Source of the DNA: Mobula hypostoma | Lineage: Eukaryota | Assembly (NCBI RefSeq): GCF_963921235.1 | Contig: NC_086097.1 | Span: 129,644,001-129,708,000, forward strand | Length of the DNA stretch: 64,000 bases | Reading direction: 5' to 3' | Part shown: in pieces, positions 1 to 64,000 of the stretch | Layout: every line of letters begins with the position of its first letter | Position numbering within the stretch: position 1 is the stretch's first letter | Notes under the pieces: model-generated | What the model was told of the DNA's origin: nothing | Databases searched by the model: none | What the model saw: only the letters and a program-made list of their open reading frames with translations | Program-made: the position numbers and the translations under genes

Positions 1-399
1 TTCCCTACTTGAGATCACGAATGCACTAGAAGATTTGGTGCAAGGCTGCTATCACATTGAAATTGAGTACTAAATCAAATTCTTTCAAAACTAATATTGT
101 CTTTGTGATAAAAATGCACTTAAGAGTGGGAGAGTTACTGCATTTTAATCGTAGCTGAGAGAGATGAATGATGAGAGAAAAACATTTTGCTGGAACTCGA
201 CAGTTGTTGGAAATGAGATGTACAGGAATGCTGAAGGTACTAATTAGATTGGTAACATTGGTAAGGGAGGAAAAGCTGATGTAATGGTTACAGAAGAACA
301 ACCTTGCTTCAGAATTTACCAGTTCTGACATATCCAGCTTTTTCTCTTTATCTGAAAATGTTCAATTTAGTTTTGAGTCCCAACTGCTATGGTGTGCTG

Positions 400-1900
400 G
401 ACAAGCTGAAGTACTATTTCTTGAGTTTTCATTAGGTTTCATTGAAACATTGTAGAATGCGCAAGATGGAGAGCAGTGGGGTGGAAAATTAAAGTGATTG
501 GAAGCTGGGATTACCCTGCTGGACAGATGGAGCTGTTCTGTGTCCTTTATTTTAGAGGTGACTACTTTGTGAGTGCAAGAGGCTAAATTGGAAGAACACC
601 ATAATAATAGTCACTTCACGGAGAAGAACTTCCTGAGTGGCCAAGTGGTGCTGGGGAAGGAGGTGAAAGGGCAGGAGTTGCATGGGAATGTGCTGTGAGA
701 AGAGTAGTTGGAGGAATGAACCAAGGCATTGGAGTAGCTGTGGTCAGGTGAGGAGAAGGTGCGTATGTTGGAAGAATTTAATTTCAAGGCAGCAAAAATC
801 ATGGAGGATGATCCATTGCATATGGACAGTGGAAAGTGCAAACCCTATCCTTGCTGGGAGGAGAGGAGATGAGAACAGAAATACATAGTGGACAGGAGGC
901 CATTGTGGCAGCACGCTTGAATGCAGCGGTGCCTATGGCTCTAACCAAAGGTGTAATTGTTAGTCCTTTGCATCTTTTTCACGATCGCAAGACACTGTTG
1001 GTTATTAGGAACACCAAGTACTGCAGGTCTTCCCCCACTAGTGAATCGCTGAATAGGAGTGGAGCTGGACTTGTGCACCATATCTAATGGACAGTGCAAG
1101 ACCCTGCTGGACATTAGCAGTGTAGAACACTGCGAGTCCAATTCACTGTTTAATTAGGGAGACCGACAGTGTTCACCAATTGGGCCACCAGTGGCGGCTT
1201 TGGTTGCATTGTGGACCAGGCCCTTGTGCCTCAGGGTCACCTGTTGCAGCTGCTGAGGTAGGAGACAGGAGTTGACTATGTGCCGCTGAGTTCCACGCCG
1301 GGTTGCCGACTGGCTCTTACTATCGGTGCTACCTGCAGTGTTCGCTCAATGGAAGACGAGCTGGATTGCGTTCATCTGCAGCTGTACTGTGTGATATTAG
1401 GAACTGCCGTGGGCTGTTCTTGCAGAAACATGGCTCCAAGGCAATATATATGCACCATTAATCTACAGGCCATGAAGCTCAGACTTGGGCTATATTATTA
1501 TTCTTTTTGTTATAACTGTTTTTCTGCTTCCATAATGATATGTGATACATGTGCTGTTGGTTCTGCATTTTGCACCTTGGCCCCATGAGGAACGCTGTTT
1601 TGTTTTGGCTCTATTCATGTGTGTGGCTAAATGACAGTTAAACCTGGGCTTGAACTTTAAATTGAAATACATTTCAGAAGCATTGGTGTGAAAAATGCTT
1701 ATTTAATAGAACTGGAAAACCTTAGAGAATGGAATGAAGCAGGATAGGGGGGAGGTAGAGTCAAGGTACCCGTGGGAGTTTTTGGGCTTCTGATGCATAT
1801 TCGCTCCTACCCTAACTCCTGAGATAGAAATGGAGGAGAAGAAGAAAGGGAAGAGTGAAGTCACATGTGGAGCACGTAAAAGTGAAAACAGTGGAATACG
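400..1900 (-). mobile_element. Old, fragmented Penelope-like element (GIY-YIG and RT-thumb remnants) interrupted by other insertions
   Basis: Decayed similarity of about 420-560 to the minus-strand GIY-YIG region at 60950-61100, and of about 1740-1895 to a PLE RT-thumb-type segment. No intact ORF. Confidence 0.45.
1180..1670 (+). mobile_element. Short internally deleted Rex1/Babar-derived element
   Basis: APE-like remnant (SMEDELDCVHLQL...AETWL) joined to a T-rich 3' UTR ending ttgaactttaa. Confidence 0.5.
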
Positions 1901-3099
1901 ACAGCAGTCATAACAAAATGCTTGAATTGTGTATGATACCTACAATAAAAGTCAATAGTCACAATGACAGAACTATTGGACTGTCTGAAACACATGTGGT
2001 TCACATGTCCTCCCAGGAAGAGAATGTAGCATCATTAGCCAGTTGGACCTGTGTATATACAGGTCACATCTATCTGGTTGACTCTGAAGTGGCCTGGTAA
2101 TCCATTTCCATTCAAGTTCAATGAGCAATGTCCTTCATTTAACAGTGATGCCCCGATCTAGGGAAATCAATTTAAAGAAAAACCCAAAACCCACAATTAC
2201 TTTAAAAAAAAATTTTGAATTAGCATCACTAACATAGACAGGGAGAGAAATATATTAGAGAGAAACAGTTTGCACAAAAAATCAGTAAGGATTAAGCATA
2301 TTAACATCAATGGTGTTAATTCAAACTTTATCTCAGTGAGAATTAATGAAGGTGTGTCCTATGATATTACTGCATAATTGGATTCCAGGTTCATTGTCAT
2401 CAAAAGCACAAAGCAAAATTTGGTCGGTGTGTGGCAATGATTTGGAGACTGTAGAAGGATTTGTACTTCAGATGGTTACCTGCTTGAAAGGAGTGTCATC
2501 TCTATAACTCTGGGAGATCTGGTTGGGGCCAGTCAAAGCAGATGCTAATCTTGGTAATGTTGTTGCAGAGAATAGACATTAAATTAGGGAAATTTGTACA
2601 AGAAGCTTTGGGCTTGAATGTGCACCTAGCACCAAAGCAATGATGTTACTGCTGGATTCTTGGCTTCCTGCAAAAATCTAGTGTTCACTGTAGCAAAATC
2701 TTGTTTTCCAATTTGAGGTTGTGGTCAGGCACAATCAATTCAAGGGGACTGTTGGCATGCAGTGGCGGTCATGACTTCATATAGGTGGAACAGCCAATCC
2801 CATTGACAAATTCTCTCAATGTTCCAGAAAGAAATAAAGCAATTATTAATTAAATTATCTATTTCACAGAGCAATAAATAAAAGATTTTGTGTTGCTTCC
2901 TAGTGAGAGTGCAAGCTTTGCTTTTGATTTCCAAAAAAAACTAAGTTTGCTTTATAGACTCAATACTAGTTTAATGTACAGAATCAGTGAACAGATGGAA
3001 AATAAGTATGATTAAGATAGAAGCTAAAATATTTCAAAGACAAAAAACTAAATCAAATCCAATTTGTGGAAATATTGACATTAGAATCTATAAAAATAT

Positions 3100-3515
3100 T
3101 AATAAAATTACACAGCTGACTGTGCCCAACTGAAGTCGACATGCTGCAGTTCTGCAGATTGCAATAGCAGTGTTCTATGTGGGTGTAATGGGGTAAGCTC
3201 CAAAGCTGCTTTTCAAATAGACTTGATTGTTCTGTATTGTGGAGTATACCTCCTCTGGGATAATGATCCAAAAGTGCAAGTGTATCTGCACCCTATAGGC
3301 TGCAGCAATGACTGGCTTCATGGCTGGGGAATCACTTTTGTGAACTTCAATTCTGAATGTTATTTGTTTATTTTTATTATTTGCACAATTGTGTTTTTTC
3401 CCCCCCCTGCAGATTGGGTATTTGATGGTTTTTTAAAAATAGGTTCTATTGGGTTTGTGGCTGCCTATAAGGAGACTAATCTCGAGGTTGTATACATTGT
3501 ACTTTGAACTTTGAG
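3100..3515 (+). mobile_element. Short non-coding retroposon with Rex-type 3' tail
   Basis: 3' end ...aatctcgaggttgtata...actttgaactttga resembles the tails at about 20140 and 44835. The 5' boundary is approximate. Confidence 0.45.
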
Positions 3516-3538
3516 TCATTGAATATATTCAAGGGTAT

Positions 3539-3850
3539 AATAATAATAGGCATGTTAGTTTCATGAGACGATGGATTTGCGCCTTGAAAGGTTTCCAGGA
3601 CGCAGGCCTGGGCAAGGTTGTATGAAGGACCGGCAGATTCCCATGCTGTAAGTCTCCCCTCTCCATGCCACCGATGTTGTCCAAGGGAAGGGCACTAGGG
3701 CTGATACAGCTTGGCACCGGTGTCGTCACAGAGCAGTGTGTGGTTAAGTGCCTTGCTCAAGGACACAACACGCTGCCTCAGCTGAGGCTCGAACTAGCGA
3801 CCTTCAGATCACTAGACCGACGCCTTAACCACTTGGCCACGTGCCAACAC
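3539..3850 (-). mobile_element. tRNA-derived SINE
   Basis: Minus strand has Pol III box A TGGCCAAGTGG, box B GTTCGAGCC, a central gtccttgagcaaggcacttaac block and a (TAT)n tail. 13-bp TSD tattcaagggtat at 3526-3538 and 3851-3863. Second copy at 56434-56750. Confidence 0.9.
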
Positions 3851-4359
3851 TATTCAAGGGTATGATAAATGGTTTTTGTTTAACTAAGGAGTCTAGGGCT
3901 GTAGGAATTGGACAGGAAAATAAGGATAGGTTTATTTTAATTTCCTGGCTTAGATATCTTGTTATATCTTAAGTCACCGGCAATTTAACGTGCTTGATTA
4001 ATTGTATGTCGACTTGATTTGGCACCTTCAAATATTTATGAACAAATATCACCAAGTGACTGGTTTTGCACTCTTTCATTTATTATATAGATCTAATTTG
4101 TCCAACCATATGTATCCTACAAAATGTTCAAACAAATTGGGAAAGTTGTTGGGCCCAGTGGCATATTTTAGTGCAGTACATGCTAACTTTTTAACAGACT
4201 CTTGTATTTTTATTGTTCTATCTCTAATTTGCAGCTTTAGTACATTCGTCAAATTTTGCATCTTAGGAAAATGGGATATTGTTTTTTCACTTCATTCAGA
4301 AGTTTAGTTTCAAGGGCCACTTAGCAGTTTTTGTTCTCTCTCTCTCCCTCCTTCCTTTT

Positions 4360-6240
4360 TGTGTCCGTCACCCATTGAACATTGTCTTGTACAATATTAC
4401 TTCCTGTAAGGTCGGCTGGCGAAGTGGCAGTGACCCTTCACTTCTGGATGAGCTCAGTGCCTTTTATGCACACTTTGACAGGGAGAAATATGATATACCC
4501 ATACAAGCCTCCACATCACTGGATGGTCCTGTAACCTTACTTTCTGAAGCTCACATCCAGGCATTCTTTAAAAGAGTGAATTCATAAAAGGCATCTGGTC
4601 CAGATGGCACACCTGGCTGAGCACTAAAGATCAGTACAAATGTATTCAACCTCACCTACTGAGGTCCTCACCTGCTTCAAAAAAGGAATCTATGTTTCAG
4701 TCTGAAGAAGAGCATGGTGACTTGCCTCAATTACTACCATCCAATAACACATCAACCACAATGATTGGTTATGGTGCATATCAACTCCTGCCTCAGATGA
4801 CCTGGATCCACTCCAATTTGTCAACCACGCATGCATTTTCTCTGGGTCTTCACTCTGCTTTGGCCCACCTGGACAATATGAACTTGTAAGTCAGACTGCT
4901 GTTCATTGACTGCAGCTCAGCGTTCAAAACAGTTGTCCCATCCAAACTCAGTGTCAAGCTTCAGGACCTGGGCCTCTGTACCTCCCTCTACAAATGGATA
5001 CATAATTTCCTAATCAGCAGGTCTCAGTTAGTGAGGATTAGTAACATCTCACTGACCATCAGCATAGGTGCACCTCGAGACTGTGTGTTTAGTCACCTCT
5101 CAAATCTCTATACCCATATAATTGTGTGACTAAGCACAGCGCTTATGCCATCTTCAAATTTCCTTAGGATCACAGGTGGTGGTGAGTCAGCACACTGGAT
5201 TGAGGTAGGTCACCTGGATGAGGAGTGCCACAAAAACCACCTCTCACTCAATGTTAGCAAAACTAAAGAACGGATTGAAAAAGAATCTAATTTTTTCCTG
5301 GCATATATGACAAATAAACTCTTCTCAGACTTCCTACTGGGTACAGGTATCGATTATGACCAACTTTTCGATGACAAACTCTGCCATCTTCTTCAGACAT
5401 CATCCCTGAAGAAGCTGACAGAGTTTGTCTTTGAAACACCGGTTATAATCAATACCTGTACCCAGCTGGGAGCCTGAGACTGTTCACTTCAGGAAGGGGA
5501 AGGAAGTCAAACATGCACCAGTCTACATTTGGTGAATCAGTGGTGGAGAGAGTCAGCAGCATTCAAATTCTGGGTGTCAAAATATCAGTTGACCTGTCCT
5601 TGTACCAGTACATAGATGCAATCAGAAGGAAAGCAGGCCACTAAACACTTGAACAAACTTCTGCAGATGTACTGATCGAAGTATCCTGACTGGTTGCATC
5701 ATGGTCCAGAATGGCAATTTAAATGTGCAAGAACTGTACCTGATGTACATATGTGTATACAAAACAATTATGTATACAACTTGGTGTTCGGGCAATATCC
5801 TCCCACATTTACCCCCTTTTATTGTTTGTGCATTGTGACAGAGACACAATATAAAGATTTCTACTCCCTTGGATGCAAGAAATAAAATAAATACAAATAC
5901 AAATTAATAAGCTGCAGAGAGTAACTCTGCCTAATGTATCAGCGACACATTCCTCGCAACCATTTGTAGACTCTACAGGAACCACTGCCTTGTGAAGGCA
6001 ACGTTCGTCATCGTGCCTTCTTCTCACAGCCACCATCATGCATGAAGTACAGAAGCTGAAAGTCCCACAGTACCGGGTTCAAGAACAGCTATATGCTTTC
6101 AACCATTCAATTTTTGAACCAACATGCAAAACCTTAATCATTCTGTTTAGCAATGCTATGAACACTTTGTCCATTTAGCACTAAAATTGATATTTTAATT
6201 TTTTTTTTGTAAAAATAACATGTAATTTGTTTTTATTTTG
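4360..6240 (+). mobile_element. Decayed Rex1/Babar-type LINE (RT region) with nested insertions
   Basis: Remnant motifs LLDELSAFYAHFD, LLFIDCSSAFKTV and LSLNVSKTKE, with many stops. Confidence 0.75.
5312..5485. mobile_element. Fold-back Penelope-like mini element (family 2) with two inverted hammerhead-like cores
   Basis: Inverted arms about 5323-5396 and 5406-5479 with a 9-nt spacer. Each arm has CTGAAGA-A-stem II-GAAA. It interrupts the surrounding Rex1-type LINE. Confidence 0.7.
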
Positions 6241-6299
6241 TAAGTGCTGTTTAGTCCATCTGCTGTTCACTCTTCACTCTCCAAGCAAAGAAAATAATG

Positions 6300-6860
6300 C
6301 TCAGTGGCCAGTTTAGTAGGTACATGCATATATACCTGCTCATCAATGCAAACATCTAATCAAGCAATCATGTGGCAGCAACTCCATGCTTAAGAGCATA
6401 CAGACAAGGTCAAGAGGTTCAGTTATTGTTCAGACCAAACATCAAAATGGGAAGAAATGTGATCTAAGTGACTTTGATCGTGGAATGATGTTGGTGCCAG
6501 ATGAGGTGGTTTGAGTATTTCAGAAACCATGGACCTCTTGGGATTTCCACTCATGAGTCTCAAGAGCAGGGGTTCCCAATCTTTTTTGTGCCATTAAGCA
6601 AGGTGTCTGGGAACCCCTGCTCTAGAGTCTACAGAAAATGGTGCAAAAACAGAAGAAACATCCAGTGAGTGGCAATTTTGTGGACAAAAATGCCTTGTTA
6701 ATGAGAGAGGTCAGAGGATATTGTCCAAACCTGTTCCAGCTGACAGGAAGGCAACAGTAACTCGCATTGTACCAGTGGTGTGCAGACGAGCATCTCTGAA
6801 CACAAACACGTCAAACCTTGAAATTGATGGGCTATATCAGCAGAAGGCCATGAACTTGCA
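6300..6860 (+). mobile_element. Tc1-like DNA transposon remnant
   Basis: Starts with ctcagtggccagtttagtaggtac. Encodes a decayed N-terminal HTH MGRNVI/CDLSDFDRGM..GAR*GGLSISET.DLLGF (frameshifted). Confidence 0.75.
6567..6619. mobile_element. 53-bp hAT (Charlie-type) mini-MITE
   Basis: TIRs CAGGGGTTCCCA / TGGGAACCCCTG. 8-bp TSD ctcaagag (6559-6566) and ctctagag (6620-6627) matches the NTCTAGAN target. Confidence 0.85.
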
Positions 6861-8564
6861 GCATGTAGGTTGTTGGATAGGTACCATACTTTGTTACTTT
6901 GCACAAGGCGTATAAATGTAAACTTTCACAGCTTTATTGGAATAAATGTTTTTTATTTGTTTATAGAATTATTACAGAGTGGAACCAAAGATTTCGTTAC
7001 ACTCAGACATCATTTGGCTCATCAAATTTTGTATTGCAATGTGGACCCAATCAAGGAGAATACTTTTCTCTATAGATATAAAGATTTTTTTAAAAAATTA
7101 TTATTTAAAACACGTGAAAATGTGTATCTCTGTCAAGGGAAGAATAGGCTTTAAATATAGTTTAGGTGCTGGCCTGTAGCACAAACTACCAAGAATAATT
7201 GGTACACATGAGACCGAGAAACTAAGAGTTCTCTAGTTCTGCTTATGAGAACTTCTGACAGGATATTGCTCAGTAACTTTTAACTTGCCTATATAAGACC
7301 CAGATAGTCATGTAAAACCCAAAATTATGTAATGAGGGGAAAAGAATCAGAAGCATTGTCAGCAAATCTATTTAGAGTCAGTTTGTTGTTTAAGCTAGAA
7401 AAAAATAAACCCAGACATAAACTACCATTGTAACATCAAGGGTTTAATGTTGAAGAATTTTCTTTTAAGAGCTGTCTTCTTTTCCCTGTGGTTAAGTGTT
7501 TGACTCTACTTTAGTTTCTTCCTGATGAGGTTGCTGTTTAACACTGAGGTTATGGGCAAGAGTGTATATCTTTTAAATATATATATATTTATCAATATCC
7601 TTAAACATTAGGACAGCAGGTCACTTGTAAACAATATACCTTTTGCAGTTTGAAAATGAAATCAACATTGTACTTGGTTGGGGAGATATTTCTAATAATA
7701 CTTATTATATTTCTTTAAATTGGTTCTAATAAGTTGCGTAGGTAAGGTGGAAGGTTAAAAATTGGGAATGGCAAAGGCATTCATAGTTCACTAGACTCTG
7801 GATCAGAGAAGAATAGTTTGGGATATTGTCTTAATGACAGTAACCTAGGGCACAGAATTTTTTCTGAGCCACAAAAAAATACACTGAACTGGTGAGACAT
7901 CAGGGTTTGTGCATTATATGTGCAACCCCCCCTCCTCACCTCCCAGCATTATTCTATTGCACATAAAACCCAGGGATCATGTGAAATTAAAATGAGTAAC
8001 AAGAGACAACTGGATAATGACAGGTCGGGTTGTGGTGTGACTGAGGGAAGCCAAGGGAAGTTCACATCTTGTTGGCATTAGATTAAGATAATGATGGCTG
8101 CATTTGAGCATTTGTGAAGGAATGTGGAATCAGTGACATGACCATGTAGGTTGTACACAGGGTGTTGGGTACATGGAATGAGCTTCCAGTGAAAACTGTA
8201 GAGCCAGGTACAATTTCCTTTAAAAGACATTTTCACGAGTACATGGGTCAAATGCAGGCAAATGGGATATGGGATTAGATCAGATGGGTACCTTTATTGG
8301 CATGGACGAGTTGGTCCAATGGGCCTTTTTCCATGATGCCTAACTCTGATGTCAGGGCTTTGAAGATGTCAAGCATCCTTGAGTCCAGTATTGAGTTTGA
8401 AAGGTATTCACATGGGGTGTGCTTTGAGTTAGGTGTGCGCCTGTGAGGGACAAGTTCAAAATCTAAAAAGATCATACCTGTGTGAGGGTCCATATGTTGG
8501 CCTTGGCAACAATGAAGCAAGTCAGTCTGGTTCCCTTTGTGTAGCAATGCACAGCAGAATTTCT

Positions 8565-9390
8565 AGATAGATAGATAGATATACTTCATTAATCCCAAGG
8601 GAAATTTGGTTTTGTTACAGCCACACCAACCAAGAATAGAGCGTAAATATAGCAATACAAAAAACCCCAACAATCAAACAACAAAATGCAAAACTATGCC
8701 AGATGGAAAATAAGTCCAGGACCAGTCTATTGGCTCAGGGTGCCTGACCCTCCACGGGAGGAGCTGCACGTTCGATGGCCACAGGCAGGAACGACCTCCT
8801 GTGCCGCCAAGTGTTGTATCACGATGGAATGTGGCCGAAGTCCAACAGTAAGAAGTTCAATATCCAGTCTGCAAACACGTTCCTCGATTATAATATACCC
8901 CGGATTGCACCATCCGTTGTTAGCCAGATCAGTAAGCACCCCACTCCTTCACGCCGCTACCGCTCTCGGTGCACTTCCTGTCAGGCAGAACGGTATTACC
9001 CACCCAACTCCTCTTCTCCAAAAGTCTCTGTTGTCTTGACCCGGTCCTTTTTCCTCGGCTTTGTGATTCCCCCTCTGTGTGTTTTCCTCCAGATTTCAGC
9101 AGGGGTGTCTGCCGCTCTGTTCGCTAAGCCGACCGGAATTTGCTGGTCCGTGGAATACACAATGCGACCTTGCTTCTGTCCCGCGTGTCAGGAAGTAACC
9201 ATTTCCAGTGCTAAAGAAAACCCAAATAAAACTCTCTCTAACAGCATATTAGAGAGGGTGCAGCTTCGACGTGTTACCGTGAGAAAAAAAATACCAAAAA
9301 ATAATGTAAATTAAAAAGTAGGAAGAAGAAAGTAAAAGAATAGATCGGAACGGCTGTACCAGGCTGCATGCACGACCGGCGCATGCGCAC
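8565..9390 (-). mobile_element. Bipartite, internally deleted Rex1/Babar non-autonomous retroposon
   Basis: (TATC)n tail, APE fragment NNGWCNPGYIIIEERVCRLDIELLTVGLRP fused to the RT C-terminal RRSFLPVAI, and a 6-bp TSD atttct (8559-8564 / 9391-9396). Confidence 0.75.
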
Positions 9391-10999
9391 ATTTCTGGGC
9401 CAAGAGCAATGTTTTTGTGCACAGTGCCGACTGCAAACTTGGGCATGAATACAAAAACTGCTCTGAAAGGTGAAACGTAACCTTTTAACTGGGAAGGTTG
9501 AAGTACAATAATAAAAGATAAAGGTATATTTGTCAGTCTTGGTCAGATCCTATCAATGTTCAGTTCCACTTGACAAGATTCAAGAGAACTGTTGTGGATA
9601 TTTTTAAATTCATTTTAAAGGATGTGGGCTTTGCATACAAGGCCATTATTTATTTCCTACTCAACAGTTCTTGAAGCTGATGGTAAGCTCACATCTTGAG
9701 TCACCATTATAATCCTTATGAAGGTGGTTTATTTATTTTTCTCCCCCAGTGCTTTTGGGTTATGACTTTCAGGACATGGTTCCATTGATGAAGAGCAACA
9801 ATGTGTTTCCAAGTTTAAGATATCTTATGACATAGATGACCTGCAAGTGTGTTTGCTGCTCTTGTCATTGATGGTAGAGGGCAGGTTCATTTTGTTGATA
9901 GTACCAAAGGGCTGGAATGTTTAGGGTAGTGGATGGGATGCCAATGAGGCAGACTGTTTTGTTTCTGTATGTTGATCAGTTTTATTGATTGTTACCGTTG
10001 GGCTTGTTGAGGAATGTGGAGAATATACAAACACTCCTGACTTGTGCCTTGCAAAAAAATTGTGGGGTTTTATAAAGTGGGTTAGTAACTGCACAACCTT
10101 GTCCTTTGATCTGCTGTTGTAGTCAATATATTTATGCAGCCGGGCCAGTAGAGGTTCTCGTTAGTGATGAGCAGTTTTCCATATTGAATTCCTGTCATCA
10201 CCAAACAATATATAATTACCTTGTGGTTATTTTAGTAACCTACAGTAGTTTTTATGTCTTGCATTGTACTAGTGCCACAAAACAACACATTTCATGAAAT
10301 ATGTATGTGAGTGATAGTAATCCTGATTCTGGATAGTTAGGATGAAGAGCACATTTTTAATGTGTTTGAGTATTATAAAGGATACAGACATGGGATTAAC
10401 TATAAAAGGTTTTATACACTTGGTGTGCACTTCCCTGAAATTTGAAAGTGCGGGGTATTATTTAAGATGTAAAGGATATTTTGGGGATAGATATAGATAT
10501 ATCCTGACATGTATTCTTGCATCAGGAGCATAAACAAAAGATCATTATTCTGAAGCAAATGTACAGATTTATTAGAATGAAGAGCAGACATAGAAAGCGG
10601 AACCAGCTACTTTTTGTTTCTGATTTCACTTTGTGCAAAAAGTCTAAAGCTTATCTCCTGTTTGCACCATTTCACCCCACTCCTCGTCACCACTATATTT
10701 GCTGATCTAAACTTCTCAAAACGGCTTAAGAACTTAAAATAGCAGATTCGCTCCATGTCTATAATCTTTTCAATGCTAAAAGCAGTTTTTTTAATATAAC
10801 TTGCTATCTTCCTGAAATAGCTCCCTATGCATCTCCACTTTCCACCTGTCATTCACTGTTTTACATTCGGCTGTGTAGATTCTAACCTTTGAGTTTCGCT
10901 CTAAACCTCTATCCTTCAACCCTGCTTAAAGCTTGCCTCGGTTGATTAAGGTGGCTATTAACTTCTCAACATCTCCTTGGGTTCAAATCAGTGAACATT

Positions 11000-13890
11000 T
11001 AGACAATAGACAATAGGTGCAGGAGTAGGCCATTCGACCCTTCGAGCCAGCACCGCCATTCACTGTGATCATGGCTGATCATCCACTGTCAGTATCCAGT
11101 TCCTGCCTTATCCCCATAACCTTTGATTCCACTATCTTTAAGAGCTCTATCCATCTCTTTTTGAAAGCATCCAGAGACTTGGCCTCCACAGCCTTCTGGG
11201 GCAGAGCATTCCATATATCCACCACTCTCTGGGTGAAAAAGTTTTTCCTCAACTCCGTTCTAAATGGCCTAACCCTAATTCTTAAACTGTGGCCCCTGGT
11301 TCTGGACTCACCCATCAGCGGGAACATGCTTCCTGCCTGCAGCGTGTCCAATCCCTTAATAATCTTATATGTTTCAATAAGATCCCCTCTCAGCCTTCTA
11401 AGTTCCAGTGTATGCAAGCCCAGTTGCTCCAATCTTTCGACATATGACAGTCCCGCCATCCCAGGAATTAACCTTGTGAACCTACGTTGCACTCCCTCAA
11501 TAGCAAGAATGTCCTTCCTCAAATTTGGAGACCAAAACTGCACACAGTACTCCAGGTGTGGTCTCACCAGGGCCCTGTACAGCTGCAGAAGGACCTCTTT
11601 TGCTCTTATACTCAATTCCCCTTGTTATGAAGGCCAGCATGCTATTAGCTTTTTTCACTGCCTGCTGTACTTGCATACTTGCTTTCAGTGACAGATGTAC
11701 AAGAACACCTAGATCTCATTGTGCTTCCCCTTTCCCTAACTTGACTCCATTTAGATAATGTTCTTACCACCAAAGTGGATAACCTCACACTTATCCACAT
11801 TAAACTGCATCTGCCATGCATCTGCCCACTCACCCAGCCTGTCCAAGTCACCCTGCATTCTCATAATATCATCCTCACATTTGACACTGCCTCCCAGCTT
11901 TGTGTCATCAGTAAATTTGCTAATGTTACTTTCAATTCCCTCATCTAAATCGTTAATATATATTGTAAACAGCTGCAGTCCCAGCACTGAACCCTGCGGT
12001 ACCCCACTGGTCACCGCCTGCCATTCCGAAAGGGACCTGTTAATCGCTACTCTTTGTTTTCTGTCAGCCAGCCAATTTTCAATCCATGTCAGTACTCTGT
12101 CCCCAATACCATGTGCCCTAATTTTGCCCACTAATCTCCTATGTGGGACTTTATCAAAGGCTTTCTGAAAGTTCAGGTACACTGCATCCACTGGCTGTCC
12201 CTTGTCCATTTTCATAGTTACATCCTCAAAAAATTCCAGAAGATTAGTCAAGCACGATTTCCCCTTCGTAAATCCATGCTGACTCAGACCAATCCTGTTA
12301 CTGCTATCCAGATATGTTGTAACTTCATCTTTTATAATTGACTCCAGCATCTTTCCCACCACGGACGTCAGGCTAACCGGTCTATAATTCCCTGTTTTCT
12401 CTCTTCCTCCCTTCTTGAAGAGAGGGACAACATTAGCCACCCTCCAATCCACAAGAACTGATCCTGAATCTATAGAACATTGGAAAATGATTACCAATGC
12501 GTCCACGATTTCTAAAGCCAGCTCCTTAAGTACCCTGGGATGCAGACCATCAGGTTCCGGGGACTTATCAACCTTCAGACCCATCAGCCTATTCAAGACC
12601 ATTTCCTGCCTAATATAAATTTCCTTCAGTTCATCCATTACCCTAGGTCTTTTAGCCACTATAACATCTGGGAGATTGTTTGTGTCTTCCCTAGTGAAGA
12701 CAGATCCAAAGTACCTGTTCAACTCGTCTGCCATTTCCTTGTTCCCCATTATAAATTCACCCGCTTCTGTCTTCAAGGGCCCAATTTTGGTCTTAACTAT
12801 TTTTTTCCTTTTCACATACCTAAAGAAGCTTTTACTATCTTCCTTTATATTCTTGGCTAGTTTACCTTCGTACCTCATTTTTTCGCCGCATATTGCCCTT
12901 TTAGTTACCTTCTGTTGCTCTTTAAAAGTTACGCAATCCTCCAGCTTCCCACTTGTCTTTGCTATGTTATACTTCTTCTCTTTTATTTTTATGCTGTCCA
13001 TTACTTCCCTTGTCAGCCACGGCCTCCCCTTACTCCCCTTAGGATCTTTCTTCCTCTTTGGAACAAACTGATGCTGCACCTTCCGCATTATTCCCAGAAA
13101 CACTTGCCACTGCTGTTCCACTGTCATCCCTGCTAGGGTATTGTTCCATTGAACTTTGGCCAGCTCCTCCCTCATAGCACCATAGTTCCCTTTGTTCAAC
13201 TGTAATACTGACACTTCCGAGTTTCCCTTCTCCCTCTCAAATTGTAGATTAAAACTTAACATATTATGGTCACTACCTCCTAATGGCTCCTTTACCTCAA
13301 GGACCCTGATCAAATCCGGTTCATTGCACAACACTAAATCTAGAATTGTGTTCTCTCTGGTAGGCTCCAGTACAAGCTGTTCTAAGAATCCATCTCAGAG
13401 GGACTCCACAATCTCCCTTTCTTGGGGTCCAGCACCAACCTGATTCCTCCAGTCTACCTGCATGTTGAAATCCCCCATAACAACTGTAGCATTACCTTTG
13501 CGACATGCCAATTTTAACTCTTGATTCAACTTACACCCTACATCCAGACTACTGTTTGGGGGCCTGTAGATAACTCCCATTAGGGTCTTTCTACCCTTAG
13601 AATTTCTCAGTTCTATCCATACTGACTCTATGTCCCCCCTCGCAAGGGACTAAATATCATTCCTCACCAACAGAGCCACCCCACCCCTTCTGCCCCTCAG
13701 TCTGTCCTTTCGATAGGACGTATACCCTTAAATATTCATTTCCCAGGCCCTGTCCACTTGAAGCCATGTCTCTGTTATTCCCACAACACCATACTTACCA
13801 ATTTCCAGCTGTGCCTCAAGCTCATCTCCTTTATTTCTTATACTCCGTGCATTCATATACAATACTTTCAATTCATTACTCCCCTCACCT
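11000..13890 (-). mobile_element. CR1 LINE ORF2 (APE + RT), 5'-truncated, few lesions
   Basis: ORFs 13395-13580 (GVIYRPP, VVMGDFN), 11751-13334 (527 aa; NYRPVSLTS, QHGF, SGVPQGSVLG, KFTDDTKL) and 11079-11615 (LVRPHLEYCVQFWSP), with a (CTATTGT)n tail. Confidence 0.95.
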
Positions 13891-14057
13891 CCCCTGACCA
13901 GTTTCTACATTACTGGTACTGTACATTAGTAATCTCTGGCTGAGCATGCAAATGTAGTGTCAGATTAAGAGCTCTTGTAGAGGTCTGGTGGCATTGGGAT
14001 TTGTAACTGAAATTTTAAAAATAAATCTAGTTTAATTTAATTTTAAAAATTTTATAT

Positions 14058-15290
14058 ACATGGGTTCCGGTTAATTGGGCCATTGGTTATTCAAGGCAGT
14101 CACTTATTTGGAATAATTCTTAAAGAACCAAAACAAATCAAGAAAATAGCTGGAATTCCCTCTGTTTATTTGAGACTCTTGCTAATTAGCATGGGAGACC
14201 ATCAGTCACATGAATCTGTGCGGCCATTAGAAACTCTAGTCCACTCTAAGCACTGTTTAGAGTGAACAGTTGCATACGCTTGTGTTATGTATCCATTTGA
14301 GCCGTTGGTCGCCAATTCAACAAGCAGTGATTTTTTTTTATATATATATGATTTTAAATAGAATTTTTGAGACCGTTGCCATGAAAATATTTGACACTAT
14401 CCAAAAATATTATTCTACTGGACCAAATTAAAACCCATTTGCCTAACACCACCCATCAACAGCTGGTAGAGATAGCTGGAGTGCCAAAATCGACAATTGT
14501 GCGCTTGATATGTCAACAAGGTAAACTGTGGGAAGAATGGGCGTAATGTGAGGAACAACAGGGAACATCCCAAAAATGAAAGCATGAAGGTACGGATGCA
14601 GATGTTGAAGAGGTCCCCAATCAATGGTTTTTTTTATTGTAACTGGGCAAGATGTGAGTGCCATTGGACCAATATTTATTTTAAAAAAAACGAAGTCAGA
14701 GGTACTAGCTAAGAAGCTGGGTCATGAAGATTTTAAAGCAACAGCTGGTTGGGTGTCTCGATGGAATTGTAGGCACCACATTAAATTCAAGAAAGCACAC
14801 AGCAAGAATTTAGGACAGATGACATTTGCAATGCTGATGAAACAGGCTTTTTTTAAAATCATGCCACGCCAAACAGCGCCCTTGGCTACAAACACATAAC
14901 GCTACCCAGTGCAAAGAAAGCAACGGATCACAGAACTGTGTGTTCAAATATGTCAGGAACTGATTGGAAAAAAAAGCGTTAAACCTCTGCTTTAAGGGGT
15001 TAAGAATGGATAGTTTACCAATTGAGTACTATGCCAGTGTACACTCTATGAATTCCTCCGTCGGTAACCCATTATGAACGAATACAGTTTTATAGTGCTG
15101 TAGTAATATTGATAGTATTCTAATTTGTGTATTTCATTTAAGTACATAATTTGTTACTCAATTAAATGGAAGTTTGCCTTTTTTTAAATATACCTTTTTA
15201 TCCATTTCCATGAAACTTTGTATAATTTGGGCAGCTGCTTAACTGAGCCAAAATGTACTGGTCCTGATGGTTCCTAATTAACTGGAATCG
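14058..15290 (+). mobile_element. Tigger/pogo-type DNA transposon, internally deleted
   Basis: CENP-B-type HTH remnant EVLAKKLGHEDFKATAGWVSRWNCRHHIKFKKAH. TIR-like ends ttccggttaattggg / cctaattaactggaa. Same family as 46551-47868. Confidence 0.8.
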
Positions 15291-15328
15291 TGTGTGTGTG
15301 TGTGTGTGTATGTATGTATATGTATATA
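15290..15328. repeat. (TG)n/(TA)n microsatellite
   Basis: gtgtgtgtgtgtgtgtgtgtatgtatgtatatgtatata. Confidence 0.9.
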
Positions 15329-15654
15329 TTTTATAAGCTATTGTATTTTTTCTTCTTGTTGAAAATAACAAATTTCACAACATGTGCCAGTGATATTTAA
15401 GCTGATTCTGATTCTTTCAAAAAAAAACTATCAATTCCGATAGAAATCTAAGTGTCCTATGTACTGTGATTAAAGGAAGAAATATGAAAGTGGAAACAGG
15501 AGCACATTTATCATTGCATAGATAATGCTATTCCAGTAAACAGGAAAATGAATATAGTAGGATGTACAGTTTAAATCTATTGTCTTCTCATATAGCAAAT
15601 GAATGTGACATGTTATAATGTTTAATTCATTGTGATATAATCTAGGACTAATAA

Positions 15655-15924
<270 letters not shown>

Positions 15925-16239
15925 TAAGAAGGCCTGTGTAATACTGATAATACGTTTGTGGGAAGAACAAGGTATTTAATTGTATGTTTAAACTGTTGAT
16001 TACCATTTTGAGAGGACTAGAAAGCATAATCATATTCAAGCTTTAGCAAGTTGGTATTGAAGGACAGTTGAAGCCAATGGTAGTGGATAGCCAAATGTTG
16101 GTCAAGCCACAAGAAGACTTCTCTGTTCTTTTGCATCTTCCTGAACTATGAAGCCTTGATTTAACACCACAGCTGATAGATTTCATCTCTAAAGCTGTAG
16201 CACTTAGTGCTACACTAAAATGGCAGCTTACATTGTAGG

Positions 16240-17060
16240 TTTCAATAGGTAAATTTAATGTCAGGAAAATGTATACAATATACATTCTGAAATTCTTTTT
16301 CTCTGCAAACATCCACAAAAACAGAGAAGTGCCCCAAAGAATGAATGACAGTTAAATGTTAGAACCCCAAAGCCCCCCCACCTCCCCCTTCCCACACATA
16401 AGCTACAGCAAAGTGATGACCCCCCCTGTCCCCACCAGCAAAAAAGCATCTGCACCCTCCACTGAGCACTCAAGCATGCAGCAAAGCATCAATAAAGAGA
16501 CAGACTTGCAGTACCCCAAAGACCACTCATTCACCTAGTAATTCGACATACCACAGGCTCTCTCTCTCTCTCTCTCTCCCTAATAATGGAGAAAGAGATG
16601 TCCCTGTCTCACAGTGGGAGGTGAGATATAGCAAATCAACTCGCTGATATTATGGTATTAAAAGTCTGTTGCGTTGCTTCTTCCGAGCTCTGTGGCCAAA
16701 GAACTCAGGTCTCTGGGCATGCAGCCAGCAGCCAGCTCGCTGCTTTCAATCTTCTGTGTACTCCCACGACACATCAGGCGGCAGCACTGACCTCAAATCC
16801 GCCCGGCTCCAGAGCCACGAAAATCCAGCATCCTGAAGGCACGTTAGTCTTCCAGGTGGCGTCTTTGACATTTCAAAAAGCGGCCAGTCGTGAGGCCTTG
16901 AGAACGGGTCCTATTTCTGAAGTCAGCGTGTAACTTTAGGTCAGGGTCTTCAAAAGAACCCTGAAAAGGAAAAAAAGAGATATTAAAGATGGAAATAGAG
17001 CTGTTTCCGAAGATGCAAGCAAAGGAGTTGCTGTTAGTCACCATCCTAATCTCCGCCCTC
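16240..17060 (-). mobile_element. Non-coding interspersed retroposon with Rex-like 3' tail
   Basis: Minus-strand 3' end gaaaaagaatttcagaatgtatattgtatacattttcctgacattaaattta and an internal (CT)n. No long ORF. Confidence 0.55.
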
Positions 17061-17538
17061 CCTCACATTTGCTTTGTATGGCTTTGGTCCTGGACTAGAG
17101 GTTGAGTATTTCAGGTGGCAAATGTGAGATCTCAATATACAGAAGCAAATTTAAAGATGTAATAAATAATGCAGCATCCTAAAACCAAGGCTGCTAATAG
17201 ATCAAGTGACTGCATCCCTCAAAATATCTTTCTTTTACTTGAAATATCTCTCATTAACTTAAACCAAACTTTTCTTTTTAGGTACACGAAGTTGGGAACA
17301 TGAAAGAATCATTTGATTTCTTGACTCATTAAGAGCTGACCATAAGAGCAGAATTATGACATTCGGCTCATCAAGTCTGCTCCACCATTTGATCTTGGCT
17401 GATTTATCTTCCCTTTCATCCCCATACTTCTGTCTTCTTCCCGTAACCTATGATACCCTTACAAATCAAGAATGTGTCAACCTCCGCTTTAAATATAGCC
17501 AATGAATTGGCCTCCACAGAGTTCTGTGGCAATGAATT

Positions 17539-18350
17539 ATAACCATATAACCATGTAACAATTACAGCACAGAAACAGGCCATCTTGGCCCTTCTAGTCC
17601 GTGCCGAACTCTTACTCTCACTTAGTCCCACCGACCTGTACTCAACCCATAACCCTCCATTCCTTTCCTGTCCATATATCTATCCAATTTAACTTTAAAC
17701 GACAACATCAAATTTGCCTCAACCACTTCTACTGGAAGCTCATTCCACGCAGCCACCAGTCTCTGAGTAAAGAAGTTCCCCCTCATGTTACCCCTAAACT
17801 TTTGCCCTTTAACTCTCTACTCATGTCCTCTTGTTTGAATCTCCCCCACTCTCAATGGAAAAAGCCTATCCATGTCAACTCTATCTATCCTCTTATAATC
17901 TTAAATACCTTTATCAAGTCCCCCCTCAACCTTCTACGTTCCAAAGAATAAAGACCCAACTTGTTCAACCTTTCTCTGTAACTTAAGTGATGAAACCCAG
18001 GTAACATTCTAGTAAACCTTCTCTGTACTCTCTCTGTTTTGTTGACATCTTTCCTACAATTTGGTGACCAAAACTGTACACAATACTCCAGATTTGGCCT
18101 CACCAATGCCTTGTACAATTTCAACATTGCATCCCAACTCCTGTACTCAATGCTCTGATTTATAAAGGCCAGCCTACCAAAAGCTTTCTTCACCACCCTA
18201 TCCACATGAGATTCCATCTTCAGGGAACAATGCACCATTATTCCTAGATTCCTTTGTTCTACTGCATTCTTCAATGCCCTACCATTTACCATGTATGTCC
18301 TATTTTGATTAGTCCTACCAAAGTGTAGCACCTCACATTTATCAGCATTA
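17539..18350 (-). mobile_element. Younger 5'-truncated CR1 nested in the above CR1
   Basis: ORF 17885-18331 (LYKALVRPNLEYCVQFWSP...SLERRRLRGDLI) and a (TATGGTTA)-type tail at about 17540. Confidence 0.9.
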
Positions 18351-19134
18351 ATTCTAATTCACCACCTCTTGGCTAAAGAGATTCCTCCTCATCTCTGTTC
18401 TAAAGGAACATTCATCTGTTCTGAGGCTGTACTGTCTGGTCCTAAGTTCCCCCAGTACTCGAAATATACTCCACGTCCACTCTTATCTACTCCTTTCAAT
18501 ATTCAATAGGTTTCATTGAGGAGCACCTGCCCCGCACCCCCCCACTCATTCTTCCAGAATCTAAGATCATTCTCAGAAACCTCCCCTGGACCCTCTCCAA
18601 TGCCAGCACATACTTCCTTAGATTTGTGGCCCAAAACTGCTCATCAAAATATCAAAGATGGCCTGACCAATGCCTTATAAATCCTCATTATTACTTTTGA
18701 CCTGCAAGTTAACCTTTAGGAATCCTGCACGAGGTCTCCCCAGTCCCTTTGCACCTCCCATTTCTGAAATAGCTCCTCTATTTAGAAAATAGTTCATGCC
18801 TTTGTTGCTTTTATGAAATTGCATGACCATACACTTCCCTACAACCTATTTCATCTGGCATTTCTTTGCCCATTCTCCTAATCTGTTTAAGTTCTTCTGC
18901 AGTCTCCCTGTTTCCTTAATACTACCTACTCCTCCACCGATCTTGGTACCATATACAAACCTGTCACAAATCCATCAGTTCAGTCATCCAGGTTATTAAC
19001 ATATAACCTGAAAAGTAGCAAACCCAACTCTGATCCCTGTGCAACACCGCTAGTTAGCAGCAGCCAACCAGAAAAAATCCTCTTTATTCCCACTCTGCCT
19101 TCTGGCAGTTGGCCAATCTACTCATTTTCTCACT

Positions 19135-19365
19135 TTTGTTTAGAGATACAGCAACAGTCCCTTGGGGCCTAACAAGTCAGTGCTTCCCAATTATATCTGC
19201 TTGACCAATTAGCCTACGAACCCGTATATGTTTGGTATGTGGGAGGAAACCAAAGCACCCATAGGAAACCAATGCAGTTAAGAGAAAAATGTACAAACTC
19301 CTTGTAGGCAGCTGTGAGAATTGAACCTGGGTTGCATCCACTGCTAAAACTATACTACTGTATCA
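19135..19365 (-). mobile_element. Decayed tRNA-derived V-SINE/HE1-like SINE
   Basis: Contains tgtgggaggaaaccaaagcaccc...gaaacc and a box-B-like ttgaacctggg. Related pieces at about 37540-37650 and 49205-49390. Confidence 0.6.
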
Positions 19366-19689
19366 CCTATCTTCGGTTCATGCTAGTATCTTTCCTGTAA
19401 TACCATGGAGTCCTAAGTTGTTTATTAGCCTCATGTGCAGCACCTTATCAAAGGCCTTTTGAAAATCCAAGTTAAAAAAATCCGCTGATTTTTCTTTGTC
19501 TACCTTTTCTATCATTTTCTCAAATAATTCCAATTTCCACAGTGAAGCCTGATGCAAAATACTTACTCTGTTCGTCTACCATTTCCTTGTCCCCCCCATT
19601 ACTACCTTTCCAGCATAATTTTCCAGTGATCCAATATCCACTCTCGCCTCTTTTCCTCTTTATATATCTGATAAAAAAAACTTTTGGTA

Positions 19690-20143
19690 ATGGCAGCAAA
19701 ATCGAGGCCCGATGTGAATTGCCATGGTGAGGCCAGGTCCTAGTGTGCGGTTCAGACAATTTAAGCACCGGCCCGGATAGTCTGAGGGCTCCTTTCTCCG
19801 TGACACTAGGGCTGCGAGAGTGCCCCCAGCTGCCGTGCTTCACGTCTGCGAACTTTGTGGTGATTTGTCCCGCTAATACGTATGAATGTAGGCCTACTCT
19901 GTGGTGCTAGCGGGATTTGGATCGAAGGACTCAGTTTGGCTCGGAATGCTGTGGTTGTTGCTCGCTTCAATTGTTTGCATGAGTTGTTTTGTGTTTTTTT
20001 TCCCCCTCTTTTTCTGGGGGTTGGTCTTATGTTTTTTTAAGTGGGTTCTTCTGGGTTCCTTGCTTTGCAACTGCCTGTAAGTAAACAATACTCAAGGCTG
20101 TATCATTTATACATTGATAATAAATGCACTTTGAACCTTTGAA
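19690..20143 (+). mobile_element. Short non-coding retroposon nested in CR1
   Basis: GC-rich head, T-rich body and tail aataaatgcactttgaacctttgaa. It interrupts collinear CR1 sequence. Confidence 0.6.
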
Positions 20144-22489
20144 TCCTTTTTGATGCTTTTGGCTAGCTTGCCTTTGTATTTCATCTTTTCTTTCCTTATG
20201 TTTTTTCTTTGCCTTCTGTTGCTTTTTAGAAGTTTCCCAATCCTCTAACTTCCCACTGATTTTTACTATATTATATGCTCTCTCTTGTGCTTTTATGCTG
20301 ACTCTGACTTCTGAGGTCATGCACAGTTACCTCATCCTCCTTCCAGAATACTACTTCATGTGTGGCATGTATCTATCCTGCGCCTTCCAATTTGCCACCA
20401 GAAACTCCAGCCATTGCTGTTCCTCTGTCATCCCTGCTAGTGTTCCCTTCCAATCAAATTTGGCCAGCTTCTCTCTCATGCCTCTGTAATTCCCTTTACT
20501 CTGCAATACTGATACATCTTTTCTCTCTCTCAAACTGCAGAGTGAATTCTATCATATTATGATCATTTCCTCGGAAGGGTTCTTTACCTTAAGCTCCCTA
20601 ATCATATCTGGTTCATTACACAACACCCAATCCAGAATTGCCTTTCCCTTAGTGGGCTCAATCACAAGCTGCTGTAACAAGCCACATCATAGGCATTCTA
20701 CAACTTCCCTGTCTTGGGATCCAGCACCAACTTGATTTTCCCAATATGCCTGCATATTGAAATTCCCCGTGACTATGGTAACATAGCCCTCATTGTATGC
20801 CTTTTCTATTTTTGTTGATATTTATATCCCACATCTGGGCTACTGTTCAGGGCCCATCAGAGTCTTTTTATCCTTGCAGTTCCTTAACACTAACCAGAAG
20901 GATTCTGCATCTTCCGATCCTATGTTATCTGTTTACATTTTTTTTTAACCATCAATGCTACCCTAACCCCTCTGCCTACTCTTTCATCTGTACCATCATC
21001 ATATTCCTGCCCTGACTAGCACATGGCACTGTGAGTAATCCAGAGATTTCCACTTTGGAGGTCCTGTTCTTCAGCCTTTTCCCTAACTCCCTGTACTCAC
21101 TGCATAGGACCTCTTGCCCCTTTATTCTGATGCCATTGCTACCAATGTGCACCATAACCTCTGGCTATTAACCCTCCTTCTTGAGAATCATCTTCTGCTG
21201 CTGCTCTGAGACATCCTGGCCCTAGCATCCGTGAGACAACACACCATTCTGGGTTCTCTTTTGTGGCCACAGAATCTCCTGTCTATCCCCCTAACTAGCA
21301 AGTCTCCTATCACTGCTACTCAGCTTCACTTTACTCTTCCCTGCTTTGCCTCAGAGCCAGCCACAGTGGTACTGGCCTGGCTGCTGTTGCTGTGCCCTGA
21401 TAGATCATTTCTACCCCCCCCCCCCACCAAAGCTGTATTGAAAGGGGAATACTTGTTGCTGAGAGGAATGTCCGCAGGGGAACCCTGCACCGACTGCCTA
21501 CTCCCCTTCGCCTGATATTCAACTACCTACTATCTGAAGCCTTCAGTCTGAGTGTGACCACCTCAGTAAAAGACTCATCTGTGAAATTTTCCGCCTCTCA
21601 GACCATCCTGAGTGCATCCAGCTCCAGCTCCAGTTCCTTGACCTTGTCAGTCAGGAGCTGAAGTTGAGTGCACTTCCTGCAGATGTAGTCATCCGGGAGA
21701 CCAGTTCTGCTACTGTTTTTGGTGCCTTCAGCCAAAAATTCAAAGAAGTGCTGTGGACAATGCTGAGATGAGGTTTGGGCTGAGACAGGATGATGCAAAT
21801 GTAAAATGGTTCCTGTCCTAGTTTGTTGTGTTTAAGGGAAGGGGAAAGATGTACATTTATTTAGTGACTTTCATTTTCCTAAACATTTTCCCACCAACAA
21901 ATTGCTTATTATAATGTAGAAAATTTTTCCACAGCAAGCTCCCACAGTCGTTAAGATAAGGTCCCACCTGTCTGCTTTTCATAATCTTAGTTGAACGATG
22001 ACAAATACCTCCCCTGCTTCTCTTCAGTATATTGCCCTAGGCTCTTTTCTATTCACCTGAGAACATAAGCAGTATTTTACATTAATATTTTATCCAAAAG
22101 ATAGCACTTTTAACTATACAAGGTTCCCTTTACAGGAAGGTGAACATTTTGTGTGATCTCTGTGCAGGAGGGGATTTAATCCAATGGCAAGATTGCCACA
22201 GCAGATTATGTGTTCTTCCCAACTTTTAACTTTTATTCTTCTTAAGTATTAAGCAGAACTCAATTAGTCAATGTAAGTGAAGTAAAAGGTCTGGTAAATG
22301 CAAACACTTATTTCTTTTGCGGAGCTTTGTAGTGGTAAAACCAGCAGGTAGCAACTAATCAGTCTTCCAGGTAGTGAAGCAGGCAGTGTATATATTTTAC
22401 AGCAATACAGTTTATCCTTTAAAAATTTGAGTTTACCCAAGTCTTGTAAATGAATGATTAGTAATTTTCAATGTTTTTACTCCCCATGA

Positions 22490-22699
<210 letters not shown>

Positions 22700-22950
22700 C
22701 TGCAACGTTATTCAACAGGAGCACCAAATGATCATGTCCTGCAAGGGACAGCAAAGCCCTCAAAATTGAACCAGTGCCAATAATATAATGTTGGCTCTCA
22801 GGATTCTGGAAGGATCTCAAAGTTTCTTTCAAGAAAAAAAAGTTACACAGTTAAACTATTGTCAGTATGTCTTTGATTATTTATATATTCTATTATGTTT
22901 AATTCACCATTGTCTTTCACTTGGTTTATCTAAATGCCTTATCATATGTA

Positions 22951-23210
22951 AACACGAGGAAATATGCAGATGCTGGAATTTCAGACAACACACATAAAAT
23001 TTGCTGGTGAATGCAGCAGACCAGGCAGCATCTTTAGGAAGAGGTACAGTTGACGTTTCGAGCCGAGATCCTTCGTCAGGACTAACTGAAAGAAGAGCTA
23101 GTAAGAGATTTGAAAGTGGGAGGGGGAGGTCTTGGCCCAAAACGTCGACTGTACCTCTTCCTAAAGATGCTGCCTGGCCTGCTGCATTCACCAGCAACTT
23201 TTATGTGTGT
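22951..23210. mobile_element. Fold-back Penelope-like mini element (family 1) in the SLC66A2 3' UTR
   Basis: Arms about 22986-23070 and 23128-23212. 16-bp TSD tgcctta(t/c)catatgta at 22935-22950 and 23211-23226. Same terminal sequence as the GIY-YIG-bearing copies at 31722 and 60477. Confidence 0.85.
23048..23083 (-). ncRNA. Minimal type-I hammerhead ribozyme motif (partly degenerate)
   Basis: Minus strand AGTC-CTGACGA-A-GGA-TCTCGG-CTC-GAAA-CG-TC-AACT. The core is intact; stems I and II carry mismatches. Confidence 0.6.
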
Positions 23211-26200
23211 TGCCTTACCATATGTACCATTTTGGAACATTTTTGTTTTCTGAGATTTCCCCCCCCCCCCACTGGTGTTTCGTACATCTTGCAATGTGAT
23301 TGTGTTTTGATCATCTAACAAAAACAGTTTTTGTTAAATCCTTTACACATATCCAAAGAATCTTGCACTAAGCACCCACTTTTAAACATGAATCTTGATT
23401 CATTGTCATATGTTATTATGACCACCATTTCCACTTTCTTCTCAAAAAGCCACAAGGAGACAAATTTAAAAGAAATCTGTTTTATATTTGGAAGACACAG
23501 AATCCATTTCCACACTACTTTGTTCAAGTGATCCGAGTAATTTTATCAGTAACTAGTTAAAATTGGATCCGCAACAGCTTTCAGAGGTATCATGGGGAAC
23601 TGGGAGCCAACTTAATTTGTTGATGATTGGATGCCTCAGTGATGTTGCCGTTGGTACTGGGCACACTGGAGTGGAAGAGAAAGTTTGGACATTAATTTAG
23701 TGCTTCGGATCCCCACCACACTTCACACCAGGTGCTTATCCAGGGTGAATTCTGAGCGCCTCTCAGAGTGAAAAGTGTTGGTACAGTGTTTGCTAAAGAC
23801 AAGAGAGACTAAGATATTTGCTCTATCATGAATGATAGACGATCACAGGAGAAGAGCAAAAAGTAAAAGAAAATATTTTGTCAGATATACTCCATACTCA
23901 GCAATGAAGTAAGTTAATTGTAGTCACTTTCCATCTTTGGTAAAAATAGTAATGGAAGTGAGAGTTCTTTTTAACAAAATTGATGACATTTACTCTTTCA
24001 ATGATCTCCAAATGCTGACTCTATTTTTACCCTTTCCTCTAGATTTATTGGCATGTTATCTTCACACATCAATTTTGCATGGTGGTGTAGCAATCATTCC
24101 TAAACACAGATCTAGTTTGCCTTTCATCTGCCCCACTTCTCGATGCTCTCATTGGTGCTTAAATCTGCCTACATTTTTTTGCAGTGGATTTGCTTAAATA
24201 AATAAGCATTTATATGTAGGAATTTCAACTATAATCCATTTTGGATGCTTCCTGTGCTGTTCTTCATATCAAAAGACTAACTCAATATTTTCTGTCTTCC
24301 TATTTGGGGAATGTCCTGGTACTATCATCCGCTTTCCCCACGCCATGGTGATTCCTTCATACTCAGCACTCTGAGACAGCCATTGGAGCCAGAGGCCAGG
24401 TTTTACCACTTTTAATATAGTTGACTAATCCAATCCATTTCCTACAAAGAAAAGTTCGTATGATTACATTAACAGCTGAATAAAATTAAATCTTCTTTGC
24501 AGAATACTTCATTAAAGAACTTGGTACCAATGAATTCCAACCCCTTAATGGAAGTATGATATTACAGTCCTTACAGTCATATTCTTAAACTGTTGAACTG
24601 AGATCTGATCATTTTTTTGTGTGAGCAATAGTGTTACAATTAGTTATTTGACATTCACAGGATTCTAGCAGTCTGTGAAATTGTATTCTCTCAGACTGAA
24701 GTTAAACTGTTACCAGCTAACTTACAATGGCTGGAAGCAATTTCACCTAGTTTTGTAAATAGGTGAGTAAAGCTGTTACAGAACTGTTCCACTGGGTGAC
24801 CTACCTTTGGCTGTGTAGAGCAACAAATGAGAGTTGTATCTTGAAAGGTTCTTAACAATTTCAGAATCAGGTTATCACTGACTTAGATGACATAAAATTT
24901 GTTTTTTTGTGGCTGCAGTATAGTGCAAAATCAAAATTGCTATAAAATTACAAAAATAATTAGTGTATTAAAAAAAAGGGATAAAGAGGTAGTGTTAATG
25001 AGTTTATGGACTGTTTAGAAAGCTGTTGGAGAAAGAGAAGGTGTTCCTGAATTGTTGAGTATGAGTCTTTAGGCTCCTTTACCACTTCCCCCAGTGGTGG
25101 TAATAAGATTTACAATCCACTTTCTTAATTTTGCTTGGGAGCTATTTACTGAATTTCTGCTATAACTTTGTCACTGGATAACATTTGCTCTACAACAGGT
25201 TGCTGGTTGTCATTGTTTGCTTTGGGCCTAAGTGACCTTACAAATTTAAAGAGGAACATTTTAAGCCAAGTTGTCTGTGCTTGTGTGTTCATACTGCAGC
25301 ATGTGTATTCAAAACCTAGGGGCCTGCTAAATGCTGGCCTTTCTAATCTAGTTATAAAATATTTAAATTTTCTAAAATATTTTCTTAAAATACTTTTCAA
25401 AATCAAGAACAGTTCCATATTTGTGCCATATTTGTTCTTCTATTAGCTGCTCTAAAGATTTAGTAACAAAACATTTATTCTGCTGAAACCAGTTTGCGCA
25501 GTTTTTCATACTGGTGTTCTGAGTAAACCTTGCCTACCTTTATAACCCAGACTCTACAGTCACCATGTAAACACTTACACCGGCCTAATCCAGTCATTTG
25601 TGCAGTTTGTAGCCAGCATATGGCCACAGTACAAGATATAGCCTTCTGTTCTCAATTAGCAAGCAAAAAAAAGAGGCTGATCTTGTCTGGCATCATCCAT
25701 TGTAACTGCTAGCTTTTAGACAAGTTCCTATACCTGTTTATAATTTTAGTGTGAATTTCTGCAAACTCAAAGGAAAGTCACACCATCTTATCATTAGCTT
25801 GCTTAATATTTTGATATTTATTAAATACATACAATGGGATTTATACTTTGCTTTCGGGAATCTTAAAATCTCTATCTGTATTCCTAGAGTATGAAATACC
25901 ATTACTAGTGCACGTTGAAAAATAGAGGTATTCCTAAACTTGATTCCTGATATTAGGTGCAATAATCTCAATTATGTTTACATAATGTTTTCTTGTCTAT
26001 TTGGTTTTCTGCTAAACGGTAGGAAAGTATTTACAATGGGGGATAAGTCAAATGGGTACATTTGGATCTCGCACTTCTTGACTGGTCATGAAATGTTTAA
26101 ACTTTTTCATTTTTTGTTCTTACCGGTTACGTTGAGTAGGTTTACATCATGTTAGCGTTTAATGTGTGTTTATAAGTATTTGAATAATTGACATCTTGTA

Positions 26201-27566
26201 TTATGTCAAATCTACCAAAAAAGTAAAAGATTTGTTCATTGTCTAAAGGAACCAGGTGAAAGGACTGGACTGAACTGGCACAAGAATGTGGCACAACACA
26301 GCCAGCCTTAGCCTGTGCTGCCGATCAGCATTGTATGTAGGTGCTTTGATGTATTACATATAAGATTACTGAATGAAACGAGAAAACATGACAAAACTTG
26401 AAGTGCATTCATTAGAGACTCTGTATTCATGCATTAAACTAAAACTTAAATAAAAGTATTTGGAACTGAGAATAGATTCTTGTGAATGCAATTATTTCCT
26501 TCCAATTAAAAGCTTAGATTAGAGCACACATTTCTAATGTTATATTTATCATGTAAGTAACCACAAATATAAATTACAAATATATACTATATTACTATTA
26601 ATTTCCATATTGTCAAGAGTGATTCTGTTCATGGGATATGTTGCATTAAAATACATGTTAATTTTGATTTTCCTCTTGCATAGGGGTATGCCTTACAGAT
26701 GATGCTCTTGTCTGTTACCGTTAACAAGTCTAGGACAGTCCAGACTGATTACTCAAGCAATGAATCATAGATTTTGATGATTAATGGTGGCACAGTTTTA
26801 TGGATATGTTCTCTGATGTAAATGTGCTATACTTTTTGAAGATGTCATTAGAAGTCTTCAGCCACATAAGGAGGAGAATGTGGTAATTTGTGCATTAACG
26901 TTTCATTCTCTGTGAAAGCCCAGACTTGACTCACTTTTTCCTAAAATATCCAGTCAGAACTCTGTCTCAAACCAAAATGTGACAATTTGAATAAAGAAAG
27001 ATACTGTACAATGACAAACTGGAAACAATCATCAATACTTTGAAAATGCCCCAATCAACATGCATACCTTCTGCTAATGAGCAACTTCTGTTTATCCAAA
27101 CTTTGACATGCAATTGTTTGTTGTGCTAAATATAGGCTTGAAAACTTAGGAACTGCTGTTTTTTTTTTATTTTTCAAAGAAATTTTTAAGTGAAAAATGT
27201 GATTTCATATTTGGTTTTCTCAGAGCATTCTGAAGTTAATTCATTAAATTGCCCACCCTTTGTAACACTGGCTGCATTCAAATCTTAAATTGCATCCTGA
27301 TTACAAATCTGCAAGTTTAAGCTTTTTTTTGTGGGGGTGAGGGCATTTTAAATACTGTATCCCCAAAGCAAACCCTTTGTAATTGATTGAAGTCACTTGA
27401 ATGCAAGTACTTAAAAATTGGATTAGATACCAATTGAGTTATTTTTGGTTTGTTCAGTTAACACAATAATGCAAGTTATTGATTTTTGTTTGAACAAAAG
27501 CACCTCCGTGAAATTTCATTTAAAAGCATATTAGAGCCTGCAAATAGCAATGGCTAAAGGCACAGG

Positions 27567-27775
27567 ACTGCAGATGCTGCAATCTGGAGTGACACACAAG
27601 ATGCTGAAGGAACCCAGTGAATCAAGCAGCAGCTGTTGAGGGAAATGGACAGTTATTGTTTTGGTCAAGACCCTTCATCTGAATGGGATGAAGAGTCTTG
27701 ACCTAAAATGTTGACTGTCCATTTCCCTCCACAGATGCTGCATGACCTGCTGAGTTCTTCCAGCATCCTGTGTAT
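27567..27775. mobile_element. Fold-back Penelope-like mini element (family 3), hammerhead cores decayed
   Basis: Arms about 27594-27679 and 27687-27773 with a 7-nt spacer. gatgaagagtcttgacctaaaatgttgact is a degenerate version of the family-1 hammerhead. Confidence 0.7.
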
Positions 27776-29194
27776 TGTTGAAATAAAGGTTTCATGAGCA
27801 TTTTAAATTTCCAATTAAGGTTGCACTGGTCTTGATAAAGGTGGTAGGGGAAAAATTACACAATTTAAAGCCTGACTGAGAATAAGTGCTTTAAAAAGAT
27901 AGAGTAACTTGAGGTTACATTCTTTTTTAAAAAAAAAATGACTCAGTCATCAGATTAAAGGCAGGTAAACTGTGAGGAGAGTTTCAAGTAGGGGTTTCTT
28001 CAGAACAAGAGGAAGCTGAAGGGATATTTATTGGACAGTGTGGATAGAGACAATGGAAAGATCCCAGTTGGTGTCAGAAACCAGGGGACATAAGTTGAAG
28101 GTAGTTGATAGAAGGAGTAGTGGTGATAATAAGTGGAGGTGTTATCCCCCCCACCCCCACACAGAGTTGTACAGATCTGGAACCTGCTGCCACGTAGGGT
28201 GGTGGAAGTAGAATCCACCTTCACATTTAAATGGTAATTATGCATTCTGAAGACCATTGGCCTGTTAGCAGCTCTGTTGATCTTTTACAGCTAGGCCTCC
28301 CAGTGAAATAAATATTGTCTTAAAAATCACTTTGATTCTTCCAGAAAACAACCATAACCATGAAGTATTTTTTAGAACTCTAGTTGAATCAGTGGCTGAA
28401 AGCCAATTTAAAAAATAGAGTCGTAGGCAATTTCTGCCAAGATTAGGTAGTTATATTTTGGGAAATGTGACGTAATTTGCCCTCAATCTGCAAAACTCCA
28501 AAGGGGTTTGCGCAATTTGCCTCTGCCTCCAACAACTAGAGTTAATTGCATGCAAATATCTGTGTCATTTGATGTCCAGATTCCTACAGAGCAATTTGCC
28601 ACACTCCCTTAAAGGTTGTGCTTGTTATTTGATATTTTCCACTGCTCTGGGAGCTTTTGATTATATTTGAGTATAAAGGTTTTAGAATCTGTGTCTTAAT
28701 AAATATGGAGACTAAGTACAAATAAAATTGAAGATTCTGAATAGTTAAAATGCTAAATACCAGCTATTTTACTGTTTTTAAACTAAGTGACTCATTTGTT
28801 AACCCATTAAAGCAACTAAAAAGTGAGCATCCCCCACCAGGCATATTAATCTTGGATGCCTGTGACCTATGTGGTAGGACTTGCGGCTAGTGGAGTGCCT
28901 ACTTTGGAAGGCTGAAGGTCTGGTCATGCCTTGCAGATGCAAAAGGCTGAATCTGAAAGAACCACTCATATCCTGGAGAACAATTATAAGCCATCTTAAG
29001 GTAAGCAAGATTAACACCCGATTTGGGCTTGTCGCTCTTGGTATTATTTCAAAGTAAGTTAAATACTTCAATTAAGTTCATCTGATCCTAACCTCCACCT
29101 CACAGGTCCACCTTTCTGTAAAGTCAACTTAACAATTAGAATTTAAGCCTTGTAGTTCCAAGGTGTAATTGCAAAGGAATTTATTAGAAATAAA

Positions 29195-30130
29195 AGTCAA
29201 GGTTCAAAGTATATCTATTATTGAAGTGAATATAGGTCACCAGATACTACCCTGAGATACATTTTCTTGTGGGCATTTATAGTAAATAGAAACAATAGAA
29301 TCACAACAAATTGATGAACAACAAACACACAAAAGGTAACAAATACAACAAGAAAAGATAAATAAGCAATAAACATCAAGAATACAAGTTTGCAGAGTAC
29401 TAGAAAGTGAGTCCATGGGTTGTGGAATCAGATCAGTGATGAGGTGAGTGAAGTTATCCCCTCTAGTTCAAGAGTCTGATGGTTGAAGGGTAATAACTGT
29501 TCCTGAACCCAGTGGTGTGGGACTTGAGGTTCTGGTGCCACCTTCCTGTTGACAGCAATGAGCAGAGAGCACAGTCTGGATGGTGGGGATCTTTGATGAT
29601 GGATGCTGCTTTCCTGCAGTAGCATTCCTTAGAAATGTGCTCAGTGGTGAGACGGCTTTACCTGTGATGGTCTGTGCTGTACCCACTACTTTTTGTAGTT
29701 TTTTACCTATTAAGAGGCATTAGTGATCCCATACCAAGCCTGTCAGTATACAGCATCAGAGAAGTTTGTCAAAGTTTTAGATGAGGTACTGAATCTGTGC
29801 AAAGCTATAAGAAAGTAGAAGTGCTTTCATACCTTCTTTGTAATAGCAGATACACCTTGGACCCAGGGTGAAAGGGTAATGCCAAAGAATTTAAAGTTGC
29901 GAAGTCTGTCTACTTCTGATATGCTGATGAGAATTGGCTCTTGGACCTCTGGTTTCCTCCTCCTGTAGTCAATAATCAGCTCTTTGGTTTTGCTGACACT
30001 GAATGAGATGTGGCACAGTCACCCAGATTTTCAATCTTTCTTCTATATTCTGATACAGTCCACAACAGTGGTCTCATCTGCAAACTTCAACATGACATCG
30101 GAACTGTGCATAACCTCACAGTCGTAAGTA
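29195..30130 (-). mobile_element. Decayed Rex1/Babar LINE 3' part
   Basis: RT C-terminal remnants (AQTITG; RFRNSYYPSTIRLLN-like region at about 29470-29510) and a tail near 29200. Confidence 0.7.
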
Positions 30131-30572
30131 CTCTTCAAGTCTTCGTCTGATGATACTCATTGCTCTTGCTCACAATCTATTATCGAAAACCTCATTGCAC
30201 AAAGGAGGACCAGGTCCTCCTTAATGCTTTCCTGGTTGAGTAAGCTATCTTTATCTCTCATAAATTCCAATTGACATGAGACAGTTGTGTTGCAAATCTT
30301 TCACTGAAAATCTAACACTTCCCCGCCCCCACCCAAATTAACTTCCTCAATGTAGATTCGCATCTAAAATACAAATATGCTATCCACATTTTGTAATCTT
30401 TCCTAGTCTATTTAAGAAATATGCAGTTGTAGTTTTCACTCACACTTCGACATTGACATCTGCTTGTCACTTTCCAAATGTTATATTGTCAGAATCTATT
30501 TTCCCAGATTTTTAATCACCAAGTAAGGCAATCATGAGTTGGGTTAAATGTTCAAATTGTCTGTTTTTCTGC

Positions 30573-31677
30573 TTCAAGTCAAGTCAAGTCACTTTTTATT
30601 GTCATTTTGACCATAACTGCTGGTACAGTACACAGTAAAAACGAGACAATGTTTTTCAGGACCATGGTGCTACATGAACAATACAAAAACTACACTGAAC
30701 TACGTAAAAAAACAACAAAACTACACTAGACTACAGACCTACCCAAGACTGCATAAAGTGCACAGAACAGTGCTGGCATTACAATAAATAATAAACAAGA
30801 CAATCAGCACAGTAGAGGGCTGTAGGTTGGTGTCAGTCCAGGCTCTGGGTATTGAGGAGTCTGATGACTTGGGGGAAGAAACTGTTACATAGTCTGGTCG
30901 TGAGAGCCCGAATACTTCGGTGCCTTTCGCCAGATGGCAGAAGGAAGAAGAGTTTGTATGAGGAGTGCGTGGGGTCCTTCATAATGCTGTTTGCTTTATG
31001 GATGCAGCGTGTGGTGTGAATGTCTGTAATGGCGGGAAGAGAGACCTCAATGATCTTCTCAGCTGTCCTCACTATCCGCTGCAGGGTCTTGCGATCTGAG
31101 ATGGTGCAATTTCCAAACCAGGCAGTGATGCAGCTGCTCAGGATGCTCTCAATACAAGCTCTGTAGAACGTGGTGACGATTGGGAGGGGTAGGAGATGGA
31201 CTTTCCTCAGACTTCACAGAAAGTAGAGACCCTGCTGGGTTTTCTTTGCTATGGAGCTGGTGTTGAGGGACCAGGTGAGATTCTCCGCCAAGTGAAATTT
31301 GGTGCTCTTAATGATCTCTATGGAGGAGTCGCCAATGTTCAGTGGAGAGTGGTCGTTCCGTGTCCTCCTGAAGTCAGCAACCATCTCTTTTGTTTTGTTC
31401 ACATTCAGAGACAGGTTCTTGGCTCTGCACCAGTCTGTTAGCCGCTGCACCTCCTCTCTATATGCTGACTCATCGCTCTTGCTGATGAGACCCACCTCGG
31501 TCGTGTCAGCAGTGAACTTGATGTGGTTTGAGCTGTGTATTGCTGCACAGTTGTGGGTCAGCAGAGTGAACGGCAGTGGACTGAGCACACAGCCCTGGGG
31601 GGCCCCCCGTGCTCAGTGTGATGGTGTTGGAGATGCTGCTTCCAATCCGGACTGACTGAGGTATCCCAGTCAGGAGA
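30573..31677 (-). mobile_element. Rex1/Babar LINE, 5'-truncated
   Basis: ORFs 31214-31588 (LSPLPFTLLTHNC, LSLNVNKTKEMVADFRR) and 30833-31072 (RTAEKII, TTRLCNSFFPQVIRLLN), with an (ACTTG)n tail. Confidence 0.9.
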
Positions 31678-31721
31678 CATCAATGCATCTATTTCTGAAA
31701 AGTATTTGCAGCTAGAACAGC

Positions 31722-32526
31722 AGACACGAGGAAATCTGCTGGAAATTCAAACAACACACACAAAAAATGCTGGTGAACACAGCAGGCCAGGCAGCATCTA
31801 TAGGAAGAGGTACAGTCGATGTTTCAGTCCGGGACCCTTCGTCAGGACTAACTGAGAGAAGAGATGGTAAGAGATTTGAAAGTGGGAGGGGGAGGGGGAG
31901 GGGGAGATCCGAAATGATAGGAGAAGACAAGAGGAGAGGGGTGGATTTAAGAGCCACACATTTTAATTCCACATCCCATTCCCATTCTGATGTCTATCCA
32001 CGGCCTCCTCTACTGTCAAGATGAAGCCACACTCAGGTTGGAGGAACAATACCTTATATTCCGTCTGGGTAGCCTCCAACCTGATGGCATGAATATTGAC
32101 TTCTCTAACTTCCATTAATGCCCCTCCTCCCCTTCACACCCCATCCCTTATTTACTTATTTAATATATTTTTAATATTTTTTTATTTCCCCCCTTTTTTT
32201 TCTCTCTCTCTCTTTTTCTCCCTCTCTCCCTCTCACTATAACTTCTTGCCTGCTCTCCACCCTCCAAGCTCCCCTCCCCCCTTCTCTTTCTCCCCAGGCT
32301 TCCCGTCCCATGATCCTCCTCCTTCTCCAGCTCTTAGATCCACCCCTCCCCTCCTGTCTTCTCCTATCATTTCGGATCTCCCCCTCCCCCCCCACTTTCA
32401 AATCTCTCACTCGCTCTTCTTTCAGTTAGTCCTGACAAAGGGTCCCAGCCCAAAACGCCGACTGTACCTCTTCCTATAGATGCTGCCTGGCCTGCTGCAT
32501 TCACCAGCATTTTTTGTGTGTGTTGC
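31722..32526 (+). mobile_element. Penelope-like element: inverted terminal repeat, GIY-YIG C-terminus, and terminal repeat with hammerhead remnants
   Basis: ATHFNSTSHSHSD..IHGLLYCQDEATLRLEEQYLIFRLGSLQPDGMNIDFSNFH* at about 31952-32118. Arms about 31752-31945 and 32338-32526. 13-bp TSD ttgcagct(a/g)gaac at 31706-31718 and 32523-32535. Confidence 0.9.
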
Positions 32527-32755
32527 AGCTGGAACCAATACATTTGTTGGCAATGGAAGTGCCTCAGTAAAGCAGCCAGCATAATCAAAGTGCTCTCCCA
32601 CTCTAGACATTTTCTCTTCTCTCCTCTCCCATCAAGCAGAGGATACAAAAGGCTAAAAACATGTACCAGTAGCTTCAATGACAGCTTCTACCCTGCTGGT
32701 AGAAGACTACTGAATGTTTGCTAATATAATAAACTGGTCTGTTGACTTTACAATC

Positions 32756-33823
32756 TCATCACTCATGGCTTGGCTTCGCGAGCAGAGATTTAGGAAGGGG
32801 GCTGCCCACATCTGCTGCAGGCTCGCTGGTGGCTGACGAGGCCAATACGGGACAGGCAGGCCTGGCCACAAGCGGCTGCAAGGGAAATTCTGTTCTGGGT
32901 TTGGTGCTGCTGTGTCACGGTTCTTCCTCCTCCTCCTTTTGTCCTCAATGCCAGCCCTGCGTGCGTTCTCAAAGGAGGAGACAGACTGGTGAATGGTGTG
33001 TCGCCAGGCCTTGCGATCGGAGGCTAGATTAGACCACTGGCGATGGTCAATGTGACAGGTACCAAGGGATTTCTTCAGCGAGTCCTTGTACCTCTTCGGT
33101 GCCCCTCTGTCACCCTGGCCAGTGGAGAGTTCGCCATGCAGCACAACCTTGGGCAGGCGATGATCCTCCATCCTGGAGACATGCCCTGCCCAGCGCAGCT
33201 GCGTCTTCAACAGCATGGCCTCGATGCTGGTGACCTCCGCCTGTTCGAGGACTTTGATGTTGGTGACAAAAACCACTCCAGTGGATGTTGAGGATGGTGC
33301 GGAGGCAGCGCTAATGGAAACGCTCAAGGAGTCGTAGGTGGTGACAGTAGGTGACCCACGACTCGGAGCTGTACAGGAGGGTGGTCAGTACAATGGCTCT
33401 GTACATGCTGATCTTTGTGCCTTTCTTCAAATGCTTGTTGTTCCAGACTCTCTTGTACAGCCTGTTGAATATGCTGTTTGCCTTTGCCTGTCTGTTGTCA
33501 ATCTCTTTGTTGATCTTGGCATCCGACAAGATGGTGCACCCCAGGTAGCTGAACTGGTGGACTGTCTTCAGCTCTACCTCACCGATGGTGATGCGGGGAT
33601 GGTGGTAATCTTCCTGAGGTGCGGGCTGATGGAGAACTTCTGTCTTCTTCAAGTTGACTTCCAGTCCGAAGAGCTCGGCAGCCTCTGTGAAGCAGGGTGT
33701 TATACGCTGCAGGGCTGTCTCCGTGTGGGCAACAAGGGCAGCATTGTCGGCGAAGAGTAGCTCTTGGATGAGTTGCTCCAATGTCTTGTTGCGGGACTGT
33801 AGTCACCTCAGGTTGAACAGGCT
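32756..33823 (-). mobile_element. RTE-clade LINE 3' fragment (AviRTE-like), inserted in a Rex1 3' end
   Basis: ELLFADNAALVAHTETALQR...FGLEVNLKKTEVLHQPAP, QLRWAGHVSRMEDHRLPK and a C-terminal C2H2-like CGQACLSRIGLVSHQR. 3' end cgaagccaagccatga. Confidence 0.9.
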
Positions 33824-33856
33824 AATCGACCTCATTGTGAACTTGCACTTTATTGT

Positions 33857-35105
33857 CCATAGAATCATAGAAAAGTACAGCACAGAAACAGGCCCTTTGG
33901 CCCATCCAATCCATGCTGAACCATTTAAATTGCCTAGTCCCATTGACCCGCACATGGATGATAGCCCTCCATATCCCTGCCATCCATTTACCTATCCAAA
34001 TGCTGAAATAGAGCTCACATGTATCACTTACACTGGCTGCTTGTACCACACCCACAAAATCCTCTGAGTGAAGAAGTTTCTCCTCAAGTTCTCCTTAAAC
34101 TTTTCACTTTAACCATGACCTCTAGTTGTAGTCCCACCCAACCTCAAATGGAAAAAAGCCTGCTTGCATTTACCCCATCTATATCACTCATAATTTTATA
34201 TATCTCTATCAAGCCTCCCCTCAATCTTCTACATTCCTCGGAATAAACTTATCCAATCTTTTCTGATAATTCAGGTCCTCCATTCCCAGTAACATCCTTG
34301 TAAATTTTCTCTGTATTCTTTCAACCTTGTTCACCTGTAAGTAGGTGACACAGTACTTCAAATTAGATCTCACCAATGTCTAATACTTCAACATCCCATC
34401 TACTGTAATTAATACTTTGATTTAAGAAGGCCAATGTGCCAAAAGCTTTCTTTACGGCCCTATCTACCTGTGATGCCACTTTCAATGCATTATGGACTGT
34501 ATTCACAGGTCCCTTTGTTGCACTTCACTCTTCAGTGCCCTACTGTTCACTGTGTAAGATGCACTGTGGTTGGTCCTCCCAAAGTGCAACACCTCTCACT
34601 GGTCTGCATTAAATTCCATTTATCATTTTTCAGCCCATTTCCCAGCCAGTCCAGATCCAGCTGCAAGCTCTGATAGATTTCCTCGCTATCCACTACACCC
34701 CCAATCTTGGTATCATCTGCAAATTTCTAATCCAGTTAACCACACATTCATCCAGATCATTGATATAGATGACAAACAACAATGGACCCAGCGCCGATCC
34801 CTGTGGTACTCCACTAGTCACAGGCCTCCAGTCAGAGAGTCAACCATCTACTACCACTCTCTGGCTTCTCCCACGAAGCCAATGTCTAATCCAATTTACT
34901 ACCTCATCTTGAATGCCAAACAACTGGACGTGCTTGACCAACCTCTCATGCAGGACCTTGTCAAATGTCTTCCTAAAGTCAATGTGTACAACATCCACTC
35001 TCTTGCCTTCATCAACTTTCCTGGTAACTTCCTTGAAAAACTCTAAAACTAGTTAGACGCGACCAACCACACACAAATTAATGCAGACTATCCCAAATCA
35101 GTCCA
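33857..35105 (-). mobile_element. Decayed CR1 LINE 3' part
   Basis: catagaatcatagaa tail (minus-strand TTCTATG repeats) and RT remnants collinear with the other CR1 copies. Confidence 0.8.
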
Positions 35106-36559
35106 TATGCACTGTACTATCTCTGTAGCTGTACCATTCTGCATTCTTTTAATCTTTTGTCTTGCACTACCTCAGCTCACTGTGTGATGAAGTTTTACAC
35201 TTTATATCAGTACTTATGATAATAATAAACCAATTCCAGTTCCAAGTGATTGTTTATGTGTACATGAGATTCAAAACCCAAGCTTGCATCAAAATCGGAT
35301 ATAGCACAAAAGATACTTGGTTAAGTATTTTGTAATTGCCAGATCTAAACATCAAATAGTAAGCACTACATACCAATTCATTTAAATACAGTACCAGCTA
35401 AGGTATGTAGCTGGACAACCCAAAACTAATTACTACATTCTCCAGATATGGTTTCAATTTTTCCAGTTTTTCCATCAAATTAATTCAATATATTTAAATC
35501 CTGTAATATAACAATGTTCCAATTAAATAAAACTAACAGACAATAAACCAAAAAAAATGCTTATTTATTCTTTTAAAACTTGTCGTTACTCCTTAACTGG
35601 TAAATATTTGATTTGATCTACTATTCAAAAATTGTTTTCCTCTAATATGTATTTGTTGTGACTTGTTTCTTTGCTTAGTTCCTAATGAATCTGTTACCCC
35701 CATCCACATGCCTACATTGGTGTTGTCCATTCCAGTTAGCTACATCAGAATAGATAGTATAATTTCTCCACTGTGAATACAGCTTAGAGTTAGCTCTTTG
35801 AAAAAGCGATCAATTAGTCCCACTCTCTTGTTAAATCTCCTCGCAGCAAGCATTTATCCAATCTCCCGTTGAAGATTTATATTGCCTCTATTATCGTTTT
35901 TCTTTATGACTTTGATATATTTTTCCAGTTTTGCCAGTTATCCTGAGATGCTCCATTATTTTGCAACCCTCTATTAAATATCTTGACTTCTACCTAAGCA
36001 AAACACTCTATATAACAAAACTTAAGGATGACTAAAGTTCTTCCAGGCACCATTCTAGTTCTTTCCTATACTCTGTCCAAGACCTTTGCACCTTCAACAA
36101 TATGTTCAAAATTGGACATCTGAAGCCCAGTGCACGATGTATTTCTTTGTACAGTGCTTTGTGTCTGAAGAATGGATCACAAGTATTCTGGGAATACATG
36201 ATTCGCAGCCTTTCTTGCCATATGCACAAGAACCTCCAAGCTGTCTATCTATTCTTACCCCTCCCTGCCTGCCAAAAATGTTCCATTTAGTTTTATATTT
36301 CCTCATCTCATTTCTTCTCAAAATGTTTTCCACTCATTTTAAGTGGGAGAAAGAACTTTGCTTCTCTAATGTTGTCTGCAGGTAGATGCTGTATGTTCCT
36401 AACTACAGCAAACCCTGAAGGTAATTTTTATACTCTGCTAATCTGCATCATTTTGCAGAAACAAGTTTTATCTACAGTAAAACTCCCATTATCCAATTAT
36501 TTTCAAATCCCGATGGTATAGCATCCAGCTATGATGTTTCCAATGCTCAGTAGGTTGAC

Positions 36560-37205
36560 TCTGTGGGTTAAGAAAGCATACAGTGCATTAGCCTTCATCA
36601 TTCGTGGGAATGAGTTTAGGAGCTGAGAGGTAATGTTGCAGCTATATCGGACTCTGGTCAGACCCCACTTGGAGTACTGTGTTCAGTTCTGGTCGCCTCA
36701 CTATAGGAAGGATGTGGAAACCATAGACAGGGTGCAGAGGAGATTTACAAGGATGTTGCCTGGATTGGGGAGCATGCCTTATGAGAATAGGTTGAGTGAA
36801 CTCAGCCTTTTCTCCTTGGAGCGACAGAGGATGAGAGTGACCTGATAGGGGTGTATAAGATGATGAGAGGCATTGATCGTGTGGATAGTCAGAAGCTTTT
36901 TCCCCAGGGCTGGCTAGCGTGAGAGGGCACAGTTTTAAGGAGCTTGGAAGTAGGTACAGAGGAGATGTCAGGGGTAAGTTTTTTTATGGAGAGAATGGTG
37001 AGTGCATGGAATGGGCTGCTGGCAATGGTGGTGGAGGTGGATACAATAGGGTCTTTTAAGAGACTCCTGGACAAGTACACGGAGTTTAGAAAAATAGAGG
37101 GCTATGGGTAACCCTAGATAATTTCTCAGGTAAAGGACATGTTCGGCACAGCTTTGTGAGCCGAAGGGCCTGTATTGTGCTGAAGGTTTTCTTTTTCTGT
37201 TTCTG
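36560..37205 (+). mobile_element. CR1 LINE 3' fragment
   Basis: MLQLYRTLVRPHLEYCVQFWSPHYRKDV (36633-36845) and a CR1 3' UTR and tail. Confidence 0.9.
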
Positions 37206-37699
37206 CTCCCATTCATCTCATCAGCACTCCATTTCCTCAGCTCACTTTCAACTTATTAGGTTGAAATAGAAAAACATGTTTCACTAATGAGCGATGTCTG
37301 AGAAAAATGAATTAAACCTACGTTAGAGTTCTAATGAGAATAGTCTTTCAGTCCAGCACCACTGAAGTCCTGAGCATACCATATTGGCAGAGTGTGTAAT
37401 CATTAGCCCAATGAGGGTGACAATGTGGTCATTAGATATGCAATTTATTTTTTTTATTTTAGGTAAAATAAAAAAAGCCACACTGCCCAGCAATCCACTC
37501 ATCTAGCCATCCCGTTATAGTGTCTTGGAAAGGGTGAAGGAGAGGACAATTTACAATGACCAATTAACCTGCCAACCAGTACATCTTTAGACTATAGGAG
37601 GAAACTCGTATGTTCATGGGGAGAATATACAAACTCCTTACAGATGGTGCCAGAGTTACTTACTAAGTATCAATAATTTGCAAATACCTTCCTTGACCA

Positions 37700-38115
37700 T
37701 TCGTCTCCACCACACCTTTATAGAAGTTTGTCAAATTTTAGATGTCATGCTGAATCTTTGCAAGCTTCTAAGAAAGTAGAGGTGCTGCTGTGCTTTCTTT
37801 GTAATGGCAGTTACGTGCTGGACCCAGGACTGATCCTCTGAAATGATGTCACCAAGGAATTTAAAGTTGCTGACCCTCTCCACCTCTGATCTCCTGATAA
37901 GGACAAGCTCATGGACCTCTGGTTTCCTCCTCCTGAAGTTCTGGTAGTGTTCTAATTTGTTCTGTAATTCATTTAAATACATAACTTGTTACTTAGTTAA
38001 ATGGTAGTTTTTTTCTTTTATACCCTTTTAACTATTTGCATCAGACTTTGGCTAATTGGAGCAGCCACTTAAATGGGGCAAAATGCACTGGTTCTGATGT
38101 GTCCAAATTAACTCT
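37700..38115. mobile_element. Rex1 RT fragment (about 37700-37940, minus) abutting a Tigger terminal fragment (about 37943-38115)
   Basis: VERVSNFKFLG...ITKKAQQHLYFLRSL, followed by sequence matching the end of the 14058-15290 element. Confidence 0.65.
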
Positions 38116-39374
38116 ATGCTTTTAACAAAGAAAGCCTGTGGGAGAAAGGTAAACAGACTGGGAGGGAAATAGAGTGACAAAGAGGGAGGAAATTGACAAT
38201 GAAAGAGGGAGGGCGAGGGGAGAGAAGGAAAGAAAGTGATACACTCTTTGTTTAATGTTACTCTATTAACTAAAGTACCAATTGCATTTTAATTGCAATT
38301 GATCTTCCCCACCTGTTAGAAACAATGCCAGTCATCTACACTTGTGAGAACTAGAGAGCAAGATACACAGAGAACTAGCTAAGCAAAGTTTCTCACTGAA
38401 ATTTGATTAGTGCCAGGAGAAATGGATTGAATACTTGGTGAGGCAAGGAAGTGGAGGAGAAGGGACAAATATGAAGGAGGATGAAACGGATGGGAATGAA
38501 AGGATGGTTTTATGGCCTTTTTCCACATAGATGAGAGATGCAAGTGGAAGTCAGGAGTGTGGATGAAGAAATGAGCAGCTGTAAAGCTCTGGTGGTAGAT
38601 GAATATAAGTTAAATTGATAAGAGACAGGGATAGTGGTTGGAGTAGTGATGGAACAATGCAAAGTTAAAACAGGAACTAAGGAATCCTAAATGATTTGAT
38701 GGAGGAGGACACTGAAGTTTGTATTTTCTCAGAGAAAGCCTGTTGCTAATGGCAACCCATGTGTCTTGGTGGCTCCTTTTCTGTCTCACCATTGACACCA
38801 TCCAATATTTCCAATCTGGAAGAAAAAGTTTGACGTGTGGGAGAAAAAAAACCAGATTGATGAACAAGAGGGAAAAGAAGGGCAAAGAGTGAAAAAGGAA
38901 AGATGATTAACTGATATACATCAGAAGCTGATAAGAACACACTTTCTGATTTACTGTTTGTGCTTCATAATTAGTTCTTTGGATTTCCTTTGTTTGCTAT
39001 TGCTGTGTATATATTTATGTAATGGCTTCTTTGAGATGACCATATTTGCTAGGTGTAGATTAAATATAATTGCGCTTTTTATTAAAATGAAATGACTTCT
39101 TTTAGGTAAGGTCTCTTGCACATAAATTCAGCTTCTGTTTTTTGCTTAATCTCAGCAGGAATTACTGACACGTGCTATGATTGGTGCTTCATCCACTGTA
39201 ATTTCATAACCAAGATCTCTTGCATAATAATGTAGAGAAGAAGTTACTTCATATGTCAAAAAAAACTTTAATTGCAATTTTTAAAAAAGATTTTTAGTGT
39301 AGAGCCATTTGAAATTTGTTCATTGTTGTATTCAAAGCAAGGTCAGTGAATTTGTGGCACAAATCAGTTTAAAA

Positions 39375-42300
39375 GGGAATGATTTAGTGGCCATTACAGA
39401 AACATGGTTGTAGAGTGGAGAGGATTGGAAATTAAATATCCAAGGATATCAGTAATATGGAAAGATAAGCAGAAAGGTAAGGTGGGGTCATCATCATCAG
39501 GTGCCGTGCCCAGTTTGAGCTTTGACTGCCATGGCCCGCACACTCCTGTTTCAGGTCAAGTGGATCAATTCATTGATATTCATTTCCAGTTCTCTGGCTG
39601 CTGTCTCCATCATCATTTGTCTTTGTCTTCCACTTGCTTTCTTCCCTTCAATCTTTCCCATAATCACTGTGCATTCTAACTCCTCTTTCCTAATCACATG
39701 TCCAATGAAGTTACGTTGCCTTTTCATGATCTCATACATTATTTCCCCTTTTGTGTTTGCTCTGTTCATGACATCCTTGTTAGATATTCATTTCCTCCTT
39801 GATATTCTTTGCATCCTCCTCAAAAACCACATCTCTGCTGCTACAATTCGTTTCCTCATGTTACTAGATATTGTCCAACATTCTGAGCCATATAACATAA
39901 CTGGATAAACGTAACATTTCAGTGAGGTGGGTTGTCAAGCCTAGTTTAGTATTGGTCAGTATACTCTTCATTCTCATAAAGGTGTCTTTTGCCATCCCTA
40001 TTCTTCTTTTGATGTCCAAGTCACACCTGCCATCTGATGTCACCCAGCTTCCTAAGCAGCAAAAGTTCTATACTTGTTTTATATCTTCCCCATTTATTCT
40101 CAGCCTGCAGATAGGATTCTCCTTCTTTTTTGGGTATCACCATACATTGTCTTTTTGCAATTGACAGATAGACCCATTTTTGCACTTTCTTCAACAATTA
40201 TATCAATTAAGTTTTGTAGTCTTCCTCCGTACTTGCAATTAACACAGTGTCATCTGCATATCTGAAATTATTGATGTTTTCACCGCCAATTTTGATCCCC
40301 ATGATGTCTCTTATTTTTTGTAACATTGTTTCACTGTACACATTAAATAAATCAGGGGAGAAAACACACCCTTGTCTAACGCCTCTCTTGATTTTCGTAA
40401 ACTGAATCACTTCTCTATCTATTCTTACAGTGGCAGTTTGTTCCCAGTACAGATTTCTGATTATGCGGAGGTCTTTCGAATCTAGATCTAGAGTTTTCCG
40501 TAATATTTCAAATAACTTATTGTGCTTCACTTTATCAAATGCTTTTGTGTAGTCGATAAAACAAACAAACAAATCTTTTTGCACTTGAATAGCTCGTTCT
40601 GATAGTATCCTTAACATCAATATTGCATTTCTTGTACCTTTGTCTTTCACAAAACCACATCGTTCTTTGCCTATTTCAGCTTGTATCTTACTTTTATCTC
40701 TTGTCGTCAAAATTCTTAGAAGTATCTTGGTGATATGACTCATTAAACTTACGGTCCTATGTTATTCACATTCTAATGCTCCAGGTTTCTTAGGAAGAGT
40801 GATAAATACTGATTTTTTCATCTCTTCTGTTATTATTCCAGTCTTATAAATGTCATTGATTAAATCAGTAAGTTTTTCAATTCCATAATCTTCAAGAGCC
40901 ATAATTTGTTCTGTTACTAATTCATCAGGACCTGCTGCCTTTCCTTTCTTCATCTTATTTATTGCATTACGAACTTCAGATTTTAAAATACTTGGGCCTT
41001 CAATGTTTTTCTTAATTTCTGGTTTTTCGCCTCGATCGTCTTCATACAATTCCTGAATGTACTCAGTCCATCTGTTCATAATCTCATCTTTTTCCATGAT
41101 AATGGTACCGTCCTTTGCTTTCAAACATCCACCTGAAGAACAGAGGAGCTTTTTACCAGTGATATTCTTGGTTTGTTGATGTAACCTTTTTGGATCAGTT
41201 ATAGGGATTCTTTCTATTTGCTCACATTCCTGGTTTAACCATTCTTCTTTGGTTTTTTGACACAAGCTTTTAACTTTTTTATCTAAGGACTTATATTCTA
41301 TAGGATTTGCTTTCATCTGTCTCCTTTCTTCCATTAGATTTTTGATTTCATCTGTCATCCATTTATTCTTTGTGCTTTTTTCTTTTTTTAGGAATCACTG
41401 ACTTTGCTGATTCTACCAAGACATCTGTTAGAGAGTTAAATTTCATTTCTACATGATTGCTATCATCTTCAACAGGTTCTATTTGTAGACTTTGAAATCT
41501 ATTCCTTACTTCAATTGTAAATTTTTGTCTTAAGTTTTCTTCTTTAGTTAATTGCAAGTAGTCAAGGGATTGTTCAGGTTTTTGCTTCTTTAGTTTTTTA
41601 AGTTTTACTTTTACGTGACATACTATTGGGTTATGGTCACTATTATAGTCTGCACCTGGATATGTTATGCATTGAGTCACTGAGTTTCTAAATCTTTGGT
41701 TTATAGTAATAAAGTCAATTTGATTTCTAGTGTTATCACCTGGACTTTTCCAGGTCCACAAGCGTCTTGGATGGTTTTTAAAGTAGGTATTCATAATGAC
41801 ATGATTCTTCATCTTGCACCATTCTACCCATTTCTCACCTCTTTCATTTCTTTCCCCTAGTCCAAATTTTCCTGTAATTCCATCAGCACCTTGTCCTACT
41901 TTAGCATTTAGATCTCCCATGACAATAACAATATCTTGAGATTTGCATCCATTCTTTGCTTGTTCAAGCTCTTCATACAATTTATCTATATCTTCATTTG
42001 TTCCATCTGTTGCTGGTGCATATACCTGTATAATCACTAAATCAAATGGTTGTCCTCTGAATCTAACAAGGAGCACTCTTTCTGATATTGCCCAATGTCC
42101 TAAAACACTTTTTGCCATGTTTTCATCCATAAGAATTCCTACTCCATTAGTATGGGATGTTCCACAAGAATAAACTAGTGTTTTATTTCTAATCTGATAT
42201 GTTCCAGCACCTATCCAACGAATTTCGCTAATTCCCATGATGTTAATCTTTAGTCTTTCCATTTCATTTATCACATTGTCTAATCTTCCTGCTTGATATA

Positions 42301-43735
42301 GGGTTCTTACATTCCAAGTGGCAATAATTTTCTTTTGTGTTACTTGAATTTTATGAGCAGTAGCTTGATTACAGTCGGGGATCCCCTGCTGACCAGAATC
42401 AACCTTACTGAGCGAAGCAACTTCAGAATTGACTTGAAGATCCTCTTGACGCTGTTGTTGTGTGATACATTTGTGAGTTTGACCATGGTTTTCTTAGCAA
42501 ATAGCAATGGCAGTTTGCTATTGCCTACCGTTGGGCAAACTAAAGTAATCACCATTTCTCTGCCAAATGTTCATCCGCCTATACATTGACATTTGAGGTC
42601 ATAGCTCATCTGCCTTCTCCGTCATAAGTTCAGTTACTGAAGCTGCCAGATCTGCCGTTGGCCTTCGCTCGTATCCTGAGCAGGAACCCTTGCAGGTGCT
42701 ACTGTTCTGGGTCAGTGCGGCCCTGGGAGCAATAAATGACTAAAGGGTAACTCCACTTTCCCCAAAGCACTGAAAGTCCCCAATCAGAGCCTCATCACTG
42801 GTTGCAGTTTAGAGTCACACCCAGGACTGGGTAACAAGGTGGGGTAGTGCTCTTAATTAAAAACGAGATCAGAACAGTAGTGAGAGATGATATAAGATCT
42901 AAGGAGCAGAATGTTGAATCCATCTGAGTAGAGATTAGGAATAGTAAAGGGGAAAAGATCACTGGTGGGAGTTGTCTATCGGCCACCGAATACAGTAGTA
43001 ACATTACAGTGGCACAGGCAATAAACATAGAAATATCTGAGGCATGTAAGAATGGAACAGCAGTTATCATGGGGGACTTTAATCTGCACATAGATCGGGT
43101 GAATCAAGTTGGTCAAGGCATTCTTGAGCAGGATTTCATAGAATGCATAAGTGATAACTTTCCTGAACAGCACATTACTGAACCTACAAGGGAGTGTGCT
43201 ATCTTGGATCCGGTCCTGTGCAATGATACAGGTAAAATTAGCAATCTTCTAGTTAGGGATCCTCTTGGAAAGAGTGATCACAGTATAACTGGGTTTCTGA
43301 TACAAATGAAGGGCACAATAGTTTGATCTAGAGCCAGCTTATTATGCCTAAACAAGGGAGACTACAACGGGATGAGGGAGGAGTTGGATAGGGTAGACTG
43401 GGAACACTGGCCATATGGTGGGACAGTTGAGGAACAATGGAAGACTTTCAAAGATTTTTCATGGTACTCAACAAAAGTATATTCCAGTTAAAAGCAGGAA
43501 CAGTAAGGGTGGGGTGACACAGTCTTGGATAACTAAGGAAATAAAAGAAGGCATCAGATTAAAAGCTCATGCATACAAAGTTGCCAAGAGTAGTGGGAAA
43601 CTGGAAGACCAGGAAAACTTTAAAAGGAAACGAAGTACCACCGAGCGAGCAATGAAGAAAGGGAAGCTAGATTATGAAAATAAACTAGCACAACATATAA
43701 AAATAGATTGCAAAAGTTTTTATAATTATATAAAA
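39375..43735 (+). mobile_element. CR1 LINE APE region split by the RTE insertion (39375-39488 and 42846-43735)
   Basis: DLVAITETWL on the left resumes on the right as GVVYRPP, AVIMGDFN, EPTRECAILD and LGKSDHS. Confidence 0.85.
39489..42835 (-). mobile_element. Full-length RTE-clade LINE (about 3.35 kb; single APE-RT ORF with about 4 lesions)
   Basis: ATWNVRTL, GISEIRW, IIQVYAP, MGDLNAKVG and SDHNP (APE). FIDYTKAFDKV, GVRQGCVFSP and RYADD (RT). (ATG)n tail and perfect 10-bp TSD aaggtggggt (39479-39488 / 42836-42845). Confidence 0.95.
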
Positions 43736-44840
43736 TCCTCAATTTCCTTATTACAGAACACAATCAGTTCACATTGGCAAAACATCATCTCCACGATCTC
43801 CATCAGCACTAGGTATACCACAAAGCTGTGTGCTTAGTCCCCTGCTCTACTCGCTTTACACTTATGACTGTGTGGCTAAGCACAGCTCCGATGCCTTATT
43901 CAAGTCTGCTGATGACATCACTGTCACTGGCCAAATCAAAGGTGGTGACAAATCAACATACAGGAGGGAGATTGAAAATCTGGCTAAGTCGTGTCACAAC
44001 GACAACCTCTCACTCAGTGTCAGCAAGACCAAGGAAATTATTATTAACTTCAGGAGGAGGAAACTGGAGGTCCAGGAGCCAGTCCTCATCAGGTGAATCA
44101 AAGGTGGAGAAGGTCAGCAACTTTAAATTCCTTGGAGTTATCATTTCAGAGGTTTTATCCAGGGCCCAGCACACAAAGGCAATTACAAAGAAAGCACATT
44201 AGCATCTCTATTCCTTGTTAGGATTTGGCATAATAATTAATAGTTTGACAATCTTCTATAGATGTGTGGTGGAGAGTATATTGACTGGCTGCATCACATC
44301 CTGGTATGGAAACACCAATGCCCTTGTTAGGAAATCCTACAAAAACTAGTGAATTCAGCCCAGTCCATCATGGGTAAAGCCCTCTCCACCAAGGAGCTCC
44401 GTTGCAGGAAAGCGAGATGTATCATTAGGGAACCCCACCTTTTCACACTGATGCAATCAGGAAGGTGGTACAGGAGCCTCAGGACACGTGCAACCGTGCT
44501 CAGGAACAATCATTACCCCTCAACCATCAGGCTTTTGATCCAGTGGGGATAAGTTCACACCACTTGCCCTATCAATGAACTGTTCCCACACCCTCTGGAC
44601 TCTTCATTTCATGTTCTTTTGATATTTATTGCTTATCATTTTTTTCTCTCTTGCATTTGTAAAGTCTGTTGTCTTCTGCACACTGGTTTTGCACCCAAGT
44701 TGATATGATCTTTCATTGACCCTATTATGGTTATTACCCATCATGGATAATGATAGTATGCCCGCAAGAAAATGAATCTTAGGGTTGCATATGGTGACAC
44801 GTACGTACTATGAAAATAAATTGACTTTGAATTTTGAACA
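43735..44840 (+). mobile_element. Rex1/Babar LINE 3' part
   Basis: LSPLLYSLYTYDC, FKSADD, SVSKTKEIIINFRR and YPSTIRLL, with tail ctttgaattttgaa. Confidence 0.9.
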
Positions 44841-45059
44841 TTCAAATTGCTGTACCATGCATGATCAGACAGTATGTAGTATTTTTCTGCTGAAGACCAT
44901 ATTCAACAGTACATCTTTGGAAGTTTGTTGCAGTGTTTAGCAACAAGCCTAACTTCCCTAGAAAGTAAAGGCTTTCCCTAGAAAGTAAAGGCTTTCCTTA
45001 TCAAATTGCATCAATGTGCTGGGCCCACTATAGGACAGTTCCCAAAAGAGGAACCAAAG

Positions 45060-46500
45060 AGTGCTTGACCATCAATCATATTGTTAATATGCAGGTTCGG
45101 CAAACAATTAAGGCAACAAATAGTAAGACAGTCTTATTGCAAGAGGATTTGAATGTAAAAATAGAGGCAATTTGCTCCAGTTAAACATAGTTCTCCTGAG
45201 GCCACATTTGGAAGATCGTGTACAGGTCTGGCCTGAATGTGTGCTCACTGGAGGGATTTCTGGGAAATTGCATTTGCTGTGTGAGGACAGCTTAAGCAGG
45301 AAAGACTTTAGAAGAATGAGAGGTTATCTTATTTAATAGGTACAAAATTCTTAAGGGGATTGACAATGTTGATGTGGAAATGCTAGGTTTGCATTCTTAA
45401 AATAAGCAAGGTGGCATTTAGAACAGTGGGTGATGAATCTTTGGAATTTATTGTCTTATCGGGCTACAAAGTTTAGTCATTGAGTATAATTATATAATTA
45501 CATTATAAAATATAAAGTCTAAATTATATGTTGACTATATATAAAAATCAACATTTAAAATAACATTAATTGGTATATAGTATTGACTATATCACTAAGA
45601 CAGTAATCAACAGATATTTAGATACTGAGGGACATGGTTAATGCAGGAAGGTGGTTTTGAGCTCAAGGATTAGCTGCAATCTTATTAAATAGCAGAGGAG
45701 GTATGTGGAGATGAATAGCCTCATCTGCTTCTGTGTTGCCTGTTTTTTATTCATTCAGGTGCAACAGTAAATCGGGGCACCGGCAGCTTATTGAGCAACA
45801 CCTACATTCATGGGAGAGAAGAGCAGGCATCTCATCTCTGGTTCAGGACAATATTCACCTCTGTTCAACACTTCTAAATAGATCAGCTGGTCATTACTAC
45901 ATAGCTGTTGGCCAGCGCTTGCTGTATACAATGTGGCTATAGAACACAGCAGCACATGAACAGACTCTTCAGCCCACAATGCCAAATTAAATTAGTTCTC
46001 TTTTCTCTATACATCATCCTTCTATTCCCTGCATATTCATTCCCATATGTATCACTCTATTCCCAGCCATTTGTCTTTCCAGCAATCTCTCAAATGCGTC
46101 TATCGTATCTGCCTCCACCATTTCCACTGGCAGCCTGTTCCAGACGCCTATCACTTCCAATGTACAAACTTGTTGTGCATGTCTTTAAACCTGACCCCAC
46201 TCACCTTAAATACATGTACTCTAGTACCTGACATTTCTACCCCGGGCAAAAGATGCCAAACATCCATCCTGTCCGTACTTCTCATAATCTTTATAAACTT
46301 CTAACAGGTCTCCCCTCAGCCTTCAGTGCTCCAGAGATAAAAAAGTTTGCCCATCCTTTTGCTACAGCTGATATGCTATAACCAGGCAGCATCTTGGTAA
46401 ACCTCTCCTTCACCCTTTCCAAGACACCCTATAACAGGATGACTAGATTATATACAATATCAACCTCCTATATGGCTGCAACACAACTTTCTAACTCCCA
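45060..46500. mobile_element. Two decayed CR1 3' fragments (about 45060-45740 plus; about 45935-46500 minus)
   Basis: Remnants of LRPHLEDRVQVW and RMRGYLI, plus CR1 3' UTR motifs. Confidence 0.6.
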
Positions 46501-46550
46501 TGTTTCCTACATTTGACCAATGACCCACTTTTCTGTAAATCCAGGAAAGC

Positions 46551-47868
46551 ACAGTGTATTCTGATTAATTTGGACACATTAAGACCAGTTCGTTTTGGCC
46601 TAATTAGCCGGTTTCATGGAAATAGTTAAAAAGGTATAAAGAAGACAAATTACCATTTAACTGAGTAATTATGTATTTAAATGAAATACAGAACAAATCA
46701 GAACACTACCAATGCTACTACAGTACTATAAAACTGTGTAATAGCTCCAAATAGTTACCGACAGAGAAATCCATCCAGTATACAGTGCCATGTATGCGGT
46801 CCATGGAGGGATGGCACCTCTGATGAAGGGGTTTGTTGTGTCCATTCTGGGACAGCTCACTTACCTTTGGTCCCCACCAGACATTCAGCTCTCACCCGTA
46901 GCTTCAAGAGGCTGTTTGCATGCAACAGCGGCCACACACTGTACACCTCTTCGACAGGCGGCTAAACCAGGTGAGGGTAGCCAGCGGGCCTCATACTCCA
47001 GTGTGATAGAGACATGCCGGTTCTAGCCTGCAAAGTCGGCTCCCGCACACTGGGCGGGTGAGTTCAACAGTGAGAGCCAATAGCCCGGAAGGCAGTTCTG
47101 CAATGCTTTGTGGAGAGTGAAGGGAATGACGAGGCACAGAAGTCATGGTTATCTACTGCAACCAAGGAAGACCTGGTTTGTGATGACCACTCGTGCCACT
47201 GGACCCAGTACTCCAAGGGTCGAGAGAGTGAAACTGTCTCAGTGTAATTGCTTTTCCAAATTTAAAAACTCTCGCACACAGGTGTCACCGTCATTGTTGG
47301 ATACGACTGACAACCAGCATGCTGCCGTGTTCTTTTGATTGTCTGTACATGAACAACATTAGCGCAGACAACTAGTGCTGGTAATGGGCTTTCTTCATGC
47401 AATGCTTTTGACCTTCATTTACATTGCAAGATGATCCTTCATAGTTCCTAACTTGTTGAAGTAGTGAAATCATTTATTTTCACTTCCGGTCATTTCAGGC
47501 ATATCCAAGCCTGAATGCTTGAAACCGCAGTGAGCAAAGCAATTCGAAATTATCTTGCTGCTTTTTTATCGCCAACTGTCAGTGATAAAAATCTCTGCTT
47601 TTGAACAGAAACACACACAGGTGACATTATTAAAAAACTGTTCATTCTAAGTACAGTGCAGTGTTTAATGGCCACGAGACATGCATGTAAGTGACGCTAG
47701 TTAGATATTGTTTGTCAACAGTCTCCAGTCCCAATTAGGCAGCGTAGTGTCCTAAATAAACAAAGGGAATCCCCGCTATTTTCTTGATTAATTATTGTTC
47801 TAGAAGAGCTGTTCCAAGTAAGTGGCTGCCCTATTAACCAAGGGACCAATTGAGTAGAATCCAACGTA
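46551..47868 (-). mobile_element. Tigger/pogo-type non-autonomous transposon (same family as 14058-15290) with nested insertion
   Basis: Ends cagtgtattctgattaatttggacac and ccaattgagtagaatccaacgta. Reverse-complement similarity to 14060-14400 and 15080-15290. Confidence 0.75.
46796..47320 (+). mobile_element. Non-coding, GC-rich retroposon, probably RTE-related
   Basis: Interrupts the Tigger element. It has RTE-like 5'-UTR features and a short tail ending ggatacgactgacaaccagcat. Confidence 0.5.
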
Positions 47869-48265
47869 TTTCAGCTTAGTGTTTTAAAAAATAGGATGAA
47901 ATGCAAGGTTATAAAATATTACATATTTGTGAACGATTTTTATTGCAACAATAATCATTAGCGTACTACCATTAGGTTGCTGTATCAGTCTTAAATCATT
48001 TAAACTTCTGCAATTTTAGAAGGCTTACTTTATCTTGATTGCAATAATGTGTCAATAAACCAGATGTTATCAAAGGACTGAAGATAGTGTGCAGAAACAG
48101 CATTCTTGGTGAGTTAGAGAAAGGGCAGTAAATTATAAATTAAAGAACCTTCAGAATGAACAGAAAAAGCTGGAAGTGTGATGGAAGTCAGTTACCATCA
48201 AAGCTGCTGGCTGCTGAGTGATTGAAGCATTTTCTGTTTTTATTGAAGTTGATTAGATCTTAGTA

Positions 48266-48684
48266 CAGGTTGGGCACCCTTTATTCAAAATTCCAAAACC
48301 CGAAAGCCTCCGAAATCTGAATTTTTTTTTGAGCTCTGACATGATTTCACAAATGGAAAATTCCACAAGGTTCTAGACACTGTGTAGGTGTCTGCGCACC
48401 ATGGACAGTTCTGAGAAGTGACCTCACATACGTAATGCTCAGAAGTTAATGAAAAATAGAAAATCACTCCATGACGTGAAAAATGAAGATCTTGAATCCA
48501 TATTGAAAGACTGGATTTATCAGCATCAGAGTGAAAATATGCCACTAACGGTACGCTGATCGTGAAACAAGAAACAAGCAAAAATCTATCACGGCAAACT
48601 AAAAATCGAAGGTAATTGTGAATATTCAGCAGGCTGGTTGCAGAAATTTAAAAGGCACGGCATCAAATTTTTAAGGATTTGTGA
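48266..48684 (+). mobile_element. Second Tigger/pogo (Jerky-like) transposon fragment
   Basis: TA followed by a caggttgggcaccc TIR. Frameshifted KNEDLESILKDWIYQ..MPL..KQAKIYHGKLKIEGNCEYSAGWLQKF.RHGIKFL. Confidence 0.75.
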
Positions 48685-48689
48685 CTATA

Positions 48690-49145
48690 ACAGGATCAAT
48701 GAAAGATCAACAAGAGTGCAGAAGACAACAAACTCTGCAAATGCAAATATAAATAAATAGCAATAAAAAATGAGAACATGAAATAACAAAACAAAGATTC
48801 CTTAAAGTGAGATAATCTCAATGGATGGATAAGGGAGTGTAGTTATCCCTTTTATTCAAGAGCCTGATGGTGGAGGGTTGTAACTATTTTTGAACCTGGT
48901 GTTGTTAATCCTGAGGTTCTTGTACTTTCTACCTGATGCCAGTTGCAAGAAAGAGCATGGGCTGGGTGGTGGGGGTCCCTGACGATGGATGCTGCCTTCC
49001 TACAACAGTATTTCATTTAGGTGTACTCAGTGGCTGATGGGATATACCTGTGATGTACCGGGCCAAATCCACTACCTTTTGTAGGATTTTCTGTCAAAGG
49101 CATTGGTGTTTCCATGCCAGGCTGTGATGCAGATATTCAATACTT
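48690..49145 (-). mobile_element. Rex1/Babar LINE 3' fragment
   Basis: Collinear with 29300-29750 (RFKNSYNPPTIRLLN-like region). Confidence 0.65.
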
Positions 49146-52100
49146 TAAGTAAACACATAGATCAAAAGAGGAACAGTAAAGTAGTGTTCATGCGTCGAAG
49201 GAGCTGTACCTAAAACATTGTTATAGGTTACCATTACCGTACGAACCTACCATGTCTTTGGGATATGAAAGGAAACAGGAACACCAGGAAGGAACTTGCA
49301 TTAGACACAGGGAAACTGTACCCCACCATACTGGAGTTCAGGATTGAACTCAGGTTGCTGGAACTATAAGTTAATGCCATATTGTCACTGCATTGCTCTC
49401 AACGGTTGCATTTTGCCTCCAACATTCAGTTTGTAAATTTTCTATGATTCAACATCAAAGACAGAGAAATAACTAAACTTCCAGCCACAAGTCCATAGCC
49501 CAGTGCATGTATACATATATCTATATAGAGTACATATCCAAGTCCTATTTAAATATAATGAAGTTTTCTGATTCTAACTCTCTTTCAGGATGCAAGGTCC
49601 AGACTCTGTCAACTTCTTCCTCCCCCCTTACCTCCTCTTCAATCTCTCCCCAAAAGTTTCAATCTTCAAATTTCAACCTCTGCACCCCTGATTTTCAGCA
49701 CCTCTGATAACTTCGGGGAGTGGAGGCTGAGTACAGCAAATACCAAAGCTACTACATGTAATTATCGCACTGGAAGGATTCTTGTACGACTACTTGTGTC
49801 TTTGTGAGAAGGGATACAGTGCCGATCTGTGCAATGCATTGCAAGTTAACTCTGTTGGTTGAGAAAGACAATCTTGCTTTCAAAGAAATAGGTGAAACAA
49901 TTCATTCCAGCAGCTTTCAGTGTTATCAGGTTCCCAGATACTCGATGAGATATAAAGTCAAGGAAAAATATGAGCCAATATCCTCATTGGATCATGTCCT
50001 GATCACCTGGAAGTTTCTGCCAACATTAAAATGGAAATGGACATGTTGTTGATTCAGTTTTCTTTTCCATTTTTAATGTAGTTAACTAAAATCTTTGTTT
50101 CACTCTTTAATCTTCAGCCTATTTTCGACTTGTGGATTAGGCTTCTTATTTATAACAGATTGCCAATACTTTGTTGTGTGGAGGGGCATGTGGATGCAAG
50201 GAAAGGGAGATGTTGAAAATTATTTCCACAAAACCTCACAAAAAATTTATAAATTTTTTGAAGGTCAAACGAAGTTGGCATATTAGTTTTGTAATAGAGA
50301 GAAGATCTTACAGTATTTATCATTTGCATGATTTACTAGGACGTGGATTAATTTCTCAAATATTCAGAAATATTACATGACAAATAAAACATTGACTTGT
50401 ACCAATAATGTGCATCTACCACATTACATTGTTTAGTCTTTACTTTAAAAGTAACTGATTATTTTTAAACACATAAAGCACAATCTGATTTTCAGAAACA
50501 AATATTTATCATGATGAAAGAAACTAATTATGAAGTAGCTAGACTGATAGTAGGCAAAGTAGGTCACTGATGAGGAGTATTTTAATGAATAAAACATAAG
50601 AATTGATGAAAATATTTGTGTTTACCCAGATCTCTTGCTTTTTCTCTGTGTATTTCAACACTTCCCTGATCATCTCTTTCCATCATCAATTCCCAACACC
50701 TCGAACAACATAACAGCTTGATCTACAGACCTTTGCTTCTTCCCAATACAGTATTCAGTTAGAATTTCCTCAGTTTTAAATTGTGTGTTCCCCGCTAGCT
50801 CCAAAAATCCCTTCCTTTAAAAATAAACTGCAACGTGAATGTCCATTTGGCAATACTTTCCTCTTCCACATGGAGATTATCCTTGCTATAGTATTGTGTC
50901 ATGGAATTATAGATATGAAATCACTAGATAATTATAATTTCAACTACACCTTAAAAACAAACTACTTACTTGGCCACAAAGCATTTTGCCCCATTCTCAC
51001 GTAGTGAGAGATGCTGTGTATTGTAAACCACATGCATTCTTTTTATGTTTATTTTCCCTCGACAGAGGCTCCTATTCAAAGCTAATGATAGCCAGCAGTT
51101 GTAGCATGGTAAAATGTATCTCGACACTTCAGAGCGGGTTATTAAAGCAACCTCGTAAAGTGATATTAAACAAGAATTCATTGACAGTTATTGGGGCGGG
51201 GGGGAGAGAGAATGGTTGTCCATAGCTGCAATGTTTTCATCAGTGGATTTTGAATTCCTGTGCCTACAGACTGCATGACATGCACTGGAGATTGCAAATG
51301 ACCTATCAGTCAGAACACCTCTTGACTTGGAGAAGCAATGATTTCTGGGGAAGCGCTATAAGACAGAGGCACCAAATTAAGGGGCTGGATGCACTTCACA
51401 TCTGCACCCCCCCCCCATACACCAGCCATGAAGATCCATTAATCGAAATATATGAGAATGAGGTTTCTGACTGTTATTTAAAATATGAGTGAAAGAAAGT
51501 GGTTTGCTTTTTAAGTGTTGCTTGACTGAATTTTTAAATTTTAATCAACTCCATAATTATATAAATGTTTCAAATCTGTATCTGAAGAACTTTGATCATC
51601 AGAACCCTTTAGAAACAGGGGAAAAGACCATGAAATCATAAGATGTCAGAGGATTTGTGGGCAGGAATCTTAATTTTAACTTGCTGTGCTCGGGGTTAAT
51701 CGGCACTTGCAGAACGCTCCAGCTCGCATATTGGCTGCAGCAAAGAGGAACAACACCGAGATAGTGCAACTGCAGTGGTGGGCTGTGTGGACACAATCTG
51801 GCCAAGGTAGAGAAGACCAAAAGGTGGGTCATAGGAAGTACTGTAAAATGGGGGAATGAGACAGAAGGAAATAACTGCACAATGATACAGCTTTTCTTTT
51901 CAGTAGGGCAACTTTACTGCATGATGTCATCAAGGTATGACTACAGTTCTGGGGTTTAAAGATAGAAAATCAAAGGGCTAGTTTAAGAAAGTAATGCTGA
52001 GGTGAAATGATTTTATTGAATGATAAAAGTTAAATGGCTTATTCCAGCTTTGCTTAGGAGGAGTTTGCTTAATCTCTGCTGGAGAAGAATCACCACAATC

Positions 52101-52439
52101 CTGGTGCCTTCCATTTTCTATTGTCATTGAGGGTTCTTTGTCAACAAACAGTTTTATGGACGTCAGATTCAGTTATATTTTTATGCCATTCTAAACATCA
52201 AGTAACATTGGGAGTATGATTGGGAGTATGGTTAGTTGACAGTAAATTGCCCCAGAAGAAGGTGAGTGGCTGAGTCTAGAAGAGTTGATAGGAATACAGG
52301 ACAAAAAAAAACTATATTGATGTAAATTGGTGCTTGATTGTTTATGCAAGTTCCGTGGGCAGGAAGGTCTGTTTCTGTACTATGTCATACTACGACCTCC
52401 AACAGTAGTAATGTCTTGGGGGTCGCCAATTCCATGAGT

Positions 52440-55245
52440 CTCACAATCACAGACCACTACAGCACAGAAATAGGCCCTTCAGCCCATTTAGTGCATCCTG
52501 AACTATTATGCTGCCTCATCATGGACCTGCACCTGCAACATAGCCCTCCATACCCCTCCAATCCACATTCCTATCCAAATTTCTATCAAATGTTGAAATC
52601 AAAACCAATCCACAACTTCCCCTGGCAGCTTGCTCCACCACTCACCAGATCCCTCTGTTCTAACGTACTCCTCGGTGCCCTATTGCTTATTGTGCAAGGC
52701 CTCTTTTGGCTTATTCTTCCAAAGTGCAACACCTCACACTTGTGATGGGGTCCTAAATTACCCCTATGAGACAGAGACAGAAAGAGACTGATTGACTGCT
52801 TTGAGATGGTGTTATGAACCCCCTAAGGTTCATATTTCCTGTGGGCTGTCACTTTAAGGCACGAGGAAGAACTGAGACTAACTTTTGGATTTCAGCTGAG
52901 TTTGGAGGGAGAGGGCACTGAGCAGCTCATAGGTTTCTATGGTGACCGAGGACGGCGTTATTTGATGGATAATCGATGTTATGGTTTCTCTGGAGCGTGT
53001 TTATACTTCCCAAGGACATGGTCTGCTAGTGCATTCTTAGGCAGAGAAGGGAGGAGTTATTTGAGAGACAGTTGGTACTCAGTACGGTGAGATAAATATG
53101 AGGTCAGATGATAGACCTGGAACACATGTTTTTGGACACTGAATGAGCTTTGTTGTGCCCACAGAAAAAGTGGTTTTTTGGAGGATCAATCGGGCAGATT
53201 GATCAGTGGCTTTTGCAGTGAGAAAGGGGAATGACCGGTGGGGAGTTGTCCATGTGTCCAACCCTTGCCTGGGTTGATGATTCCACCACAGAAGAACGGT
53301 CCCCTGTGTCGTGGTCACAGTCGGTGACTTTTAAAGGATTTCGGAGGACAATGGGAAGATCAACGGCGTCAACTCACCTGAAGACTCAAATCAATCAATC
53401 AATCAATCTCTCTCTCTCTCTCCAACTCAATACCTTGAACTTTACTTATCATCGTAAGACTGTATATATTTACCCCGAGACTTGAAGAAGCTTGATTTTC
53501 ATATATTTTCCACAGTTACTTATATATAATCATTGCTAACCTGTTTGATTTATCTGCATTTATATTACTGTATTGCATAGTTACTAATAAATATTATTAG
53601 CTAATAGCAATACTGGACTCCAAAGTGTTTTCCATCTCTGCTGGTTCTTTAACCCGTCACGGGGTACGTGACACACTTGTCTGCATTAAGTTCCATCCGC
53701 CATTTTTCAGCCCATTTTTCCAGCAGGTCTAGAACCCACTGCTAGTTTTGCATATTGCATATTTCCTTTGCTCTCCACTATACCCCCAATCTTGAATTGA
53801 ATTTATCCATCTCACAACGTGAGGCCAGACAGAAACAGCTGAAACAGTTTATGGTTGGGGTGACTGGTGTCCCTGATGATCTTCCAGGCCGCCTTTCTGC
53901 ACCTGCTGCTGTAAACGTCCTCAATGGAGGAAAGTTCACGTCCACAGATGCCTTGGGCTGTCCGTTCCACTCTCTGCAGCGCCCAGCGATCAAAGTTGGT
54001 GTAGTTCCCATACCAGGCAGTGACATAGCCAGTCAGGATGCTATCAGTAGTGCCCTTGTAGAAGGTCTTGAGGATCTGAAGGCTCATGCCAAACTTCTTC
54101 AGTCACCTGAGACGGAAGAGACGCTGTTGTGCTTTTTTAACCATACAGCCAGCAAATCTTGGTGCCACCCACAAATTTACTGATCTGTTTTACCACAATA
54201 TCATCCAGATTGTTGATATACAGTGGACGGCAAACAACAACGGACCCAACATTGATCCCTGCAGCATTCCAATAGTCACAGGTCTCCAGTCAGAGGGGCG
54301 ACCATCTGCTACCACTCTCTGGCTTCTCTGGTAAGGCCGATGTCTGATCCATTTTACTACCTTATCCTGAATACCGAGTGACTAAAACTTCTTGACCAAC
54401 TTCCCATGTGGGATCTTGTCAAGAGCCTTGTCAAGAGCCTTGCTAAGGTCCATGTAGACAAAATCCACTGCGTTTCCTTCATCAATTTTCCTGGTAACTT
54501 ACTCGAAAAACTCTACGAGATTGGTAGAGACGACTTACTACACACAAAGCCATGTTGACTATCCCTAATCAATCCCTGTTTATCCAAATATTTATATATC
54601 CAGTCTCTTAGAACGCCTTCTAATACCTTATGTATTACTTATGTCTGTCTTACTGGCCAATAACTTCCTGGCTTTTTCTTAAAGCCTTTCTTAAAGAATG
54701 TAACAACACCAGCTACCCACCCACCAATCCTTTGGCAACTCATCAGTGATGTTCAAAGCAGATTAAAATTCCTCTGCTAGGGCCTCCCACAGGGTCCGAG
54801 GGAACACTGTCAGATCCTGAGGATTTATCCCCCTAATTTACAGGAAGCACCTCCTTCTCTGTAATCCACATACAGTCATAGCCTCACTGCTGTGTTGCCT
54901 CACGCCTATAGATTGTAACCATTTCCTGAGTAAATATAGATGCAAACAATCCATCTAAGATCTCCCCCATCACATTTGGCTCCATGCACAGACCATTTTG
55001 AAGACCCATTTTATCCCTTGCTATCCTTCTGCTCTTAATATAATTGTAGAAGGCCTTGGGATTCTCCTGCAGCTTGTCTGCTGGAGAAACCTCATCCTTT
55101 CTGATTTCCTTCTTATGTGCTCTCTTGCATTTCTTATACTCAAGTACCTCATTTGTTTCTTGTTGCTTACATCTCCTATTCACCTTCTTCTTAACCAGGG
55201 CCTCAATATCTCTCAAAAACTAAAGTTTCCTAAACTTGTTATCCT
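52440..55245 (-). mobile_element. Decayed CR1 LINE hosting a solo LTR and a Rex1 fragment (about 53800-54145)
   Basis: ENPKAFYNYIKSRRIARDKMG (54884-55216). The Rex1 piece is TFYKGTTDSILTGYVTAWYGN (53812-54087). Confidence 0.8.
52741..53673 (+). mobile_element. Solo LTR (Ty3/Gypsy-like)
   Basis: TG...CA ends, 4-bp TSD CACT (52737-52740 / 53674-53677) and AATAAA at 53586-53591. It splits the CR1 sequence cacctcacact|tgtctgcattaa exactly. Confidence 0.8.
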
Positions 55246-55714
55246 GAATATATGATTCAAAGTTCACTTACCAGAGATGAAGATAAACATATCACAAAAG
55301 CTAAATAGCATTAATATCATTAATCATGTGAGTGAAAATACTGAAACTGAGCAATTAAGTTTAGTTAAGATAAAAATCTAGGCAAAGCTTTGACGGTTTG
55401 TAGGATTTGTAGACTGTGTGGCATTACGCACATTGTAATGCCAAACAGATTTTCAGCTGTCTGCTAGCTAGTGTCTGTCCAGTTGATGGCGTGCTTTCAA
55501 TCAGCCATCATTTTAACAAACAGCAGATAAAAAATTGCTTCAGAATACCTCACCACTCTGACCTCTGTTCTCCTTAGCTTTCCAAAGAGCTCATATCTCG
55601 TACAACCATGAAATAAAACACTTCAATCCAGCCTCAAGTATCTTGATGCATACTTGATGGTAAATTTGCGAAGGTGTATGCACCTCAGATACAATTAACA
55701 ACAGTGCAAGAATT

Positions 55715-58200
55715 TAAATAAGAGCAGAAGAAATAGGGGTAGGAGTAGGCCATCTGGTCTATTGAGCCTGCTCCACCATTCAATAAGATCATAGCCGATC
55801 TGGCCATGGACTCAACTCCACCATCTGCTTTTTCCCCATAACCCATAATTCCCCTACTATGCAAAAATCTATCCAACCTTGTCTTAAATATATTTACTGA
55901 GGTAGCCTTCGCTGCTTTATTGTCAGAGAATTCCACAGCTTCACCACTCTCTGGGAAAAGCAACTCCTCCTCATCTCCATCCTAAATTTACTCCCCTGGA
56001 TCTTGAGACTATGTCCCCTAGTTCTAGTCTCACCTATCAGTGGAAACAACTTTCCTGCCTCTATCTTATCTATCCCTTTCATAATTTTATGTGTTTGTAT
56101 AAGATCTCTTCTCAGTCTTCTGAATTCCAGCGAGTACAGTCCCAGGAGACTCAATCTCTTCTCATAGTCTAACCCTCTCATCTCTGGAATCAACCTGGTG
56201 AACCTCCTCTGCACCACCTCCAAAGTCAGTATATCCTTCTTCAAGTAAGGAGACTAGAACTGCACGTAGCACTCCAGGTGCAGCCTCACCAGTACCCTGT
56301 ACAGTTGCAGCATAGCCTCCATTCTCTTAAATTCAATCCCTCTAGCAATGAAGACCAACATTCCATTTGCTGCCTTGATAGCCTGTTGTGCCTGCAAACC
56401 AAACTTTTGTGTTAAGTGGATGACCTTGCATTTCTTTTTTCTTTTAGGCATCCGTTAGTCTCATGAGACCATGGATTTGCACCTTGGAAGGGTTCCAGGG
56501 CACAGGCCTGGCCAAGGTTGTATGGAAGACCAGCAGTTGCCCATGCTGCAAGTCTCCCCTCTCCACGCCACTGATGTTGTCCAAGGGAAGGGCATTAGGA
56601 TCCATACAGCTTGGCACTGGTGTCGTCGCAGAGCAATGTGTGATTAAGTGCCTTGTGCAAGGACACACACACTGCCTCAGCCAAGGCTCGAACTAGCGAC
56701 CTTCAAATCACTAGACAACCCCCTTAACCACTTGGCCACGTGCCAACACACATGCATTTACCAACATTATAAAACTCCATTTGCCAGACCCTTGCCCACT
56801 CACTTAACCTATCTATATCTCTCTGCAGACTCTCTGTATCCTCTGCACAGTTTGCTTTTTCACTCAATTTACTCAATTTAGTATCATCAGCAAACTTAGA
56901 TACATTACACTCGGCCCCCTCTTCCAGATTGTTAATGTATATCGTGAACAGTTGCAGACCCAGCACCGATAACCTGCGGCACACCACTGATTGCCAGCCA
57001 GAGTAACACTCATGTATCCCAACTCTCTGCTTTCTATTAGTTAACCAACCCTCTATCCATGGTCATACATCACTCCAACTCTATACATCCTTGTATTATG
57101 GGTAAGTCTTCTATGCGGCACCTTACCAAACACCTTCTGGAAATCCAAGTTAATAACATCTGTCCTTCCCCTCTCTACACTGCACTTGTATTATCCTCAA
57201 AGAACTCCAGAAAGTTTGTCAAACAGGACCTGCCTTTGCTGAATCCATACTGTGTCTGATGGATCCATTTCTTTCCAGATGCCTTGCTATTTCTTCTTTA
57301 ATGATAGCTTCAAGCATTTTCCCAACTACACATGTTAAACTAACTGGCCTATAGTTATCTGCCTTTTGCCTACATCGTTTTTTGAACAGTGGCATGAAAT
57401 TTACCATCTTCCAATCTGCTGGGACCTGCCCACAGTCCAGAGAATTTTGATAAATTATCACCAAGGCCTCTAATATAACTTCTGCCATTTCTTTCAGTAC
57501 CCTGGGATGCATTCCATCAGGACCAGGGGACTTGTCTATCTTTAGGCCCACAAGTTTGCTCAGACTACCTCTTTAGTGATAACTATTGTATCAAAGTCCT
57601 CACCTCCCATTGCATCCATATAATCTCTCTTTGGCGTGTTAGACATGTCCTCCACCATGAAGGTCAATGGAAAATAGTCATTCAAAGCCTCGACCATTTC
57701 CTCATTACCCAATATTAATTCCCCCTTCTCATCCTCCAAGGTACCTATGTTCACTTTAGCCCCTCTTTTCCACTTTATGTAATTATAATATCTTTTACTA
57801 TCCATTTTTATATTTTGTGCTAGTTTATTTGCGTAATCTATCTTCTCTTTATTGTTCGTTTAGTGGTTCTTTGTTGCTTTTTAAAGTTATCCCAATCTTC
57901 TAGTTCCCCTGTCCTCTTGGCGACTTCGTATGCACGAGCTTTTCATTTGAAGGCTTCTTCTATTTACAAGTTATCGAAGGCTGGCTCTACCCACCCTTAC
58001 TGTCCTTCCTCTTAACTGGAATATACTTTTATTGAGCACCCTGAAAAATCTCTTTGAAAGTCTTCCACTGTTCCTCAACTGCCTCACCATATAGACTGTG
58101 TTCCCAGTCTATGCTAGCCAAATCCTCCCTCATCCCATTGTTGTCTCCATTGTTTAGGCATAATACACTGGTTTTAGATTAAACTATGGCACCTTCCATT
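55715..58200 (-). mobile_element. CR1 LINE ORF2, fragmented
   Basis: KSPGPDGMHPRVLKE, NYRPVSLTCVVGK, SKFADDTKL and VQRRFTRLIP. Confidence 0.9.
56434..56750 (-). mobile_element. tRNA-derived SINE (same family as 3539-3850) nested in CR1
   Basis: High similarity to the 3539-3850 copy, with boxes A and B, an A-rich tail and a probable TSD tgcattt (56427-56433 / 56753-56759). Confidence 0.9.
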
Positions 58201-58399
58201 CGTATGATGAGCTGTAGTTGATAAAGAGCATCCTGACGTATGCACCTTTGCTGTTCAGATGTTCTGGGGTTGAATGGAAAGCCAGTGAAACGGCATCCGC
58301 TGTGGATCTGTTTGCTGGTCGTCAAACTGAAGCAGAAACAAGTCGCTTCTCTGGCGGAAGTTGATGTGTACAGGGGAACTCTTTGGATCTAGTCAACAT

Positions 58400-59430
58400 A
58401 AACCCATTAGTTTCAAGATTGCCCAAAAAAGGTAGTAAATGGAGAATGTTCTGCTTCAATGACCAGTAGTGTTCCGCAGGGATCTGTTCTGGAACGCCTG
58501 CACGTTGTGATTTTTATAAATGATGTGAATGTGGGAGTGGAAGTTTACAGATGCACAAAGATTGATAGAGTTGTGGTTCATCTTGAGAGATGTTGTGGGT
58601 TGCAAAAGGACATTGACAGGATGCAGAACTGGGCTGAGAAGTGGCAGATGGAATTCAACTCAAAAGTGTGAAGTGATTCATTTTAGAATGTCAATTTTGA
58701 AGTCAGAATATAGGGGTTGATGGCAGGATTCTTAGCAGTGTGGAGGAACAGAGTGATCTTGGGGGTGCACCTCCATAGATCCTTCAGAGTTGCCGTACAA
58801 GTTGATAGAGTTGTAAAGAAGATTCATGGTGTGTTGGCCTTCATTAGTCAGGGATTGAGTTCAAGAGCTGTGAAGTAATGTTACAGCTCTATAAAACTTT
58901 GGTTATACTACACTTGGAGTATTGTGTTTGGTCTGGCCACTATAGGAAGGAGGTGGAACCTTTAGAGGGGGTGCAGGGGAGATTTACCAGAACACTGCCT
59001 GGACTGGAGGAAAGGTATTCTAAAGATGGTTTGAGCGAGCTAGAGATTCTCTCTTTGGAATGAAGGAGGATGAGACGAGATTTGATAGAACGTACAAGAT
59101 GATAAAAGGATAGACAATGAGAATAGCTAGAGAGTTTTTCCCCAGGGTGGACATTACTAATACCAGGGGGCATAATTTTAAAGTGATTGTTAGAGGAAAG
59201 AATAGGAAGTTGTTAGACATTAATTCTTTACACAGAGAGGAGTAGGTGTGTGGAACGCCCAGGCAGGGGTGGTGGTAGAGGCAGAATCTTTAGGGACATC
59301 TAAGAAACTCTTACATAGACATATGGATGATAGAAAAATGAAGGTTATGTAGGAGTAAAGGGTTAGCGGTAGGTTAAAAGGTCAGCACAACATTGTGAGC
59401 CAAAAGGCTTGTACTGTGCTATAATCTATC
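58400..59430 (+). mobile_element. Decayed CR1 LINE 3' part
   Basis: TSSVPQGSVL, WAEKWQMEFN and LQLYKTLV..HLEYCV. Confidence 0.85.
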
Positions 59431-59549
59431 TTCATGATTATGGAGAAGGATAGGACTGGTTCTTGGGTTGAGATTCAGTACTTCAGTAAGCAACACCATT
59501 CTATATCAATTCTCAAAATCAGTGGATCCTGGACTGCAGACTTGGGCCA

Positions 59550-60476
59550 TGAGTGCAGTTCTTCTTTAAGAAAAAGGAAGCACAGAAGGCGCACTGGTCT
59601 ACAGGTGCGATTGAAACATAGAGGTCTTAGATCCTTACTCCTAATTTTCCTGCTGGTGAATGTACAGTCTCTGGAACATAAAACTGAAGGCTTCAGAGCA
59701 AGATTGCAATACCAGAGGGACATCAGGAGCTGCTGTGTCCGACCACTTTGCTTTGTGGAAACATGGCTCAGTCCCGCTATTTCAGACACAGCGCTGCAAC
59801 CCGAGGACTTCTCCGTTCACCATAAGTACAGGATAGTTGAGGTTTTTTAAAGGCAAGAGAGGTGGAGGATGCTTCCTTGTTAACTCATCAGCGTGCACAG
59901 ATTCTCTCTCAATTCTGTTCACCCAACCTGGAATATCTAATGGTCAAATGTGGTCCATGTTAACTGCCGTGGGAGATACCTGCTATCATCCTGGTAGTAA
60001 TGTACACTCACTTCTGGCCAATGTCAGGCAGGTACTGGAGGAGCTGAGCACCGTGACCAGCAGTCATGAAACTGTGCACCCTAATGCTCTCCCCATCACT
60101 GCAGAGGATTTCAAACATGCCAGCTTGAAGAAGTCTTTGAACAGCTACAACCAACATATCACCTATGGAACCAGAGGAGTCAACACACTTGCCCTGTTTT
60201 ATACCATTATCAAGAACACATACTATGCTATCCCACTTCCACACTTTGGAAAATCCGATCACTGTCTGCACTTCTACTCCCAGTGTCCAGGCAAAGACTA
60301 AAGACTGCAGCACTAGTTGTAAGGACTAAGAAGGTATGGTCAAGAGAGGAGGTGGAGAACTTACAGAACTGCTTTGAGTTGATGGACTAGTCAATATTCA
60401 GGGACTCATCTTCAAATCTGAATGAATATGCCACAGATGTCACTGACTTCGTGAAGACCTGCGTGGATTAGTATGT
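59550..60476 (+). mobile_element. Rex1/Babar LINE 5'/APE region, cut by the Penelope insertion
   Basis: GLQVRLKHRGLR...NVQSLEHK...CFVETWL and HFGKSDH. Confidence 0.8.
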
Positions 60477-61369
60477 AAACAACAGGAATTCTGCAGATGC
60501 TGGAAATTCAAGCAACACACATCAAAGTTGCTGGTGAACGCAGCAGGCCAGGCAGCATCTGTAGGAAGAGGTGCAGTCGACGTTTCAGGCCGAGACCCTT
60601 CGTCAGGACTAACTGAAGGAAGAGTGAGTAAGGGATTTGAAAGCTGGAGGGGGAGGGGGAGATGCAAAATGATAGGAGAAGACAGGAGGGGGAGGGATAG
60701 AGCCGAGAGCTGGACAGGTGATAGGCAAAAGGGGATACGAGAGGATCATGGGACAGGAGGTCCGGGAAGAAAGACAAGTGGGGGGGACCCAGAGGATGGG
60801 CAAGAGGTATATTCAGAGGGACAGAGGGAGAAAAGGGAGAGTGAGAGAAAGAATGTGTGCATAAAAATAAGTAACAGATGGGGTACGAGGGGGAGGTGGG
60901 GCCTTAGCAGAAGTTAGAGAAGTCGATGTTCATGTCATCAGGTTGGAGGCTACCCAGACGGAATATAAGGTGTTGTTCCTCCAACCTGAATGTGGCTTCA
61001 TCTTTACAGTAGAGGAGGCCGTGGATAGACATGTCAGAATGGGAATGGGATGTGGAATTAAAATGCGTGGCCACTGGGAGATCCTGCTTTCTCTGGCGGA
61101 CAGAGCGTAGATGTTCAGCAAAGTGGTCTCCCAGTCTGCGTCGGGTCTCGCCAATATATAAAAGGCCACATCGGGAGCACCGGACGCAGTATATCACCCC
61201 AGTCAGCAAAGCGGTGTCCCAGTCTGCGTCGGGTCCTCCCTTAGTGCTACACATGCCCTTACACTTCCTCCCTTACCACCATTCAGGGCCCCAAACAGTC
61301 CTTCCAGGTGAGGCAACACTTCAGCTGTGAGTCAACTGGGGTGATATACTGCGTCCGGTGCTCCCGATG
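60477..61369 (-). mobile_element. Penelope-like element 3' part: GIY-YIG endonuclease, terminal repeat with hammerhead, and 5' inverted segment
   Basis: ORF 60904-61254 GVIYCVRCSRCGLLYIGETRRRLGDHFAEH...HF..EEQHLIFRLGSLQPDDMN has the GIY-YIG signature. Confidence 0.92.
60575..60610 (-). ncRNA. Minimal type-I hammerhead ribozyme, intact core
   Basis: Minus strand AGTC-CTGACGA-AGG-GTCTCGG-CCT-GAAA-CG-TC^GACT. Stem I is AGTC/GACT, stem II is AGG/CCT and stem III is palindromic ACGT. Predicted cleavage after GUC, between 60579 and 60578. Confidence 0.8.
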
Positions 61370-61995
61370 GGTAGGTGCAGGTTTGATTGCAACACTTAAG
61401 ATTAGTTAGGATAAATACACGGATAAGAGGGGTGTAGAGGGTTATGGTCCGAGTATGGATCGATGGGATTAGGCAGCATCGCAGTTCGGCACAGACTACC
61501 TTAGCCAGAGGATCTATTTCTGTGCTATAGTGCTGCATGACTCTAAGACATTATGGACACATCCTTCCCCACTGTTGGTTAACATCTATAGGGGGTACTG
61601 CCTGAAGAAGGGAACATCCATCTTCGAAGAACCCCATCTGTTAATAGCCACCATCTTTTTGCAGCTACAAATATGGCACGAGGTATAGAAGCCTGAATTT
61701 CCACACCACCAGGTTCAAGAAACCATATAACCAGTTCAACCATTCAGCTTTTAAACTGACTGTCAAAGCCCTAATCTCTACAATTGAACTATACTATGAG
61801 GAATTTGCCCTAAGGTTGACTTTTTTGTTCTAATTGTGTTCTTTCTTGTAAAAAATATGTATATGTAATTTGTTTATTAATTTTTCTTGGGAATGCTCTT
61901 TATGAGGCAAAGTGACTGCAATGCTGCAACTGTTTCTCATTGTACTTGTGCATGTGTGTACTTACGTATATAACAAACTCAAATTTGACTTTGAA
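61370..61995 (+). mobile_element. CR1 3' UTR fragment followed by a Rex1 3' fragment
   Basis: gttcggcacagac...tgtgctatagtg CR1-type end, then caccaccaggttcaagaa and tail aaactcaaatttgactttga. Confidence 0.55.
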
Positions 61996-63724
61996 AGAGC
62001 ACAGAGAGAGAGAGAGTATACATATTAGTTAAGTTAAATTAAATTAGTGCAAAAAAAGAGCAAGAAAAGATAGTGAGACAATGTACATGTGTTCAATGTC
62101 TATTCAGAAATCGGATAGCAGAGGGAAGAAGCTGTTCCTGAATTGTTGCGTGTGTGCTCAACGTTCAGTATCTCATTGTTTGAAAAGTATGTATCTAGGA
62201 AGATGGCCTTGCATTTTCCTACATTATATTCTGTCTGCAACATCCTCGCCCATTCACTTATATCTGTAGCCCTTGAAGTGCCTCTGCCTTATCTTGCAGC
62301 CTACATAATTCTGTATTATATCAGCAAACTTGAACATATTAGTCATAGAATCATGGACCACAGAAACGGGCCCTTCAGCCCAATCTGTTCTTGCTGATCA
62401 AGTTACCTACCTGAGCTAGTTCTGCCTGCCTGCATTTGGCCCATAGACCTCTAAACCTTTTCTGCCCATGTACCTATCCCCAACACCTTTACGCTGTTCT
62501 ACGTATACTTGATTTACTCACCTATTTCACATTTTGTACAGAGTTGGAGGATCCCCACCAGTTACAATCCTCAAACTGAAAATTAACCATTTCAAGGATC
62601 AACTTTATTCACCATATACAATTTCATGTATTAGGACTTCGCTTTAGTGTGGTGGTAAATGATAAGACTGATGCCAACTGCATCATCTGAGGATCTGTTG
62701 GCTTTATCGGCAAACTACAGATGATCTAAAAAATACTGAGTTATGGATTTGAGAAATGACACAACCAGCCTTTCAGAAGTCTTCATTATGACTGATGTGG
62801 TTACAACTGACCTGTAGTCATTGAGTCCTGTGATCGTTGATTTTTTTTTGGAGGGAGGACTGGAATAATAATGGATTTCTTGAACCATGCATAGTGACTG
62901 CATAGTTTAAGCAACTGATTGAAAATGTTTGTGAAGGCTGTAGAAAGCTGGTTAGCATGGTGTTTATGAATGGCGGGGGAGACAGTCAGGACAAGTAGCC
63001 ACCTTGATATTTATTCTTGCTCTCCAAAATCTTTTTGGCTGCTTAAAATTTACCCCAATGTTGGCAATGTTGTGCAGCCTAGTTCTGTTTTATTATCTCC
63101 TTTATGGTATCTTTTTGAAGACTTTCTGGAAGTCTTAATACAATCATTAACTGGTTTTCTCTGGCCTATTCTGCTGGTTATAACTTCAAAAAAAACCAAC
63201 AGATTTGTCAAACGTCGTTTTCCTTTCATAGTTCCATATTGATTCTGCCTAGTTTTATTGTTAATTTTAAAACAGCCCGTTGCCACTTCATATTATGGTG
63301 CCTCAAGGCGGCAGGATCTATCATTATGGACCTTCACCATCGTGGATACGCCCTCTTCTCGTTACTACAGTCAGGGAGGAGGTACGTGAACCTGATGACC
63401 CACACAATGATTTAGAATCAGCGCCTCCCCTCTGCCATCAAAAATGAATGCTACGTCATTTTTCCTCTTTTTTTTTACTATGCACTATTTGTTTAGTTGC
63501 GCGATTTTTAGGCTTTTGCAGTCAAACAACAAATTTCAGTGATCTGATTCTGATTCCTGTATTTTCCGTGCTACTGGTATCAGACTGCCTGGTCTTCCCT
63601 GTCTTTTCACTCCATTTTTAAACAGTTTTTAAAATTTGTTTAAACTAATTTTGGACTTTCTAAAATTTTAGCAGATAATCTGTGCATCCACAAACCACAT
63701 CCAAAACATTAAAATGCAGTTCCA

Positions 63725-64000
63725 CAAGACTTAAAAACAGTAGTGGGTCATTTGGCTCACTCTGCCAGTTGATCATGGCTGATTTATTATCTCTCTCAAA
63801 TCCATTCTTATGTCTTCTCCCCATAATCTTTGACACACTTACTAATCAAGTACCTATCAACCTCCGACTTAAAAATACCCAATGAATTGGCCTCCACACC
63901 TGTCATTGGCAATGAATTCCATGGATTCTTTGCCCTCTGGCTAATGAAATTCCCCTTCATCTTTGTTCTAATGGGATGTTGTTGTATTCTGACACTGTGA
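63725..64000 (-). mobile_element. CR1 3' end (runs off the window)
   Basis: Collinear with 17335-17540 and 18360-18430. Confidence 0.75.

Follow-up and report, generated by a model that had tools for sequence, protein, structure and literature searches.

A 64-kb window from the ray Mobula hypostoma (the window being the whole stretch of DNA analysed, 64,000 nucleotides) carries five insertions in which hammerhead-type ribozyme sequence accompanies inverted repeats, some of them short enough to resemble pure hairpins. The question raised by this arrangement is whether the inserts are truncation products of Penelope-like elements (PLEs) or a distinct non-autonomous class of ribozyme-bearing hairpins mobilised in trans, both of which were put forward by a sequence-only reading of the window. 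The evidence described below favours truncation products. The inserts are referred to here as A (about 5278), B (22951), C (27557/27567), D (31719/31722), and E (60477).

Architecture of the inserts

In a scan that was blind to the hammerhead motif, the five inserts supplied the window's six strongest local inverted repeats (I1-I6). At all five loci, two 5′-truncated arms are paired head to head. Inverted repeats had been recognised earlier at four of the inserts; the count is five, since the insert at 60477 has a plus-strand arm at about 61243-61369 that faces its minus-strand arm. One arm per insert bears a tail of 33-45 nt, both in the four complete inserts and at the surviving end of E, so that the one-armed extension first noticed at 22951, 27567, and 31722 is found there and in A and E as well. 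Insert sizes span 200-890 bp with the same architecture throughout, and the three short hairpins (A, B, and C) are 200-262 bp in length and fold far below shuffled sequences (z of -20.2, -11.4, and -10.7). Within the 85-nt common arm, all five non-CpG shared-state columns unite the two arms of one insert, and none of the five groups arms from different inserts. Target duplications are significant in two of the five inserts (14 nt in B and 10 nt in D) when compared with 3000 random flank pairs. These statements on architecture are drawn from a sample of five inserts in a single 64-kb window.

Insert A (5278-5477) lies within an older repeat, and rejoining that host repeat places its true start near 5278, rather than at 5312 as initially read, with a 45-nt tail (5278-5322). 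The tail-bearing arm (5278..5396, minus strand) has C3 as its 5′ end; its minimal hammerhead (5396-5362, minus strand) has an 8-bp stem II and a changed C15.2 and lacks the 5′ strand of stem I. The tailless arm (5397..5477, plus strand) opens with a 9-nt spacer (5397-5405), followed by a decayed hammerhead from 5406. A candidate 5-nt target duplication (5273-5277 / 5478-5482) has one mismatch and is not significant. Translated from an ATG at 5387, the arm gives the opening 36 codons of a Poseidon-like frame, interrupted by two stops; the view that the short hairpins are devoid of coding content thus holds for B and C but not for A. That 36-aa frame (two X) matched none of 1.84 billion proteins at E<=0.001, the query being short and decayed.

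Insert B has a tail-bearing arm (22951..23129, minus strand; tail 22951-22985) whose 5′ end lies 50 nt upstream of C3 and whose hammerhead (23079-23052, minus strand) has a complete core with damaged stems I and II. Its tailless arm (23128..23212, plus strand) starts within stem II at +9, lacks the CUGA box, and has a changed G12. The two arms overlap by 2 nt at their junction, and the 14-nt target duplication (22937-22950 / 23213-23226) has one mismatch (P=0.0007, 3000 random flank pairs). In C, the tail-bearing arm (27557..27681, minus strand; tail about 27557-27593, its left limit being placed to within a few nt) and the tailless arm (27687..27775, plus strand), which starts at core G5 after a spacer of 5-7 nt, each hold a dead hammerhead relic; its candidate target duplication was not significant against random flank pairs.

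Inserts D and E are longer and retain coding remnants. The tail-bearing arm of D (31719..31954, minus strand) has a 6-nt deletion in its tail (31719-31751), reaches about 109 nt upstream of C3 at its 5′ end, and carries a hammerhead (31845-31818, minus strand) with a changed G16.2. The tailless arm (31953..32525, plus strand) is the longer of the two, running from the frameshifted end of a GIY-YIG frame (31953-about 32115) into the 3′ UTR and a hammerhead (32432-32459, plus strand) that is dead through changes at G8, G12, and U16.1. Since the longer arm is the tailless one, simple copying of one arm cannot have produced the other. The arms overlap by 2 nt at the junction and are enclosed by a 10-nt target duplication (31709-31718 / 32526-32535) with one mismatch (P=0.001, 3000 random flank pairs). 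In E, the tail-bearing arm (60477..61235, minus strand) comprises the tail (60477-60512), a hammerhead (60606-60579, minus strand), 3′ UTR, and an open GIY-YIG end (61203-60904). This hammerhead is the most intact of the set, with a complete core about 300 nt downstream of the stop. An internal re-copy of 33 nt is also present (61203-61235 repeats 61115-61147). The second arm (61243..61369, plus strand) encodes the linker CxxC and the start of the GIY-YIG domain and ends at 61369 at an unrelated repeat, its final 35 nt being an exact inverted copy of 61169-61203. No target duplication was found for E, whose right end is lost and whose sequence is rearranged.

Source elements

DNA comparison gives three sequence families, as had been estimated: B, D, and E form one family, C is a diverged relative of it with 76% DNA similarity, and A stands apart. 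The B/D/E family has a GIY-YIG remnant with Neptune-type Zn motifs; in E, the sequences VIYCVRCSRC and CGLLYIGET are found along with both histidines of the CCHH motif, two cysteines of which separate GIY from YIG. This fragment of E is 92% identical to the ray protein P0001, which scores E 4.6e-4 and 20.9 bits against Pfam GIY-YIG, under the cut-off of 22.6; P0024, a 44% relative, clears that cut-off with 28.8 bits, and the 88-aa fragment of E alone has no Pfam match. The linker of P0001 has a C-x4-C-x2-C motif, and the right arm of E begins at its CxxC half with 95% identity over 41 aa. A CX2-5CxxC linker motif before GIY-YIG has been described as marking the Neptune and Nematis clades (PMC8557442), and the B/D/E linker fits these two clades, which the motif does not separate. 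No RT sequence remains in inserts B, D, and E, and in the relatives P0001 and P0002 a YIDD-type segment precedes the endonuclease.

Each locus is very probably a dead-on-arrival insertion of an autonomous, endonuclease-positive PLE, of Neptune type in B, D, and E. The Penelope-like origin proposed earlier is supported in these three by GIY-YIG and Zn motifs, reaches C through DNA similarity (C probably being a Neptune-type insertion likewise), and extends to A by geometry alone, by which A is probably a Poseidon-type PLE. The geometry in A places the ATG where stem II begins, the predicted cut at +26, and the outer end at +110. PAc, a Poseidon element of Anolis carolinensis, has an ORF from stem II, a cut at +26, and RT starts at +111-118 (PMC11167929). 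A tail that would correspond to the gap between two RT start sites is common to PAc and A, although that of A is 45 nt long. In contrast to PAc, B, D, and E are of Neptune type and lack a long frame at the hammerhead. Scanning metagenome, viral, and prokaryotic genome collections for the family motif gave no match. None of 29 metagenome loci with distant protein relatives resembled the inserts at the DNA level, and the self-inverted stretches inspected in five of these (L009, L013, L018, L019, and L022) held no convincing hammerhead-bearing hairpin.

State of the hammerheads

The pattern CTGANGARN{6,20}GAAA occurs nine times in the window against 2.08 expected, and none of 100 shuffles reached nine. 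Five of the nine matches sit in the named inserts; the earlier claim of hammerhead-type motifs in all five inserts is supported by this excess, but the strict motif is absent from the insert at 27567 (C). A complete core is found in two of the nine arms that reach the hammerhead region (60606 and 23079, minus strand), both with stem defects, and complete-core matches were absent from 200 shuffles; the three short hairpins keep a full core in one of six arms. A relaxed hammerhead descriptor gave four hits, whereas 20 shuffles yielded 0-5 each (mean 2.5), so there is no excess, and Rfam at E<=5 detected none of the five loci. Its one Hammerhead_1 hit, at 31476-31512 (20.7 bits, cut-off 34, E 2.8), was treated as chance, since it lacks GAAA and adjoins an unrelated repeat.

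The hammerhead cores decay at the background rate: changes affect 5 of 64 core positions and 26 of 417 positions outside the core (Fisher P=0.59), and four of the five core changes are G-to-A at CpG. In B/D/E family contigs, the majority appears to keep the core; a consensus lacking an intact core, which had been named as an outcome against a hairpin class, is not what these contigs indicate. In predicted folding, the stem II of the left arm of A has a probability near 1.0 when folded alone (7 of 8 pairs >=0.94) and of 0 in the whole-insert fold, and in B and D every base of the GAAA is paired. The antisense arm is therefore predicted to sequester the hammerhead within the hairpins, where the ribozyme would be a pseudo-LTR passenger with no working role. 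The motifs are otherwise like the type-I hammerheads described for metazoan PLEs, with an unpaired base between 9 and 10.1, a palindromic 15.2-16.2, and no helix III, although most copies here are decayed (PMC4209133).

Origin of the two arms and the tail

An inverted, 5′-truncated copy with a 30-40 bp tail has already been described for endonuclease-positive PLEs in the accessible portions of PMC8557442, PMC3846280, and PMC8969392. Those complex insertions share head-to-head truncated copies, a tail at one end, a variable target duplication, and strong 5′ truncation with the inserts reported here; the published illustrations are of longer units, whereas three of our inserts keep pseudo-LTR sequence only. 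The inserts are therefore an ordinary, clean case of a known PLE insertion pattern, in a ray genome. Opposite-strand motif pairs 100-700 bp apart have also been noted in Schistosoma (PMC4209133).

Taken as a whole, the two-armed inserts are likely to be 5′-truncated PLE products; priming of both target ends is somewhat favoured as the way in which they were made. Work with PAc has shown that a PLE protein cleaves both strands of the target and extends them, and that RT starts at two internal RNA sites bounding the tail; the portion of that paper available does not trace inverted insertions to two-strand priming (PMC11167929). By this mechanism, a staggered cut would allow both 3′ ends to be primed, one from the outer start site and the other from the inner, both cDNAs would terminate early, and their ends would be joined through a 0-2 nt overlap or short filler. 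The short "pure hairpins" would then be the small end of a size range that includes D and E. Two details run against the published descriptions: the 45-nt tail of A slightly exceeds 30-40, and the RT start site is AC-rich in print, as opposed to the GU-rich family-B arm end on the hammerhead strand. A literature search, with subscription papers mostly outside its coverage, found neither a two-ended priming model nor a paper devoted to short fold-back PLE inserts.

Two-ended priming is familiar from L1 twin priming, where both target ends prime cDNA and the inversion is joined by microhomology. The second L1 primer copies RNA sequence that lies further upstream, whereas both arms of the inserts here start from the same 3′ region, so that the sequence is duplicated as an inverted repeat.

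Another possible route to the inverted duplicate is fold-back with self-priming, for which PMC3846280 proposes an antisense template; the one-sided tail would then be left by endonuclease trimming of the intermediate, as suggested in PMC8557442. This is the published reading of head-to-head palindromic junctions, and it would suit the near-symmetric turns in A and C (spacers of 9 and 5-7 nt), the 2-nt overlaps in B and D, and the source variants common to both arms. It is nonetheless a minority prospect, since the tail of D is on the shorter arm, an arrangement that rules out snap-back of a tail-ended cDNA and requires extra trimming, and since in vitro the tail equals the interval separating two RT start sites of a template and both target strands are extended. 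Another proposal, possible but tentative, is that stereotyped stops at the CUGA box, where the RNA might begin, be spliced, or induce a pause, repeatedly generate near-identical mini-hairpins that do not copy themselves. Five of ten arm ends, from three families, lie within -9..+9 of C3, although the end of A at -9 presumes that its spacer is element sequence. This weak clustering exceeds a crude random-truncation model at P 0.005-0.08 per insert, with a window chosen after the fact and with arms of one insert that are not independent. Positions 60597-60617 recur in the listed joints of family contigs, and 60610 is among the loose ends in three runs; those loose ends have a purine-rich consensus of low agreement (0.39-0.41), however, and 60610 may mark the point where related families diverge. 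In family B, the CUGA box is preceded at a distance of 6 nt by a pyrimidine tract that ends in CAG, and PMC4209133 places the intron end of D. virilis at the corresponding point. That several ray PLE families run off at the CUGA box and that some hairpins are then re-copied in trans is improbable. Template ends cut by the ribozyme were rejected, as none of the ten arm ends in the window is at the cleavage site.

A distinct hairpin family copied in trans as a unit, the more novel possibility raised by the sequence-only reading, is very unlikely. Non-autonomous PLE derivatives are known (retrozymes and MRC1), a hairpin transcript would include the tail region used by PLE proteins, and some listed joints are present in up to four contigs. 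Against this, every arm/spacer junction in the window is different, including the three family-B junctions (arm 5′ ends relative to C3: B -50/+9, D about -109/-465, E -597/about -689), a uniqueness that had been linked beforehand to independent truncation. Among family contigs, 221,208 of run X1 align to the 717-nt family-B piece, and the 15 strand-change joints listed of 352 rest on 1-4 contigs each at a depth of 6-146. No dominant fold-back joint is among those listed in four runs, a count that covers family B only, is incomplete in X1 and X5, could be affected by short contigs breaking at a high-copy junction, and may miss rare families. The scarcity of intact cores in the hairpin arms also argues against ribozyme-dependent copying, as does the head-to-head layout, in which the antisense arm would be transcribed first in either direction and pair with the ribozyme; minimal hammerheads require a same-strand partner, which an inverted arm cannot provide. 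Animal non-LTR retrozymes are similarly short non-coding derivatives of PLE pseudo-LTRs with type-I hammerheads, but the available text describes head-to-tail tandems with at least two same-strand ribozymes (bioRxiv 10.64898/2026.07.22.740005), as opposed to the single, tailed head-to-head pairs found here; retrozyme identity was rejected, as all five inserts are inverted pairs and none has two complete cores. The least credible explanation is that the hairpins formed after insertion from two neighbouring independent copies, or are MITE-like DNA transposons. The rearranged E, with its right end gone, might invite it, but both readings were rejected because a single target duplication encloses both arms in B and D, source variants are common to both arms, the tail makes the termini unequal in a way unlike terminal inverted repeats, and both arms represent 3′-terminal sequence of a GIY-YIG retroelement.

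Significance

PLE families seem to be little described in batoid fishes, and no elasmobranch example of a PLE complex insertion appears in the consulted portions of PMC8557442, PMC3846280, and PMC8969392. How the inverted arm and the tail originate is still described as undefined in the PLE literature, and insert D already distinguishes simple cDNA snap-back from two-ended priming. Given the abundance of the family, an assembly would yield thousands of two-armed inserts on which the origin of the arms and the tail could be tested. Should arm ends prove to accumulate at the hammerhead, this would show where the transposition template has its 5′ end in vivo.

Inverted-Repeat Inserts in the Window

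Inserts A to E (at 5278, 22951, 27557, 31719 and 60477) are real features, taking five of the first six ranks in a motif-blind scan of the 64-kb window for local inverted repeats. Together they cover ~2,381 bp, or 3.7%, of a window in which G+C content is 40.7%, CpG is 0.28 of expectation, and old repeats are abundant. Folding energies of A, B, and C lie 10–20 standard deviations below those of shuffles. Each insert has two arms, joined centrally by their 5′ ends and both reading outward in the hammerhead sense. A small inverted repeat at 6556–6630 (23-nt arms, 91%, 29-nt spacer) showed no kinship with A–E by blastn.

The hammerhead-type motif described in the sequence-only reading, when scanned as CTGANGARN{6,20}GAAA, is indeed over-represented, with 9 occurrences in the window versus 2.08 expected. 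A strict minimal-hammerhead core matched twice (60606 and 23079, both minus strand) and never in 200 shuffles; a relaxed descriptor matched the window no more than chance, and an Rfam search of the window recognised none of A–E. A sub-threshold Hammerhead_1 match at 31476–31512, which lacks the GAAA and adjoins an old LINE-like repeat, was judged a chance match.

Identity of the Elements

B, D, and E represent a single family (family B), with pseudo-LTRs 85–94% alike; C is 72–76% alike to these, and A is unrelated in sequence to B–E. The first arm of E retains the terminal part of a GIY-YIG domain, whose frame stays open up to a stop ~300 nt before the hammerhead, and the long arm of D carries the same part, frameshifted. 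Among named proteins, those nearest the coding remnant (60907–61170) come from rays, namely Mobula hypostoma (92%), Hypanus sabinus (65–86%), and Leucoraja (67%), which points to a batoid host. The E fragment alone has no match to the Pfam GIY-YIG model, while its protein relatives P0001 and P0024 (a 44% relative) score just below and above the cut-off, respectively. P0001 has C-x4-C-x2-C ahead of the domain and two cysteines within it, thereby showing both the linker and in-domain motifs given for Neptune/Nematis elements (PMC8557442). A weak tblastn match to P0001 residues 56–124 (35%, E 2e-5) at 1670–1852 (minus strand) may be an ancient remnant of some other Penelope-like RT region. Additionally, the element's GIY-YIG end recurs at 75–79% identity in several ray gene models (P0004, P0005, and P0016) that bear names of kinase-domain, mucin-2, or ATP synthase subunit isoforms, probably through absorption of Penelope-like element (PLE) sequence into predicted genes.

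No database relative was found for the reading frame of A. Its spacing, with an ATG where stem II begins, a predicted cut 26 nt later, and an outer end at +110, agrees with the anole Poseidon element PAc, whose RT start lies at +111–118 (PMC11167929); this is a likeness of geometry, without a protein match.

Tails, Junctions, and Target Duplications

B and D share the exact end base of their tailless arms, and the facing arms extend 33–36 nt beyond it. The host repeat around A is colinear after flank rejoining only with an insert start near 5278, so that the tail of A measures 45 nt. PLEs carry 30–40 bp tails, often single-ended (PMC8557442), or an optional 31-bp tail on one inverted pseudo-LTR (PMC3846280); thus, the one-arm extension that was left unexplained in the sequence-only reading is the known PLE tail. 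Tail end 60477 is among the commonest listed loose ends of the family, with 641, 593, and 91 contigs in sequencing runs X1, X5, and X10. In four X1 contigs and one X5 contig, 60477 is joined to 60517 on the other strand, which puts a tailed end near a tailless one, possibly a tail-to-tail arrangement absent from the window inserts. In each of A–E the left (minus-strand) arm is the tail-bearing one (two-sided chance 0.06, with E's other end missing), and host transcription or replication bias could account for this.

The second arm of E (~61243–61369, plus strand) encodes the portion of the frame upstream of the first arm, is truncated by an unrelated repeat, and lacks its outer end; the two arms overlap in an exact 35-nt inverted copy. 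At the junction (61203–61243), a 33-nt stretch (61115–61147) is re-copied, followed by a 7-nt filler and then the second arm, which suggests template jumping as cDNA synthesis ends. Junctions show a 2-nt overlap in B and D and a 5–9 nt spacer in A, C, and E.

Target duplications, described as 8–10 bp in PMC3846280, were found for B (14 nt, one mismatch, P 0.0007) and D (10 nt, one mismatch, P 0.001), each against 3000 random pairs. A and C have only unconvincing candidates (A: 5 nt, P 0.60; C: 6 nt, P 0.02 with the boundary picked post hoc, 0.92 otherwise), and none was found for E.

Is There a Self-Propagating Hairpin Class?

Relative to core position C3, arm 5′ ends lie at 0 and −9 in A (the −9 if the spacer is element sequence), −50 and +9 in B, +2 and +2 in C, about −109 and −465 in D, and −597 and about −689 in E. 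A single design spans insert sizes of 200 to ~890 bp, and every junction within family B is different. Contigs of four runs were aligned to 60452–61168 at 80% likeness, which covers family B only, and 221,208, 129,229, 56,191, and 17,322 were placed. Five of the best 15 of 352 joints change strand, each with 1–4 contigs per run and a depth of 6–146; these counts are incomplete in X1 and X5, short contigs may break at high-copy junctions, and X1 is possibly the source sample. A widespread fixed junction should have stood out, and none did among the joints listed, which, given the incomplete counts, is moderate evidence. Unique junctions were held in the sequence-only reading to count against a self-propagating class, and family B shows just these in the window, with only sparse joints listed in the runs. 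With junctions that differ, no common joint among those listed, and decayed cores, the distinct class of non-autonomous, ribozyme-bearing hairpins that it had raised as one alternative is unlikely.

A family devoid of an intact core, which was also held to count against such a class, is not what the runs indicate: all 40 listed differences (of 336) lie outside the catalytic core, which therefore probably survives in most of the family. Among the short hairpins A, B, and C, a full core persists only in B-left, whose stems I and II contain mismatches. Core changes in family B (5/64, four of the five being CpG transitions) are comparable to those elsewhere (26/417; P 0.59). In whole-insert folding, A-left loses stem II, and the GAAA of B-left and D-left becomes paired to the facing arm. 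Even when folded in isolation, E, B-left, and D-left form no stem II (probability 0.05 or less). Minimal hammerheads are described as requiring a same-strand partner and cleaving poorly (PMC4209133), PAc insertion proceeds in vitro without ribozyme cleavage (PMC11167929), and none of the ten arm ends of A–E starts at the predicted cleavage site. Metagenome contig L013 (1586–1615, minus strand) also has a hammerhead-like motif of the minimal type, whose 15.2–16.2 palindrome differs; a distant PLE RT match lies ~1.2 kb upstream of it.

Five of the ten arm ends, across three families, are no more than 9 nt from C3 (P 0.005–0.08 in three of five inserts under a crude exponential model, with the window chosen post hoc), and positions 60597–60617 recur among run joints. 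A run-off or pause hot spot at the CUGA box is possible; loose ends at 60610 may mark a mere family divergence point. In all four family-B arms extending that far, a CAG-terminated pyrimidine tract stops 6 nt 5′ of the CUGA box (60613–60640, 23086–23113, and 31852–31879 on the minus strand; 32398–32425 on the plus strand) and is a candidate for the 3′ splice site of a PLE intron that was retained. In D. virilis, an intron end has been mapped at the corresponding site (PMC4209133).

Mechanism of Insertion

In the 85-nt common arm, all five non-CpG shared-state columns pair arms within an insert (either both of B or both of D), which indicates a single source variant and a single event for both arms. 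Three CpG columns disagree, as recurrent decay would predict. A PLE protein, predicted to be a dimer, cuts and extends both target strands, and reverse transcription begins at two RNA sites bounding the tail (PMC11167929). On the simplest reading, both ends of a staggered cut would be primed, one per RNA start site, and the two short cDNAs then joined into a head-to-head insert. Such two-ended priming is reasonably likely. D, with its tail on the shorter arm, favors it over simple snap-back, since the short arm could not serve as template for the long one, nor the tailless long arm for the tail. Another published route, in which self-priming takes place on a longer antisense template and the endonuclease then trims the intermediate (PMC3846280, PMC8557442), is compatible with the geometry of D as well.

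Retrozymes are ruled out, being head-to-tail tandems, whereas A–E are head-to-head. A literature search, with most subscription journals outside its scope, found no paper dedicated to the shortest hairpins or to PLE families of rays. Opposite-strand hammerhead pairs 100–700 bp apart have been described (PMC4209133), as has an inverted 5′-truncated copy at the 5′ end of PLEs (PMC8557442). In sharing inverted truncated arms and a single-end tail with published insertions (PMC8557442, PMC3846280), A–E very probably belong to the known PLE insertion pattern.
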